From Klebsormidium nitens (Eukaryota; Plantae; Klebsormidiophyceae): a stretch of DNA of 64,000 nt. Below, one piece after another: positions 1 to 64,000 of this stretch. The DNA lies in NCBI GenBank assembly GCA_000708835.1, contig DF237119.1, positions 98,364-162,363 of the forward strand, given 5' to 3'. The translations under genes were made by a program, and so were the position numbers. Positions within the stretch are counted from its first letter, which is position 1; each line of letters begins with the position of its first letter. Below the pieces are notes generated by a model that was given only the letters and a program-made list of their open reading frames with translations, ran no database searches and had not been told where the DNA came from.

Positions 1-49
1 AAGAACATGAGGATTGCAGTGCGTGCTTTCTTTAGAAAATTTCACACAG

Positions 50-2366
50 GATGTCGTCCGACTCGGACCAGTACGTCGACAGGTGAGTGCCGCGTCGGAG
101 GCGGAATTGATCCGGATTAGAGTTGTTGCGACCGATCTGGGCCAATGCTTTAAGGGAGCGAGCTTTTGCGGTGTATCTGGGGACGGTAGTACGTGCTTTC
201 TCGTGAAGCTTCACACAGGACGTCGTCCTCCGACTCAGACCAGTACATCGACAGGTGACGTTTGCGTCTGACGGGAAAGGCACTCTGGAATTCATTGGTC
301 CGGTAATTCGGACGGGTTGGGTTGGTAAAAGGAAGGGGGTTGCTGTGTGTGGGAGCGCGTGAGTGTGTGTCGCGGTTGTCTTTCGGCCCAAGAACTGGTT
401 ACTGGATTTACTCTTCTCGAGAACGAAGAAACATTTGGAACTTGAGTCGTGGCGAGCGACTTGGACCAGTGCTCAAAAGAGGCTCTAGTGCCATTTAAAG
501 GATTTTCGTTCCTTAGTACGTGCGCTCTTTTGTGTATCTCGCACCGAATCGGCAACGGGTTCCGTATCTGGCCAGTTGTCGGCATGCCACGGGCCATTCT
601 CGAAGAAAACAGAACACCATGTACAGAAGACTGTATATGGGTGTACTTGTCTCAGAGATGGAGCCGTCCCGTAAGGCAGACCTTGACTCTGTTATACCTT
701 CTTTAAGGCGCCTTCTTGCTTCCGCTTCTGCTTGGCAGCTTGCGGTCTAGTCCAGGTTTCTCACTCTTGTTCTTCTGCACCTGCAGGAGGATCGTTATCA
801 AGCTCCTCGTCACGTACTTCGAGAAGCGGCATAGTGCCGAGGTAGGTTTCCCCGTGTCTTCGCGCTTCCGAGTTGTTGAGGATGCATGCTTCCTCCCTCT
901 CGGTAGCTTTACTGGTTTGTCCGTCTGCAAGTTCGCGTCACTCATTCTCGAGGAGACGCTAATATCAGCTTTGCCCAGCACTTCAAACGCTTCACGAAGG
1001 TCTTCTTTTGACCTAACAGACTTCCTTGGATTGACGCTGGCCGTTTTCTTTGGTCCAACCTCTAAAACTCCGAACATTGTCAGACTCGAAGTCTCATGTC
1101 GGAGCCTATCCGTCGCTGCTAGCTACTGCGGATATGGTCAAATCTTGCAATTAATCGTGATACAATTGTGGGATTCGTAGTGCTAAATTGGTCTAGGTTC
1201 GAAGCCACAACGTTTCAGACCAAAACATTACTTAGTCGCGCACAACATCACCGTCTTCAGCTCAGCTCGTGTTCTCTTTTCACAGGCTCTTGACCTCATG
1301 GCCCGCATTCTGGGCTTCACCGAAGAGGACAAGAAGCGGGTCGGGTTGGCCCAACTCGGGCGCCGGGGAGTGGTCTCCGGGGTGTTGGGCGCACCGGGCC
1401 GCATTGTCGGCGCCGTGTTTGGGGGCGCCAGCGCGCCGTCGTCGCCACGGGCCTCCGTCAGCGACCGGGATCCGGTACGGCACGTTTCGTCTTTTGGTTG
1501 CTTCAAACGGGTCGGATTCAAAAAAAACTTTCTTTTTTTGACACTCATATTTGAGCGCTACATCCTTTCAATCGTTCTGATGCCGAAGTCCTTCTGATGC
1601 CGAAGGACTTCAGCATCATACTCGAGTGTAGAAAAAGATGCGCGACTCCGTGACACACGTGTGTCGGTCTTCTAAGGAGTGACGCTGATTGAGTCCGAAC
1701 TCTTCATCTCATGCTTTGTGGACCTGTTCTCGCTTGGTTCGGGTTGAGCTCTTTGCTTCTGACGGGACCAAGTGTCAAGCTTGAGCGGTCGAGGAAAAAG
1801 CAATCCGGACACATCCTGCTCTGAAACCTCTAGGTAACATCGTATTTGTAACATTGGGTTGCGAGGCGTCTGTGTTTATTGGAACCCTTATTGAGATCTG
1901 CTCATTTCCTTTGGTGCAGTCGTCCGCCACATTCACCGACTTGTGGATCGACTTCCTTCTCAAAGAGGCCCAGCAACAAGAGGAGCAACGGCGGATCGAT
2001 GAAAGAGCGGCCGAGGAGAGGAATGCCCTGGCGGCAATGTCAGAGGAGCAGTTTACGTTGCCTCGATCGCGATCATCATTGTCGCCCCAGTCCTCCGCGT
2101 CCGTTGCTAACCTTCCAGGCGTTTACAATCCGAATACGTACTCGAGTCAAGTGTCTAGCCCGACCGGGGGTGCTTTGCCGGGGGTGTTTTATGCGAATGC
2201 GCTGTCCCCAAAGCAGTCCGCAGTGTCGACGGGTTCAGATCGGCGGAGATCGAGTCTCTTGGATGCCGATGGGCTTGCACTGCCGAGCCCAAGGGCTAGT
2301 GGGCTCCAAAGCGGTAGTGGAGAGTTCTCGTCCGTACCCCTCAATACAAACACAGGTGAAAAGTAA
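50..2366 (+). CDS. GC4: 3' part of plant-type golgin GC3/GC4 (GMAP-210/TRIP11-like, GRAB domain); 5' exons lie outside the window
   Basis: Exons 50-82 (and/or duplicate 219-254), 787-841, 1286-1474 and 1920-2366 all have GT-AG ends and consistent phases. They give RMSSDSDQYVDR-RIVIKLLVTYFEKRHSAE-ALDLMARILGFTEEDKKRVG..GVVSGVLGAPGRIVGAVFGG..-SSATFTDLWIDFLLKE..EFSSVPL. This matches the Arabidopsis GC3/GC4 C-terminus as I recall it (DRRIVIKLLVTYF..LDLMVRMLGF..GVVRGVLG..SFADLWVDFLLK..EFSTVPL). GC3 and GC4 cannot be distinguished here. Confidence 0.9.
219..254 (+). repeat. Tandem duplicate of golgin micro-exon 50-82 with its own splice sites
   Basis: ttcacacag|gATGTCGTCCGACTCGGACCAGTACGTCGACAG|gtgagt versus cttcacacag|gACGTCGTCCTCCGACTCAGACCAGTACATCGACAG|gtgacg. 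The exons are 33 and 36 nt, both phase 2-2. Confidence 0.85.
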
Positions 2367-3526
2367 GATATAGAATTCATATAACCTTTTAGCTGAATCG
2401 ATGATTTGGAATTTCTGAGCTATGCGGTTGATACAGGATGTTTCCGACGATGTCATGGTCTGCTTCTATTCTAAGTGACCTGGCATCCGATCCTCCGACG
2501 AGTTCGCCTCCATGTTATCTGTTTGGAATGTTTTGCAAATGGCACGCACCTGCAGTCGAGAATCGATGTGGGACGTCAACGTATGAGCATGGACGAATGA
2601 ACACTAAATGACAGGTTGCATATAACTAAAGCTAGACCGCCGCACACGCTCTCACCCTTTTCATGCAATCGATCTTCTATGCTTTCCGTGGGTGGTAGTC
2701 CGACAACGTCCAGGCTCAATACTGAACCCGACTGCACATGCATTCCATCGACATCTAGCTCAAGCGAATATGTCAGCATGCATGCCGTGGCACAAGGCGC
2801 TTTCGTGGGCTCATGCAAGCCTTGAAGGGACGCAATATAACACCGCGCAAGTTCAGTCACTGCTTGATATGGCGATAACAAACAGAAGCCATCATTAAAT
2901 GTACTCAGAAGCGCAATGGCATGATCTTAATGCGGACGGGCTTTACTGGCAGATTGCAGTTGTGGGCGAACCGCGTGACACAGTTGAGCATGGCGGCCGC
3001 CAAGTCGCACTGGAGAAAGCTTTAACGCTTCCATGGCGTTTCGAGCCTAAGTTGCCAGGAAATGAAGAAAGTCAGGAGACGTACAAAACGGAAATCAGCA
3101 CTGTTAGATTGAGGATCCCATACGAATGAACAGGGTGACAATCGTGTTGATACGCGTGCATATGCAATCGTGATTGAACGGACCGCGTGCCATCATTATC
3201 TATCTACGTTGTCATTGACGTCGAACCTCGTACGCGAAGACGCTACCAGTATTTGTAAGGCGCATCAGATGCTAAGACTTCTAGCTTAATTGCACTTTAA
3301 GTTCAAGTCCTTGCCTAGTCAACATCTGTATCTCTACGCTCTGTCTGCACTCCCTACGCCTTCTCGAATACACTCTCTATATGCGCATGACCTAGTGAGC
3401 CCATGCAGCTCTTCCTATCGAGCACCGAGAAGGTCTCTGACAGTGTTTCCACGTTGACGTCCCTAGACCCCGCTGCAAGCTCGTGTCGACGAAGTTCCCC
3501 TTCCTCAAGCCAGCCCGCAGAAACAC

Positions 3527-4850
3527 CTACACCCCAAACCGAAAGATCGGCATGTCTTCAGCGCCCGCCACGTTCGAGAGCGGCCGCGGCTCCGTCGCGC
3601 GCGCCGTCGCGGTTATCACCAGGCTGCCGCTCTCCTTGCCGCGCGCGTACACCTTCCCGGTGCGCTCCGCGAGCTCGCGCACCTGGGCCTCCGTCAGAGC
3701 CGGGTCGTCCGTCACGGTGTACATCTGGAACGTCACGCGGATCGGGAACCACTCATCGCGCTCCAGCTTAAACCCTGCCAAACCCTTGAAGGCGGCCAGG
3801 GTTCTTTCGGACGCCCGCAGCGTCGCGTACTCGAGGCCCGCCGTCCGAGGCGCGCCGCGGCCCGCGGCCGCGGGGGCGCAGGCCTCGGGGGAGGTAGGCG
3901 GGGCGCCGGGAATAGCGGGCGCTGCGCCGAAAAGCGCACCCGGGGCAGAGCTACCGGAGGCGCAGCTACCCGGTGCGGGGAACTGACCAAAGCGCATAAG
4001 AGGGACAAAAGTCGGGAGCGGGGCGTAGTACAGAGGATACTGATATTGCGGGTTGTAGTAGTGCGGAGTATACACTGTGCCGAATCCGGGGCAGCACCAC
4101 GGCGGCGGCGGCTGGAACGGAAACGGGCCCGGAACGACCGGACTCAGCCGGAACCGGACGCTGCTTGAGCGGGATCTGGAACAGGAGCAGCGCGTTGCGG
4201 TCCGCCTCGTCGTCCGTCATCGGGCCCGTCTCCGGCGCGCCGCGCTCGCGGCGGTCTTGCGAGAGGCGCTTCGCGAGGAACATTGCGCCGCGGCCGCCGC
4301 GATTGAAGAGCAGCTTCTCGCTGCGCCCCGTGATGACGTGGGCTGACGTCCCCTGGGAGCTGGCCACGACAACTAGGACGGCGGGGTCGGCCGGGCGCGA
4401 CTGGTAGCTGTAGATCTGCGGGCAAAACTCGGTCTCGCCCGCGGGCCCGCACGGGAGCACGCACGCCTGCGCTGACGTCAGCAGGACGTCATCGCGGTCC
4501 AGGACCAGGCCGGGCAGGCCCAGGGTGTTGGCGACGTAGTCCCGGAAGCCGACGCGCCTCAGGTCGCTGGAGGGAGTCTCGTTGCCGGCGGTCACGCTGA
4601 ATGCGCCGATGGACACGTCAGCGGTGACGTCAGCAAAGTTGGGCTTGCGGAGCATGGGCAGGGAGTGGCCGGCCGCGTGGAGGGTGACGTCAGCGATGTT
4701 GGGCCCCCAGCAGCTGTGCTTGGTGCGCGCGGTGTCCTCCCAGGAGACGGTCTGGATGGCCAGGCCGTAACTCTGGGCCAGGCTCCGGGTGTGGGCGTTA
4801 CGGTGGAGGGACGCGATCTCGCGCACCAGGGAGGGCTCCATGTTGATCAT
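3527..4850 (-). CDS. GC-rich gene of an uncharacterised family, split across two frames near 4000-4160 (frameshift or short intron)
   Basis: ORF 3966..4850 (SWEDTARTKHSCWGPNIADVTL..PNFADVT..EFCPQIYSYQS..PAVLVVVASSQGTSA..NALLLFQIPLK) and ORF 3527..4075 (GLEYATL..LERDEWFPIRVTFQMYTVTDD..GSLV) share strong GC3 codon bias and overlap through a Pro/Tyr-rich linker. A ctgtag acceptor sits directly before the ATG at 4850. Function unknown. Confidence 0.75.
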
Positions 4851-6805
4851 CTACAGGATAACAAGCGGAGATGTTTAGAGTCTTTGAAAAGTGAGCACGT
4901 TTGAGAAAATGACTGATCGACGCATCGATTGCTCACTATGAAGTTCGTTTCTAAAGTCCATGTTCCACAATGCGGATGATCAACACTGGTGGCAGTTGCG
5001 CGCTAGGTTGGAGAGAGCAGACCTCAAAAGTCTTTCAAACTGCTGTCTTTGTGATATTGATGCCATTTACTGGAGGCACTTTCTCCTTGAACATTATTTT
5101 GAAGATTGACCCTATAGTATGGAACTAGTTCAAGGTTGAGCAAGTAAAAGGTTGATTGAGAGCAAGGAGAGACCGGCTTACTTTTTTATCTATGCTGAAG
5201 CTCCTCACGTCCTCTAATTAATTGTCCTTTTGGAAGTCTCAGTTATACAAAGCAACGTCCTGCAAGCTCTGATTAGCGATGTCCTGCAAACGCAAAGCCT
5301 CAGAGGTCGGTGTGAAACTCCTGGAAAGCAGAAAGACACGTGTTAGGCGGCAGATTTTATGCAAAACAAAAAGTGTGACATCCACCGATGGGTAGACTTG
5401 AAGGCAGAAGCACCAGAATGTACATAGCTGGCTTTAATCAGCATCGAAGGCTGTCTGCATGAATATCTCAATGGTTTATTGATGAAGAAGGAGTAGGTGC
5501 CTTCCTGCCACCCAGTCCTCAGAAGGTTTCCAAAATTTGCGTCAAGTTCTGTTAATGATTCTTGTCAAGACTATCTTACAACGTCTTGGAGTAGCTAGTC
5601 TTCCACTGTAGTCTTTCCCTGACATGGTGAACCTACCCGTTGGTGAGGAAGGATGACTACACGCAGAAACGACTATTATTTGAACAAAGCTGTACGCAAT
5701 GCTTATGGAAAGAAGGCAGCGGCGCCTGGAGCGTCGATAGACTGACACATTGACATTCTGAACCTTCAAATTATGGTTTCCCTGCATAATTAATCACTAC
5801 TCTAGACACTGTTGGGGGAAATGAGAGATTTAGAAGACCAACAAGACTTGAGTCTGGAATCTCACCTCAAGGAAGATAGCAGGCCGCCCGAGCAATACCG
5901 CGAACACCGTGCAGCGGAGCAGCTGCAGTAAGAATCTCAGAAGTTCAGTCACGGATGTTTGCGCTGGACAATCTCCCAACTGCTTCTAATGCAGTATGCT
6001 GGGGTCAATCGGTCAGAGATTGTTGCCAGATTGAGGACGTTGTCAGGTTGCCGCCAATTGGCCGTATGAGCCGTACTAGTAGGTGCCAGTGCGCAGAAGC
6101 CAGCTTGGACTCCCACAATCACTTTCGTTGCTGTCTGGTGAACAATTGAAGACAAGCGTTTGTTGTGATGTTGCAGGGACGCACTTGCTTTTATGTTGTC
6201 GGTGACGCCCCGGTGACGTCGTCTGGCTGCAGCAGCTCACACAGTCGAAGTAGTTAGCAGCCAGAGGGATCCCATTGGTCGAGGTGACATCGACCGTCGA
6301 TATTCTTCACCAGGTTATCGTGTGGACCCCACTCTTCCGTCGATGCGGCTGAAAAATACAGTGGGGATAAAGCCTCTGATTACCGTTCTCGTACGCCGTT
6401 CGTTCAAGCAATCAACGGTTGAAGTTGCATTGGTGACGCTGATCCAGCAACGCCTAGCCCCCAGGTTGCGAGCCTGAAGTTTGAGGGCATGTTATATGAC
6501 CATGGATGGCCACCGTTCGGTGATGGACGGTTCAATTTCCTCCATTTCAAAGTCGATTTCTAAGTTCCTTTCCCTTTAGCCTGCATTCCTCACTTGCATT
6601 TGCGCAAGTTTTGAGATCAAACAGAGTAGGTATCTGATCTAAGACTAGAGTATCTCTCCTGGCAGGTCTGAGGACGACTCTTCGAGCGCCCCGCCTGAAG
6701 GAGCATTTCAATCAGGCATGCCTCAGGTTTTCTCGTCAGGAGCCGCAGATCCTGCTTCCTTTTGAGACAGGAGGACGTGCCCAGGTCAAAGCAGAGCAAA
6801 CCCAA

Positions 6806-9440
6806 ATGAGGCGGGCAAGCACGCTCTTTCACCAGCTCAGAAACTTGGGCAAGGAGACCTGCAGTGAAACCCCGCTGGGAGCAACCGTTACCGGTTGTGG
6901 CCATGGTTACCGCACTGTCATACAGGGGCTGCATAACCATGTAGAAACAAATGCCGCAGCTGCTGGATCAAGCTGCGGTGATTGGTTGGCTCCTCCCAAT
7001 CCTCACGAGTGCGTGGACTCTGAAGCTGATGTAAGGCCCCGTTTGTTGGGGCGGGACTCCGATTGCAATGCCGACACGCCTAGTCCCTTTTGGCCAAGTG
7101 GCGCCATTGCCGAAAGCAGTCCCCACCTGCACCACTCACCCATCGGTCCTCTTCCGACCTCAGAAACACCACTCAGCAGCAGTTGGTCCCCTGCCCGCCC
7201 CTCAGCCAAACTTCCAGGGGCACCTCTGAAGCTACCACTACAGCAGAGTGTGTTTGGCTTTCAGCAGTCGTTACCTGTCCGGAAGCAGTGGGATCACAAG
7301 CGACACCATAGCTGGTGCAGTCATGATGGCAGGGGCTATAGCAGCAGAGCAGTCGACATGGTCCAGCGGGAACATGATGACAATGACACGGTGAGGCGCT
7401 GTTCCGTGTGCTAAGGGAACAGACAGTCTCGAGCAACTCTCATTCTAGCATTTGAGTTGTGGCACTTTGGCTGCAGGCCTGTGCACAGCCAGTATTTGTG
7501 TGCGGATTGTTTCCTGCATATACAAGCGACGGCTCGGCCACTGGTTTGTCGTTGAGCTCATCAAAGTTATGGATCCTATGAATCCTGCTTGCATTTCCTA
7601 CATTGGGTTGATACAGATGACAGGACTGTTGAGCTGATGGTTCTCTGGATCCGAGTAGTTAGTTTTTCCGGCCTTTCAAGGAATCGTGGAAACAAGAGTA
7701 CGGGGTTCTTTCTCCACACTTTAACCTCCTGAAAGGGATTCCTGTTTGCTCTTACTTCTGCATTCTGAGATTCTCTGGGATTTTCCAAGCGCCCCTGCGA
7801 GAGGGTTGAATGACCTGCTAAGAAACCAAGACCCCGAGCTTAGGTTGCAAAAGCGCTGGAGGTGTTTGGTGGACAATTTTAGGGTTGAGTTAAATGCCTT
7901 TCTGCAATGTTCGCTTGCTGCAAACTAGTCAAGGACTACTTCCCATTTGCGGTTCTGGCCTCTGGTCCCAAACCAATTTGATGTTTGGTTGCAAATGTGG
8001 GATTTGTTTTCGGCGCTTCAAACTGACGCTTCACCTGCTGATGGTGAGGTGTTGGTCGCTTGGTGCCTAGAACGAGCGGAGGCCCAGCTCGTGACAGCTA
8101 TGCATGCTGTACGCGTCTAGAAACCACCCAACATATATGTTACATCCACTCAGATTACCTAGTGAATTTTGTTGATGTCCTTGAGAGTACTCGCATGATT
8201 CTTTTTGCCTGGCTTTGCTGGTGGTATATGTCTTCGGCTTGTGGATGGAAACTTGTGACTTGTGCACCGCAATGAGAAACCTGAAAAAAGGAATGTGAGG
8301 TTGACATTCTTCATCTTCTCATGGATCTTTCATTTGATCTTCTTTGACTGTGTTGCGTTCTGGGCCAGCATAGTGTGTGCCTATTGCGACGCTTGCTAGG
8401 TTCTGAGGTGTGTGGAGGCATAACCTGCTTCCGCCGCCAACTCTGTCAAAGTCAGCTATCCTAGCTTGGCCTTCAGATTCTTGCGCATCAGAAACGGGCG
8501 CAGTTCCCGCAAAGTAAACCCCTCGTTTAACCAGCTTTACGCTCCTGGCATCCGGGCAGGGCCTTCAACATTTAAATCAGGTGTTATCTGGCGAAGTCTC
8601 TTGTTGATCATATCAAGGTTCCTACCTTTACTCACGCCCCCTGTTCCCATCCTGCAAATCCCGTTTTGCTACTTTTCCTGTCCGTACCAGATCGTTCATT
8701 TTGGTGACCCCCTAGTTTTCCCTGTACAGATCACGGTCAGCTCCACCGAGCACGAGAAGCGGTGCGGCATGTGCCTGAAAGTGCGCCGCCTGCGCGAGTT
8801 TCAGCCCCAGCGCTCGAGTCCCGACGGTGTCCATTACTGGTGCCGCGGGTGCGCTGCACAGCTCTCCCGCGCGCGGCGAGGCCTTGCGGCGGGCGTCGTC
8901 GCAGGCCAGGCCCACTGCCCTTGCTGCGGCGAGGTCAAAGACAGGGCCCTCTTTGGGCTGGAATCGCGGCAACGCTCCGGCCTGCAGAAGATCTGCCGAG
9001 CGTGCGTCGCTGAAGATTACCAAACGCGGCCGAACGTGACGGGGCGGTCGGAGAGGAAATGGCCGGTGTGGGCGCAGGAGCGCCGACCGATGGTCATCAC
9101 GCTGCGGCGGAAAGAGGGGCTTTGGGTGCCGACCGAAAAAGTGTGTCTGACGTGCGGGGAATTGAAAAGTGCGGGGGAGTATTTTTCGGATCCGACGAAG
9201 ATGGACGGCTTGAGGCAGTACTGCAAACCGTGCTGGTGCAGGAAACACTCGGTTCACCCGTCGAGACGAGTCAAGCGTCCCAAGCACCCGGAGGCACCGG
9301 TTATCCCGAGTGTGATGATGGACGAGGTCCGGGCTGCCTTCCGGTGGCTTGTCGGAGACGAACAAAAGATGCCCGATGCGGCGCGAAGAGAGACGGAACG
9401 TCAGAAGAGTCTGCAAAGTACTTCTAGGGGGGCCGAATAG
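6806..9440 (+). CDS. Triple C4 zinc-ribbon repeat protein, paralog 1 (possible organellar presequence)
   Basis: Exon 1 is 6806-7390 (donor cacg|gtgaggcgct) and exon 2 is 8730-9440 (acceptor cctgtacag), phase 0. Exon 2 has three CxxC-x(18-21)-CxxC units (CGMC..DGVHYWCRGC; CPCC..SGLQKICRAC; CLTC..DGLRQYCKPC). Exon 1 assignment rests on the donor being identical to that of paralog 2. Extra internal exons cannot be excluded. Confidence 0.75.
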
Positions 9441-11210
9441 ATTGTTCAAGTCGAGGGTTCTGGTTTGGATGGGCTGAGACGGAGACCGTTGTATTAACGT
9501 GCAATAAGAGATCATTTGCACAATCTCGAAGGGGATAAAGTAGTCGCGGAAGTCTAGTTAAGAGTGATGACTGACCGAAAGTGTAAAGTAGATTTACGGT
9601 GTGCCGGCCCGTGGGCCCGTACTGAGATGACGGTAGCAAGGTAGATCTAGACATGATGCAAAAATTAGATGTTAGCTAGCACGGCCGCCACGGAAAACAA
9701 GCAGGCCCGGAGCTAGCAGGCAACTCGGAGTTACTCGCTCTTAATGATTCGAGCCGCCGGACCATACATGTAAACAATGCCAACCATTGTGGCTTGGCAG
9801 CCTCCGCTGGCCCAGCTTAAATCATTCCTGATGAGCCGCGGTTCGAACAGCCGCTCTGGTCATGCCAGCATTTGCGATAGTTCTGAAGTCGTCGGATGCA
9901 CACGTCATTCGCTACTAGGGGTCCTCCCCTGGGTACTTCAGGCTGACAGCTAACATGATACGTCCTCTCCGATTGCAAGCTGCATGGGCCGGGCTCATGC
10001 ATAATCTGGCCCGGCCTGCTTGAGGCTAGCTGTTGATCCCCGCTCAGTTTGTTCGGCACCCATTGCGCGTTGTGGATTGAACGTACGCGAGCAGCTGTCG
10101 CCATCGATCGGCATGCGCGCAAAGGACGCTTGACTTATGTATGGCTCGCGGGCGACCGTCTGGCGCAGTCACACTGGTCCCATTGCCTGATCTTGAAATC
10201 CGCGAAAGGATCGATCAACCCAGTGACCATCACCGTATCAAGTGGAGAAAGTATTTGTAGAGATCTGCATATGGCAATGAGGAACGGTGGCTCGGACCGG
10301 GCAGGATTATCAATGTAATAATACCCAATACACATGGAGATTCGATTTAAACCTGTTCGGCCGCGTCCGGTGGGCCATGCGGCTAGCGCGGCAGCCAAGG
10401 ATGCTCTCTTACATGGACTTAAAAAGAAATGATAAAGTATGTGCGGCAGCTATTTTAGCTAGCTTCAAATGTTGAATATCGCGTAGGCTTGCTTCGTGCT
10501 TAATTGCTAAGAAGCTACTGGGTACATACTGGCTATCTTTGAACAATCATTACTGTATGCAACCTAAGAGGAACATGAAACGCGCAAGTGTGCTGTCCTC
10601 GAGTGTCACTATCAGTACTCGTGAGCTTATGTCATCTGGATTCACGTCATTTGACGTGTTCTTACATTTCAGATCACAGATCCCATTAATCTGCCAAGGT
10701 TCCATTATGTAGTCTCCTCGTGTCGTATTCTCAACGGAAGAAGTTGTTTCCAGCTTTTCGTGTTGATCCTGTTCGTAAGTCTATACCAACTTCTGAATTT
10801 TCGCAAGCATACGCCCTGCACTAAAGCTACGCGATATAGTCACGGGCAACGCATGCAAACGAATGACTATCTAAGGATTCTAGAGGGCCAGCCGCCTGCG
10901 CCGCAGAGCAGCTTGGGCCCCCGGGAGACGCCTCGATTCCCGGTCAATATTGTCATGCCGACTAAACCCGTTTCACACCTAGCCAAATTTCTATCTCAGC
11001 AGGCCCGGAACAATTGTTTAGTCGGCCTGGGGATAAGCTCGTCCATTTTTCTTCAAGGGGCCAGCTCTCCGCGCCACAGAGGTTTCTGGCCCTCGGGGAG
11101 AGGCGTCTCCCCGGCAATTCCATTCGAACCACATGTTTACACCTGAAACTCTAAAAGCCTCAGAAGTCTAAATTCCTGCACACTTTCTTCCGGGCCCCCG
11201 AAAAGAGGAC

Positions 11211-13573
11211 CTAGCCTCCCAAGGCTCTGGTGTCACGTGGTTCCGGAACCACCACGGTGGGTACCGGGCAGTGCTGGACCAGGTGGGAGCTCACGCTGCC
11301 CAGTCGGAAGCGGTTACTGCGCAACCGGGGAGGAGATTACCGTTAACCGACCAACCGGGGAGGAGATTACCGTGAACCGACCTCCCTCAACGGGTGACAA
11401 ATGGGTGGGCCAGAAAGAAGTAGTCTCAAAGTAGGCAAGAGCCTTGTGTCTGAACGAGCCAATAATCATCCGCAAGCGCAAAGAAAGCAAGAGAGATGTC
11501 AAATTGGACAAGAGTCAAGGGCTCCGCGCTCCTCTACTCTCGACCTAGGTTCCGTGCAGAGTTGATTATGGAGTTTGCTGGTCCAAATACCGTCGTGAAT
11601 GTGCCGAGGGATAGAACTTTGATTGCTACCCCGAGGCGCAAAATACAGGACCAGACTTTGTATAACCTTCTGTAAACAGCGCTTCCTTCCCGACGCTGTT
11701 TTGAGGTAGAAGGGGAACAAGGAAGACAGGCATCTTAAACCAAGTCGCCCTAAGCTTTTGGAAAGTACCCGTCCGAAGTCTGCAAGGTTCCTGATGAGCG
11801 GGTCGTCGAAGCTGACACATCATGTCGGAGACCTTTCTAAAAATCTGTTATTGTGCCCCTTACTTGTGGGGGGGTGTCGAGCTGTCGGCCGCCCCCCGGG
11901 CGCCCAGCACGACCATGTCAACGGGGTGCTCGCTGACGTACTTGCTGACCTGCTCCCGGGGATCCCCCACCACCACCACCAACTCGGTGCGAACCTGCGG
12001 CCAACATATCACGAGTCCGTGAACCCGGGAACTTGCGTTACCCTGGCAGTCGGTCCAGACTGCAAACCAGATTCTAGAAATCTAAAGCTTGTTATCTGCA
12101 GTGCGTCCATCATAGGACGTACTGGTTGGAGATCCTGAGGTTGGAGCCTCCTTCCGAAGATATTCCTCCCTCTCGTGTCACCCGTCGAGCAGTCCCAGTG
12201 GGGACTTCGTTCCATGCTTTCAACCCCATCCATTTACTTCACAGCAGGCTTGCTTCAGGCCCCGAAAAATAGACCACGGACGGAACGCGTGCTGATCGGT
12301 TGTCTCACGAACCACTTTTGGAAGCATGGTTTTCTCGCAGCGTCTCACCCCGGTGCTTGCAGCGCGCTCTTGAAAAACTTTGAGGCTCTCGCGCGCCGCG
12401 GCTTCGGACTGTCGGACGACCGCGGCCCGCTCCTCGGTGGTCATGTTTAGGATGACCGGGTGGTTAAAAACTGGACAAAGCAGATTAAAAGAGTCTGGGT
12501 TTACAGCTGGTTAGTGGACTTAAACCGGGTGTGGAAAATCCATTTCGTGGCTGCACGAGAAGAACCCGTGTCTCTGAGACAGAAGATGAGTAGGGAGAAA
12601 ATGGATTACTTTCGAGAGGGACGCTGCACAGGTCTTATGAAAATATATGGTCATCGATTTCTAAAGAAAGGGGAAAGGAAGTGCGAGGTTCAGGTCAGCC
12701 TCGAGAGATGTTGAATGACGTAAGCGCCGGGCAAGGCTTTGAGCCTGATAAACGCTTTGAAGAGGACTGCAACAGGCTCATTTGGCTGCACTTATAGAGG
12801 TTTGTACACTGCAGCCGAGCTTCTGAGTTGGTCATGCGCAGGGGCAGTCTCGAAAACCAGAGCTTCAAAGCTCGTCAAGTTCCAGAATGCCTAATCAGAC
12901 TTCCCCTATAATCGCTATTTATAGCATGTTTCTAGCAGGACTCTGGACGGATGACTAGGGTCTGTGGACGGCAGAGAAAGCTCTGAAGTGCGAGCGAAGG
13001 GGATCGAAGATGGAAATCTTAGTCTCGTGTTTCTTCTTGAGAGGCTTTCTTCGTTTTTCCATACTGATATTCGTACTGAAGGTGTCGAAAGAATCGCATT
13101 CATTGCCAGTACCACCTTGCAATACTGGAGACTCTCAGCTACTCTTCTCTTTTCAAAATACAGAAGCAACGATTAGAATCTTAAAACGTCGGAGAACCTG
13201 CAACAGCAGATAGCCAGGACAAACTCTCCTGCCTCCTCTGAGGGTTTGACGTTACAGCTGTCATCCGCGGGTCACGATTGGTCCAGTTACGCATCGAAAG
13301 TTTCCTACATTGCAGAGTCAGGGATGTCCTTTTTGACCTCCAATCTCGTTTTAAGGGGCCTGGAGTCTCACTGTTCAAGGGCTTGAGGGCGTGGAACAGG
13401 ATGACGCGATCCTCTGGGCCGCAGATGATTTTGTGCAGGGCAAAATGGAATGCCCGGTGGGAGTGCTCCGAGCCATCGATTGCGCACAGCACGGTGCGCG
13501 CTCCATGCGCGCCCTCGCGGCGCGGCCGCGCAGCGCTCGCCGAAGAAGCTCCACCAAACGTCGCCTCTGCCAT
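11211..13573 (-). CDS. Universal stress protein (UspA-like) paralog A
   Basis: Exons 13573-13372, 12470-12349, 11994-11864 and 11316-11211, intron phases 1/0/2. Motifs VLCAIDGSEHS, VVGDPREQVSKYVSEHPVDMVVLGARG and LGSVSSHLVQHCPVPTVVVP. Confidence 0.92.
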
Positions 13574-16435
13574 CGTGCTCCCTACCTGGCTTCGCTCCGC
13601 AAGGACAGAGATCCTGAAAGCCTTTCTCTCCTCAGAAATCCAGAGTTCAAAACGCTAAGAATCAAAAATGCATCAGGAAGGGATTTCGTTTTTCGTTCTC
13701 AGAAACTCTGCTTTTCAGCGGTCCTCTCCATTGATGATCCAGAAGCGGAGCCTCCAACAATGCTGCTCGAGCAAGGAGGAGTAAGCATTTTCATGCTGTT
13801 GTCCCTGCTTCATGATTCAAAGCTCACATTTAGTCAAACACAGGAAGACGAGGCTGCGCTCTCTTTGACCAAATCAGCGGCTCGAAGTCTTCGAAAGAGC
13901 CTGCATATGCCTCTTTCTGCCTGACCCTAATTGCCATGCAAAGCCCTCAGTGACGCGCTCTAATAAAGCTTCCAATCTTTTTTTCTTGCATGCCAACCTG
14001 AGAGGTCTTTAACGGGGCAATCTCATGACGATCGCGATGACTGTACATGAAAATCCGCGAAGTTTCGCGGTGGCGGAAGCTCCTCAAAATGCAGTGGGTT
14101 CACGTCGTCCCCTCAGACAGGGTTAGCTACCGTTCCGGCCGTATGTCGTACTCGCTGGCAGACAAACAGAGGCTAAGATTGGATGTGGTTAAGGGCGGAC
14201 TCTGGCCGGAACCTCTTACTTACCTTGGACAGAAAGGGGCGCGGTGGACCCCTGTTGACGCTTATATTCAGACGGTCCAAGATCTGGTGCAGGTGTCGAC
14301 GATCCGGATCAGATTGAGGTTAGGCATTCGTGAGCATCGGGGTGACGAATCAGCGCATCAAGGAGGAGACAAACACATGCCAGCTTGCGCATGACTCAGC
14401 TGTAGAGTTTCAAAAGCCCACAAGTTTGCGAGCGCTCTGCTCGAGCCCCTTACGTGCAGGCATACGATATATGGTCATGCTCGCGGAGGCTCGACCATCA
14501 GGACATGGCTTCCGAGTAAAGTTGTTGATCACGTATGCAGGCGTTGCAACATATGTACTTTTCTCAAGTCGCTTGAAAGTATGCTATCATAAGCATTTCT
14601 CACCGAATGACTCGGGCGCTAGGAAGTCGGCCGATTCATGGGCAGAAGCTCCTGCGGCAATGACTGCCGCGTCGGCCAAGTCCAGAGTGGAAGCAAATTT
14701 GGTAGTCGATGGTGGGCATGAAAGAGCCATCCGAGAGCTCACCAGTTTTGCATGTCACTTTGCAGATTAATCTTTCATTTACAACGCGTTCCAACCGGAT
14801 GGCCTACATTATCCACAATGATAAGGTCTACTGCGGTCGTTCCGACTCGCATATGCTAAGGTCCTCAAGTCTGATTATCATGATTTGACACGGCATGTGG
14901 GTGCGAGCCTCTGCCGCAATGCCACAATTAGTTCGAACCGAAGACCATGCCGTGTGATTGAAGCACCTCTCAAAACAAACGCTTCCCTAGCTCGCTTAGG
15001 AACGTTGCACCTCAAGAGAATCACACCATTTGAGTTCCCTGAAGTTGCACTAGAACACCAATTCTACTATCTCTGACTGGCCAAGCTTTCTGGCCGGCTT
15101 CCATCGCAGATGAGTATGCCAACCGCTTATGATAAATATGTTGCTTTTTCTTACAACATCCCAGCAATCCCCCCCTTTCCAATCTACTTGCCGTTTGTGT
15201 CGTAATTACTGCTGAAACCCTGCACGCGCGTATAAAGGAATGGGCTTAACGACTCCGACTTGGAGGATCAAGCAAGCTTGTTGGAGTACGGCCTCACGAG
15301 TTGCGGATTGTCGATCACCTGCCTCCAGATAAACGGCGTACAAATCTGGCTTTGCCTCAAAAAGTGAGCACGCATCTTCTGCAAGTCGCGTTGCCCAATA
15401 GCTGTCCGTTCGATCCAATCACTGTCCTAGAAGAAGTTAACTGAATAACTCGCGAGATGGAGAAAAAGAGCAGACTTCCTACAATCTCGTGCGGACCCAG
15501 ACAGCAAGAGTGGACGGAAAACGGATTAGGCAAGCGCAATGTGGGCCTCGGGTAAGCAATCGGGGAAACAGGCCTGCTCGAATACATGGCAACCACTCGG
15601 AGCGACAACTCTCGCCACCTAGAGCATGCCATAGCGTATTGCCTTTCGCCGGAAATCAGTGCATCCGGAATCCACAAGGACGGCGCCGGCATACAGTCCA
15701 CTATGAGTGAAATCTTCGAGAAGCAGATTGGCCGACCGGCTACGAATGCGACAGCAGAGAATCCACTCGGTGCACTAGACCCCAAGTACCTACGTGTTTG
15801 CTCAACTCTGTAGCAAATTTGGATTCCAAGATACTCGGTCGACACCGGAAGCAGAGGCTTGTCAACTTACTTCACTGGTTCAGATGGCATCTCCGCGTCC
15901 CAGTCCGGTGCCCAGCCGCCGCCCCTTGATGGTCTCGGTTACCGTCGTGTTCTGCTTCCCTCGTTCCGTCTCTTCCGTTTTGCGGCCCTCCGAGGGAACC
16001 GAGCATGCCTTGAGGGGAGTTTGAGGTTGTCTCGGTGTTGGGGCTACAAAAACGGACGAGGCTCTGCAACAGCCAACGTCTTCGCCCTGCTCTGCTTCTC
16101 CGCTGCTCAGCGCCCTCGGGAGGTTGAGCATGTCAGCCATTTCAGGTTTCCAACTTTGACTACGGTTGACAGGTGGAGAACATTCAAGGAGCGCTGATGG
16201 CGTACTATACTCGGAGCTGGTCGGTATGACTTCTTCCCCAAGACGAGAGCGACCGCGCTAGAATGACTTCCAGAGAGGTTATATGCTTGCTGACTGTCCA
16301 AGGGCCCGCGAACTACGCAACCCTGACCTCGGGATAAGGGCTTTCAGCAGCCTGATGTCCTTAGGCGACATCCGCTCAGATGCAAGGTGCCCCGCAAACT
16401 ATCTAGTTGGCTTCAATTGGGGAACCGCCTTCTAC

Positions 16436-18265
16436 TCAACTTGCCAAGTCTCGTGACTCGCCTGCACGGGAGATCACGCCCGTTGCAATAGTGCTTTGCA
16501 AGGCGTGGCAGTCCACTGAAGCCCCCTCGCTTCGACGTAGATTTCTGCAGCTTCCGTCTGCTTCGGCTCGGCTCAAGTTCCTGCTATTTTGCAAAGCCCG
16601 TAAGCTCCGTTTCACAGACCGACTTTGGAGGTTTTTTTCATGAAAGCACTTCTTGCAATATTGTCTCAGCCCGTCAATGCTTCCCGCTTTATACCAGTAA
16701 TCCTCGGCCGCCTTCAGTTGTTCGCATGCGTGACAAACCTTCTCCGACGGTACCCACGTGCCATCCGCTCGCCTTGTCACTATCACTGTTGCGCCTTCGG
16801 CCGCAAAGATCGGTCGCTCTTTCTTTGCCCGCCCTTGCACGTGCGGCCGCTTGCAATAATCCTCCGCCATGCAGGCCTGACACAATCTCTGCAGCCCCCG
16901 TTGGTTTCGGGGTTCCTTTTCAAAGAGGGTCTTGTCTTTTGTCTCACCGCAACAGGGACAGTATGCTTGCCCCTTGGGAACAACCGCCGCAAGGCGCCTC
17001 CGCGCTCGGGAGACCTGCGAGAGGCATCCCCGGCAGAGGTAGTGCACGCCGTCTGGGGACGAGCGCAGCTTCTTGAAGTCGCGCCGGCTGCGCAACTTCA
17101 GGCACATGGCACACAGCTTCTCGTGTTCAGTGGATGTCACCACAACCTGCAAGCCATTGCAGTTGACTGTTTTGGATCCCAACGGTTCCGAAACCAAAGT
17201 AAGGAAACTGGTGACTTCGACCACAGTCTATGTATAAGAGGCCAAATTATGACGCTGGCTCTCTACACTCGGATTGCTTGCTCTCCAGGAGAAACGAGCG
17301 CGCAAACGGTATGTAGTTAGCCACAGCTACTCGGCAACGGGCCAAGGACATGGCATACTGCATTGCAAACAAAAACTACGTCCGAAACAGAAGACTTCAT
17401 CTGCAAATGGTATGCCTCTAGCTTCTGAGCAACACAGTATAAGCCTTCCGGTGCCTTCTTGAGTTCCGCTTAGTGCAGGGAGCAAGGTTAGCATTCTCAG
17501 TAGCTTGGCTCACCTCTGACAACACTGCTCCAGGATGCACCTCATTCAACGGACGCACACCAGACTCCAAGGACAGCTCTTTGTTTGCAGCTGATACTGG
17601 CGTTGCCACTCTTGCCAGAGCTCTTGAGGAGCCCTTTTCACCCTGCACAACCAAAAGATCTGCTTGGTTCATCTACTTAGTGAACGTAATTCTTCCGATA
17701 AACCGCACATCGCCTGCCAAGACAGTGTCTGGGTTGTTTGGTTCAGAAGCTTGTTATAGAATCAGAACCATCTCTGGCTTCCTAGTGGGGCAATAGAAGG
17801 ACCGATCGCTGTAAGATAACTGGCTCGTCATGCTGTGTTCAGAGAAGTGCAAGAATCCGCGGACCCCCCTAAAACAGACCTTGCCTCCCGAGCTGGGAGC
17901 GGGAAGTATTCTGGATCAACTTGAGTTCGCTATCGGTCATCCAGGAGTATTTATGGCTCAACTCCTCCCGAGAAAAAGGATCAGCATTTGCCCACCCCGT
18001 AAGGTCACCCACGAAGGTTCATACTCCTGACTGAAGACTTCAAAGCGCTAATTCACGACGCCAAGCGCCTCACCGTGTGCTTTACATTGGCCCCCCTTTG
18101 CCCAGGCTTGTTTGCTTCTCTGGCGTCGTCGCTTGTTTGCTTTTGACGGCCCCCACTCCAGAGTTTCCTATCAAAGAGCGAGAGATGTCGGACAAGTGAA
18201 GGGCTTCTTTGGGGTGTCCTCAAGGCTGCTCTGCAGCCTGGCAAAAGTCTGAAGAAGAAAGCCAT
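16436..18265 (-). CDS. Triple C4 zinc-ribbon repeat protein, paralog 2 (possible mitochondrial presequence)
   Basis: Exon 1 is 18265-18074 (MAFFFRLLPGCRAALRTPQRSPSLVRHLS.., donor cacg|gtgaggcgct). The last exon is 17146-16436, 711 nt, the same length as in paralog 1, with CAMC..CRGC, CPCC..CQAC and CHAC..DGLRQYCKKC. An optional internal phase-0 exon at 17672-17514 is possible but has a weak acceptor. Confidence 0.8.
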
Positions 18266-19975
18266 CACTGTCACCGTGCTGTGTACACGACGAATTGGAC
18301 ATGAGCTAGGATATGTCTCGCTTCTCTGTGAACAAGCTTGCAACTGGCCTTTGGGATAGCAAGTACACCAGAAATGATACCAGCATGATACTTTCGTTCA
18401 TTGAAAGAGATTCACGTCTCTACCCAAGGCTTCATCCACGAAGAGCCCGGCTGACACAATTGCCTGCAAAGCGCCTGCACAAAGATTTATGCAGCTCGCA
18501 CGGTCCTGGCATCATGGATCTGTGGCTGACCGCTGGGATTCGGAACCTCCTTGCTCAGAGCTTCAAGTTCGTAACACTGACAGAGGGCTGACAGATTGCG
18601 CCTGCCCGTTTCAGTTGAGCGCTGGTTTGAAGTTGATCGAACACAAGATTTCCTTCACTTGCCCGCTTCCTAGCTGCTGCTTGAAAGGCTCGGCGATGAA
18701 TGGTGACGGTCACTGCTGATGACTTTGCACCGTCGATTATCCAGCTTACTTTCAAGGCTCTTATCGGACGGCTGCTGCTTCCGAATTCCATGTTTCAAAA
18801 TCGATCGACGGCTCGCAATGCTCCTCTTTGAAAGGGCACAAAGCCTGCCCCAGGGGATCCCTCGGTCGCAGGTCCAGGGCTTGAAAGTTTGCATGAGCAC
18901 TTTAAATTTGAGCAGCCGTTTGCAATATATCTAGAGCGGAACTCACAGCTGGAGAAGGTCCTCCACTATGGAGCCGAATGGGCTAGTACAATTGCCTCCC
19001 GCAATAGCATAGGGATCTGCCAAGCAAAAATATAAGCTGCAGTAACTTCGCCACTCATTTAAGAAATCTGCAAGTCAGCGCCAGCAAGTGGGCTTTCAGT
19101 GACAAAAACCCTTGCAGCAGATGACTTCAGAGATACAGTTGTCAGCTTCGGAAAAGGTTTGAAGAATTGTGAGAATTTTCGACAGCGAGGGCCCTTGCAG
19201 CCAGTGTGTTCCTCTCTGCACCGTCTTGTCATTGTGTGTGCTTTGGAGGTGCACATCAGTAATATCCCATAGGGCGTGGGCTCAAAGACCCCAGCGACTG
19301 TTCATGGTATGCAAGCTTGCAAGCTTCATGAAGACACGCACTAGATAATGAATGCTGATCCGAGATTACTTAGAAGTCGTGCAAATATAGCGCTCCAGTA
19401 AGGACGGCGAAATGCGCAATCTTACTGCATGCATGCTGGCAGTCTGGAAATCTATAGCAAATCTGCACGTTTTGGCAGATCCAAGAAACCAATTGCACGT
19501 GGGAGCAATGTTCACCGCCCATGAGCAAGTAGGACCCGGTGCATGGTGTTCACTGCAACAGTCAGGGGGTTACATACTTACTTTCAGCGGTTGGCATTAC
19601 ACGTACCTTTCACTACTGACTTTGAGAATCGAGTACACATCTCTACAAGACGCAGCTCGGAAGGTTTTTCGGCAATGTCAATCGGCTCTTCCGCGGTCAC
19701 AGTCAGGACCCAAGTCGTCGCATCGCAAGCGCTGGTTCCCGAATCCTCAAGCGCGGGACCTTTCAGCCACTTTTCAATTGAGTCCATAACGGTGCGCCCA
19801 TCTGGTCTCTTCCGCGGCACCCAACCTCTGACATTCATCTACAAACCTAACTCCCTTGACTGGTGTTCACAAACCTTCCAATCAGCAGCCTCAGAGGGCT
19901 GGTAAAATCTAGTGGTCTTCGAGAAGGACGCACTTGAAGCCGCGCGGCCCCGTTTGCTCCACGTTCCGTTTCCGT

Positions 19976-22351
19976 TCATGCGTACATGGGCGCCGTTCCC
20001 GCCTGGGGCACCACGGTCACCGGCACCGGACTGTTTGCCACCAAGTGGCTGCCGACGCTGCCGAGGAAGAGACTGCAACACAGGAAGGAATCTTCCTACT
20101 CCCATCATACAGTCTATTATTAGTAGTTTGGGGTAGAGTCAAGGGACGTCGACTGCCTGCTGACAGGTGACGAGATAATCGATTCGTTCAATATCCACCG
20201 ACTATTGTTCAAATAGCAATTTCGATAAGATGTCGCCTTTGTCAATTGGGCCCAGAATCACGTTTGGATAGTCTGCAGCCAAGCTTGATCCGCCCTGCAA
20301 AGCTGCTCCTTTCAACTACCAGCGTGCGGAGGAACTTGAAGGTCGAAGAGACCTAAAATGTATCTCGGATTTGAATGGGATTTCAGTTCTATCGAGCACG
20401 ATCATGTTTTTGCAACATCTTGCGGATTCGACGGCTTGCCTTCGGCAAGATGCTTTGATTCTTGACAGGAGCTCCAATCTGCTTGAACCCTGGCCAGGAA
20501 AAGTGTTCTCGAGAAGATCTCTAACTTCAAAGCTGCGGATAAGCAAAGACTGGATTGATCCACGGTAAGACAAGCACCGCAGCAAAAACCCAGTTACACA
20601 GCTGGGAGTAAACAAACCTGAGTTCGAAAGTGGATCGAGGAGGCTTTACCGCGCCACGGCGCTGAGGCCCCGGTTCCCGACCACCAGCATGTCCACCGGG
20701 TGCATCGCCACGTACTCCTGGATCGCGTCTGGGGGATCCCCCTCAATGATGGTCTAGTTACACGGAACCTGGTCGGGAGAGTCACACCGCGCAGTTAGAC
20801 GACCGGTTAGGCAACTGGTTGAAAACATGCAGATCGGCGCCACGTTGATTTGCGAGGGTCCGTTGTGAGAATGCTACGAAGAGTTTGAGAGAAGGGAACC
20901 GCAAAAGGAGTCTTTTGCTGGGGCCAGCCTCCAAACGAATGCAAAAGATTCGTTGCTTCTCCTTCACGACCCTATATTGTCATACGTTGATTCTACCTCA
21001 AAGCGCAAAGTTGAATGAAGTCTAAGCTCGAGGCCCAGATGAATTGAAGAAACGCGGGACGCCTTCTCGGCATGGCCCTGGGAGTGAGCATCCAACTTCC
21101 GAAGATCTGAGACTGTGAGCGCACCACATTCTAACTGCATAGAGAGGGGCTTCCAGTCTTCGTTCAAAACTGTCTGATCAGACCACCACAGAACTGGTAA
21201 ATTGGAAGACTCAATCCTTACTTTATCAAAAAGCAGCTTTCCCAAGTCTTCTTCCAGAAGGAGCGTTACAAGTGAGGAACAAAACTCATCAAAACGAGAC
21301 GCTATTCAGGACTCAGACGTTCATAAAAAACAGACGAGGCTCACCCCGGCAAGTTCGGACAGCTGCTGCAGCTCGTGTCGCGCTTCTTTGCGTCGCGCCT
21401 CGTCCTCTTCTTGAAGGATCCGCCGCTCGTGGTCGCTGTACACGGCCTCCTCGGCTGCGAAGGCGGCTGAAAAGATTCTTTCGCGTGAGCGAATCGTTTT
21501 GAGGGAGCTCAGTCGACCTTCCAGAGTTGCTCTCTTGAATCGGCAAAGACTTCCTCTGAACGGCTTGTAGAGTTGAGTCATAGTGGCGATTGGCCGTAGC
21601 TGAGGACATGATTGTGATTTGGGCCTTACGGCCAATTGACCGTAGTTCAGAGTTCTCAATTCAGTCGCGAGCCGATTTGAGCATTTCCAATGTGGTCCTA
21701 GACTGCTGAGTCGCAAAGCAATAGGTTTCTGTGATCAAACTGGTGATCAAATAAGGTGTCTTGGACCGAAAGTATACCATTGTCATTCTGAGAAAGAAGG
21801 GCCAACTGATCAAAGTTTTAGCATCAAGCTAGACACTATCATGTACCCAAATGATAATGAAGATCCAGATCTCATACCGGTGCCTGTTGTTGATTTGAAA
21901 TTCAAGTGTGTCGCACCTGCATCAGTCCCCAGCCCTGCCAACATCCTACATGAGCTTCTAAAGCATCGACCTGCTTCCTGCTACATTTATCGATATTCAT
22001 CAAATTTACTGAGCCAACATCTCACATTTTGCTAACCCCCGGTGCAAGTTTTTGCCATTCTGCTTCCAGAAAATCAGAACTGAAATCTGCTCGAAAGATT
22101 GTGTCCAACTCACGGTTCATGGGCTCAAAGGCCCGCACCAGAGTGACCCTATCCCCACGCTCCGGGTTGACCAGCGTCTCTCTCACAAACTTGAACGCCG
22201 CAAAGGACCCCTCAGAACCGTCGATCCCGCACACGATGCGCCGTCCGCCCGCGCTCCTGGCCGGCCGAACTTCAGAGGGTTCAGAGGTTTCTGCCTGCTT
22301 CTCTTCGGCTTGCTGCGCGGCCGCAGAAGCGGCGGGAATCGTGTCCGCCAT
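19976..22351 (-). CDS. Universal stress protein paralog B; in-frame TAG in exon 3 (pseudogene, or rescued by a shifted acceptor)
   Basis: Exons 22351-22114, 21466-21345, 20768-20650 and 20072-19976. Motifs IVCGIDGSEGS, VPCN*TIIEGDPPDAIQEYVAMHPVDMLVVGNRG and LFLGSVGSHLVANSPVPVTVVP. The TAG is at 20756-20754. Confidence 0.8.
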
Positions 22352-23050
22352 TTTGGTGGCGCCGCTCTCTGTGCTGCGCGCGTTGCTGCGCCTGTCGGGA
22401 AGCTACAACCTCGAAAGATTTTGCCCCATGCCTTTGAAAAGCGAGAGGCGAGGCACCGGGAGTCGAAGTGCCGTGGTCATTTGAGGATTGAATTCTCTTG
22501 GAAAAGCATCTTCATGGCTGAGCAGTTTGCTTTCAGTGGGCGGAGTTGAGAGCAGATTGTCCGTATGCAGGAATTCAGTTCTTCGGCCTCTCGCGGTGGT
22601 CTGAAACGGGAATTGGGCGATCCTGGCCGACGAGGCGTCGCAGTGTCCACGTCACAACTCGATTCCGTTCTGCTTCGTCACGCGCACAGCGAACCCCCAT
22701 GCGCAACGATCACCACTCTTTTGAAACCGACTCTGCATCAAGGTCGCTGGTTCGACGTAAGCAGAACGAGTGCGCCTCTTCCCGCAGGCTACACCACGTC
22801 AACTGTGCTGCGCCCACTGATTTTCAAAGTTTGAGCTTTTTCTTCCAAGACTAGGAACGCCCCACCAGGAAGACAGCTGTCTGAGGAGTCTGCTCTGGCT
22901 GACGCTGCGAGGAAGAGGGATGAATGTCCAACTGCAGGTCGAGCTTTGAGAAGCATGCTGCAGAGGTGTTGCTTTGAGAGCTTGCGTGAAAGTTAAGGCG
23001 GGCCTTGATCAACCCTCTAAGGAGCGCCTGCTCTTCAGAACCTGAGAAAA

Positions 23051-25505
23051 ATGGAGCGCTCTTCGGCTGCAGCTTCTGCAGCAACTGAAACAGAGCCCGC
23101 GCAATCTCAAAAAGAGGAACCCCAAACCTCTGGCGAAAGGGAGGAGAGCGGAGGAGGGAGCGCGCGCGCGGCCGCGGACGGGCGGCGCATCCTGTGCGCG
23201 TACGACGGGTCGAAGGGCGCGCGCGCGGCGTTCGAGTTCGCCAGCGAAAGACTCGCCTGCCCGTCGGAGCGGAGTGACAGCATAGTCCTTTACGAAGCCG
23301 TGGAGTCCATCAGCCGTGAGCTCCGAGTTCACCTACAATCACGGACTGGAAATTGATTCTAGAAATTTATTCCAGCAATACAGAATCTTTATAAGCAGTC
23401 TTTGTCTTCCATTCTGTGCGGATTACGTTTTCTTCAGTGTTATGGCGATTGAGAGCGAGGATGGATTCGAAATCAGAATCTTTTGATGGGAAGAGGGCAC
23501 ATTGGGTTAAGACTTGGTCAATTTTCTGCTTGAATTCACAGCCTATGAACGTTTTCCGTCAGAGCAATGCTTGTGTTTTTGTCGGTCCCAAATCCGGATC
23601 AATCTGAATAGCGATTTGCTTGCCTCGAAATAGCAACGGCGGAGAAAGGGATCTTCTAGACGTTATAATCTCTGGTCGATGTCCTGCCTGCGCACAGTCT
23701 GCCCAAAAATGGTTTGAAGCACAGTTTGTTTATCAAATGCTCTACAAAGAAAGCTCCGATCGCTCAAATCTGCAAGCAAGACTTTAATCATATGGTTCTC
23801 CGTCCGCTCTTTTGAAAATTGCTTGCGCCTTAACCTTCCAACTTCGCTGAAATAGACGAATCCAGTGAATGTGAATCTGGCGTCATCGTCTGACCCGTCA
23901 GTGCGCGCGCAGCGGCCACTTCGTTCATGGCCACGGAGAGCATGATTACGAAGCCGGAGTCGCTCCAGCGAGAAGAGACGCGGCGCATCAACCAGTCCCT
24001 CCAGGGACTTCAGGAGCTAGCCATGTCAACTAAGGTACGGCCACTCGCAACTTCCTTGAACTTTCCATAACATTCTTGAGTGGATTCTCTGCCAAACAGC
24101 ACAAGAATACTGAAGAGAGTTGCCGTGAACGTCGAAGATTTCTGAAGCGACAGCTTACGTATCGACTGCGCGTGTCGGGAATTGGTATACGTTATTAGGT
24201 GCCCATTTGTGTTGCTATTTCTGGACCAAATTACGAAGCTTTCACGTTTTCCGTACGATCTGAAGGCTTCAGGAATTCGCCTCTAGGGAGAGTGCTGAAT
24301 GGCTCTTCAAACCATTGCGCCCATATATAATACCGTTTTTATTTCTTTTTAATGTTATTTAGCCATTGGATGTCTCCGTGGCGGTTGGAAGCGGTGCTGG
24401 AAACTCTCACAAGTTTCCTTTCCTTTCTGATAGCTCAAACCTGAATTGACGCCTTTACGAAGAATCTATGTCCGCCATTTTCGCCGCTCAAAAGGTGCAA
24501 ATTACCGGAGCAGGTTATAAGCGTCTTGGACACTATTTTGCGAAATGGAAAAAGTCGAGACCTCCGTTTAGTAAGCAGCATTTGAGACCTTTCAATCTGG
24601 AGTTCTGTTCCTCTCGACCGGCAGAGGCTCTCTTCTTTAAGGGCAAAGGGCTTTGCGTTTTGACCTGGCAGCTCTCTTTCTGAAGCTTCGGTCGCTTTGA
24701 GCGCGCGCGCGACTAGCGGCGGTGTGGATGAACCTGACGTTATTCCCGGTTCTTGCTCCCAGGTCCCGTGTGAGCCGGTGGTAATGATGGGCGATGCCCG
24801 GGAGGCGATTCCCGAGTACATTGCCAAGCACCCGGTGGACCTCGTCGTGGTGGGCAGTCGGGGAATGAGCGCCATCAAGCGGTGAGCTGAATCTCCTGTA
24901 TACCCGAGCCTACATAGTTGCGAATCTGTGCCCTTTGAAAAGTGCACACTTTTGTCGGAATCGTTAAGTTGTGGCCTACCATACTCCAGAACGTGAAAGA
25001 ACGGAAAATACGGCAGCATATGGCACCAAAACTCAGCATTGATCAGAAGCCAATCCAGAGATGGATCCGTGACAACGAGCAACCTTGTGTCGCCTCATGC
25101 GAGGTAGGCCCGTGTGTTCTTCAAACCTTAAATGCTCCCAGATTTACGATAAGTCGTGCGAGAGAAAGTCTGTGAGCAACAACAAGGACAGCAAGTCAAT
25201 CCGTCCCTCTACTTCGATGAGTCAGAAAGTCCCCAAGAAACTGCTTATCCCCTTCTGGTTCATCTCCGCAGGTCCCCTCAGCATCTGCATCAATCCTGGG
25301 CGGGATCATGATTTCGGGGGACTGCGACCCCATAATTTATACGAAGCCATCAGAACAGTTTATCTTGAACATGAGTTTCCCTGTAAATAGCAGCTTTACT
25401 TGCATCCGTTCCGTGCTCTGCAGATTCTTCTTGGGGAGCGTCAGCACATTCCTGGTGCAACACTGCACGGTTCCGGTCGTGGTCGTTCCGCCGCCCGCGA
25501 AATAA
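23051..25505 (+). CDS. Universal stress protein paralog C
   Basis: Exons 23051-23315, 23913-24034, 24763-24881 and 25424-25505. Motifs ILCAYDGSKGA, GDAREAIPEYIAKHPVDLVVVGSRGMSAIKRFFLGSVSTFLVQHCTVPVVVVP. Confidence 0.95.
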
Positions 25506-26575
25506 GGGTAGCCCGTCGTGACACGTGGCAGGACCTGAGTCGTATCCGCATAGGTTGCCTACTACCTAGACGCATTCTCCACAAAAGTTACCTCGGAAGC
25601 ATACGTAGATAGTTTACTGCGTATGACTTGAATGCTTGGGCACATGTGCAGACGTCTTTAAAACTGGGAGAATATCCAGTATTGGTTGCCCGATAGCCGT
25701 GGATAAATGTGTTTGATCAGCAGTAGGATTGCCTTTTGACTGATATAAAGCTGCGTGATGTAGACAGGGATGATTGCACCGTCAATGATCTTGTGCACTT
25801 GGGTAGAAATATTCGGGCACTTTCTAGCCATCTGATCCAGGATGCAAGACTTGTAAACTTCCCCCCTTTTCGTTTACGGAACGCGTCCCAGAAATGCTCA
25901 TAGATTCGCTTGCGCGGAGCAGTGTCTTGGCTTGACAGAACGAGAGAAATGTTCTATCGAGTAGAATGAGGTATGCGGCGTCCCCCGACGGCTTACAATC
26001 GTTGCGATTTGTGGCGCGTCGAAAACGCTATCCAATTACAAGGCGACGTCGTTCACTGGCATAGTCGCTGATATTCCGACTTTGCCGATGCTACGTGAGA
26101 TGTTTCTTGGGCTTACGGTAAGGGAGCCCACTTTCTCCCTTGCTTTGGAACCAGGATCAAGCGCGGGTGCTTGAGGCCCTTATGTGCATCATAAAAGACC
26201 ATATCCACGGCCTCTTGAAGGTGCCCGAGGATCGACTATGCAGAGCTTCGCAAACATAAGAAAAGATCGCGATGTAGCTGATGCATAGGGTTTCACTCAA
26301 AACGGACCTTCAGTTGCAGACCGTTACCTGGTCTGATCAAATACGTGCATCAGTGACAGCGTTCCCAGATAATTGTGTTTCAACTTAGACGTAGCGCTGC
26401 AAGCATATCGGCGTCACGGCGCAAACATCTAGGCACCAATATAGACAACTATGATCGTATGATCGTGTCTTAACAGCTATTGCAGACTTCGAAAAGATTC
26501 TCGTTTGCTTCTACTTCTCGTTTGCTGGAGGCCGTACCTAACAGCTATAGTCTTCGAAGAGATCCCCGTTCGCTG

Positions 26576-29162
26576 CTACTCTCCGTCTGCCTGAGCCCGG
26601 ACGACCATGACCGGGACGGGGCTGTGGTCGACAAGATACGAACTGACGCTGCCCAAGAATAGCCTACAAGGCCGAGGGAGAGGGGTTAAAAGGCGATAAG
26701 AGGGGTTAACAGGGAGTAAGAGGGCTTAATGAATGACGTGGCACTAACCACCGCCAGCACCTAACTCTTGCTAACCAAAATTGGTCGATGGCGGCTTTTC
26801 TCTGCCATTCGGCTGCTTAGAAGATGCATCAGACGTCAGCACGCCTTCCCTACGATTAAAGGCTTGAAAATTGGGAAAAAGTGGTTCTGCGCGCTTTTAC
26901 GGTCGGGAGCTTCTGTAGATGGATTGGTGTGGTGTTCCGGGATTGATCTCTCTCTGGCCCATGCAGAGCCTTTATGAGCTGATTGACTTCCGACAGACCA
27001 TAAGATCGATGGCTTCCTACAAGGCATCCCGGGCGGCCGTCTGACTTCCTCAAGTTCGCAGTAAGATAAATGGGATGAATCGGCGGCACTAGGACGCTAT
27101 TCACAATTGCACTTACAGCGGTCAAAAGGTGTCCCAACTCTGAGAGACGTGTCCCAAGATCATCTTCCGATCGACAGATACAGCTTACCTCCATACGCGC
27201 CTGCTCAGCCGAACCAATGTTTCCCAGCGAAGATAGCTGCCCAACGGCCGAATATTAAAAATTCTCCTGGGTTGGACTGATTAATAATGTCCCCTTGAGC
27301 CATGCGCTTTGTACACATCTGCAAATCCAGGCGCACAATCATAGGCAGTAGAATACCTGAGGCTTCAGAAGAGGGTCAGAAAATGCTCACCGTCTCGTAG
27401 TGCTGAGACCCCGGCTGCCCACCACTAGGAGGTCCACCGGGTGCTTTGCGACGTACTCGGGGATCAACTCCCGGGGATCCCCCAAAAGCACCACCGACTC
27501 GGTGTGAACCTGCGCGCAACCTTCTCACCTTCAAGACGGTTATCAAGCGCCTCGTGCCCGTTGAAATTTGACAGAGCCCTTGGTGGTCTACAGATTGGAT
27601 TCGAGCATCCGTCGCCGCCCGTTAATTATGTTAATCTTTGACTGTAGCCGTCGGATCGAATCACAGCACTTTGCAGGCTCTTGAAAGGTTCCTAGAGAGC
27701 TCCGCAGTGCTGGTAAGTCTTCCCTTCTGAGCCCCTTTCCACAGGACGAAATGCTTATGCCTGCCCGAGAGCGGTCGTTCCCACGAAACGGAGCGCGGCG
27801 CGGCCGCGGCTTACCCCGCGCGCGTCCGCCTGGTCGCTCATGACGCGCAGCTCCGCGCCGCAGTTGAGCTCCTCCAACTCCTGGACGAAGTCGCTCTGCC
27901 GCTTGGTCATGTCCGCCAATATCTCGGCTGGAAAAAGGAAGGAACCTTCTTACTGCAGTTCTGCCTCCGGGAAAAGATTGCCCAACAGCTGAACTCAAAG
28001 TTGATGGACGGGTGAGAGCATCTTAGACTCATTAAGTGGGGTTTCTCAAACGGAGTGCGGTCTGCGGCCTGGTGATTTCGAAGGGATCTAGAATTGGCGG
28101 CAAAACTTAAGGGCCTTTGGTAGGATGGTTTTGATTGAGAGAGGCTTTTCAGATGCAATCAGCTCTATTTGAGATGGTCGACGTTGAAATAATTTCAGGC
28201 AAAAAGGTCACCTCGCAGCTCTATCAGGAGTTTGCGGTCAGACTATCTTCGTCAGGATTCTGGTTGGAAGAAAGACCAGGAGGGTTACTGAGACCGAGGG
28301 GCAGGGTTACCGAGAACGAAAAAAGACACCAGGAGGATTACTGGGAGCGAGCGCGTTGCCGAAAGTTCAGAAGGTGGAAAAATTGCTCCAGAAACCTGGT
28401 CGCTGCGGTTCGCCATCTGGAGTGTTGGCTGCAAAGTAGAAACTTTAGAAAGTGCCCAACCCGAACCGGCGTAGAGACTTTTCATCAGCCAACTGGAGAG
28501 GGTTAAAGTCGTTGAGAAGTAAGCAAAGAAGCTCCGGTTATCACGATTGAGGTGGCTCAGCTATGGCTTTTGGTCATGGCCCGAGTTTCGTGCAGACAAG
28601 ACGAGACGCCTCCTCGATATGGAAATCGACCTGCGCGGAACAGACAAGTCCTCTTCGACGGATCGACCTAGCTTGGATCATAAAGGCGCAAGCGTACCCG
28701 AAGTTTTCAATGGAAATAAATGGAGCAGATAACGCACAGCACATGTTGGCCGCGCGAAGTTGTGGACATTTTAAGGACAATTGGAAGCAAGAGAACTTGA
28801 TTCTCAATGACCCTACTAATTTAGATTCAAGAGCATCTCTGCGCTTGCACTCCTACAATAGATTGAATCATGTGGGGACACAGAAACGGAAGACGTGTCG
28901 AATCCGGAGAGAACAGTCATCAGTTCGTTAGCACGCAGAGCCTCAAAGCAGAAAGCTTACGGTTCAAAGGTCTGGCGGCTTCAAATAGCACGAGAATGTC
29001 GTTCCGCTCTGGAACGACCACTCTCTCCAGGGCGAACAGGAACGCGCGCACCGAGCCCTCCGAGCCGTCGATCGCGCACAGCACTCTCAATCCGACGGCT
29101 GGCGTTTCAGTTGAAGTCCCACACGAGCAGACTCTACCCTGAGCTTCCTCGTGATGATGCAT
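26576..29162 (-). CDS. Universal stress protein paralog D
   Basis: Exons 29162-28961 (an upstream in-frame ATG exists at 29225), 27927-27815, 27509-27391 and 26663-26576. Motifs VLCAIDGSEGS, GDPRELIPEYVAKHPVDLLVVGSRGLSTTRRLFLGSVSSYLVDHSPVPVMVV. Confidence 0.93.
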
Positions 29163-29992
29163 AGCTTGGAGCGATCCTTTCAACGAGAGCTTTCTTTGTT
29201 CCCTTCCTTTGACTTCAGGATCCAAACCCCACTGTGTTTCATGCTCTTTCAGCCAGACCTGTCGCTTGCTTGCAGAATGTGGGCACCAATGAGTTTTCAG
29301 CCAACCTCCTCAAGCAAGACTTATCTTCTAATTTATCTCCGAACTGCCACGCATATTCACTTCATCATTTCCCGACTGGAGGCGATGATGGCACCTCTGG
29401 ATCTGCTATGCTTACGGCGCATGCCGCCCTTGTTGAAGCAAGCTGTTGAATACCGTACACTACTAGCGGTTTGGCGGCGGAGCGTCAGATGCTTTCTTGC
29501 AGCGGTGTGTTCCTTCGGAGGAGTAGAGCAATGCCTCGTGAATGGAATCCTTAAGTAGAGTAGAGCGCCAGCATTCCGATTTGTAATCAACCCATGCACA
29601 AGCTAGTCTGTCCAGCTGGAAACCGTTCAAAGCTTCAAGTAGACGAGCCGTTTTACATTTTCGGTTTGAAGACTCATCTTCCAGTGATCTGAGCTGGACC
29701 TGACCGGCCACCCTTGGGGAACTAAGCGGACCGAATTTCGCCTCTCCGTTCTCCCGCTCTTGTAAGTATTGAACACTTGAGGAATCCCTCTTAGTCGAGG
29801 ATACGTGCATGTTTCGACAATGTCGGATCAGATCCGCTGACGTGAGAGCTAAAGCTCTCTTCCGAAGCGAAGCCCTTCAACTTGTAAGCCGACCGTCTTC
29901 CGAGTCGTGAGAAATCCGACGGTATGGTAAACGCGTCGTCCGTACACCTTGCCGAAACATCGAAGGATCGGTCGGGGCACCGTAAGTCTCGT

Positions 29993-30290
29993 NNNNNNNN
30001 NNNNNNNNNNNNNNNNNNNNNNNNNNNNNNNNNNNNNNNNNNNNNNNNNNNNNNNNNNNNNNNNNNNNNNNNNNNNNNNNNNNNNNNNNNNNNNNNNNNN
30101 NNNNNNNNNNNNNNNNNNNNNNNNNNNNNNNNNNNNNNNNNNNNNNNNNNNNNNNNNNNNNNNNNNNNNNNNNNNNNNNNNNNNNNNNNNNNNNNNNNNN
30201 NNNNNNNNNNNNNNNNNNNNNNNNNNNNNNNNNNNNNNNNNNNNNNNNNNNNNNNNNNNNNNNNNNNNNNNNNNNNNNNNNNNNNNNNNN
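29993..30290. other. Assembly gap (298 N) between the divergent USP-D and USP-E starts
   Basis: Run of N in the sequence. Confidence 1.
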
Positions 30291-30847
30291 TGAATACCGG
30301 TATGTTGGTTTCTAAGGATGTTTTTACTATGCACCGGTATCGAACGGGCTACCCCGCTGGTTCCGCTGGCCCGCGTTCGACGGTACGAAATCTGAAGTAT
30401 TCGTGGCACGTGCTTGCGATTCCACAAAACCAGCCGGTTAGAAAAATTCTGGTTCGGCGGTACGAACAAACCAGGAGTGACCTGGAGTGACCTGGAGTCG
30501 AACCGTGAGCGTGACTCGGACGTACACGGGCCTCGCCGGCGCCCCGGGCCAGCTACCAAGCTCGAAACCAGCAGTGGGCCGTCACTACTACAAGATTACC
30601 ATTGACTGAAGGGCACAGCTGATTCGGCGCTTTATATTCAATTGAGCTCAACTCGAGTAATTCATGAAGTCTACGGGATCGACTGAGATCCACTAGGCGA
30701 CCATTGCCTGTCTCGTCTCACCCGCATATTGCACTCTCAACCTTCCGGCAATCAGCTTTACTAAGTTCATAGTCCTACCTTCCGCAAACAAGCAACAGTC
30801 AATATCTTTCCAAGCACACAGCTCAGCAAGCGCATTCAGCTGCCGCC

Positions 30848-33800
30848 ATGGCTGACTCTGAAACCACCCCGGCCAAGCAGGCAGAAATCGAAGCGGCGCC
30901 GTTTGACAAACCTCTCTTAAGCCCGGGCGGCGCCCGGCAGCTGCTGTGCGCCGTCGACGGCTCTGAGGGGTCCAAAGCGGCGTTCAGATTCGTCCTCGAG
31001 AAAATGACGCTCCCAGAGCGGGGGGACAGAATCATCCTGTTCCAGGCGTGCCGGCGGGTCGACCGAGAGCTCGTTGAGCCGGGAACCCACTCCTACCAGA
31101 CGAGAGACTTCTTTACAGGTGCGAGTTCCTCATTTACAAAGTTTACAAGAAAAAGTCTGTTTTGCCTTTGCTTTGTAAAACGTGCAATTGCGTTGCGATT
31201 CTCTGTGCTTAATTCCGATCCATCTGGGACCCGCGTTTGCCAGCGCCCAAAAAGTGCGATGGAACTAGACGGTTCTGCTTCCCGGAAGCTTCTCACCGGC
31301 CGGGCAAATCAGTCGAGTCATTGACACAAACATTTAGCGGGAAATTTGGTACATCCTTTTGCTGCCTTCTGCTGCCTTCTGCTGCTTATGTAAGTTGAAA
31401 ACCGTCACATCAGGAAAGAATATCGCATGTGGGTACTTGACAGAATTTTCAAGATTCTCTGATTCAAACAGGTGGGCGATAGCCAAGGGCTGAAATGAAA
31501 TTGACGGACGCCCTTTCCCTATCCTCATTTCTTTTCTATCTTCTCAATTGATGTCGAGCAAGGGTCGGCCAATTTGTCGCGTACTCTACGTCTGATCCAA
31601 AATTAAGAGCTCTGGTTCCAGTTTTATCTCCTTACTCAATTAATAGCCAGTAAAGATGTCGTTTGCTTTCGACTCTGGAATCGTGGGTCCAGCCTGCTTC
31701 ACTCAAAGCAAGCCTGACTCTTTCTGAAATTTCATGTCTCATAAAACCAACGGCACAGCAATCCTCTACCTGATGAAAGTTCCGGATCGCCTAACCTCAG
31801 CGCAAACCTGTTCAGCGCTACCATTCACTTTGGAATGGCCAGAAACACAATATCAAGTTCTTTGCTCGTCTTGCTCACCTCGATCTCGAAGCTCCTGACA
31901 CCTGCCACTCTCCCGCTTTTCTTGCACCCCTCCTCTCCTTTCTTCACAAACTTCGACGGCTGATGCACACTCGACTATTTCGCAACCAAATTTCCCACCC
32001 GTTCCTCAATCACTTCAACATCATTTGACTGAACATAAGAACCTTATTTCTCTGAAAAGGGTTTCGGTGATTACCATTCCAATCTTACGTTCCTGAGAAC
32101 ATTTCCGTCATCGTCAGAAATTCTTCTCGTCTGCAGCTGATCTCGGCTTCATTGACGATGGGCATCGCAAGTCCGCCCAGGCAGAGCGCGAGCGCCAGGC
32201 GCTAAAGCAACTGGGGGAGCTGGTGAAGCTCGCTGACGTGAGCACCCGGGTGCAAAGTTTCCAAACGCTGTCTTGCCACTGCTGTGCTGACGTGATCTCT
32301 TTGGGGTACGGGTCGTTGTTCCGATCGCGCCGAGGTTGTCATCTGCTGATCCTTGATTGGTTTTCCATTCTTGATTCCTGCTTTCATCTTATCGACAATG
32401 TCTTCAGCCGTGTGAGGATCCCAATCCGTCAGAAATCTGCATTTCAAGCCTGTGGTCAGCCCGCTCCAAAGCGGGTCGCAAGCAGCTTTGAAATCTGCAA
32501 ATGCGGGTACTTCGACGAGGGGGCGTTTTTGCGACTCTTGAGTTTGTGACAGAGCTGGATTCCTGAGCTTAATATCACGTCCAGTCACTCAACCGAGCAA
32601 CTGTCGACAAGTTTACGAGTTCTGCGCCGCGGCTGCGCTCTTCTTGGTATAAAGGCGGTTTGAAACTTTCGACGAAATCAACCGTAGAACCAGAGATTAT
32701 TTCCGCACTGGTACCTTTTCTGTGGCGAGTCAGGCTTTTTTGTCAGATTCAAAACTCTCCGCACTGGTACCTTTTCTGTGGCGAGTCAGGCTTTTTTGTC
32801 AGATTCAAAACTCGAAGCAGTTACGGAATATTGCTGGGATGCCTAGTTGAAGCTTCGGACTCGAAACATCGTTTACGAAACCCCTGCTTGAATCGTAGAC
32901 CCAAGCGAGGCCACAAAGTCTAGTCAACCTTGTTCGCTCAGGATTTGTCGGCTTCCGTTTTGCGAAACTCCTGCTCTTTATGCTAGTACAACGTTTCCCG
33001 TCACCTTTCTCACTTCGACCACAATGCCCGCGACAGGCATCAGCGTGCGCAGACCCCAGCCTCACTTTCAAAATCGGTTGCGCGCGCGCACACGGCGGCG
33101 GTGCGCGCATTTTCGTGTATGGTGCATAGAGCCCGCCTCTCTTCTGCTCACCCTCAATTGCAATCGGGTATTGAATGACAAGGATGGTAAGAGTGAAATG
33201 GTCGCCTTAGCCAAGAGCATTTTGCCGCAGGTTCCCTGCGAGACGGTGGTGGTTACGGGCGACCCGCGGGACGAGATCCCGCGGTACGTCGCCAAGCACC
33301 CGGTGGACATCGTGGTGGTGGGCAGCCGCGGCCTGGGCACCGTGAAAAGGTACGTGGGCGATCAACATGAAACATTATTCTCACATTTTCTGATTCCGAC
33401 TGGAAGGCCCGGAAGCTCTTACAGAATGTATGGTTGAATCTGGGCTCTCCAATGCGGATTCACAACGTCGACGGTAGCCTAAGAAGTCAAAGAGTGCGTA
33501 AGTTTCGTGAGGGTAAACGAAGATCGTTTGCACCATCGAAGGATTGGTGACGTGAAATACTTCGACCAGCGCTTCGGGCACCGCTTCTAATCTTTTGCTG
33601 TCATTCAATCGCACCCCTTTCTTCGCTGTGCAAAATTGAAAAACGAAACTTTGACTTGCATTAGATTCTCAATCTTGAAGATCCTCCCTTCTATTTGGAA
33701 AACTCAATGTTACGTTCCGCAACTGTCAGCGCATGTTCGGTCTGGTCTGCGTACCAAATTCGGACACCAAGCAGGAACTCTTGTCGACACTTGCTGGCAG

Positions 33801-34070
33801 TCGGGAGTCTATCTAAAATTCGTCAAATCCTCAGAAGTCGGGAACGGCATCTTGACCAGCCTGACATGTGTCACAAGTGTTAGGGTCGTTGCGAAATATC
33901 CTAGCATCTTCCTTCTGCTCCGTGGATCCGGCAGTTATTCCAAGGCAAAAGTCTTTGGTTAATTTGCTCGCAGGTTGTTCCTGGGCAGTGTAAGCTGCGA
34001 CTTGGTTCGCCACTTGAGCGTTCCGGTCATCGTGGTGCCGCCGCCGTCAGCGGCGAAAGCGGTGAACTAG
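30848..34070 (+). CDS. Universal stress protein paralog E
   Basis: Exons 30848-31118 (donor shifted, see findings), 32137-32237, 33231-33349 and 33974-34070. Motifs LLCAVDGSEGS, GDPRDEIPRYVAKHPVDIVVVGSRGLGTVKRLFLGSVSCDLVRHLSVPVIVVP. Confidence 0.92.
32702..32813 (+). repeat. Perfect 56-bp tandem duplication in USP-E intron 2
   Basis: tccgcactggtaccttttctgtggcgagtcaggcttttttgtcagattcaaaactc occurs at 32702-32757 and 32758-32813. Confidence 0.95.
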
Positions 34071-35283
34071 AGCGGGCGGGAGTTGCAAACAAGGCTTCGA
34101 AGACCGCTTAAGACATGCAGAGTTGAGGTTCTTTGAGAGAGGTGTATTTGCCACTTCGTACTTGTACAGACTACTGTTGAGTGTAGAATTTGATAACTAC
34201 CTATGGTTCTCCAAAGTCTAGATAGACCACCGGGATCATGAGCAGATCGCAAACTGGGTTATAAGTCACTGGCTTGCAGACATGTTAAGGCTTGACAGAG
34301 CTTCTAAAAGGGGGATGCTGCTAAGCTTAGCTTTGGGCTGGAGAGTTGCTCCAAGTAGAAGTACGAAGTTCTAAAGCTTTGTAGAATTGTAATATCAAAG
34401 CGCATATATTATTTTGGTTTTGCATGTCAAGCGAACATCTATATGGTGGATGGCGGTGAATGAGGAGAGGTACGAGAAGTCACAGTTGCAGACAGAATAC
34501 CGACGTGCATGCTCACACTTTTCTGGCTTTTATTTGTCTGGGGAAAGAGATCAATATTACCTATCATCCAGCCGCAGGTCCTACATGCCAAGCAATAAGG
34601 ACACGCAGATCCATCTAGTTAACCATGGCATCCAATCAGAACAACGTGTACGATTTCTCTTGACCTACTAGATCCAAGCTCTCGCATGATGTAGATTGTG
34701 CACAGAAAGGCGTCCCATCATGAGGAGCTCTTATAGATGCGGCTCGTTGCAACAGTTGATAGCGTTCTCTTTGATAATGCACATGATCAAGACAAGTTTA
34801 GATGTGCTGCAACCGTTTCGAATTATGTCGAGACGACCGTAGCCTTGCACATGTTTACACCCCGGAAGCATCCTGGCATGGTCTGCATGTACGTACACGA
34901 GACAGATCATGAAGGCTCAACGGAGCCGCTTCACAGTTCTGAACTCGTCTCGATTCAAAATATTAGCGGAAAGCTGGGCGCTGATGCGCTTTGAATGTGC
35001 CCTACCAAGCAACACTGGCCAGTCTCTAGAGCGACTATATAGAAAAAACCGATCTCACAGGATATGGAAGTGATCTAAGACGGGTTGGCCCTGGTAGACG
35101 ATGTGCTGAGCGGATTCAATTGCCGGATTGTATAAAAACGGCCAATATCGCGCTCTCAAACTTTTGACTCAGAAAAACAAGACGAAAGCGCGCCCTGTCC
35201 AGTGAACTTTGTCTTTGCAATCTGCTTGAACCATACAAAGACACCAATTTAGTTTCACAGCTCTGACCGCAGGCTACCTTCTC

Positions 35284-37724
35284 CTACATGAAGACGGATC
35301 CAACAAGGGGCCCGCTTGGGGGATCCCCCCGCATCCTATCGTGGCTGCTTTCGTCCCGGGCCTCCCCCCGGTCACTGGCCTTCTCCTTGCGCTCCTTGGG
35401 ACAGGTTCCCCCGACAACGACGACAGGTACCGGGGAGTGGCTGACCAGGTAATTGCTCACACTGCCCAGCACCATACTGTAAAAACACAACGTAAATGAG
35501 GTTTGAGGGTTTAGAAAACGTGGCTCGGAATGGAGAAACAGAATCGATACTTCCCCAATGAACTGAGACGTGTCGATTGCATCATGTGGGGGGCCTGTGA
35601 GAAGTTTCTCTACAGTAGTTGCCACGTGGAAAGAGCTTTTCAAGGTGAGGACCATTCTGGGAGAGTAGACAAACGCTGAAAGATCTAGAGCGAAGTTGCG
35701 GACTGCGAGTGACTCAGGACCTCACCTGAGAATCGTCTCGAACGAATGGTGCAGATCGTAAGACAGACATCCGTGGCAAAAAAAGGGAATCCGCCTCGGC
35801 CTCCCCGCAAAACAATATGTTTCCTAAGCAGTCCAATCTTCCATTTGAAGACATCTCAACACCAACTGGTACAGGATCCACTTCGAGCGAGGTTTTATGT
35901 TCGTGTCTTCGGTAACGGAGAGCCAAGTTTGAAAGATCAAGGATCTCGAGAACTATCCACATTCTTCACGAACATGTATGAACCTCGAATCGACTTTGGA
36001 AACGAAGTGTAACCCGGGCCAGAAAGAGCAAGAAAGCCCACCTTTTGAACATCCCCCGGCCGCGCCTACCGACCACTACCAGGTCCACAGGGTGCTTCTC
36101 GACGTAGTCGGGGATGAGCACCCGGGGATCGCCCACCAGGACCACCGCCTCCGTCTCGACCTGCCATTAAAAGGGGCATTTGATTACGCGTGATCACCAG
36201 ACGGCTCAGTTTAGCGGCGGGTCTTTTCCGCCAAAATCAAGTGGAGACCGCTAGCGCCAATTGCCGAGTCTCGAGCCGGCGGACTGCGCAGCGACGGAAA
36301 GTTCGCAATTGCCGTGAAACAGTCGCCGCTCAATGACGTAGCTCTGACGTAGGTGGAACTGCCTGTTTCAAGACCCGCCGGGGATTGTAGATTCGGGGCG
36401 GAAAGTATTTGGAATCTGATCAGCGGGAGTAACTGTTCTGGGGCTGAACCCAATCTGGAAAAGGGATATGAAAATCGGGCAACGGCAGAAGAACCAAGGT
36501 GGTTCTGAACTTTTGAGAAGGCTAAGTCCATAAAATTGATGCATTTCTCAGTCTGAGAAGCTTCCCAACAAAGGTCAATCTAAGCAATCCGCCTGCTGAT
36601 TTGGATTCTGTGCCTCGAAGAAGCCTACGAACCAAGCCACGCGTTAGAATATGAGTTCAGAACGACCCTTGCAACAAATTTGTATCCAATCTGGAAAGAA
36701 GTTTTCGTACCGGAAGTTTGCACTTGAGATTCTCGACGTTGGAGAGGCACTCTTGCTTGAGCAGGTCCTTCACCACGGTCATCCCATCCTCATCGAGGCC
36801 TGCAAAATCTGCGGTGGCAGCGAGAAAGAGGAATTGACAAAGCACACAATCAAAAGCCGCGAACGAAACCGGGACATCCCAAAAGTTGGCACCCTGCTCG
36901 GCGGCTCAGTTATCTCTTGGGGCTCTCTTTTAACCCTCATGGGCTCTGTAATCCTGCCCCTAGAGGCCCCCCACCTGAAACGGATCAATATGTACCAAGT
37001 ACGACGTAGCAAAACTCTCCCCAAGATGGATCTTTTCGCAGTATAAACAGATTATCGGCCACAAGGCAGCCGAGGGAGGATACATGCAGCCGTGAATTTA
37101 GCTTGAACAAGCCTCCGTGCTGTCAAATTGATTTGGGCCGGAGCCAATGCCTACTAAAATAATGAAGTGAAGTGTCTATGCACAGAGACAATATGTATGA
37201 ATTTGACATTCCTAGGAACCAAATGGTTCTAAGGTGACGTAGAGATCAAGTCATCCTCTGCATGGATTGCAGATCCTCCACAATCGCCCACTTAAAGAAA
37301 GTCGGTCCATTTCATGTATCTCAATGGACTCGCACCCAGAAAATTGCAGATTTCAGCTCAGTGAGGGACAACACAAGCATGGAGTTGAAGACTCATGCCG
37401 CGCTTTTGCGTCATAATCAGGAATGAAATTGAAAGGAGGCGAGTTGTCTACTCACAAACGCGCAAGCGTCGCATGCTTGTTTCCTGTTCCACATTGGGAG
37501 CCCACCTGAGACGTCCTTGTATACAACTCACCCCGAGTGTCTTGTATCGCCTGAAAGAGTACAATCCTGTCGCCCTTCTCCGGGTCCACCAGCTTGTCTA
37601 CCGCAAACTGGAGCGCGCGCGCGGCCGCGTCCGAGTTGTCGAACGCGCACAGGACGCGCTTGCCGTCCGTGCTGCCTGCGCGCCGCGCACCTGCTTCGTT
37701 GCATGATTTGTCCTTGGAAGCCAT
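35284..37724 (-). CDS. Universal stress protein paralog F
   Basis: Exons 37724-37532, 36808-36711, 36160-36042 and 35476-35284. Motifs VLCAFDNSDAA, GDPRVLIPDYVEKHPVDLVVVGRRGRGMFKSMVLGSVSNYLVSHSPVPVVVV. Confidence 0.94.
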
Positions 37725-38706
37725 GTGCCCGCGCGCTTGGAATGGAAGGATTGCGGAAAGAAGTCCCTGTCTACGAAGCGGAATTCTGGTCGAACCGCGC
37801 GCAAAGTAAGTGGAGAATCGGGTCCTCCCTGCCCTTTCGCCTTTATTGCGCGCTTTCTTTGAACCTATTCCAAGTTTCCCTCAGCTCAGAATCTGGGCTT
37901 TTTCTGGTTTCCTTTGCGTGCCTTATAGGATCTTACATGCATTCACCTCCAACTTGATCGAAGTAACATGCAAGAAGGCTTGCGTTCTCTCTTAAAGACC
38001 CAATTTGACGAATATCGCAAACACTTGTGATGCGGTACCCATATCAGACCTCCAGCATTGAAGAGAGAGGAGTCTTCGGTTTTTGGCCACGCCGTATGGT
38101 GCTCATTTCGAAAGTCTGAAACCTGGTACGGATGTTTGCTCGACAATGTCCTCGAGTTTCCCAGGTAAGACGATTTTCGCGCGCTCAACTCTGAACCAAA
38201 TCAAGACTCCACCTTCGATTCGATACCGCTGAACTCTATACGACTGGGTGACAATGCTGGTTCAATCGTCCAGAACCTCAGTCTCTGCCTTCGTTTGAGC
38301 AGGAAAGGTTCCCAGATTCCTCATGTTGTGCACTTCTAAAGACGCGCCCTTCTATCCGGTGAATGATCGAACGAGTCGACCCTCCAACATTGTAAACCAG
38401 CTGTGAAGTGTCGACCAAAAAAGCTGCAGTTTCCCAAGAATCTTTAGATGATAGTAACCAGAGGCAGTTTCAAAGCGAGCAGGCGCCTCATGCAAACGCG
38501 TTCAGGCCTTCGCGCGCCGTTGCTATGCAATCCTCTGATTGCGAATCCTTCCAGCCCTTTATTCCAGACCCAGAATTCCTGGTGCCCTTCTGAATTTTGC
38601 TTGAAGTCTGCGTTCGAGAGTCATGAGTTCCTGCTGAGAAGCGCGCTTCTTCAGGGCAGCTGAGAGAAAAATTCTTCATCCTAGCTTCCCGTGCGCCCAC
38701 CAGAAC

Positions 38707-41416
38707 ATGGCGTCCGCCCCCGTGAAGACGGAATGTCCGTCGGAACCGCCTCTGCCCCGGAAGCCGTCCGAAACTGGCCGGGGCAAGCTCATCCTGTGCG
38801 CGCTGGACAATTCGGACGGGTCCGCAGCGGCGCTGCAGTTCGTGCTGGACAGGCTGGTCAAGCCGGAAGATGGCGACAAATTAATCCTGTTCCACGCGGC
38901 CAAGGACATCGACCTGAGTGAGCCACGTGGCACTCGTTGATTGGAAGAGCATTTGGACTGTGCTGTAAACGTGGTTGGAGGGCGAACTTGGTCTGGTTCT
39001 GGAGACTCGTTGGTTCCAGGGAAGCGTTCCCTCTGAGGTCATAGACGATTTTTGTCCGCATTCGCAGACATTGCGTGTCCTCTTGAAGCTTTCTGGGTTG
39101 CTTGGGGGCGTATTCCTAGTTTCGTGTGAAATGGTGGTCTACTTGGATTGCGTGCACGACAGACTCTTCGAGGATGTACCAGTCAGCTGTTCTTTGGAGA
39201 CATCAGCTTTAGGAAGTAGGCATCAGTTTTGGTGGTAGTAAGCTTGTTTATTCTCGGTTACAAAACACAGCTCGCATCAGTGGCAGGAAGGGGGATCCTG
39301 CCACTTTTGCTTCTCAGAGCTTCTGACCCAGTTCAGGTCCTTATACATGAATCCAGGCCCTAGCGAGTTGTTAGTTTTGAGGCGGAGGTTGTGAAGCACG
39401 TACGCCTCTGCTGGTTGCTCGATATCGGGAGCTCACTCTTTTAATATGTATCTAGAAGCATCATGTGTCCGCATTTCCAAAGATGGTCAAATTGTCAGAT
39501 CTTATTGTGTTATCGCTCAATAGCTGATTGTTCGTAGCAAGGGGGAATCCAGAAACTTTGTTGTGACAAAGATCTTAAAGACCCTTCCGGATCCGGCCGC
39601 GGCCCCGCCCCATTGCAGTTGCGTCTCGCAGATCCGCACCAAGGCCTAGGCATCGAGCTTTCCGTCAATTTTACCATTTTGCTGAATTCTGAGCTTGTTT
39701 CCTGCAGTCTGCACCAACGCGGAGCTCATGTTTGTACCCGACAGTGACATCGACGTGATGCAAGATCGCATCAGGCAAAAGTGCGTTGACGCTCTGGAGA
39801 TGCTAAAGCCTGAAATCCAGGTGAGCGAGTCGTTTAGTGTCAAAGCTGGCCGTTTCCTGGTTGCATGATCAGAGATACCGCGCAGCACTGCCGAGGGCTG
39901 ACCCGAATGCGACGATGCACATTTCCTCTCCGCTCTAGGCCTTCTCGGGTCCGCTTCTGTGAAGTGGTCCTACTTCTGGGCCGCTTGGGATTGGCAGCCA
40001 TCATTTTGTACTTTTTTGATTGCCTGGGACTGTGCACGCTGAGCTGATCGTTCTTTACATAAACTGACCAAGCTTCTGGCGTGGGCAGTCAGGGAAACTT
40101 AAAGCATCTTTATCAGTTGCAAAACCCAGATCGAGGCCGGAGATGCAGAATTTTCGTCTTAATGGGAAGGGCATTTGAATCATCGCCTTCGACCGCCAAA
40201 CGGCCCTGACAGCGTCTTCTACCGTAGAAAGAAAGCTCGCAACCCCGTCCTGCGTCGAACAGGAGGCGCCCCCATCAAACTCGCTAAAGACTGCGCTTTC
40301 TAGACAGGTTTGATCATTCGTATCAAGCCTAATCCAAATTTTCCGAATCTGCACAGGTGGAGACGGAGGTGGTCGTGGAGGTGGGGGATCCCCGGCAGCT
40401 GATCCCCGAACACGTGAAGCAGCACCACGTGGACATGGTGGTGGTCGGAACACGTGGCCGGGGGCCATTCAAGAGGTGGGCTTCTTGTTCGCACAGGAGA
40501 TGTTGGCAGCTAACCAGGCGAGCTACCAGAGTTGATTCTTAGATTGATTCTACAAATACCCGGGACTTAAACCTTGTTCCGAGGCTGGTTCCCGCCCAGA
40601 TCTGGTTATCGGACGTATAACCACTTACTAACCAAACCAGAACCGATTCAGAACCATCCTTGGTTAAGGGCCAAAATTTCCTGTGTCGGAGCCGTTTCTC
40701 GTCCCCCCCCCCTCCCCGATTCTCTGTCCAGCTCGCTTTTCCGTTTCCGAGCTTTTCTTCTTCCCTTTGACGCGGGCGGTCGTTCTTGGGACGGGTAATC
40801 TAAACTGTGGACTTCTTTGTCTCGCGATTCTTGATCTGCCACAAAAAATGGTGGAAAGTCTCCAGCCACCTTGGCAACTTCCCCCTCGAGCGACTCTCTT
40901 TCGCGAAGACATCGCCTACGCTCGATTTGTCCACCCTTCTTTTCGTATCCCTCCGTTCTTCCGATGCCCCGTGCTTGAACAATTCAGACGCTCCTCGGGA
41001 TCGATTCAAGCAGCGACGAATCTTAAGGCCTTGTATCACGAAGTAAGGACTCGTTTCTGGACATCCTCTTTCGCACTTTTCCAAGCAGCGTCCTTCCATA
41101 CTTGTTCGAGTAAACACTCTTTTCAAAGGAAAACCCTCGCCTTCCTTACGGACTCAGCCAGAAGATTGTATCCGCCATCCGCCGTGTGCAAGTCCACTAA
41201 CCGAGCACGGTTAGCGGTGGGTTATTCCCTTCGAATCGACGCAAGTTTCTCCGCTTCTACTGCAGCCTCCTTTTGGGCAGCGTAAGCAGCCACCTGTCCA
41301 GGCACTGCCCGGTGCCGGTTCTTCTCGTCCCCACCCCCAAGTCGCTACCGCACGATGAGGCGCGCAAGAAACCCGCTTCTGAACCGGGAAGTTCGCCGGG
41401 GAAGGAGCAGGTTTAG
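38707..41416 (+). CDS. Universal stress protein paralog G
   Basis: Exons 38707-38917, 39708-39820, 40357-40475 and 41266-41416. Motifs ILCALDNSDGS, GDPRQLIPEHVKQHHVDMVVVGTRGRGPFKSLLLGSVSSHLSRHCPVPVLLVP. Confidence 0.94.
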
Positions 41417-42550
41417 GGTTTAGCTGGGCGCCGATCGGAACGCGGCTGGTGGGCTCCGATTGAGCTCGGTCGAAGACACTCCTGACCAATCCTGGGCTCT
41501 TGGTTGCGGCCGCGGCATGTAGGAGAGCCTAAGCTTTATATCGAACGTACTGTTTACTGCAGCTAAGAAGTGTGAAATCTCAACAGGGAGAGACGTGCTA
41601 GACCGCTTGCAATCTGGGGCCCTACTAGTGTGTGACGTTGTAATGGGAAATGTGGTCGTCGAATTGTCTTCCAGAAGTATCCAGTAGTCTCAAAACTTCG
41701 TTGAGACAAGCGGATACATAGCAGAGGGTACGATAGAGGGTACTTCATAAATATATTCTGTACCGTTCGAAACATGCCCTGACGTACGGGCCCTCGCCTT
41801 GATCTGTCTTTGTTGCAAGTGGCGAATGTAGAACTCCAAGCTAGGAGAACAAAAACCAATGAGAAGGGCAGAAGAGGGAAACCTCACTGCAGAGGGTCAC
41901 ATGATGGAGTGCAATGCCCGAGAGTCTTCTACTACGCCGTATGCTGTGGCTCCACGATTTTCGCATGATGCGTGCACTACTCCGAGGCTCCTATCTGTCG
42001 CTTTTAAGCCCATGGTACATTCTGCTCCTCGTACTAAGACCAGCCTGGACAGTCATCATGCGGCTGATTGCTTACTCGAACCGTCCCGGTTCCATTCGAC
42101 ATTTGCCCGTTCCGTTCCATCAATTGTTGGCTAAAAGAAGGATGATGTCATCAATACATAACTAACCCCCGCCCACTACTCTAAAGCGTAAAGTGGGCCA
42201 CTCGTGCGAAGGTTGGAAGCCTCTTCCAAGCGCTAGAAATCGGCGCCCAACTGACGTTAAACATGCTCGCTATTGCATAATGGGCGTCTATTACGTTAAA
42301 AAAGGCGAGCGCATGCTTTGCGTACATGCTCAATGCGAACGTAGTGGCGTCAGATTGACTTGAAGGGGCATGCGCTGCACATATAAGTTACGTACTTCAG
42401 CTCTACGTAAGCACACCCTTTCAGTGACTTCCATGATGCATACTCCAATGATGTTTAAGACACATGTACCGTAATCTTAAAAGTAGCTTAACCTTCGATG
42501 GGCATCGTGTCAAAATATTTGTGCAATGGCGTCTGGACCTCCGGAAAAAA

Positions 42551-43029
42551 ACCGGCCACCAGGGGGGTGCGGTCAGAAATAGAGACGAAAAACACCGGCC
42601 ACCAGGGGTACCCAAGCCCCGGCGAGGAACAATTTGAGATTAGATATATACGACGATGGGGCCTGCAATCAAATTGCTCCACGTTGAGAATTCGAACCAA
42701 TCTACTTACAGAGGACTAGTGTGCGATTCAGAGCCGTATAAGACAACAACTGGGTTACATATGCGGCTGGACCCTTCATTTTTTTAGACAAAACCCGTTT
42801 TGGCATCTCGTCCTAGACCGGTCGGTTGGTGTGGCCTGTCCCATGCGGCTTCTCGCAGGGGGCGGGCAACCAATTTGGTACATATATACGAGGTTGAGCG
42901 TTTACTTATAGGCAGACTTTTCGACAATTTTGTGGGTTTTGATTGCTGATGAAGATGCTCAACCGGGCACCGGCCACCAGCCCCCTCGACTCTTCGCCAG
43001 GGAGCTTCGAGAACCGGCCACCAGCCCCA
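42551..43029 (+). repeat. Four copies of the 12-mer ACCGGCCACCAG in two pairs, between convergent USP-G and USP-H
   Basis: Copies start at 42551, 42594, 42969 and 43013 (pair spacing 43 and 44 nt). The left copies are followed by G-runs and the right copies by C-runs. Confidence 0.8.
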
Positions 43030-43781
43030 TCAAAGAGATTCGAAAAAGCGGATGTCCGGACGCCACTGCATAGGTGTTTTGACACGATGCCATGCGAGCA
43101 TCATCGAGGTAGCGTGTAACTCTCTCGAGAGCTTGAAGAGCACCAGCCTCAAAGGGAGGCATGACTCTGCATGTTTCCACACCAGGTTCTTGTAACCTGC
43201 AGACTCAAGTACGGCGACTCCCTGCTTAGCCCGAGAAGCTTCTGACAAGGTTATTTGGGCAGGACGGACATCAAGGTGCCGCTAGCAAGCATCTGCAGAA
43301 TTTGGGCACTCTACTTTGTGCACTAGTAGATACGTAGTAAGTAAATGAGGAAAAGGGGGAAAGAAAAGGTCGTTGGGCTTTTTGATTGAAAATATACAGG
43401 AGGTAGGAGTTTCCATAGACGCACTTCTATCGGGTTCGTTTGTCACGGAGCAACCGAAGTATGTGATCTTGAAGCCCGTTCCGCAGAACATTTTTTCTTA
43501 GCACGTGACTACTCTAAAACGGAGATACTGCATCTCTTCTAACGTACTATACAAACTCGTCTTTCGACAATAGGTAAATCGTACAGAGTCCTATTGAAAT
43601 TTTAGAAGGGTCCAACGAGAGACCGCTCCTTGCTTATGTACTCCTTTCTTGCATACAAACCCGTTCAATACATTGCACAAAATCTCTCTTCCATCTGACA
43701 TAGGCCATACCGTCATCAACAGCTGTCTTTTTGAGCGCCGTCTGCACGCACATGCTCCTGATGACGTCAGCGCCAGCGCTT

Positions 43782-46194
43782 TCAAGAAGCGGTCGCGTCG
43801 CTTTCCTTCTTCAGAAGCGATGCGGCAAACCTGGGGTTTGGGACGACGAGCACCGGAACCGGGCAGTGGCTGACCAGGTAGCTACTCACACTGCCCAGGA
43901 ACAGACTGCAGAGAACGTCGGGAAAACAGTAACGAATCTGCTCCCAAGCATCGAAAACTTTTGCGGGTTGAGAGTTCTCTTGTGCGAGTCGTTTTAGGAC
44001 CGGCTCTTGATGTCTTGCTGCCTCGGCCAGGTTCATGTTGTTTATCCCCACGGTTAGCTTCTTGCGGGTAACTCACAGCTTTTCGCATTTTGCTTCTTGC
44101 TGAGGGGCTTTGCGAAGCAGGCAAGGATCCTATTAATTGACCTACGAGGATCCAGAACAGTCTTTCCAGACAGGATCTGGGAAAGCACATGCAGGCGCGA
44201 TAATCTAAGATAGGGCATCGAGAAAAGATGACAACTCAGACATCCGCCTTCAAGGTAAGTCGATGGAATATGCTCGAATCTTCCGGTACAAACCAGATGC
44301 TGCCTCGAAGCGAGGGAGAACGTGACAACAAGCGGTTTCCCAATCGGAGTTGCGAGGAGCTTCTGGGCTGTCTAACAGTAGCCTGTTGACAGCAACCGAA
44401 CTTTCTTTTTCCTTTTCAGGAGCCGCTTTGGACGCAAGCACTGCCCTAAAACGGGACAATTCGTCTCCTAGGACTTAGACACGAAGGGATTTCGGCCTAC
44501 TTTGCGAGCTTATTTTCGAACTCTTGCCGGATACCTTGGCAAAGTCTTGAACTAGTTTGTTCCGGGAGAGGGGTTTGATTGGATATGACTCTTTGCGTCC
44601 GCATACGAGGCCGAAGACATTCAAGAAACCCAGCATACAGAAAAGGTTTTCAGATGACGTGGCAGATTTTTACTTCTGCACGGAGGAGCCCACCTCTTGA
44701 ACTTGCCCCGCCCCCGTGTACCGACCACCACCATGTCAACCGGATGCTTGGTGACGTAGTCAGGGATCAGCTGCCGGGGATCCCCCGGGAGAACCACCAA
44801 CTCGGCGTCTACCTGTGCGAACGGAAGGAGAGTGCAAGTATCAGACACGGCCAATTTGAGTCGCGGCTCGATAGGCGAAAGAAACTTGTATTTGTCCTCC
44901 AGAACAGATGATGGGATTATTGGAGCTTTGGAGCTCCAGTTTGGTCTGGTAGAGGTGCAGTTCGGCGTCTGATTGTTAAAATCAGCTGTATGTAAGGGCG
45001 CTGATCCAAGCCCCTAATTCCGTGCTGGGGTGACCGAATGTAGATCTTGCAGGATAGGACGAGCGGACTTTACAAAACCGACCAGGCAACCCACACGAAA
45101 GAACGGCAGGCTGCTGAATTGATTTTGTTAGTACCAATTGTAATTGAACTTCATGCATATTTGTTGCCTAGCTATGTGCTTCTAGCTCGCTTCTGGCTCA
45201 AAAGGGGGAATTTTAGCTACACTCGCAGCAGAAAGTTTGTGCCGTCTTAAATCGACGGGGTACAAGATTAACGTTGTAATCGGTTCAATATGACCAGAGG
45301 GACTCCTGGGGTACATAAGTTGACTTTGGGGATAGGATTTCTGCAATCAGGGTGATATGAAAGTACCTGGAGACACCTCTCACCAGCTGGTTGCTGGAGA
45401 AGCTTTTAAGCATTTGAGCAGAGACTTCACTGCCTACCTTGAATTGTTCCTTGATCTTCTTCAGGTTGGACAAGCACAGCTCCACGAGGCGCTCTTGGGC
45501 GGCGGCAATCTGGTTGTCTGGGACGAACATGAACTCCACGTCATCATACACTGTAGAACCAAACAAGAATATAAGGCTTCGCCACAGACTCTATCCACAA
45601 CGCTTTGCTTAAAGGAAACTTCTCAAAGCAGACTTCTCAAAGCGGACTTCTCTTTGAGTGGACAGGGCCTGACAATGAGAACAAGCGTGTGTTCACAGGA
45701 TCGTCCTACGTTGTTCTTTGAGGTGTGACTATCATACGCTGAATACGACACACGTCGTCAAGTTGAACGAGCACAGAGTTCGTCACAGGTTCGTCAAAAT
45801 AAGTTGACTGCGTCGCAAGCGTCTCCTGAGATTTGATTATAACGGAGATGGCTTTGCTATACAAGCCTTTGACCGCAATGCCTTGCAAAATCTAGCTGAA
45901 CGTTTTGACTCAAAGTTGTGCAGGGCAGTGCAGCTGAATTCAAGCAAGACAATCTAGTAGCACCAATCCTGCTCAACTCAAATCTCAAATTGCTCAACTC
46001 GCAAGCTTACTGTCAATGACCCTTGCCGCCTGGAACAGGATGAGCTTGTCGCCATCCTCCGGTTTCACAAGCGCATCCAGCACGAACTGCAGCGCCAGCG
46101 CGGACGCGTCCGAATTGTCCAAAGCGCACAGCACGCGCTTTCCGAGGGTGGCCTTCGACCGCCGGTTGCTTGTGGCGATCTCTTTGGAAGCCAT
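43782..46194 (-). CDS. Universal stress protein paralog H
   Basis: Exons 46194-46011, 45550-45438, 44812-44694 and 43905-43782. Motifs VLCALDNSDAS, GDPRQLIPDYVTKHPVDMVVVGTRGRGKFKSLFLGSVSSYLVSHCPVPVLVVP. Confidence 0.94.
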
Positions 46195-47546
46195 GTGGCG
46201 AGGGGCGTGAGCTGTTTTGAAAGGAACTGAGGGAGCGCAGGTCAGTGCAAAATGCGTAGTGTGGAATCTGCTCGGCAGCTCTAAACTCGTGGATTGCTCT
46301 GAAAAAGGACGGAGCAAGAATTCTTCTTTTCACGGATGAGGGGTCCAATGCAACTCGTTTGAGAACGGGTCCTGCTGCCACCGTATGAGAGCTTGTAATG
46401 ATCCACTGGAGCTCCACTGATACATTAGCAAATCTCAAATACACGGGGAATTAAACCAGCAGCTTTGCTAGACCCCCGGCGCAGTGATTGTGCTGAGTCA
46501 GCTTGGTTCAAGCACCCGGTGGGTGACGTTGGACTTGCAATTAAGGCTCCAAGCAGTACTAGTAAGGACAGGGCCGACCGTACACTTTAAATAGAAGCTA
46601 GCAGAGTGTGGGCGGATCTGTACTGTCCAAGGCCAAGCTAAGCCGGCTTACCTAGTATTGCACCGTCCTGCCCGGCAGACCGGCCCCCGCCCCCCGCCCG
46701 GCGCTCTCACTGGTTTGATTTCGCCATCATGTCGGCCGACGCTTCTCTTGAAAGCAACAGGTTGGCGATTTCCTGATTGGAACGGAATTTCACAGCCCGG
46801 GCGTCAAAGGAAACCAGCTAACTTTTTTTCCTGCGCCAAACCTTAGAATAATCTTACTGCGCCAGTGCTCAAGTGCTGATCTGGCGGCTGCTGAACAGTG
46901 AAAAGACGCAGCGCGGTGAGCGCGTCGCCCCCGCGTCGCCTTTCCGCGTCCTGCTTTGCAGAAAACGCAATCAGGAATATTCTTGCAACCCCACGTCAGT
47001 TGCCAGCTTGTCCGTTCAGTCCACCGGTCATCATTCTTGCAAGCTCGGGAGTCGGTACAACCGGAGTCCGCATGCCGACATCCAGGGCACCGCATTGTAC
47101 GGCAAAACGTCGGCGGCGCGCCGGCATTAACGACGTCCGGACTCCGTACACACTTAAACGGTCAGTCTTTTGCACGCGCGTTTACACGCGCATAAGCCGC
47201 AGCAAGCGAGTCGGCGCACTCCTTCATGGCCCCCCTGACTCATACTACGGTAGTCATAGGAGGCCCACAGGAGGGTGCTCTTCAGGAGAGCAGATGAGAA
47301 TCAGACATGCCTGATCTATGTATGGCTTCGATCAGGAAGGGGCACGAGTTGAGAGCGGAAAAGGCGGCCCATTGCACATGTGTGTAGGCAATTGCGACTT
47401 TGATCAGTCGATATTCTGGGGTGGGGCAGTTGTTAGCGAACAGCATGCGCGCCGGTCCGGTGTCCTTTCTTGAGACGCCCGGTGCACTTAGAATGTGCCC
47501 ATTCTTATGAGAGAGGATCAATGCAGTAAACCCCCTTCACTTCGCT

Positions 47547-50500
47547 ATGGCTGCGACAAAAGAGCATGTCGCCACCGGCAGGCGGCCCTCGCGGCGTGCT
47601 GGACTGGACGCAGACGAGCTGCCGGTGGCCGGAGAAGTGGACGGCATTCTCGCTGAGCTGGAGGAGCTTATCCACAGCGCTGAGCTGGCGCTCGCCGCCG
47701 GCAAGCACCGGCGCCAGGGCGAGCACGTGTGCACCGCCATGTGCATGAGGATACGGAGCTTGGAAGGGATGTTAGTGGCCGCTCCTGGCGTTGCTGCGGC
47801 GGCCGACAACCCGAGACGTGGTGAGGGTTTCGGGAGCAGGGGGCGGCCCAGAGGCGGTGCAGCTCCACAGGGGAATGAGACCGGTTCTGAAGAGGAGTCC
47901 GGAGGGGGCAGAGAGCAGGGAGGCGGGCCGGGAGATGCAGAGGGGCGAAGGCATTGGTCGGAGGTCTTTGATGAGAAGCAGAGGGAGTTGGTCGGGAGCT
48001 TGGTTGCGCGCTTGCCGGCGATCGTCAAACGGTTCGCCCAAGCGCAGCGAGCGCTTCTGTGCGACGTGGCAGACAATCTGATGCAGGTGAAGAACTCAGT
48101 TTCGTTCGTTCTCTTCTTGTCTACAACTTTTCTTGCTTTTGGCGGACTGATCGAGCATGATACCTCCACGCTGACCTTTTCAAGTATGTCTCATGCACTC
48201 AGTTCTTGCTGCCAATCGTGGCACAGTGCGACATGGCGTGACAATGTAGGGTGGCCACGCTTCTGAAAGAATCCGATGAGGCGCACTTATCCCCAAGCTA
48301 CCATATCCTGACAAATGCGCTGCGTGAAGTTGCAATCCATGACCCAGGGCAGCTAAGACCCTTCTGTGTGCCCATGAAAGACAGTGAACTGGAGAAGTAC
48401 TCTTCGACTAACCCACGGCCCTGACGCTCTGATGTTCAATCTATGGTGTTGCAATACACCAATACTCATTATACAAAAGCTTCTTCTCGTATACCGCCAC
48501 TCATCTGTTCTTTTGAGCCGAGCAGAATGGAATGCTAGTCATGAACGCGTTCTATGTTTGATTGCAGGCTCTGGACCTCCCGCTGGTGATGCAGGAACAT
48601 AAGCCCAAGAAGTCTGAGAAGGGCACCCCGCCCTGGGTCAAGCCCAAGCTACAAACCCCTGAAGGACTACAGGAGCTGGTGAGTAGTACACATTCCGGGA
48701 GGCAAGTCCGATTGCTGGACACACATTTGAAGTGGGACGAGTTGATGCATGAGACACTGCGGCACCACTTGATCAACTGCCTTTCTGCAACATTTTGATT
48801 TCTTGTCGGAGACCTCGTCCGGGAGATCGGTGCAGGGTGCCTGTGTAAGATGGGGTGTTCCTCGGTGTTGAAAAGTCAGTGTTGAGGACTGCTTAAAGGA
48901 GTGTCTAGGTTCCAAGGCAGTCGAGGCAGATCCCCAGAGGGAAAAAGTACATCGAGACAGTTGGAGTGATTGGCCGTTTTCAGCTTTTGTGCTGCACTCG
49001 CTTGTGATGCCACATTCTTTGATGGCTTTGCAGTAGAGGTAAAGAATTGTCTTCTCACATTATCTCTACATCTATCCAACTTTTGCTTTTTCAAAAACCC
49101 TGGCTTTTGTTTTTCTCAAGGTCACCCTGGCGAGAGACACCAAGTTCTGCTCGTACGAGGAAGTGGTGAAGCAGATTCAGCAGGCCAACCAGAGGTCCCG
49201 CAAGAAGCTCGGAGCTGACGACGGGTCGGGGAGCGAAGACTGCGCTCAGGGAGTTGAGCCGCGCGCCGAGACCTGGAGTATCCTGCTGACCTGCCCAGTG
49301 ACCCTCACGAGGATGCAGGTAGCGATCCTTTCTCCGTAGCCTTCTCTGTATCTCTTCCTTGCTCACGCACATTTACTCTGGCTTCTTCTTTGAATGTTGA
49401 GAAAACATGGTGTTGACACAAGAAGGACGTCTTGGTGACGGCTGCCTTCACAGAAACTCCATTTTTTTTTGGGACTCAAAACACGCAGCGGGGAGCAAGT
49501 ATGCTTATCTACGAAGCGTTTCGACCTGCAACGGAATGACCATGTATATAAACTCGTCGGAATACGAGAGTTTCGTACCTAGCCGAATGCAGACTGGCGC
49601 TGCGACACCTTGTCCCCGTGTTTAACAGGCCAGAGTCTTTGGGGTTGAAGTAACACGAGTGCATGATGTAGAACTGAGCTTCCTTTCATCTGTTACAGGT
49701 TCCGGCGCGCAGCCTGGCGTGCAAGCACCTGGAGTGCTTCGACCTGCTGTCGCATCTGCGGAGCAATGCGGGCACGCACCTGAAGCAGTGGCACTGCCCT
49801 ATCTGCAAGAAGAGCGCCACGTGGAACGAGCTCATCGTCGACAAGTACGGTGAGTGACACGTGGAGCGAGCTACGATTGACAGGTCTGTTGAGCGCCAGT
49901 GGAACGAGCATCATTATTGACAAGTACGGTAAGTGCTCTGCACGTTCGAAGATTCTGGCAAAAGCTTCAAGTCAGAAGTCTCCCGTGTGGTTTGCCGATA
50001 CGGAGGGGCGGCTATGCCAATCGACCTTGAATGAATTCTAGACCACGCTGAGTTTACTCTTAACGGTGGTACTCGTCTAGATCGTTAAGGGATACCACTA
50101 TCTTTGTTGCTCTCTAAGAGCTTGATCAGCAAAGGAGCATGGTCGCAGTATCCACTTTTTCGGATCAACAGGCTAGGAGCGAGGTTTATGTAGGGCTTTC
50201 TCGAGAACGCAGTTGGATAATCGCCACCGAGTTTGTGTACTTGTGGGTTAAATGCAAATCGAGATACCTCGTCGTTTTTCATGCCGAATTCTGACTAGTG
50301 GCACTTTGGTCACAACGCTGATTGCTTACTTATAGATGCGGCGCGTCGAATTTAGATCCATCATCCGCAGTCAATGCACCGTTTAAAAACCACTTCGAGT
50401 CAAAATGCAAAGCAAGCTTGCCTTTTTAGCACTAGCTTTCTAGTCGTCAACGTCATTCTGATGAGTATAAGATCTTTACAGAGCTTTTCCTGACGCTTCA

Positions 50501-53500
50501 CCCCTATGCTGACGATATCTCCTTCCTCCCCTCCTGATGCAGTCGAGAAGCTGCTGGCGGACGCCCCCCCGGACGCGTCCGAGCTGGTCATCCGTCCGGA
50601 CGCCAGCTGGGCGGTCAAGTCCGCAGCGGAGACGCTCGAGAAGCTGGGCTTTCTGCGCGAGTTCGTCAATCTGGCGGACTCCGCGGACGATTCGGACAGC
50701 GACGGAGAGGTGCACTCAGCAAAGGCGACGCTCTCCCCCTTTCAGGATCAGGCTAAACCTCCCTCTCCGATTTCGAAGCTTCGAGAAGAGGAGTCGAATC
50801 CAGTGCCGGAGAGGATCCGGGTTGAGCTGGAATTGGCAGATGAGGAAGCACAGGACGAGGGCGAGACGGAGGTTAGTGCTAACCCGCCGGGTCAAGGCGT
50901 AACCAGCGCGGGCGGGTCGGGGTCTGCGAGCCGTCCGGCCACGCCAGAAGAAGGCAGCCCGTTGGGTTCTGGGCTGAGGCATGCGGCCCGTAGATACGCT
51001 GCGCGGCTGCTGAGGAACTTCGTGAGCCCCCCAGAGAAGCAGCCCGGGGTTGCCGCTACTGGCGGTCCTGTGCGCAACGGAGAGCCGGGTCCAGACCTCG
51101 CGCCTGACCCTAAAACGAACCCTTTGGTGCCGGAACGTGGCGGGGAGGCAGCGTCGACAAGTCGGAGATTCTCCCTCGCGACCCCGAGGGTGATCGAGGC
51201 CGAGAGGGGGGGGTTTAGACAGCCGGGTAAGACCAAGAGCGGAACGGAACCCAAGCAGCCGGATGCCGTGCACGGAAGCGATCGCGGCCGAACCGGCGGC
51301 CGCCCTAGTTTGCCGGTAGGACGGCGAGAGCTGGCGGGACTTGACGCGCAGGCTCCGGTCCCTGAGTCGAGACTCCGGGGGAGTAACCCGGAGACTCGGA
51401 GGAATCTCCCTGGGAACAAAGACCCCGGCACCCCAGAGAAGGCTGTTGGGCAGTCCGTGGGGAAGGCGCAGGCGCAGACGAAAGCGAAGACGTTTGGGTG
51501 GGGCGGAGCACGGGTCAAGGGGAGCGGATCGAGAGCGGAAAAAGCTGGAGACGGGGCAAAGCGGGATCAAGTGGGCGGTTTGCAGACGCAGCGGAAAACA
51601 AGCGAGTGGGGGGTGAGGCGTATCAAGGGGATTGGGAAGCGCTCGAAACACGCTTCTAGTGTGAATACGGGCGGCTTGGGGGAGGGGGGTGATGCGGGCG
51701 CGCTCGGAGGGGGGGTACAGCGGGGACGAGGGGCCGGGCGGGAAGGGCAGGGAATCGAGCTCAGCAAGATGGCGAGACATTTGCAGAAAGCGCGGCAGCG
51801 GAAGGAAACGCCTGGAGAAGGGGGAGAGACGGGGCTACGGCGGAAAAGGAAAGCGTCTCGCGACGGGAAGCCTGCTCGGAAGAAGCGGAAGCACGTCAGT
51901 GTGAATGAGCTCGCCGGGGCGGGCCCTCGCAAGCGGGGGAGGCCGCCGAGCGGGGATTCGGAGGCCCCCCGGAAGAAGAACAGAGAAGAGGGCGGCAGTG
52001 CGGGTTTTGGAGCCGGGATCGGATCTGGTGCGGCTAAGGCGACGGGGAAAGTCTTCCCCAGGAAGAGGGACGGAACGTTCGCTAAGGTAGCGGATGCTGG
52101 AGCCAAGATCGTGTCCAAGGGGAGGGGTTGGGTTAGCTTGACGACCGCAAGGGCTGGCCCGGTCAAAAACGGGCCCCGTAACGTCCTTGAGAGCGGCACT
52201 CGCTCGCACAGCGAATCAGACAGCGACGTCCCGATCGCCCGTCTGTCAAAGGGCACGACCCCGGGGAAGGTTAAGGGAACCGCGAAACCGGCGGGTTTGG
52301 ACGAGGGTTTAGGAGAGGGTTTCGGGAAGCGGGTCAGGAAGCAGTCGGTGAGGCTCGGCGAGCCAGTCAGTGCGGTGCAAAGCTCGAGGTCTGGGGGGGT
52401 TTCGGGGTTTGGACCGGATTTGGGTTCCGTATCCGACTCGGGCTTCTTGGCGGCTTCGGGCTTTGGACCAGGAGGCTTGCCGAACGATTCAAGCCCGATC
52501 AAAAGCAAAGTGAACGTCGAGAAACCGAAGGATGGCGGCACAACCCCTGATTCTGCGAGGGGAGAGTCTGCGAGGGGAGAGACGTCTGGTCGCGCTGCGC
52601 AAAGCGGGAGCACTAAGCTTGGAAGGGAGTCGGGTGAGAAAGTCCGAAGGAGCTCTGAGAGTGGGGTAAAAGCGCCGAGCGAAGCAGGGAAGAGCACCCG
52701 GGCAGTCGACAAGAGCACACTCGCCTTTCTAGAGGCGCTGAGCCGAACAGAGCAGAAGCACGAAGAGTACCTGAGGAAGAAGAGTTCGGAGCGGGGGGGC
52801 GCAAACACCGCTGGGAAGACCGCCCCAGAGAAGGGGAGGGGCGAGAGCCGATCGCCTTTGGATCGGGGGGGCGCAAGCACTGCCGGGAGGTACCCCCCAG
52901 AGCAGGAGACTGGTGAGAGCCGAATGCCGGCGACCGGCTTTGAAGTGCCCCTTCCCGAGGCGAGCAATGGGGAGACGCAGCAGGAAGGGGGGGTGAGCGC
53001 AACGGACTGGGAGGCGGTATTTAGGTCTAGATCGACCCCCCCGGAAGTGAGTGGCACTGCACAGGCGAATACAAGACGGGAACCCGAGTCAAGTGCTTTG
53101 TCAGAAAAGGTTAACTCGGACAAAGGAGCGGAGGATAACGGGGCGGATTCCGTGGGCCGGAAAGGCGAAGCGCAAACGGCGGGGTTGGCGGAGAAACAAA
53201 AGGAAGGAAGCGCAGAGAAAGGAGCTGCGGCGAGCGGAAGGGCAACTTTGGGGGCTGCCAATGTGGCGGTAAGTCACGCTGATCACAGATGCACACCCAG
53301 GCACGTACAAGAAATTAATAAGAGGCACGCCATGCCTGTCTCTTCTAGGGAGCGGGCCAAGATTATGGCCTGTCAAACGCCGGATAAAGTCCGAGATAAT
53401 GTCATGTAGCATGTAGGACGTCCGCTGGCTCAGATTAGCCTCGTTGAGGATGGTGCGCGGAACCACAATGAACCAAGTTCAGAAGCGGACGCCCTTTTGA

Positions 53501-56500
53501 GTGATCCTAAAGGCTGCAAGCATCGTGAGAGACTAGGGTTTGTGGTAAGAACTACCGAACTTAGCCGCTGAGAATCAGGGCGGTGGGAACGAAGGGACGG
53601 GAAGGATAAAACAGATGGCCATATCAGTACAGAAGGGGAAGGAAAGTCACTGTAAGGTGCGAGTCCTGTAAAGGTGCCTTTACTAATTCGGGTCTTCTTT
53701 GATGCGTGTCAGGTGTCCCTTCAGAACACGGCCTCATACTCTTGCGACACGATCGCCTGCCATCATCCACACGACGGTGGCATCAAGTCGGTGGCGAATA
53801 AGGGGACGGTCTGGTTCGAAAAAGACTCGATGCAAGTGCAGCTTTCATTCAGGAAAGAGCTCGGGCTGCCACCCCGAATTTGGCCCCTGGAGGACGTCGG
53901 CCTAGTTATGGGCTTCAGGGCAACAGCATCAGAATGGCCATGTCAGGTGAGCTCTGTTATTTTCTACTGGTCCAGTGCACCGATGTTGGCGGGACAAGTT
54001 TAGTAGACTGCCGTTCTTGTTGGAATTCCTTCCTTCTATCTTAGGCTTTTGTTTGACGTGAAAGTCCACTGAATTCAAAATGGTTAGCAAGCGTTTGGGG
54101 CTTGATGTGTTGGAAGAACCGACTGAGGAGGCTCGTCAAATTGCCGAACAAGGGCTCTTTCTTTTCTGTCAGTCCCTTCTGATTGATCTTAAAACCGACA
54201 AAGTGAATTTTTTTTCTGCCGTTCGAAGTTAATCTAGCAATCCTCGACGTCGGAAAAGAGTCTGAACAAGGGCGCTCGTTGGCAGGACCTCGCGTCTCAG
54301 AGGTGCGGCAGAACGGCTCAGTGTGATGTATTCAAGTCCGCCACAGTACGTAGACTCACTTACGAAGTTGGTGATCAGGCAGACCGTTTGAAGCCTTGGG
54401 GTCTTTAATGAAGAGTCGTTTAAGCCCGCGCATGGGTATTTCGGGCGAAATCGCAGACCAGATTGACGACGCCCCAGTACAGGAACTACACTCAGGCGTT
54501 TTGTGTTTGGGCATTGTCGTCAATTGACATACCCAAGGCAATCGCTTCCCACTCTACTCACGGCGACGTGATTACATCCGAGGCTCTTTCACCTTCCCAT
54601 AGACCTGCAGAAGTCTGACCTACCGGAGAAAGCTAGATGTCAGAATGATATCAGAGTGACATCAGCAGGAAATTGCAAATGGCAGGCCGCTGGCATTGCT
54701 TCTCCTTGATCAGCCTCCGTTCCGATGACCTGCTATAAACAGTGTCTCCGGTTATACGCACAGGAGTGCATCGTGATCGCCGTTTTGCTTCAGAAGGCGC
54801 TGTCCCCGGATTCGACGACACAGGGCGGGCGCCAGCGAGGTGAGTTGGCAAGACATCGCAACCTGTGCTGCTATTTGCATTCAGTGTGATCTACTTCGTC
54901 TGGCGAACACCACAGGATGCAACCCAGGCGGACAGATTTTAGGTGTCGAGCTCTCAGGTGGGGGTTTCTTGAAGAGTTTATAGTGCCGCGTCACTGGTAT
55001 AAAAGCCCCGGTTTTTCTGCTAGTACCGTTACCTTTTAGTGAACTGCATCGTTGATGCTGCGATCTACGATCTTCTAACAGAACCGTTCCCACTGGTCGT
55101 CTCCAAGTGATCCCAAGCTTCCCTGCTTGCCTTTCTCTCTCTTGCCCGCCGCAGAGATTCATAATCGCGCGTCAGTCACGTAAGGCGAGTCTGCAAGGCG
55201 TTGCGGAACCTCTGGGCGTCATTGCGCTTTGACGACTGCGTTCGCATGCTCTTTGCAGGTGCAGACCCCGCCTTTATTCTCTTTGAGATCAACGCTGACG
55301 AATGGGGCAGGAAGCAGGCGCCCCCGAAGTGGACCGAGCGCATCACTTTCGTGGATGTCGAGTGAGCTTCCGCTCGTGTCTTTTTCGTCCGGTTCTGTTC
55401 CGCTTGTCCTCGGCTCCTCTTCTTTCAAATCTCGATTTGCAGAAAAGACGCTGCTTCTCGTCCGAATTCTGCTCGTGTCCTTTCCAGACTGCCCTGAATT
55501 GGTTTTGTCTTCAGTCTTGTCCTTGCTTTTTCAACCCCTGTTCCACTCTCTCTCCGTCCGCTCTGATCCGTTCTACTCTTCCGCTGACTGTGAGGGCCAC
55601 ATTCTGACCATCCCTTTTCACATGGATAAAAGTTGCAATGAGGCGTACGCTCAGGGTCTGTTTGAGCTGCGTTTCCGGGAAGCCCGTCTCCATTCTCAAC
55701 ATACAAGGACACTTCCGCTGCTTGCGTGTATAGTGAATGCATCGACGAATGCGTCCGTGACTGAAGTTGTTGGAAAAATGTTAAGAGCTCTAAATTTATC
55801 CAGCGCCGAGTTGCCGCGCATGTTCTGCTCCGCCTCCAAGCCGGGCGCGCTTATGTAAAGCTTTGGTCTCCCCTGTTGCTCTGCGCCGTTGCCTTTCAGC
55901 TCCTCACCTTCGACAGTATCGATGGTTGCTGTGGACGTAACTTCGCTGTAACTGTTCTGTGTTGTCGTCGGGGAAAACGAGCTGCTGCGGTCTTGCCTTT
56001 GCGCGACTAAGGAAACTCTCACAGGGCCGCCGTCCGACTGCGCTGTCTGATTTTAGACTGGACTGTGGTTTTCAGGAGCGACATTGCGGGAAGTACAGGG
56101 TCGCGGGCCCGTGACGTCATTGCCCGCGAGCGGAGGGACGCACTCTGGGACAGGTGAGTCTGCCGGATCGAGCCAGCCTCTTGGCGGGCGAGGTCAGGAA
56201 ACTCCCCGGTGGTGTGCGCTCATCATGACGTCAGCGTAATCCGAATAGCACAAGCTGGTACCCGGTTGGATGTCTTCTTCCGCTGGCACTTGTCACGTTC
56301 GGACTCACCGCCGGTACCCACCCTTGCGTGCCAAGGTTCTTGAAACTGTGGCGAATGCCCGTTTCCGGACAATTATGCGTGGTCAAAAGCAAAGAGCTAC
56401 TTGTCAAAACTTCTGAAATGCAACAACGGCCTTAGCGTCAGCAATGTCGATGACCGTTCAAGAGCACCTCGCAATCATCGTGCATTTGCCAAGTGAACGC

Positions 56501-59500
56501 TGGGTAGCCATTAAAGTCGTGAATAGTGCTTGTTGCGAAGGGTAACTAGACCTGGGTCTGTGCCAGCTTTGGAACCGACCAACTATCGTAATCAACCCGT
56601 TGTATTGTCCGTTTTGTCGATCAAATGCCCAGACCTGCCATCTTTCGTTTCCCGTGCAGAGCTATCGCAGAGTGCACTACTCTCGTAGAACTCCCAAAAG
56701 AAGCGCCTCTCGGTCCGGCCTCACCAGAGCCTGTTCACACCACCCCCGTCAGCGCCCCCAGAGAAAGCGCGCCCGTCACACCGGTTGCTCGGGAAGTCCA
56801 AGAGCCGCCGGCAGTGGAACGGACGTCCAAAGAGAAGGAGTCCCCACCAAACCCCCTGCCGCCTTCTCCGTCCGTTCTCCCAGATACCTTCCGAACAGCG
56901 GAATTGAGGGAAACGAGAGGCGGAAACGGAAGCGAGACTGCGGAAGGTGCTGGCGGCCGGAGGGATCCCCCGGGTGCTGGTCCAAGGCTTGTTGTGAGTG
57001 GAGAGTCGTTGAAGGAGGGCGGGGCGAAGGGAGCCGTCGAAAAGGACGTCCGGAAAGGAGACAAACCGTCCGAAAGCGACCCGCGGACAGCCGACGGTGG
57101 CCCGGCAGGCGAGGGAGCTCGCAAGGAGGAAGCGGGAAAGGGAGCCATAGAAAAAGACGTCCGAAAAGAAGATACACGGTCCGAAAGAGACCCACGGACA
57201 GCTGAGGATGGGCCGGCAAGCGGAGGAGCTCGCGAGGGAGAAGCAGGAAAAAGACCCGTGACGAAAGACGTCCGAAAAGAAGAAAAACCGTTTGAAAGAG
57301 ACACGCGGACAGCTGAGGGTGGGCCGGCAGGTGGAGGAGTTCGTGGCGATGAAGCGGGAAAGCGAGCCGTAACAAACGACGTCCGAAAAGAACATGAACG
57401 GTCCGAAAGAGACCCACGGACAGCTGAGGGTGGGCCGGCAGGTGGAGGAGTCCGCAAGGAAGAGTCAAGAAAGGTAGCCGTGGAAAAGGACGTCCGGAAA
57501 GTAAAGGGATCGACGGTAAGAACCCAGCGGACAGCGGAAGGTGGGCCGGAAAGCGAGGAGAATCGGGAGGACAAACGGGAAAAGGGGGGGATTGCTGAAG
57601 ATGGGGGAGGCAATGCGTTTGCGGAGCGGTGGAGAGCGGGCTTGCAGAAGAAGGACGCTTCCAAGGGCAAAGAGGTAAAACATCGTACGAGCATTCGCTC
57701 TTGGAGGACTATTCTTACTTGTTCTGGCTGCCAATACTTGAGACTATTTTCTAGACTATTTTCGTCTGTAAAAGTCCGGCGGTAAAAGTTGGTGATGCAA
57801 TTCTGGGCTGAGAAATGCTTGATGGACGAATTACGGTCCAATCATGGAAGACCCCGTTGAAGTGCCTGGTCGAGTAGAGACTCACCAACTGGCACCTAAA
57901 CCAAGAGTTGACGCAAGTACAGTATGCCGCCATTTGAGGCTGCTCAGAGGCAATGATTCTAGGAGGGAGGAGATCAAGTTCGGTAGTGGTAGCCGTTTCG
58001 CGGGATTCCCGTTTCAAGGAACCGGCAGAATTGAAAGCCCGTTTCCATGGCTCCTTAAAGGAGGGAAGAGCAATGCGATATTTTGGTCGGACGATGGAAT
58101 CGAGATGACCGATTGTGGTAACAAACCAGTGCCACACTCCCGTGAGAGGGGCGAGACTCAGGCTTGTGTGCGACAAGGTGCGCCCAGAAAATGATCCGCT
58201 GCGCCTCGAACACTCGACTTTCAATGGTCAATCTTTGCATATCGAAGCTCCTTTGCTAGGACTTGCATCAGCCCTTTCATCTCCGGGCCTCCTAAACGCA
58301 GGAACAACGTTTTGTTTCCAACGGGGTGTTCGATGTGTTCCAGATAGGCGGGCAATGTATAATTCACAGTATTCTCGTCAAAAATGTCAATCTCGCACCT
58401 AAATTGGCGTAGCAACACGTTGGCCCTGCATATGACGGTCCCGAACTTTGTGTCCAGGTGCCTCCAGCGCAGACAAGAGAGACTGCGCCCCCGCGGTTCA
58501 ACAGCAACCGCTTGCGTGTGGGCACCTTGACCGTCCGGCAGGGCACCGTCCGCTTCACTCGCGACGGACTGAAAGTTTCTCTGGTGCACCGGAAGCCGGA
58601 ATACTGGTCGGAGCAGCTCGAGTGGCCGTTGGAGGAGCTGGGTCTTGGCTACGCGTCCCTTTTCCCCGCCGCATCGGTAGGAAGTCCGGAAAATGGGATA
58701 GAGCGTCTGAGCTTTGCCATGGTCGGACATCCGGAAAAAGACACAAGAACGTCTGAGCTTTTAACCTTCAATTTCCAACGGAGAGCTGGTTTGCCTTTGC
58801 GATTTGCTTTTGAACTTGAAGCTGTACTGTGTGAGTTCTAAATAAAGTCTGAGAACGCCAGACTTTGGTAGAAGTATGGCTGCGTTAGGGTGTCGAGGAT
58901 TTTGCCGCTTCCACGCGCTTTGGTGCGCGCTTCTTTGCACTTGCTACTGAGATGGAACGTTTAGTAAATCTTAAGTTCAGCGGAAATTTCATGAGCGGAC
59001 CGGATCACCGAGCCGCAGAATTCGTCCTTGAGGGGTTTGCTTGGAAAGAAGAACACAATAGATGCTTTCATTTCCTGCTGTCTCGTCAGCCCTACGTCAC
59101 GGCTATACTCACGCAATGTAACTGTAAGGCGGCGAAGGCTGATCAGCGTAACCCGTTTCTTAGAGAGGATGTTTTACTTCCGGATGCACGAATATTTGCT
59201 GCAGAAAACTTACATAGGCAAGTCCTTGAACCACTCTTCAAGTTGGGATCCCCTCCCGACCTGCAGCAGATGCGAAAATACCTATTGTCTGCGCAACTGC
59301 GAGTTTCCGAACCCCCTGAGTTTTTGACGCTTGGAGCGCAACAGCATCTCGGGCTGGTCCTTTGCAGGATGTTTCTTCTCTACAGATTCACCAAAGCTTA
59401 GATATAGCGAGGTCGTACCCTTGCACAAAACACCTAACTCTCAAATCACCTGCTCCGCAGCCGTACCCACCCTAAACCCCCAATGTAACCCCACCCCTCC

Positions 59501-61542
59501 AAGGCTGGTTAGCTTCCTATAGTTAGAGCTTACTATAGCTAAATCGAGGTTTATATCTGCAGGGTGGGAACGATTACGCTGTCATTCGTCTGGCTTTGAA
59601 GCGGGGGATCCCTTGGCAAGTGGCCAATCGTCTGGGCACCACCGTACAAGGTCGGCACGCCTGTTCATTATCTTTCCGTGGTCCCTCCTTCTCCTGCGTT
59701 CGTGAAGCTTTTTCCTTTTAGAAGCGCTCAAAGAGCTCTAACGTTATTAGTTCTTCTGGGATCTTCTGACTGCTCCATCCAATCGCTGTTTTCCCAAGCT
59801 ATCTCGCCGGACTTTGTATGACGGATGAGACTGACGCTTTCGGAGGGTGATCAGAACGCGCTTGCAAATCTGGTTCCTTCCAAAGGATGTCGGTCTTGTG
59901 ATCTCGCTCTTCTTGTTAGTGCTCTAAGTCGCGCGTGGGAAGGACAAAAGGTGGTGGGACCACTTGGAGCAAAACGACGTCTGAGTCCATACTAACGAAA
60001 AGGATATCTAGTTTGATGAACGTACTGGCCAGACGATCAGAAGGACGAGTCGGAAAAAGCTACGCAATAAGAACTTCGCGGTTGTCTGCAGATGCCGGAG
60101 CGCCGGTTGTCGTGTTCGAGCTGCGCTTGAGTGACTGGAGGAAGGTCGAGTCCTTCCCGGCATGGAGGGGCTCCTGCGGATCGTGCTCTTACGTGTAGGA
60201 CGCCTACTGCTTTCGTCACACTCGGCCTGTCGACTGCTATTGTGCTTGCTGAATCAATCAGAGGATTGTGGAGCCTAGCTTGTACCGTCCCTCTTTGTCC
60301 TTGTTAGCATGCTAAACAGCACCAAGGCTCAGAAAAGGGAAGCCTCTCCCGATCAAACGAGTGGACGGCGTGCCCACGCAACGGCTTTGTTAACTTCACA
60401 GTCTCACTTTCGTTTCGAAGTTCGGGACGCATACAGACGCTTAAATCAGAGGAGCTACTGCAAGAGATTGAGAGCGTGTGTCGACGTCGCGTTATTCGCG
60501 CGCTTCTAGCTTGACTTGTGTCCAAGATTTATGCCTCGCGACCTTTTTGACGGTGGATTGTGAGTCCCTGAGGCAGCTACAGGCGTCTTCTTAGACGCCA
60601 CACGGTTGAATCTGCTGCTCACCAATCCAGATCTGAGGCCGTTTTACGTTCACCGGTCTGAACAAGTGGATCTCATCTTCTTTTTAGTTACTTTTGTGAC
60701 CTCAGAAGAATTAACGAGCAAGAGCTCCTTGTAAGCTGTGTTTCCTAGGCTACATACATCAGTGCCCCGCTGCCGATCCTCGGTAGATTTCATGATGTTC
60801 AACTCTGACACACCCAGAAGGGAATTCTATTTGCAGTTACGCGTACTATCTGAAGGAACGGCGGGACTGCAACGAAGATGTTCGTGATTGGCTATGGAGG
60901 AGGTGAGACATCGTCACTCCTCTGTTTAGCGTAATTACCTATGTGGTCAGCAGACTGTCGTTGGGCACTTGCCAGCGTTTTGGTTTTCCTTGAAAAGCCC
61001 TTTATTTAGTTCTAGGCAATATTAGCGTGCTGGTACTTTGAAGTGAGCCTGATCTACCACAGAAGAAGTCTAAATAGGCCTTGTCTAAGCGGTGAGCAGC
61101 AGCGTACACGTACAAGACGCCAAAGCCCGCTGAAACACTTTTTGACAGCAGAAGCAGATTTCCCTCCTGCAGAGACGCTGAGTGGTTCGATAAAGACACG
61201 GCAAACCGTTGGCAGCTGGGTTCCAGGCCCGTCGCTCGAATGACTCGTCCGGCGACACCTGCTGACGCACCGGCTGACGCCATCACGGGCAAGGGTGGGA
61301 ACCGGGATACCCAACCGGGGGGAGCCGGAGGCGCGCAACGAGGGGAACCAAGTGCCCGGGGAAAAGCAGCCCGGGCAGTGGGCGAGGGATCCCCCCCCCT
61401 GACCCGGGGACAGCGCGCCGCCAGTCTGGGCGACCTGAATATTGACCCGCACACGGAAGTGATCGATCTGACGCTTGAAGCGTCGGACGGAGAAGGGGAG
61501 ACGATTTGGAGGAAAGAGAGGAAACGGCGGAGAGCTGGTTGA
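47547..61542 (+). CDS. Large SP-RING (zf-MIZ) SUMO E3-ligase-like protein, about 2020 aa, with two PH-like modules, 37-aa repeats and a C-terminal SIM
   Basis: The 15 phase-consistent GT-AG exons are 47547-48086, 48568-48678, 49121-49318, 49699-49849, 50543-53268, 53713-53946, 54764-54839, 55259-55361, 56076-56153, 56660-57674, 58458-58676, 59563-59650, 60092-60182 (weak donor), 60837-60902 and 61173-61542, summing to 6066 nt. The SP-RING reads LTCPVTLTRMQVPARSLACKHLECFD..WHCPICKK..LIVDKYVEKLL..ELVIRPDASW. The SIM reads EVIDLTLEASDGEGE. The SP-RING call is strong; the single-gene model is less certain. Confidence 0.75.
49280..49849 (+). other. SP-RING/zf-MIZ domain-coding segment (spans one intron)
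   Basis: The C-P..R..P-x-R..C-x-H-x-x-C-F-D..W-x-C-P-x-C spacing is the canonical PIAS/SIZ SP-RING pattern. Confidence 0.92.
57030..57560 (+). repeat. Five imperfect 111-bp (37-aa) coding tandem repeats
   Basis: The anchor GACGTCCG recurs at 57045, 57156, 57267, 57378 and 57489. The consensus peptide is roughly GAVEKDVRKEEKRSERDPRTAEGGPAGGGVRKEEAGK. Confidence 0.95.
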
Positions 61543-64000
61543 GAGAAGCTGGGACGATTCGGAATTGTCGTGCTGAGGAGAACGGTGGTGGTAAGTTCCG
61601 CGGAAGGGGCGTGTTGCAAAGTGGGCCTGATTTGGCGGAGCAAGCAGGAGTGGGAGCCGGCGGATCGCCGCAGAGGAACAAGAGAGGGCGTGCAAAAAAC
61701 GAGCGGTGTAGCAACGCAGTGAGGGGGGCCAGAGACGCAGACGGAGAGGAGGTGGGGGGATCGAATAGCCGGGGGGGGGGTTAAAGTTAGGATGCCACAG
61801 TATTGGAGCAGGGGGTAAGTCCTTCAGACATGGGGAAGACTCACTGCGAGATGCTGCCCTTTCTTTCAAAGTCCGCGTTCCTCAGCGCATAAGTCGGGGA
61901 GGAAGAACTCAGAAGTGGGTGTCCGGACTCCGTCAGTGTTACAAGGCCGAGAGCGAGGTCAAGAGTGGTTGGCAGTCGGAAGGGGCAATGGATTTTAACG
62001 GCTGCGTTCCAAGCGGGTCTGTTAGCAGATTGCGAGGGGACTCCCTCGGGTGAATCAACAGAGCTCTCGGCGGCCTTCAGGTATTAAGAGGGGTTCTGGA
62101 GGAACTCTACTGGACAGAAGGGAGTACGAGTTTCTTGCGACCCAGGGCCGTGCGATATGGACGGTTATCCCGAAAGATCTCAGTACGTCACTCCAGGACG
62201 AGGTACAAGCATCTCGGGAGCCTTGGTGTACGGAAAAGCTTCCATGCGGATCTTGGACCATGATTGATCAGTCAATGCATGCGTCATTGGGCATGACGCC
62301 GTCTCGGGGTCGTGTAGATGGAGATCCGTAGGCCCTGACTTCCTGAGGAAGTCGTCAAAACGTGTGGGTTGTCCTCTGCATGCCACTTCATCGAGGAGTG
62401 CAGCAAGGCCACCGCCCGCATCTACAAGCAGGGGTATGTCGTGGATGTTTGCTAGTCTGTCTGGTCCTTTGTAAAAACTGAATTAGCTTCTTGGAAGCCG
62501 CACCCAAATTATACGGCCATCAAGCATAAAGATTCTACAGTCTGCTCCTGAACGGGGCATAAGCTGCGGTCCGCTACTCTTCAGGGGCCGATGGTTATCG
62601 GTCGTGATGCATTTGGAGCCACCGGTCGATGACTTCACAATCATGGCGGCATGTAATGACGAAGAGTGTGTTTCAGGCTGAAGGTGTGCTGAATTTGCGG
62701 AATGTCAGCATCTTTTTAGTACCAACAAATCCATAAGCTGCAAACTTACGTTCCAACGATCTGCATAAGACACCGCAGCACAGAATCAGTCGTTCAATGC
62801 TTCATTTTCACCCTCAGTCTGGATCCAAGCTTGCCAAAAGAGATCATTGAGCATGACTGTTCTTGCCTGGGCTCTTGACGCTGGAAACGTATGTGCTCAA
62901 AATGGACGACTCATAATTTGTCACATGTAGTAATACAAGGTTGCCCGCCGTATTTATCATTGGCATGTTTCATGACGTCAAGAGTCAAGACCAAGTTGAC
63001 TGATTTCATCAAACGATATGACAGATTCGCTTGGGCTTTCTGACCGTACGATGGCTTTTGCCAAGCCTTCGACGGCTTGGAACTACCCGGTGACCTGCCT
63101 CAATGTGTGAATTTTGAAACTTGTAGGTAGTTAAAGTTGAGAACCAGCAGCACGTACGGTACTAACTGTCATACGGTACCGGTAGGGAATCTGGAATCTG
63201 CCATCCATCCGGCATCCAAGTTGAATCCAACCCCTCGTGCGGAACTTATTGGTTCGGCTGGGATTTTCAGTAACCCAGTAATCAACGGTCAAGAAGGCCA
63301 GTTAGTAGTATGTTAGAGCTGGAGTTTGATGAAGGTTAGTACGGTACCCCAGATTTTCGGTATGCTGATATGTATAGGATACCTAAATTAAAGATAGAAG
63401 CCAAGTCGAGAAAGGCCTGCTTGGCGTCAGCACAACACTCTCGCCCAATCAGACCGACGCTTTCAGGATTCCGGACGTCAGATGCGCTTTTGCTAGAATC
63501 CTGCCGAGGGTCTGCGCTCCATTCCTCTGGCGGTTTCGGAGCCAACTAACCATCTGTTGAACAGCATAAAATGGATCAACCAAAAAGCGCCACGTGTCCC
63601 CCCTTTTCGGCGAGACTCGCTGCCGCGCCGCACCTAGGTCGCCCAGAAAGCCTGTAGGTCACCACCGAACCGGCCGCTTGACCATTGCAAGCGGGTTACA
63701 AGTCACGGTTAATTTGCCGTCCGAACAAGAAATCGCTGTTCGAGCGAGTAGCGCGCGGGTGAAGCTTCGAAACGTATCTGGTGCATGGAGTGCTTGAGCA
63801 TCGATCAAACACGAGGTCTGTGCTTCCTGTCTCCTGTGGTCCTGCTAAGCACGGGTCAGAGAGTCTCGGCACCTGTTGTGTCGACGAGTCCTCGTCATTC
63901 AATTACCACCTCAGGCGCAAGCAATCTCCGCGTCTGCGAGGTTCCTTTGCAATACATTCATCACGGGGCTGGGTATCAGCACTCTCCTCTCCTCTTTGCG

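What the first reader, a model, noticed from the sequence alone, without database searches (positions are those of the whole stretch)
11211..46194. Eight-gene universal stress protein array
Seen: eight intact or near-intact UspA-type genes within 35 kb. All have four exons with intron phases 1/0/2, and exon 3 is 119 nt in seven of eight. Introns share no obvious similarity, so the expansion is old. Established: USPs with G-x2-G-x9-G-S bind ATP and act in abiotic stress. Inference: a lineage-specific, functionally diversified stress-response battery, plausibly tied to terrestrial stress tolerance in a streptophyte alga. I know of no description of a cluster like it, but cannot search.
Basis: partly seen in the sequence, partly recalled or inferred. 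Interest (0 to 1): 0.75.

Follow-up and report, generated by a model that had tools for sequence, protein, structure and literature searches.

The report
Eight-gene stress-protein array in Klebsormidium
The land-dwelling green alga Klebsormidium nitens carries eight old, diverged copies of a small ATP-binding 'universal stress protein' gene side by side in 35 kb. This is a real expansion specific to the genus, but all eight genes are already annotated, the gene family is well known, and I found no evidence for a stress role.

Summary
The window is Klebsormidium nitens scaffold DF237119.1, and 11211-46194 contains eight USP (PF00582) genes. All eight are already in GenBank: GAQ83962 and GAQ83964-83970.

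- **Gene structure:** all eight have four core exons, GT..AG introns and phases 1/0/2.
- **Exon 3:** it is 119 nt in G3-G8 and 131 nt in G1. In G2 the 119-nt version carries an in-frame TAG, which the public model avoids with a 104-nt exon.
- **Assembly gap:** 29993-30290 lies in the G4|G5 head-to-head spacer and touches no coding exon.
- **Age:** copies are 34-56% identical, similar only in exons, with dS near or beyond saturation (0.95 or more).
- **Phylogeny:** the eight group with at least seven dispersed K. nitens paralogues and two K. subtile transcripts in one clade (support 96/94). That clade excludes the Closterium, angiosperm and other USPs that were sampled.
- **New point:** the 1/0/2 architecture with a 119-nt exon 3 also occurs in Closterium, Ensete and Eleusine USPs. 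It is therefore ancestral to streptophytes, not a mark of this array.
- **Nucleotide motif:** seven copies keep G-x2-G-x9-G-S; G1 has x15.

"Lineage-specific and old" is supported. [quoted passage not shown] is untested. I found no paper describing the array. Interest is modest.

The parts
11211..15890 (-). G1, GAQ83962.1 (P0001, 200 aa). Core exons: 13573-13372, 12470-12349, 11994-11864 (131 nt), 11316-11211. The public model adds micro-exons 15890-15871 and 15219-15210. The nucleotide loop is G-x2-G-x15-G-S.
19976..22351 (-). G2, GAQ83964.1 (P0221, 182 aa). The canonical 119-nt exon 3 (20768-20650) has an in-frame TAG at 20756-20754. The public model uses acceptor 20753, giving a 104-nt exon. 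This may be a young pseudogene.
23051..25505 (+). G3, GAQ83965.1 (P0211, 195 aa). Intact, exon 3 is 119 nt. It sits head-to-head with G2 across a 699-bp spacer.
26576..29162 (-). G4, GAQ83966.1 (P0128, 173 aa). Intact, exon 3 is 119 nt. Its AlphaFold model has the USP fold.
29993..30290 (.). Assembly gap (298 N) inside the 1685-bp G4|G5 head-to-head spacer (29163-30847). It lies outside every coding exon.
30848..34070 (+). G5, presumably GAQ83967.1 (195 aa; only length and span were matched). The ancestral exon-1 donor is lost: the sequence reads GAC C|GAGAG at 31064-31069, where the other copies have C|GTGAG. The model instead uses a donor 54 nt downstream, at 31118. Exon 3 is 119 nt.
35284..37724 (-). 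G6, GAQ83968.1 (P0124, 200 aa). Intact, exon 3 is 119 nt, with a long C-terminal tail.
38707..41416 (+). G7, GAQ83969.1 (P0004, 197 aa). Intact, exon 3 is 119 nt. It sits head-to-head with G6 across a 982-bp spacer.
43782..46194 (-). G8, GAQ83970.1 = KFL_001700250 (P0002, 179 aa). Intact, exon 3 is 119 nt. Its closest paralogue is P0003 on scaffold DF237577.1, at 77% identity with identical exon lengths.

Best explanation
This is an old gene-family expansion specific to Klebsormidium, within the streptophyte single-domain, ATP-binding-class universal stress proteins (the MJ0577 / At3g01520 type).

**Shown**
- The array grew by repeated local duplications. Many were inverted, which gives the orientation - - + - + - + -.
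- The deeper splits, such as the G8 lineage from G6 and G7, predate the divergence of K. nitens and K. subtile.
- Array members and copies on other scaffolds are interleaved in the tree.
- Coding exons have stayed under purifying selection while introns and spacers diverged beyond recognition.

**Inferred**
- Each product is a USP domain of about 150 residues behind a variable tail of 20-46 residues.
- It probably forms a homodimer and binds ATP or AMP through the conserved Asp-x-Ser of strand 1 and the G-x2-G-x9-G-S loop, which is encoded across the exon 3/4 junction.
- It probably acts as a nucleotide-dependent regulator or chaperone-like protein, as described for plant USPs.
- G1 (six-residue loop insertion), G2 (nonsense codon or shifted acceptor) and G5 (shifted donor) are the derived copies.

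A role in stress is inferred from the family name only.
For: - **Family and fold:** Pfam Usp hits exon by exon, and PF00582 on all eight public products. The best solved relative of G8 is Arabidopsis At3g01520, PDB 2GM3, E 1.6e-11. The AlphaFold model of G4 has pLDDT 83.5, and all its top Foldseek hits are USPs, many of them solved with a bound nucleotide.
- **Motifs:** x9 spacing in G2-G8, and the Asp-x-Ser of strand 1 in all eight.
- **One clade:** 96/94 support for all Klebsormidium copies, and 99/97 for the G6-G7-G8 subclade (a similar tree).
- **No closer relative elsewhere:** the best single-domain hits in a 1.84-billion-protein library are all from K. nitens. The first other named eukaryote is Closterium at 112 bits.
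- **Age and constraint:** 34-56% amino-acid identity. DNA similarity is confined to exons. dS is 0.95 or more, and dN/dS is 0.16 for G8 against P0003.
- **Integrity:** all 24 splice sites are canonical.
- **Completeness:** there are no extra fragments or relic copies in the window.
Against: - There are no expression or binding data for any copy.
- G2 has a premature stop in the ancestral exon 3.
- G1's nucleotide loop departs from the canonical spacing.
- Outgroup sampling is thin: three angiosperms, one Closterium, one cnidarian and a few environmental or prokaryotic domains. "Lineage-specific" therefore rests on ranked search scores plus a small tree.
- dN/dS values are unreliable because dS is saturated.
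- The length of the gap is only an estimate. Sequence hidden in the G4|G5 spacer cannot be excluded.
Confidence: 0.8

Rival explanations
1. The array is a co-regulated stress island. The three head-to-head pairs (G2|G3, G4|G5, G6|G7) share bidirectional promoters and are induced together by desiccation, cold or light. This would give the alga a dosage or timing advantage on land, which is the first reader's 'battery'.
For: G2-G8 alternate perfectly in orientation, with short head-to-head spacers of 699, 1685 and 982 bp. The chance of perfect alternation for seven genes is 1/64. USPs are stress-induced in many plants, by the family literature (PMC10003552).
Against: - The shared spacers have no DNA similarity to each other.
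- ABRE, DRE, HSE and STRE motifs are not enriched over the window background.
- None of the array's inferred gene ids appears in the held text of the K. nitens high-light differential-expression supplement.
- No expression data were available.
Confidence: 0.2
2. The array is partly decaying. G2, and perhaps G1 and G5, are non-functional or on the way to becoming pseudogenes, so the working set is smaller than eight.
For: - G2 has an in-frame TAG in the ancestral exon 3. The public model escapes it only through an acceptor 15 nt downstream of a stronger one.
- G5 has lost the ancestral donor (GT to GA) and needs a weaker donor, gtgcga.
- G1 has six extra residues in the nucleotide-binding loop.
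Against: - All three keep open frames downstream, canonical splice sites and the conserved motifs.
- Their branch lengths are not clearly longer than their neighbours'.
- The shifted splice sites keep the reading phase.
- G1's 10-nt micro-exon suggests a model built from transcripts, because the genome paper mapped assembled transcripts before Augustus prediction (PMC4052687). That link is my inference.
Confidence: 0.35
3. The repeat structure is an assembly artefact, for example duplicated haplotigs or a mis-join at the N gap, rather than eight distinct loci.
For: There is a 298-N gap inside the array.
Against: - Copies are only 34-56% identical in protein and unalignable in their introns, so they cannot be allelic or collapsed duplicates.
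- The gap lies in a spacer, and both flanking genes are complete.
Confidence: 0.02

Closest known systems
Arabidopsis thaliana At3g01520 USP (PDB 2GM3, AMP-bound) and related land-plant single-domain USPs
   Same: It is the best solved-structure sequence match of G8 and has the same fold. The land-plant and Closterium USPs sampled here share the same four-exon gene structure, with phases 1/0/2 and a 119-nt exon 3. The G-x2-G-x9-G-S motif is shared too.
   Different: Identity is only about 27-30%. The Klebsormidium copies form their own clade, apart from the plant sequences sampled. Function is unknown in the alga.
MJ0577-type (UspFG-class) ATP-binding USPs of archaea and bacteria (PDB 1MJH, 3S3T, 3HGM)
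   Same: The fold and nucleotide-binding motifs match. They are among the top Foldseek matches to the G4 model.
   Different: They are prokaryotic, intron-less and about 18-22% identical. Many of the best-scoring prokaryotic relatives are tandem two-domain proteins of about 294 aa, whereas these are single-domain.
Tandem USP duplicates in land-plant genomes, for example four tandem pairs among 108 potato StUSPs (PMC10816615)
   Same: Both are local duplications of USP genes. Eleusine and Exaiptasia USPs fetched here also have an adjacent USP neighbour.
   Different: Described plant cases are pairs, and segmental duplication dominates there. Here seven genes are contiguous and an eighth is one gene away, with alternating orientation and deep divergence.
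Second K. nitens USP locus on DF236976.1: catalase followed by two USPs (GAQ79264.1 and GAQ79263.1)
   Same: It belongs to the same Klebsormidium clade. P0127 is sister to array gene G5 and has the same exon structure, 262/110/119/88.
   Different: It has only two copies, both on the same strand, next to a catalase gene. The second model (P0303) ends before the C-terminal part of the domain: it matches profile positions 13-141 only and has three coding exons.

Membership tests
Universal stress protein family (Pfam PF00582) | Significant match to the Usp profile | tested here: met
   Exon-3 pieces of all eight score 24.4-40.2 bits against a cut-off of 24. Exon 1 of G1 scores 28.1 bits. PF00582 is precomputed on all eight public products.
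Universal stress protein family (Pfam PF00582) | Alpha/beta USP fold (parallel sheet flanked by helices) | tested here: met
   The AlphaFold model of G4 has pLDDT 83.5 and pTM 0.77. The top 30 or more Foldseek PDB hits are all USPs, with E down to 1.3e-10. Only G4 was modelled.
ATP-binding USP class (MJ0577 / UspFG type) | G-x2-G-x9-G-[ST] phosphate-binding motif | tested here: met
   The spacing is exact in G2-G8. G1 has G-x2-G-x15-G-S, so this feature is not met for G1. The motif spans the exon 3/4 junction.
ATP-binding USP class (MJ0577 / UspFG type) | Conserved Asp-x-Ser at the end of strand 1 | tested here: met
   All eight carry C-[AG]-x-D-[GN]-S.
ATP-binding USP class (MJ0577 / UspFG type) | Actual binding of ATP or AMP | not testable with these tools
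   This needs recombinant protein and a binding assay or co-crystal.
Streptophyte single-domain USP gene lineage | Shared intron positions and phases with land-plant and zygnematophyte USPs | tested here: met
   Exon lengths are 196/92/119/79 in Ensete P0205, 313/104/119/259 in Closterium P0326 and 253/107/119/94 in Eleusine P0192, all with phases 1/0/2. In the aligned Ensete and Closterium genes, introns 2 and 3 fall at the same alignment columns as in G3-G8.
Tandemly arrayed gene cluster from local duplication | Paralogues adjacent on one chromosome segment | tested here: met
   G2-G8 are contiguous with spacers of 0.7-2.4 kb. G1 is separated from G2 by one unrelated gene.
Tandemly arrayed gene cluster from local duplication | Members closer to each other than to homologues in other lineages | tested here: met
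   The Klebsormidium clade has 96/94 support. However, at least seven dispersed K. nitens copies nest among the array members, so the array alone is not a clade.
Stress-induced gene battery | Induction of the copies by abiotic stress | tested here: inconclusive
   No array id appears in the held text of the high-light supplement or in two other papers' supplements. Gene ids were inferred from serial accession numbers. No RNA data can be searched here.

The most novel reading that the evidence does not exclude
The alternating head-to-head array is a co-regulated module specific to Klebsormidium. Bidirectional promoters would switch on pairs of diverged ATP-binding USPs during desiccation or cold, and the expansion (at least 15 genes, 8 of them here) would have contributed to the aeroterrestrial lifestyle of this lineage, independently of the USP expansions of land plants.
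Probability: 0.15. Interest if true: 0.5.

Novelty: new member of a known kind. Interest (0 to 1): 0.3.

Why it matters
Klebsormidium is a standard model for how green algae coped with life on land. A genus-specific expansion of a stress-associated family, with more than half of the copies found here in one 35-kb array, gives a compact target for expression profiling and deletion.

The more general result concerns gene structure. The USP architecture of four exons, phases 1/0/2 and a 119-nt exon 3 is shared by Klebsormidium, Closterium, a banana relative and a grass. It therefore dates back at least to the common ancestor of these streptophytes and cannot be used as evidence for recent common origin.

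The family, its fold and tandem duplication of USP genes are all well known, and all eight genes are already annotated.

Tried and rejected
- **Motif scan on single ORFs:** a search for G-x2-G-x9-G-[ST] in single ORFs found nothing relevant, because the motif spans the exon 3/4 junction.
- **Brute-force exon search:** an exhaustive four-exon search timed out and was replaced by a stepwise search.
- **Pair-unit model:** I tested whether a head-to-head pair was the duplicated unit. It is rejected because G6, G7 and G8 are each other's nearest array relatives, in a clade with 99/97 support.
- **Stress cis-elements:** ABRE, G-box, DRE, HSE and STRE are not enriched in the shared spacers. The sigma-70 and terminator scan of the G4|G5 spacer does not apply to a eukaryote.
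- **Literature:** searches on Klebsormidium with USP terms, and on the scaffold id, gave nothing relevant. The supplements of three K. nitens stress papers gave no array ids.
- **Exaiptasia USP:** its exon structure could not be recovered by my exact-match splicer.
- **Extra copies:** I found no further USP fragments or relics in the window.
- **Joined models:** Exons were searched by reference, and whole proteins only as ids returned by the tools. G5's joined product was therefore never searched or confirmed by identity.
Full report
**Source.** Exon 1 of the first copy matches a 200-aa Klebsormidium nitens protein at 99% identity. Contig look-ups place the window on GCA_000708835.1 scaffold DF237119.1. 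Window position equals record position minus 98363, and the window ends at the scaffold end.

**Observation.**
- An all-against-all comparison of stop-to-stop ORFs found three exon families, each with eight members. Pfam assigns the exon-1 and exon-3 pieces to Usp, PF00582.
- I located splice sites stepwise. The result is eight four-exon models with 24 GT..AG introns and phases 1/0/2.
- The joined models were built only inside scripts. They equal the public proteins for G2, G3, G4, G6, G7 and G8, and form the C-terminal 186 residues of G1's. G5 matches in length (195 aa) and CDS span only.
- Accessions are GAQ83962.1 (G1) and GAQ83964.1-GAQ83970.1 (G2-G8, with G5's inferred from the series). 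G8 is KFL_001700250.
- The finding's limits are exact: 11211 is the last base of G1's stop codon and 46194 is the A of G8's ATG.

- Exon 3 is 119 nt in G3-G8 and 131 nt in G1.
- In G2 the ancestral acceptor at 20768 gives a 119-nt exon with an in-frame TAG at 20756-20754, where G3 and G5 have Glu. The public model uses the AG of that TAG as acceptor, giving a 104-nt exon that removes five codons in frame.
- G5 has lost the ancestral exon-1 donor. It reads C|GAGAG where the others have C|GTGAG, and the model uses a weaker donor 54 nt downstream in the same phase.
- G1's public model adds two micro-exons of 20 and 10 nt upstream. The genome paper mapped assembled transcripts with SPALN before Augustus prediction (PMC4052687), so I infer that this micro-exon reflects transcript evidence.

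**The gap.** The 298 N at 29993-30290 lie in the 1685-bp spacer between the divergent start codons of G4 (29162) and G5 (30848). No annotated coding exon touches the gap, and no USP-like fragment abuts it. Frame continuity is therefore not an issue. True spacer length and continuity cannot be tested here.

**Age and constraint.**
- Proteins are 34-56% identical.
- A sensitive self-comparison of 10-47.5 kb finds similarity only between exons, at 70-86% (most 72-82%), and none in introns or spacers between copies.
- Nei-Gojobori dS is 0.95 or more for every pair, which is at or near saturation. The least diverged pair, G8 and the dispersed copy P0003, has dN 0.15 and dS 0.95.
- These results confirm that the duplications are old and that coding sequence has been conserved.

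**Family and fold.**
- G8's best solved relative is Arabidopsis At3g01520, PDB 2GM3, at E 1.6e-11.
- An AlphaFold model of G4 (pLDDT 83.5) matches only USP structures at the top of the Foldseek list. These include 3S3T, 2GM3, 3HGM and 1MJH.
- All eight keep the Asp-x-Ser of strand 1. G2-G8 keep G-x2-G-x9-G-S across the exon 3/4 junction, and G1 has x15.

**Is it lineage-specific?**
- Word-index searches and one full HMMER search of 1.84 billion representatives recover further K. nitens members on other scaffolds: P0003, P0123, P0125, P0127, P0210, P0220 and P0303.
- They also recover two K. subtile transcripts, P0121 and P0126.
- The best single-domain hit from another named eukaryote is Closterium, at 112 bits against 142-270 bits for full-length Klebsormidium members.
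- In maximum-likelihood trees all 17 Klebsormidium proteins plus one environmental sequence form a clade with 96/94 support. It excludes Closterium, three angiosperms, Exaiptasia and the prokaryote-type domains.
- Dispersed copies nest among array copies. P0127 groups with G5, and P0003 and P0123 group with G8. The array thus holds 8 of at least 15 family members and is not itself a clade.
- K. subtile orthologues sit next to G8 and P0127, so the deeper splits predate the divergence of the two species.
- G6, G7 and G8 form a subclade with 99/97 support. This rejects duplication of a head-to-head pair as the unit and favours successive local duplications, often inverted.

**The gene structure is ancestral.**
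- I mapped public proteins back onto their genomic loci. The exon lengths are 196/92/119/79 in Ensete, 313/104/119/259 in Closterium and 253/107/119/94 in Eleusine, all with phases 1/0/2. In the aligned Ensete and Closterium genes, introns 2 and 3 fall at the same alignment columns as in the array.
- Dispersed K. nitens copies share the structure too.

**Function.** Nothing here tests it.
- The shared spacers have no mutual similarity and no excess of common stress motifs.
- The held text of the high-light supplement lists only kfl00170_0020 and kfl00170_0160 from this scaffold. By serial numbering, _0160 is the non-USP 247-aa gene.
- No paper that I could search describes the array.
- Plant USP surveys report mostly segmental duplicates and a few tandem pairs (PMC10816615).

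**Verdict.** The feature is real, correctly delimited and already annotated. It is an old Klebsormidium-specific expansion of a well-known family, with three mildly derived copies. Its interest lies in offering an experimental target and in correcting the gene-structure argument.

Noticed in passing
window 8424-9437 (+) and 16439-17227 (-): Two paralogous genes flank G1 in inverted orientation. They are 56% identical over 185 aa, and the public products are 247 and 181 aa. Neither has a Pfam hit above cut-off; there are only weak Cys-rich Stc1 and ZZ-like matches. By serial numbering the first is kfl00170_0160, which rises from 7.6 to 22.3 in the high-light supplement of PMC9121098.
   Followed up: partly
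L004 (DF236976.1) 2183-14991: A catalase gene is followed on the same strand by two USP genes of the same Klebsormidium clade, P0127 and P0303. The P0303 model ends before the C-terminal part of the domain: it matches profile positions 13-141 only and has three coding exons. An earlier scan note describes this locus as USP + USP + catalase + LEA.
   Followed up: partly
window 32702-32813: A perfect 56-nt tandem duplication lies inside intron 2 of G5.
   Followed up: no
window 46573-47215: Seven RCCGAC (DRE-like) matches fall within about 640 bp of the G+C-rich spacer between G8 and the divergent SUMO-ligase gene. The window-wide count is below chance expectation, so this may be a composition effect.
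   Followed up: partly
window 42501-42543 and 43049-43091: A short inverted repeat (84% over 43 nt) lies in the long G7|G8 tail-to-tail spacer of 2365 bp, which holds no called gene.
   Followed up: no
L008 3855-4719 and L007 6540-7148: The Eleusine and Exaiptasia USPs fetched as outgroups each have a second USP gene immediately downstream. Tandem USP pairs are therefore common outside Klebsormidium.
   Followed up: no
P0122 (JGI metagenome contig, 1114 bp): An environmental protein 63% identical to G8 nests beside G6 inside the Klebsormidium clade. It presumably comes from a Klebsormidium-like alga in a metagenome.
   Followed up: no

Follow-up and report, generated by a model that had tools for sequence, protein, structure and literature searches.

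Which kind of SUMO-pathway protein is encoded at 47547-61542 of a locus from the streptophyte alga Klebsormidium nitens (GCA_000708835.1, DF237119.1:98364-162363; the whole stretch of 64,000 nucleotides is called the window, and positions count from its first letter)? An earlier note on this DNA had read it as an SP-RING ligase that recruited a targeting domain of SUMO proteases. To our knowledge, the SUMO ligases recognized in plants fall into only three classes: SIZ1, MMS21/HPY2, and PIAL. Our analysis favors a single nuclear gene of 15 exons and ~2025 aa that probably encodes a SUMO E3 ligase with a PIAS/Siz-type SP-RING in an unusual architecture; kinship with the proteases finds no sequence counterpart.

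The gene model extends on the plus strand from an ATG at 47547 to a TGA at 61540-61542, covering 6078 nt and 2025 aa, with a reading frame that is uninterrupted across all 15 exons and introns that are GT-AG throughout. RNA contigs with 100% identity, drawn from four runs of four studies, display six spliced GT..AG joints (53268/53713, 53946/54764, 54839/55259, 55361/56076, 56153/56660, and 57674/58458) and a seventh through a loose contig end, where contigs past 58458 (exon 11) continue into 59563, the start of exon 12. Because these spliced contigs run across exons 5-12, one transcript unites the disordered exon with module 1, the exon that holds the repeat, and the beginning of module 2. 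Its expression, with exons 5 to 12 joined in a single message, is in line with the earlier proposal of one gene whose modules occupy exons 6-9 and 11-14. The RNA joints lead from exon 5 to exon 12; exons 1-4 and 13-15, like the donor of exon 12, are predicted, and the N-terminus and the linkage of the SIM to the transcript are thus models resting on predicted exons. The divergent neighbor belongs to a set of at least five paralogues resembling universal stress proteins and gives the head-to-head arrangement with a stress-protein array that had been described before.

Module 2 occupies 58458-58676, 59563-59650, 60092-60194, and 60837-60902 (exons 11-14; aa about 1745-1903), with joints 10/11 and 11/12 read in RNA. 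We infer exons 13 and 14 from the intron phases shared with module 1, the 103-nt exon, its similarity to the module 1 counterpart (z 6.5), the strong splice sites of exon 14, and the end of one RNA contig. This contig (X10) stops 190 nt beyond exon 11, at the end of exon 13, and the exact break in this one run suggests alternative splicing there. Candidate exons at 59722 and 59830 were ruled out by in-frame stops, worked by hand from the sequence. The predicted exon 15 (61173-61542; aa about 1904-2025) comprises a disordered tail, the SIM, an RKERKRRR cluster, and the TGA, and has an alternative in-phase acceptor at 61227. The SIM core, EVIDLT at 61456-61473, is followed by acidic LEASDGEGE (to 61500) and lies 22 residues before the stop and about 1650 residues away from the RING. 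VIDLT with an acidic tail is the exact PIAS-type SIM motif, and the PIAS-type SIM that the earlier note placed near the C-terminus is present in the sequence; it is the sole acid-flanked SIM of the gene model, its placement on the transcript being predicted.

The reading that would remove this SIM from the protein is unlikely, yet it survives best among the alternatives. On this view the message would stop behind module 2, for instance with an exon at 60421-60511, and 61173-61542 would be untranslated or part of another transcript. In its favor, the joints read in RNA reach exon 12 only, with the compared stretch ending at 59000, the X10 break hints at two continuations, and the 60421 candidate is in phase and closes with a helix-like end peptide and its own stop. 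However, the acceptor at 60421 scores under threshold, and the candidate ranks below 60837-60902 (exon 14), whose acceptor and donor scores (11.1 and 10.5) are the strongest of the region, whose phase pattern is that of exon 9, and whose donor phase agrees with either acceptor of the SIM reading frame (61173 and 61227). This frame is also purine-rich and of disorder-type composition, like exons 5 and 10. The contigs extend about 800 nt (792-821 nt) beyond exon 11, a length that fits exons 12-15 plus a 3'UTR of roughly 170-250 nt.

The SP-RING, located at aa 270-334 of 2025 with ~280 aa ahead of it, is assembled from exons 3 and 4. Exon 3 (49121-49318; aa 218-283), placed by splice sites and phase, contributes the pre-RING segment ending ..SILLTCPVTLTRMQ and reads into exon 4 (49699-49849; aa 284-334), which carries the SP-RING/MIZ core C-K-H .. 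C-P-I-C and ends in LIVDKY. Exon 4 alone matches Pfam PF02891 (zf-MIZ) with 46.9 bits (E 2.4e-12; cut-off 33.5), and its best solved chains among PDB sequences are PIAS2, PIAS3, Siz1, and Siz2 (E 3e-7 to 6e-6), with no Nse2 chain at E <= 0.01. The zinc ligands C-x-H ... C-P-x-C are present, and the C, H, C, and C residues are kept in the alignment to PIAS2, PIAS3, and Siz1. The canonical SP-RING announced by the earlier note is thereby upheld. A tail crosses intron 4, with '..IVDKY' before and 'VEKLL..VIRPDASW' after it; the PIAS/Siz-like pattern is one recognized by eye. The PIAS2 alignment reaches only to LIVD, and a search with the tail alone (exon 5, first 67 aa) matched no PIAS or Siz chain in the PDB.

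An intact RING could still belong to a ligase-like scaffold devoid of E3 activity, in which SP-RING, SIM, and modules serve only to build a complex for chromatin or silencing, a role argued for PIAL2 with MOM1. Two papers point this way, terming PIAL2 'SUMO E3 ligase-like' and placing it in the MOM1 silencing complex (PMC6084981; PMC8064691), and the PINIT domain, which positions substrates, is not detected here. We consider this reading improbable, somewhat more so than the loss of the SIM: the SP-RING keeps its four zinc ligands and an intact conserved core, it can be aligned over its whole length with active PIAS and Siz enzymes, and PIAL1/2 themselves form chains in vitro (PMC8064691). An active ligase remains the preferred reading.

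The N-terminus is predicted to be helical. Exon 1 (47547-48086; aa 1-180) is an open reading frame from the start codon to a CAG/GTGAAG donor, and its AF2 model (pLDDT 65) contains helices at 27-51, 55-78, 128-140, and 143-179; a Foldseek comparison with the PDB brought up generic helical bundles but nothing at E <= 0.001. An AT-hook-like SRGRPRGG lies in exon 1 at about 47838-47849. Exon 2 (48568-48678; aa 181-217), predicted from a cag/GCT acceptor and a CTG/gtgagt donor in phase 0/0, encodes a short basic linker, and the stretch between exon 1 and the RING measures only 103 aa. Pfam scans of exons 1-3 gave no match to SAP, PHD, or PINIT at E <= 1 to 10, and neither SAP nor PHD was matched in any exon. 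No Pfam family outside zf-MIZ was found in the remaining exons (E <= 10 for the module exons and the tail), and peptidase C48 was not detected in any of the 15 exons scanned. Both the lack of SAP, PHD, and PINIT and the lack of a protease catalytic domain, as claimed previously, agree with these scans.

Beyond the RING, exon 5 (50543-53268; aa 334-1242) comprises the putative PIAS-like tail and then ~880 aa of predicted disorder, with RNA from ~51750 to the donor at 53269. G, A, S, R, E, K, and P account for 69% of its 908 aa and hydrophobic residues for 15%; a bipartite basic NLS-like cluster is positioned at aa 766-784 (51838-51894), followed by a second AT-hook-like motif, PRKRGRPP (51934-51957). 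This composition and the basic cluster match the ~900 aa of charged disorder with basic clusters noted earlier. A word search with the 967-aa reading frame of exon 5, covering proteins of 532-1692 aa, yielded no match. Exon 10 (56660-57674; aa 1407-1744), read in RNA over its whole length and at both joints, forms a charged disordered spacer between the modules and contains a tandem repeat of 111 nt (37 aa) in 4.8 copies (57027-57560; TRF).

Module 1 is encoded by 53713-53946, 54764-54839, 55259-55361, and 56076-56153 (exons 6-9; aa about 1243-1406), and each of the four runs has a single spliced contig that contains all four of these exons with their GT..AG joints. Exon 6 resembles exon 11 (BLASTP E 1e-6, z 9.9), and exon 8 resembles exon 13 (z 6.5, p about 5e-4). 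The intron phases are identical in both modules (0/0, 0/1, 1/2, 2/2), and exons 8 and 13 are each 103 nt long. The common phases and the 103-nt exon indicate duplication of a four-exon unit, and at the level of sequence the two modules (~160 aa each) are paralogues that arose as tandem duplicates of this unit. A half-module AF2 model of low confidence (pLDDT 50) contains four strands. The overall module pattern is four strands, one, two, and then a Trp-bearing C-terminal helix, an order compatible with a PH-like fold, which is a seven-stranded sandwich with a C-terminal helix cap; the sandwich is not thereby demonstrated. Of the two folded modules with protease kinship that had been proposed, the related, folded-looking pair stands and the SUMO-protease kinship finds no backing.

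The search for relatives bears on this second part. A phmmer query with exon 11 (RLRVGTL..GTVRF) against 1.84 billion representative proteins retrieved no SENP, ULP, or C48 protein, with the qualification that remote homology could escape a single-sequence query of 73 aa. Its three matches, none of them C48, are tandem-repeat proteins and were discarded as artefacts. As exon 11 did not retrieve itself, this gene's public protein either lies outside that library or lacks exon 11. Exons 6 and 11 matched nothing meaningful among PDB sequences, and their ESM Atlas feature matches were discarded (scores < 0.9, low recognition). Scans of viral, prokaryotic-genome, and metagenome contigs with the exon 6/11 alignment were likewise empty of relatives; a bacterial match of 20 residues was attributed to chance, since the search pattern itself had selected it. 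No orthologue of the gene emerged from the word, phmmer, and contig searches. In full-text literature searches, a PH domain was not reported for Ulp2 or SENP6/7 by any paper retrieved, and the SPF1/SPF2 paper reports conservation limited to the catalytic domain.

Homology of the modules to the PH-like domain preceding the SENP6/7/ULP2 catalytic domain, such that ligase and protease share a targeting module, can claim the motif likeness pointed out by the earlier note (R-x-R-V-G-T-L with hydrophobic strands after it), the order in which strands and helix occur, and the blindness of a single short query to remote homology, but with Pfam, PDB, ESM Atlas, and contig searches blank for such kinship and the searched literature silent, it is very doubtful, and so is the recruitment of a protease domain advanced by the earlier note. 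Equally slim is the chance that the modules represent a PH-like domain which binds SUMO, ubiquitin, or chromatin and is common to ULP2/SENP6/7-type proteases, and that the gene defines a fourth, hitherto undescribed ligase class in the plant lineage. If true, a shared PH-like module would mean that writers and erasers of SUMO chains are aimed by one module, which would be notable and has no support so far.

For the preferred reading, an active PIAS/Siz-type ligase, the parts suggest a working model. The SP-RING and its tail would bind the SUMO-charged E2 (SCE1/Ubc9) and promote SUMO discharge, while the basic cluster would direct nuclear import. Loose chromatin contact, in place of SAP, may come from the long disordered arms and the pair of AT-hook-like RGRP motifs, and the N-terminal helices together with the two beta-rich modules may choose partners and substrates, the task of PINIT in other family members. 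The C-terminal VIDLT SIM on its flexible tether could bind SUMO, either on targets that already carry it or at the E2 backside. Where SUMO is abundant, this would favor multi- or poly-SUMOylation, much like the SIMs of PIAL ligases, whose chain formation depends on the SIM (PMC8064691). The roles of modules, AT-hooks, and SIM remain proposals.

An expressed PIAS-type ligase that shed SAP and PINIT and acquired two duplicated modules of its own and a far-tethered SIM would imply that an alga near the origin of land plants reworked how its ligase is targeted, and the gene offers a clean system for the effect of a long-tethered SIM on SUMO chain formation. Compared with PIAS/Siz proteins (PIAS1-4, Siz1/Siz2, and SIZ1), the predicted protein shares the zinc ligands and the best SP-RING sequence matches, and the SIM type, VIDLT then acidic residues; its post-RING segment looks, by eye, like their tail L-I-x-D-x-Y ... 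D-x-S-W. It differs in that SAP, PINIT, and the plant PHD are not found and the modeled N-terminus is helical, in being two to three times longer, in a SIM-RING distance of about 1650 residues versus about 100, and in possessing a 37-aa repeat array and a duplicated pair of modules for which no relatives were detected. With the pre-catalytic region of SENP6/7/ULP2 there is only the motif likeness pointed out by the earlier note and no detectable sequence relation. NSE2, a small protein of about 250 aa with an SMC5-binding helical N-terminus and a C-terminal RING, belongs to the SMC5/6 complex. Like NSE2/MMS21 (HPY2), the protein has a helical N-terminal region directly before the SP-RING and no PINIT; unlike NSE2, its RING lies toward the N-terminus (aa 270-334 of 2025) and matches PIAS/Siz chains, and its helical model is without structural match. 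PIAL1/PIAL2, E4-type chain-forming ligases, retain PINIT with a PTNVT motif (PMC8064691), which is undetectable here, and PIAL is absent for Klebsormidium in the table of one survey (PMC11371177). They likewise combine a PIAS-type SP-RING lacking SAP and PHD with a long, poorly structured C-terminal part and a SIM important for function, and by analogy a similar chain-promoting mechanism may operate in the K. nitens protein.

The gene is expressed and, by sequence, encodes an atypical SP-RING ligase of PIAS type; it lies in an intron-rich eukaryotic region with a GC content of ~52%. The complete model, with exons positioned by hand and by script, measures 6078 nt and encodes 2025 aa. Exon 1 (47547-48086, +), running from the ATG to a CAG/GTGAAG donor, is followed by exons 2 (48568-48678, +), 3 (49121-49318, +), and 4 (49699-49849, +) and by exon 5, starting at 50543 (+). 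Intron 4 splits a codon, and joining its flanks links ..LIVDKY to VEKLL..VIRPDASW.

The canonical SP-RING described in an earlier note on this DNA is borne out by exon 4, which by itself scores 46.9 bits on Pfam zf-MIZ, above the threshold, and aligns with the PIAS2, PIAS3, Siz1, and Siz2 chains, all zinc ligands being matched; no Nse2 chain is among its matches to solved chains. The same note had seen no SAP, PHD, or PINIT domain, and Pfam domain searches of the exons likewise found none. The predicted structure of exon 1 consists of helices with a disordered stretch between them, for which no structural neighbor was found. The ~900-aa charged, disordered segment with basic clusters in that note corresponds to exon 5, comprising 908 aa rich in G/A/S/R/E/K/P and including a bipartite basic cluster. 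A motif scan located AT-hook-like sequences built on R-G-R-P in two exons, SRGRPRGG at 47838-47849 (exon 1, +) and PRKRGRPP at 51934-51957 (exon 5, +), which might provide DNA contact for a ligase without a SAP domain.

Contigs of four public runs from four studies, compared with window positions 53000-59000, provided the RNA evidence. All four runs include contigs that are 100% identical to the window and GT..AG-spliced on the + strand. The runs carry only an "RNA?" label, yet such spliced joints are impossible from genomic DNA. Every run yields one ~2550-nt contig that starts at ~51750 within exon 5 and successively joins ..53268, 53713-53946, 54764-54839, 55259-55361, 56076-56153, and 56660... 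The start of the long contigs, just past a run rich in G at ~51710, resembles a break in the assembly rather than a transcript start. Coding exon 10 contains a charged 37-aa tandem repeat (57027-57560; 111-nt unit, 4.8 copies, 77% matching) that fragments the RNA assemblies and is represented by short unitigs. The following contig joins 57674 to 58458 and continues from exon 11 into sequence located at 59564. According to these spliced contigs, one mRNA carries disordered exon 5 with its putative SP-RING tail, module 1, repeat exon 10, and the first part of module 2. The single transcript proposed earlier thus holds from exon 5 to the start of exon 12; exons 1-4 and 13-15 are predicted.

Unspliced contigs of low depth (2-3x) lie within introns 6 and 11 (54231-54496 and 58687-58983), most simply as pre-mRNA traces. 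Long antisense ORFs occur opposite exons 5 and 10, at 51567-53261 (-, 564 aa) and 56735-57841 (-, 368 aa). The purine-rich coding strand is the best explanation for them. Every splice joint reads GT..AG on the + strand.

The two folded-looking modules of the earlier description are present and mutually related. Exon-by-exon comparison shows modules 1 (exons 6-9, aa ~1243-1406) and 2 (exons 11-14, aa ~1745-1903) to be duplicates of a four-exon unit, as exon 6 matches exon 11 (E 1e-6, z 9.9), exon 8 matches exon 13 (z 6.5), the intron phases are identical, and a 103-nt exon is common to both. Across the four exons of each module, the predicted elements come as four strands, then one more, then two, and finally a Trp helix; this order is compatible with a PH-like fold without demonstrating one. 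An AF2 model of exon 11, with exon 6 as the second row, forms four strands at pLDDT 50, too weak for a fold search.

The end of exon 12 and exons 13-15 were placed as follows. Exon 12 (59563-59650, +; 88 nt) ends in phase 1, as does its counterpart exon 7, and exon 13 (60092-60194, +; 103 nt) has the length and phases of exon 8. For exon 14 (60837-60902, +), which encodes a helix-like peptide with Trp, the acceptor (11.1) and donor (10.5) score highest in the region, and its phases, 2/2, match those of exon 9. The SIM ORF, whose stop lies at 61540-61542, can be entered in phase from either of two acceptors, at 61173 or 61227. The contig of the deepest run (X10) ends 190 nt past exon 11; exons 12 and 13 total 191 nt, so this endpoint matches the end of exon 13 (60194/60195) and may reflect alternative splicing or intron retention. 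Contigs of the other three runs extend 792-821 nt beyond exon 11, a length consistent with exons 12-15 and a short UTR. Ending the gene instead with a candidate exon at 60421-60511, which carries a stop of its own, would drop the SIM; this alternative is weaker than the exon 14-15 model, and we consider it unlikely. Under the exon 14-15 model, the PIAS-type SIM suggested near the C-terminus is retained as the sole acid-flanked SIM, EVIDLT followed by LEASDGEGE, 22 residues ahead of the stop; VIDLT is the PIAS motif.

The head-to-head arrangement with a stress-protein array also stands, the ligase gene and the nearest universal-stress-protein-like gene being divergent with start codons ~1.35 kb apart. 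At least five paralogous first exons occupy both strands of 28900-46320, at 28920-29225 (-), 30848-31324 (+), 37452-37724 (-), 38707-38940 (+), and 45994-46317 (-), the last belonging to the divergent neighbor. They share the motif ..VLCA.D.S..S..A..F..D..V.PE.GD..LF, and matching C-terminal exons are also present. An assembly gap (run of N) lies within the array at ~29990-30330.

The proposed kinship of the modules with the PH-like domain of SENP6/7-type proteases is unsupported. Searching exon 11 with phmmer against 1.84 billion representatives returned only three matches, all rejected as tandem-repeat artefacts. The module exons matched no Pfam family at E <= 10 and no relative among PDB sequences, in the ESM Atlas, or in viral, prokaryotic-genome, and metagenome contig scans. 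No paper ascribing a PH domain to Ulp2, SENP6, or SENP7 was found in the literature searched, and a study of SPF1/SPF2 reports conservation limited to the catalytic domain. Among plant ligases, no PIAL is listed for Klebsormidium in one survey (PMC11371177). PIAL1/2 retain the PINIT domain (PMC8064691), which was not found in the ligase gene described here; the gene is therefore not classed as a PIAL.
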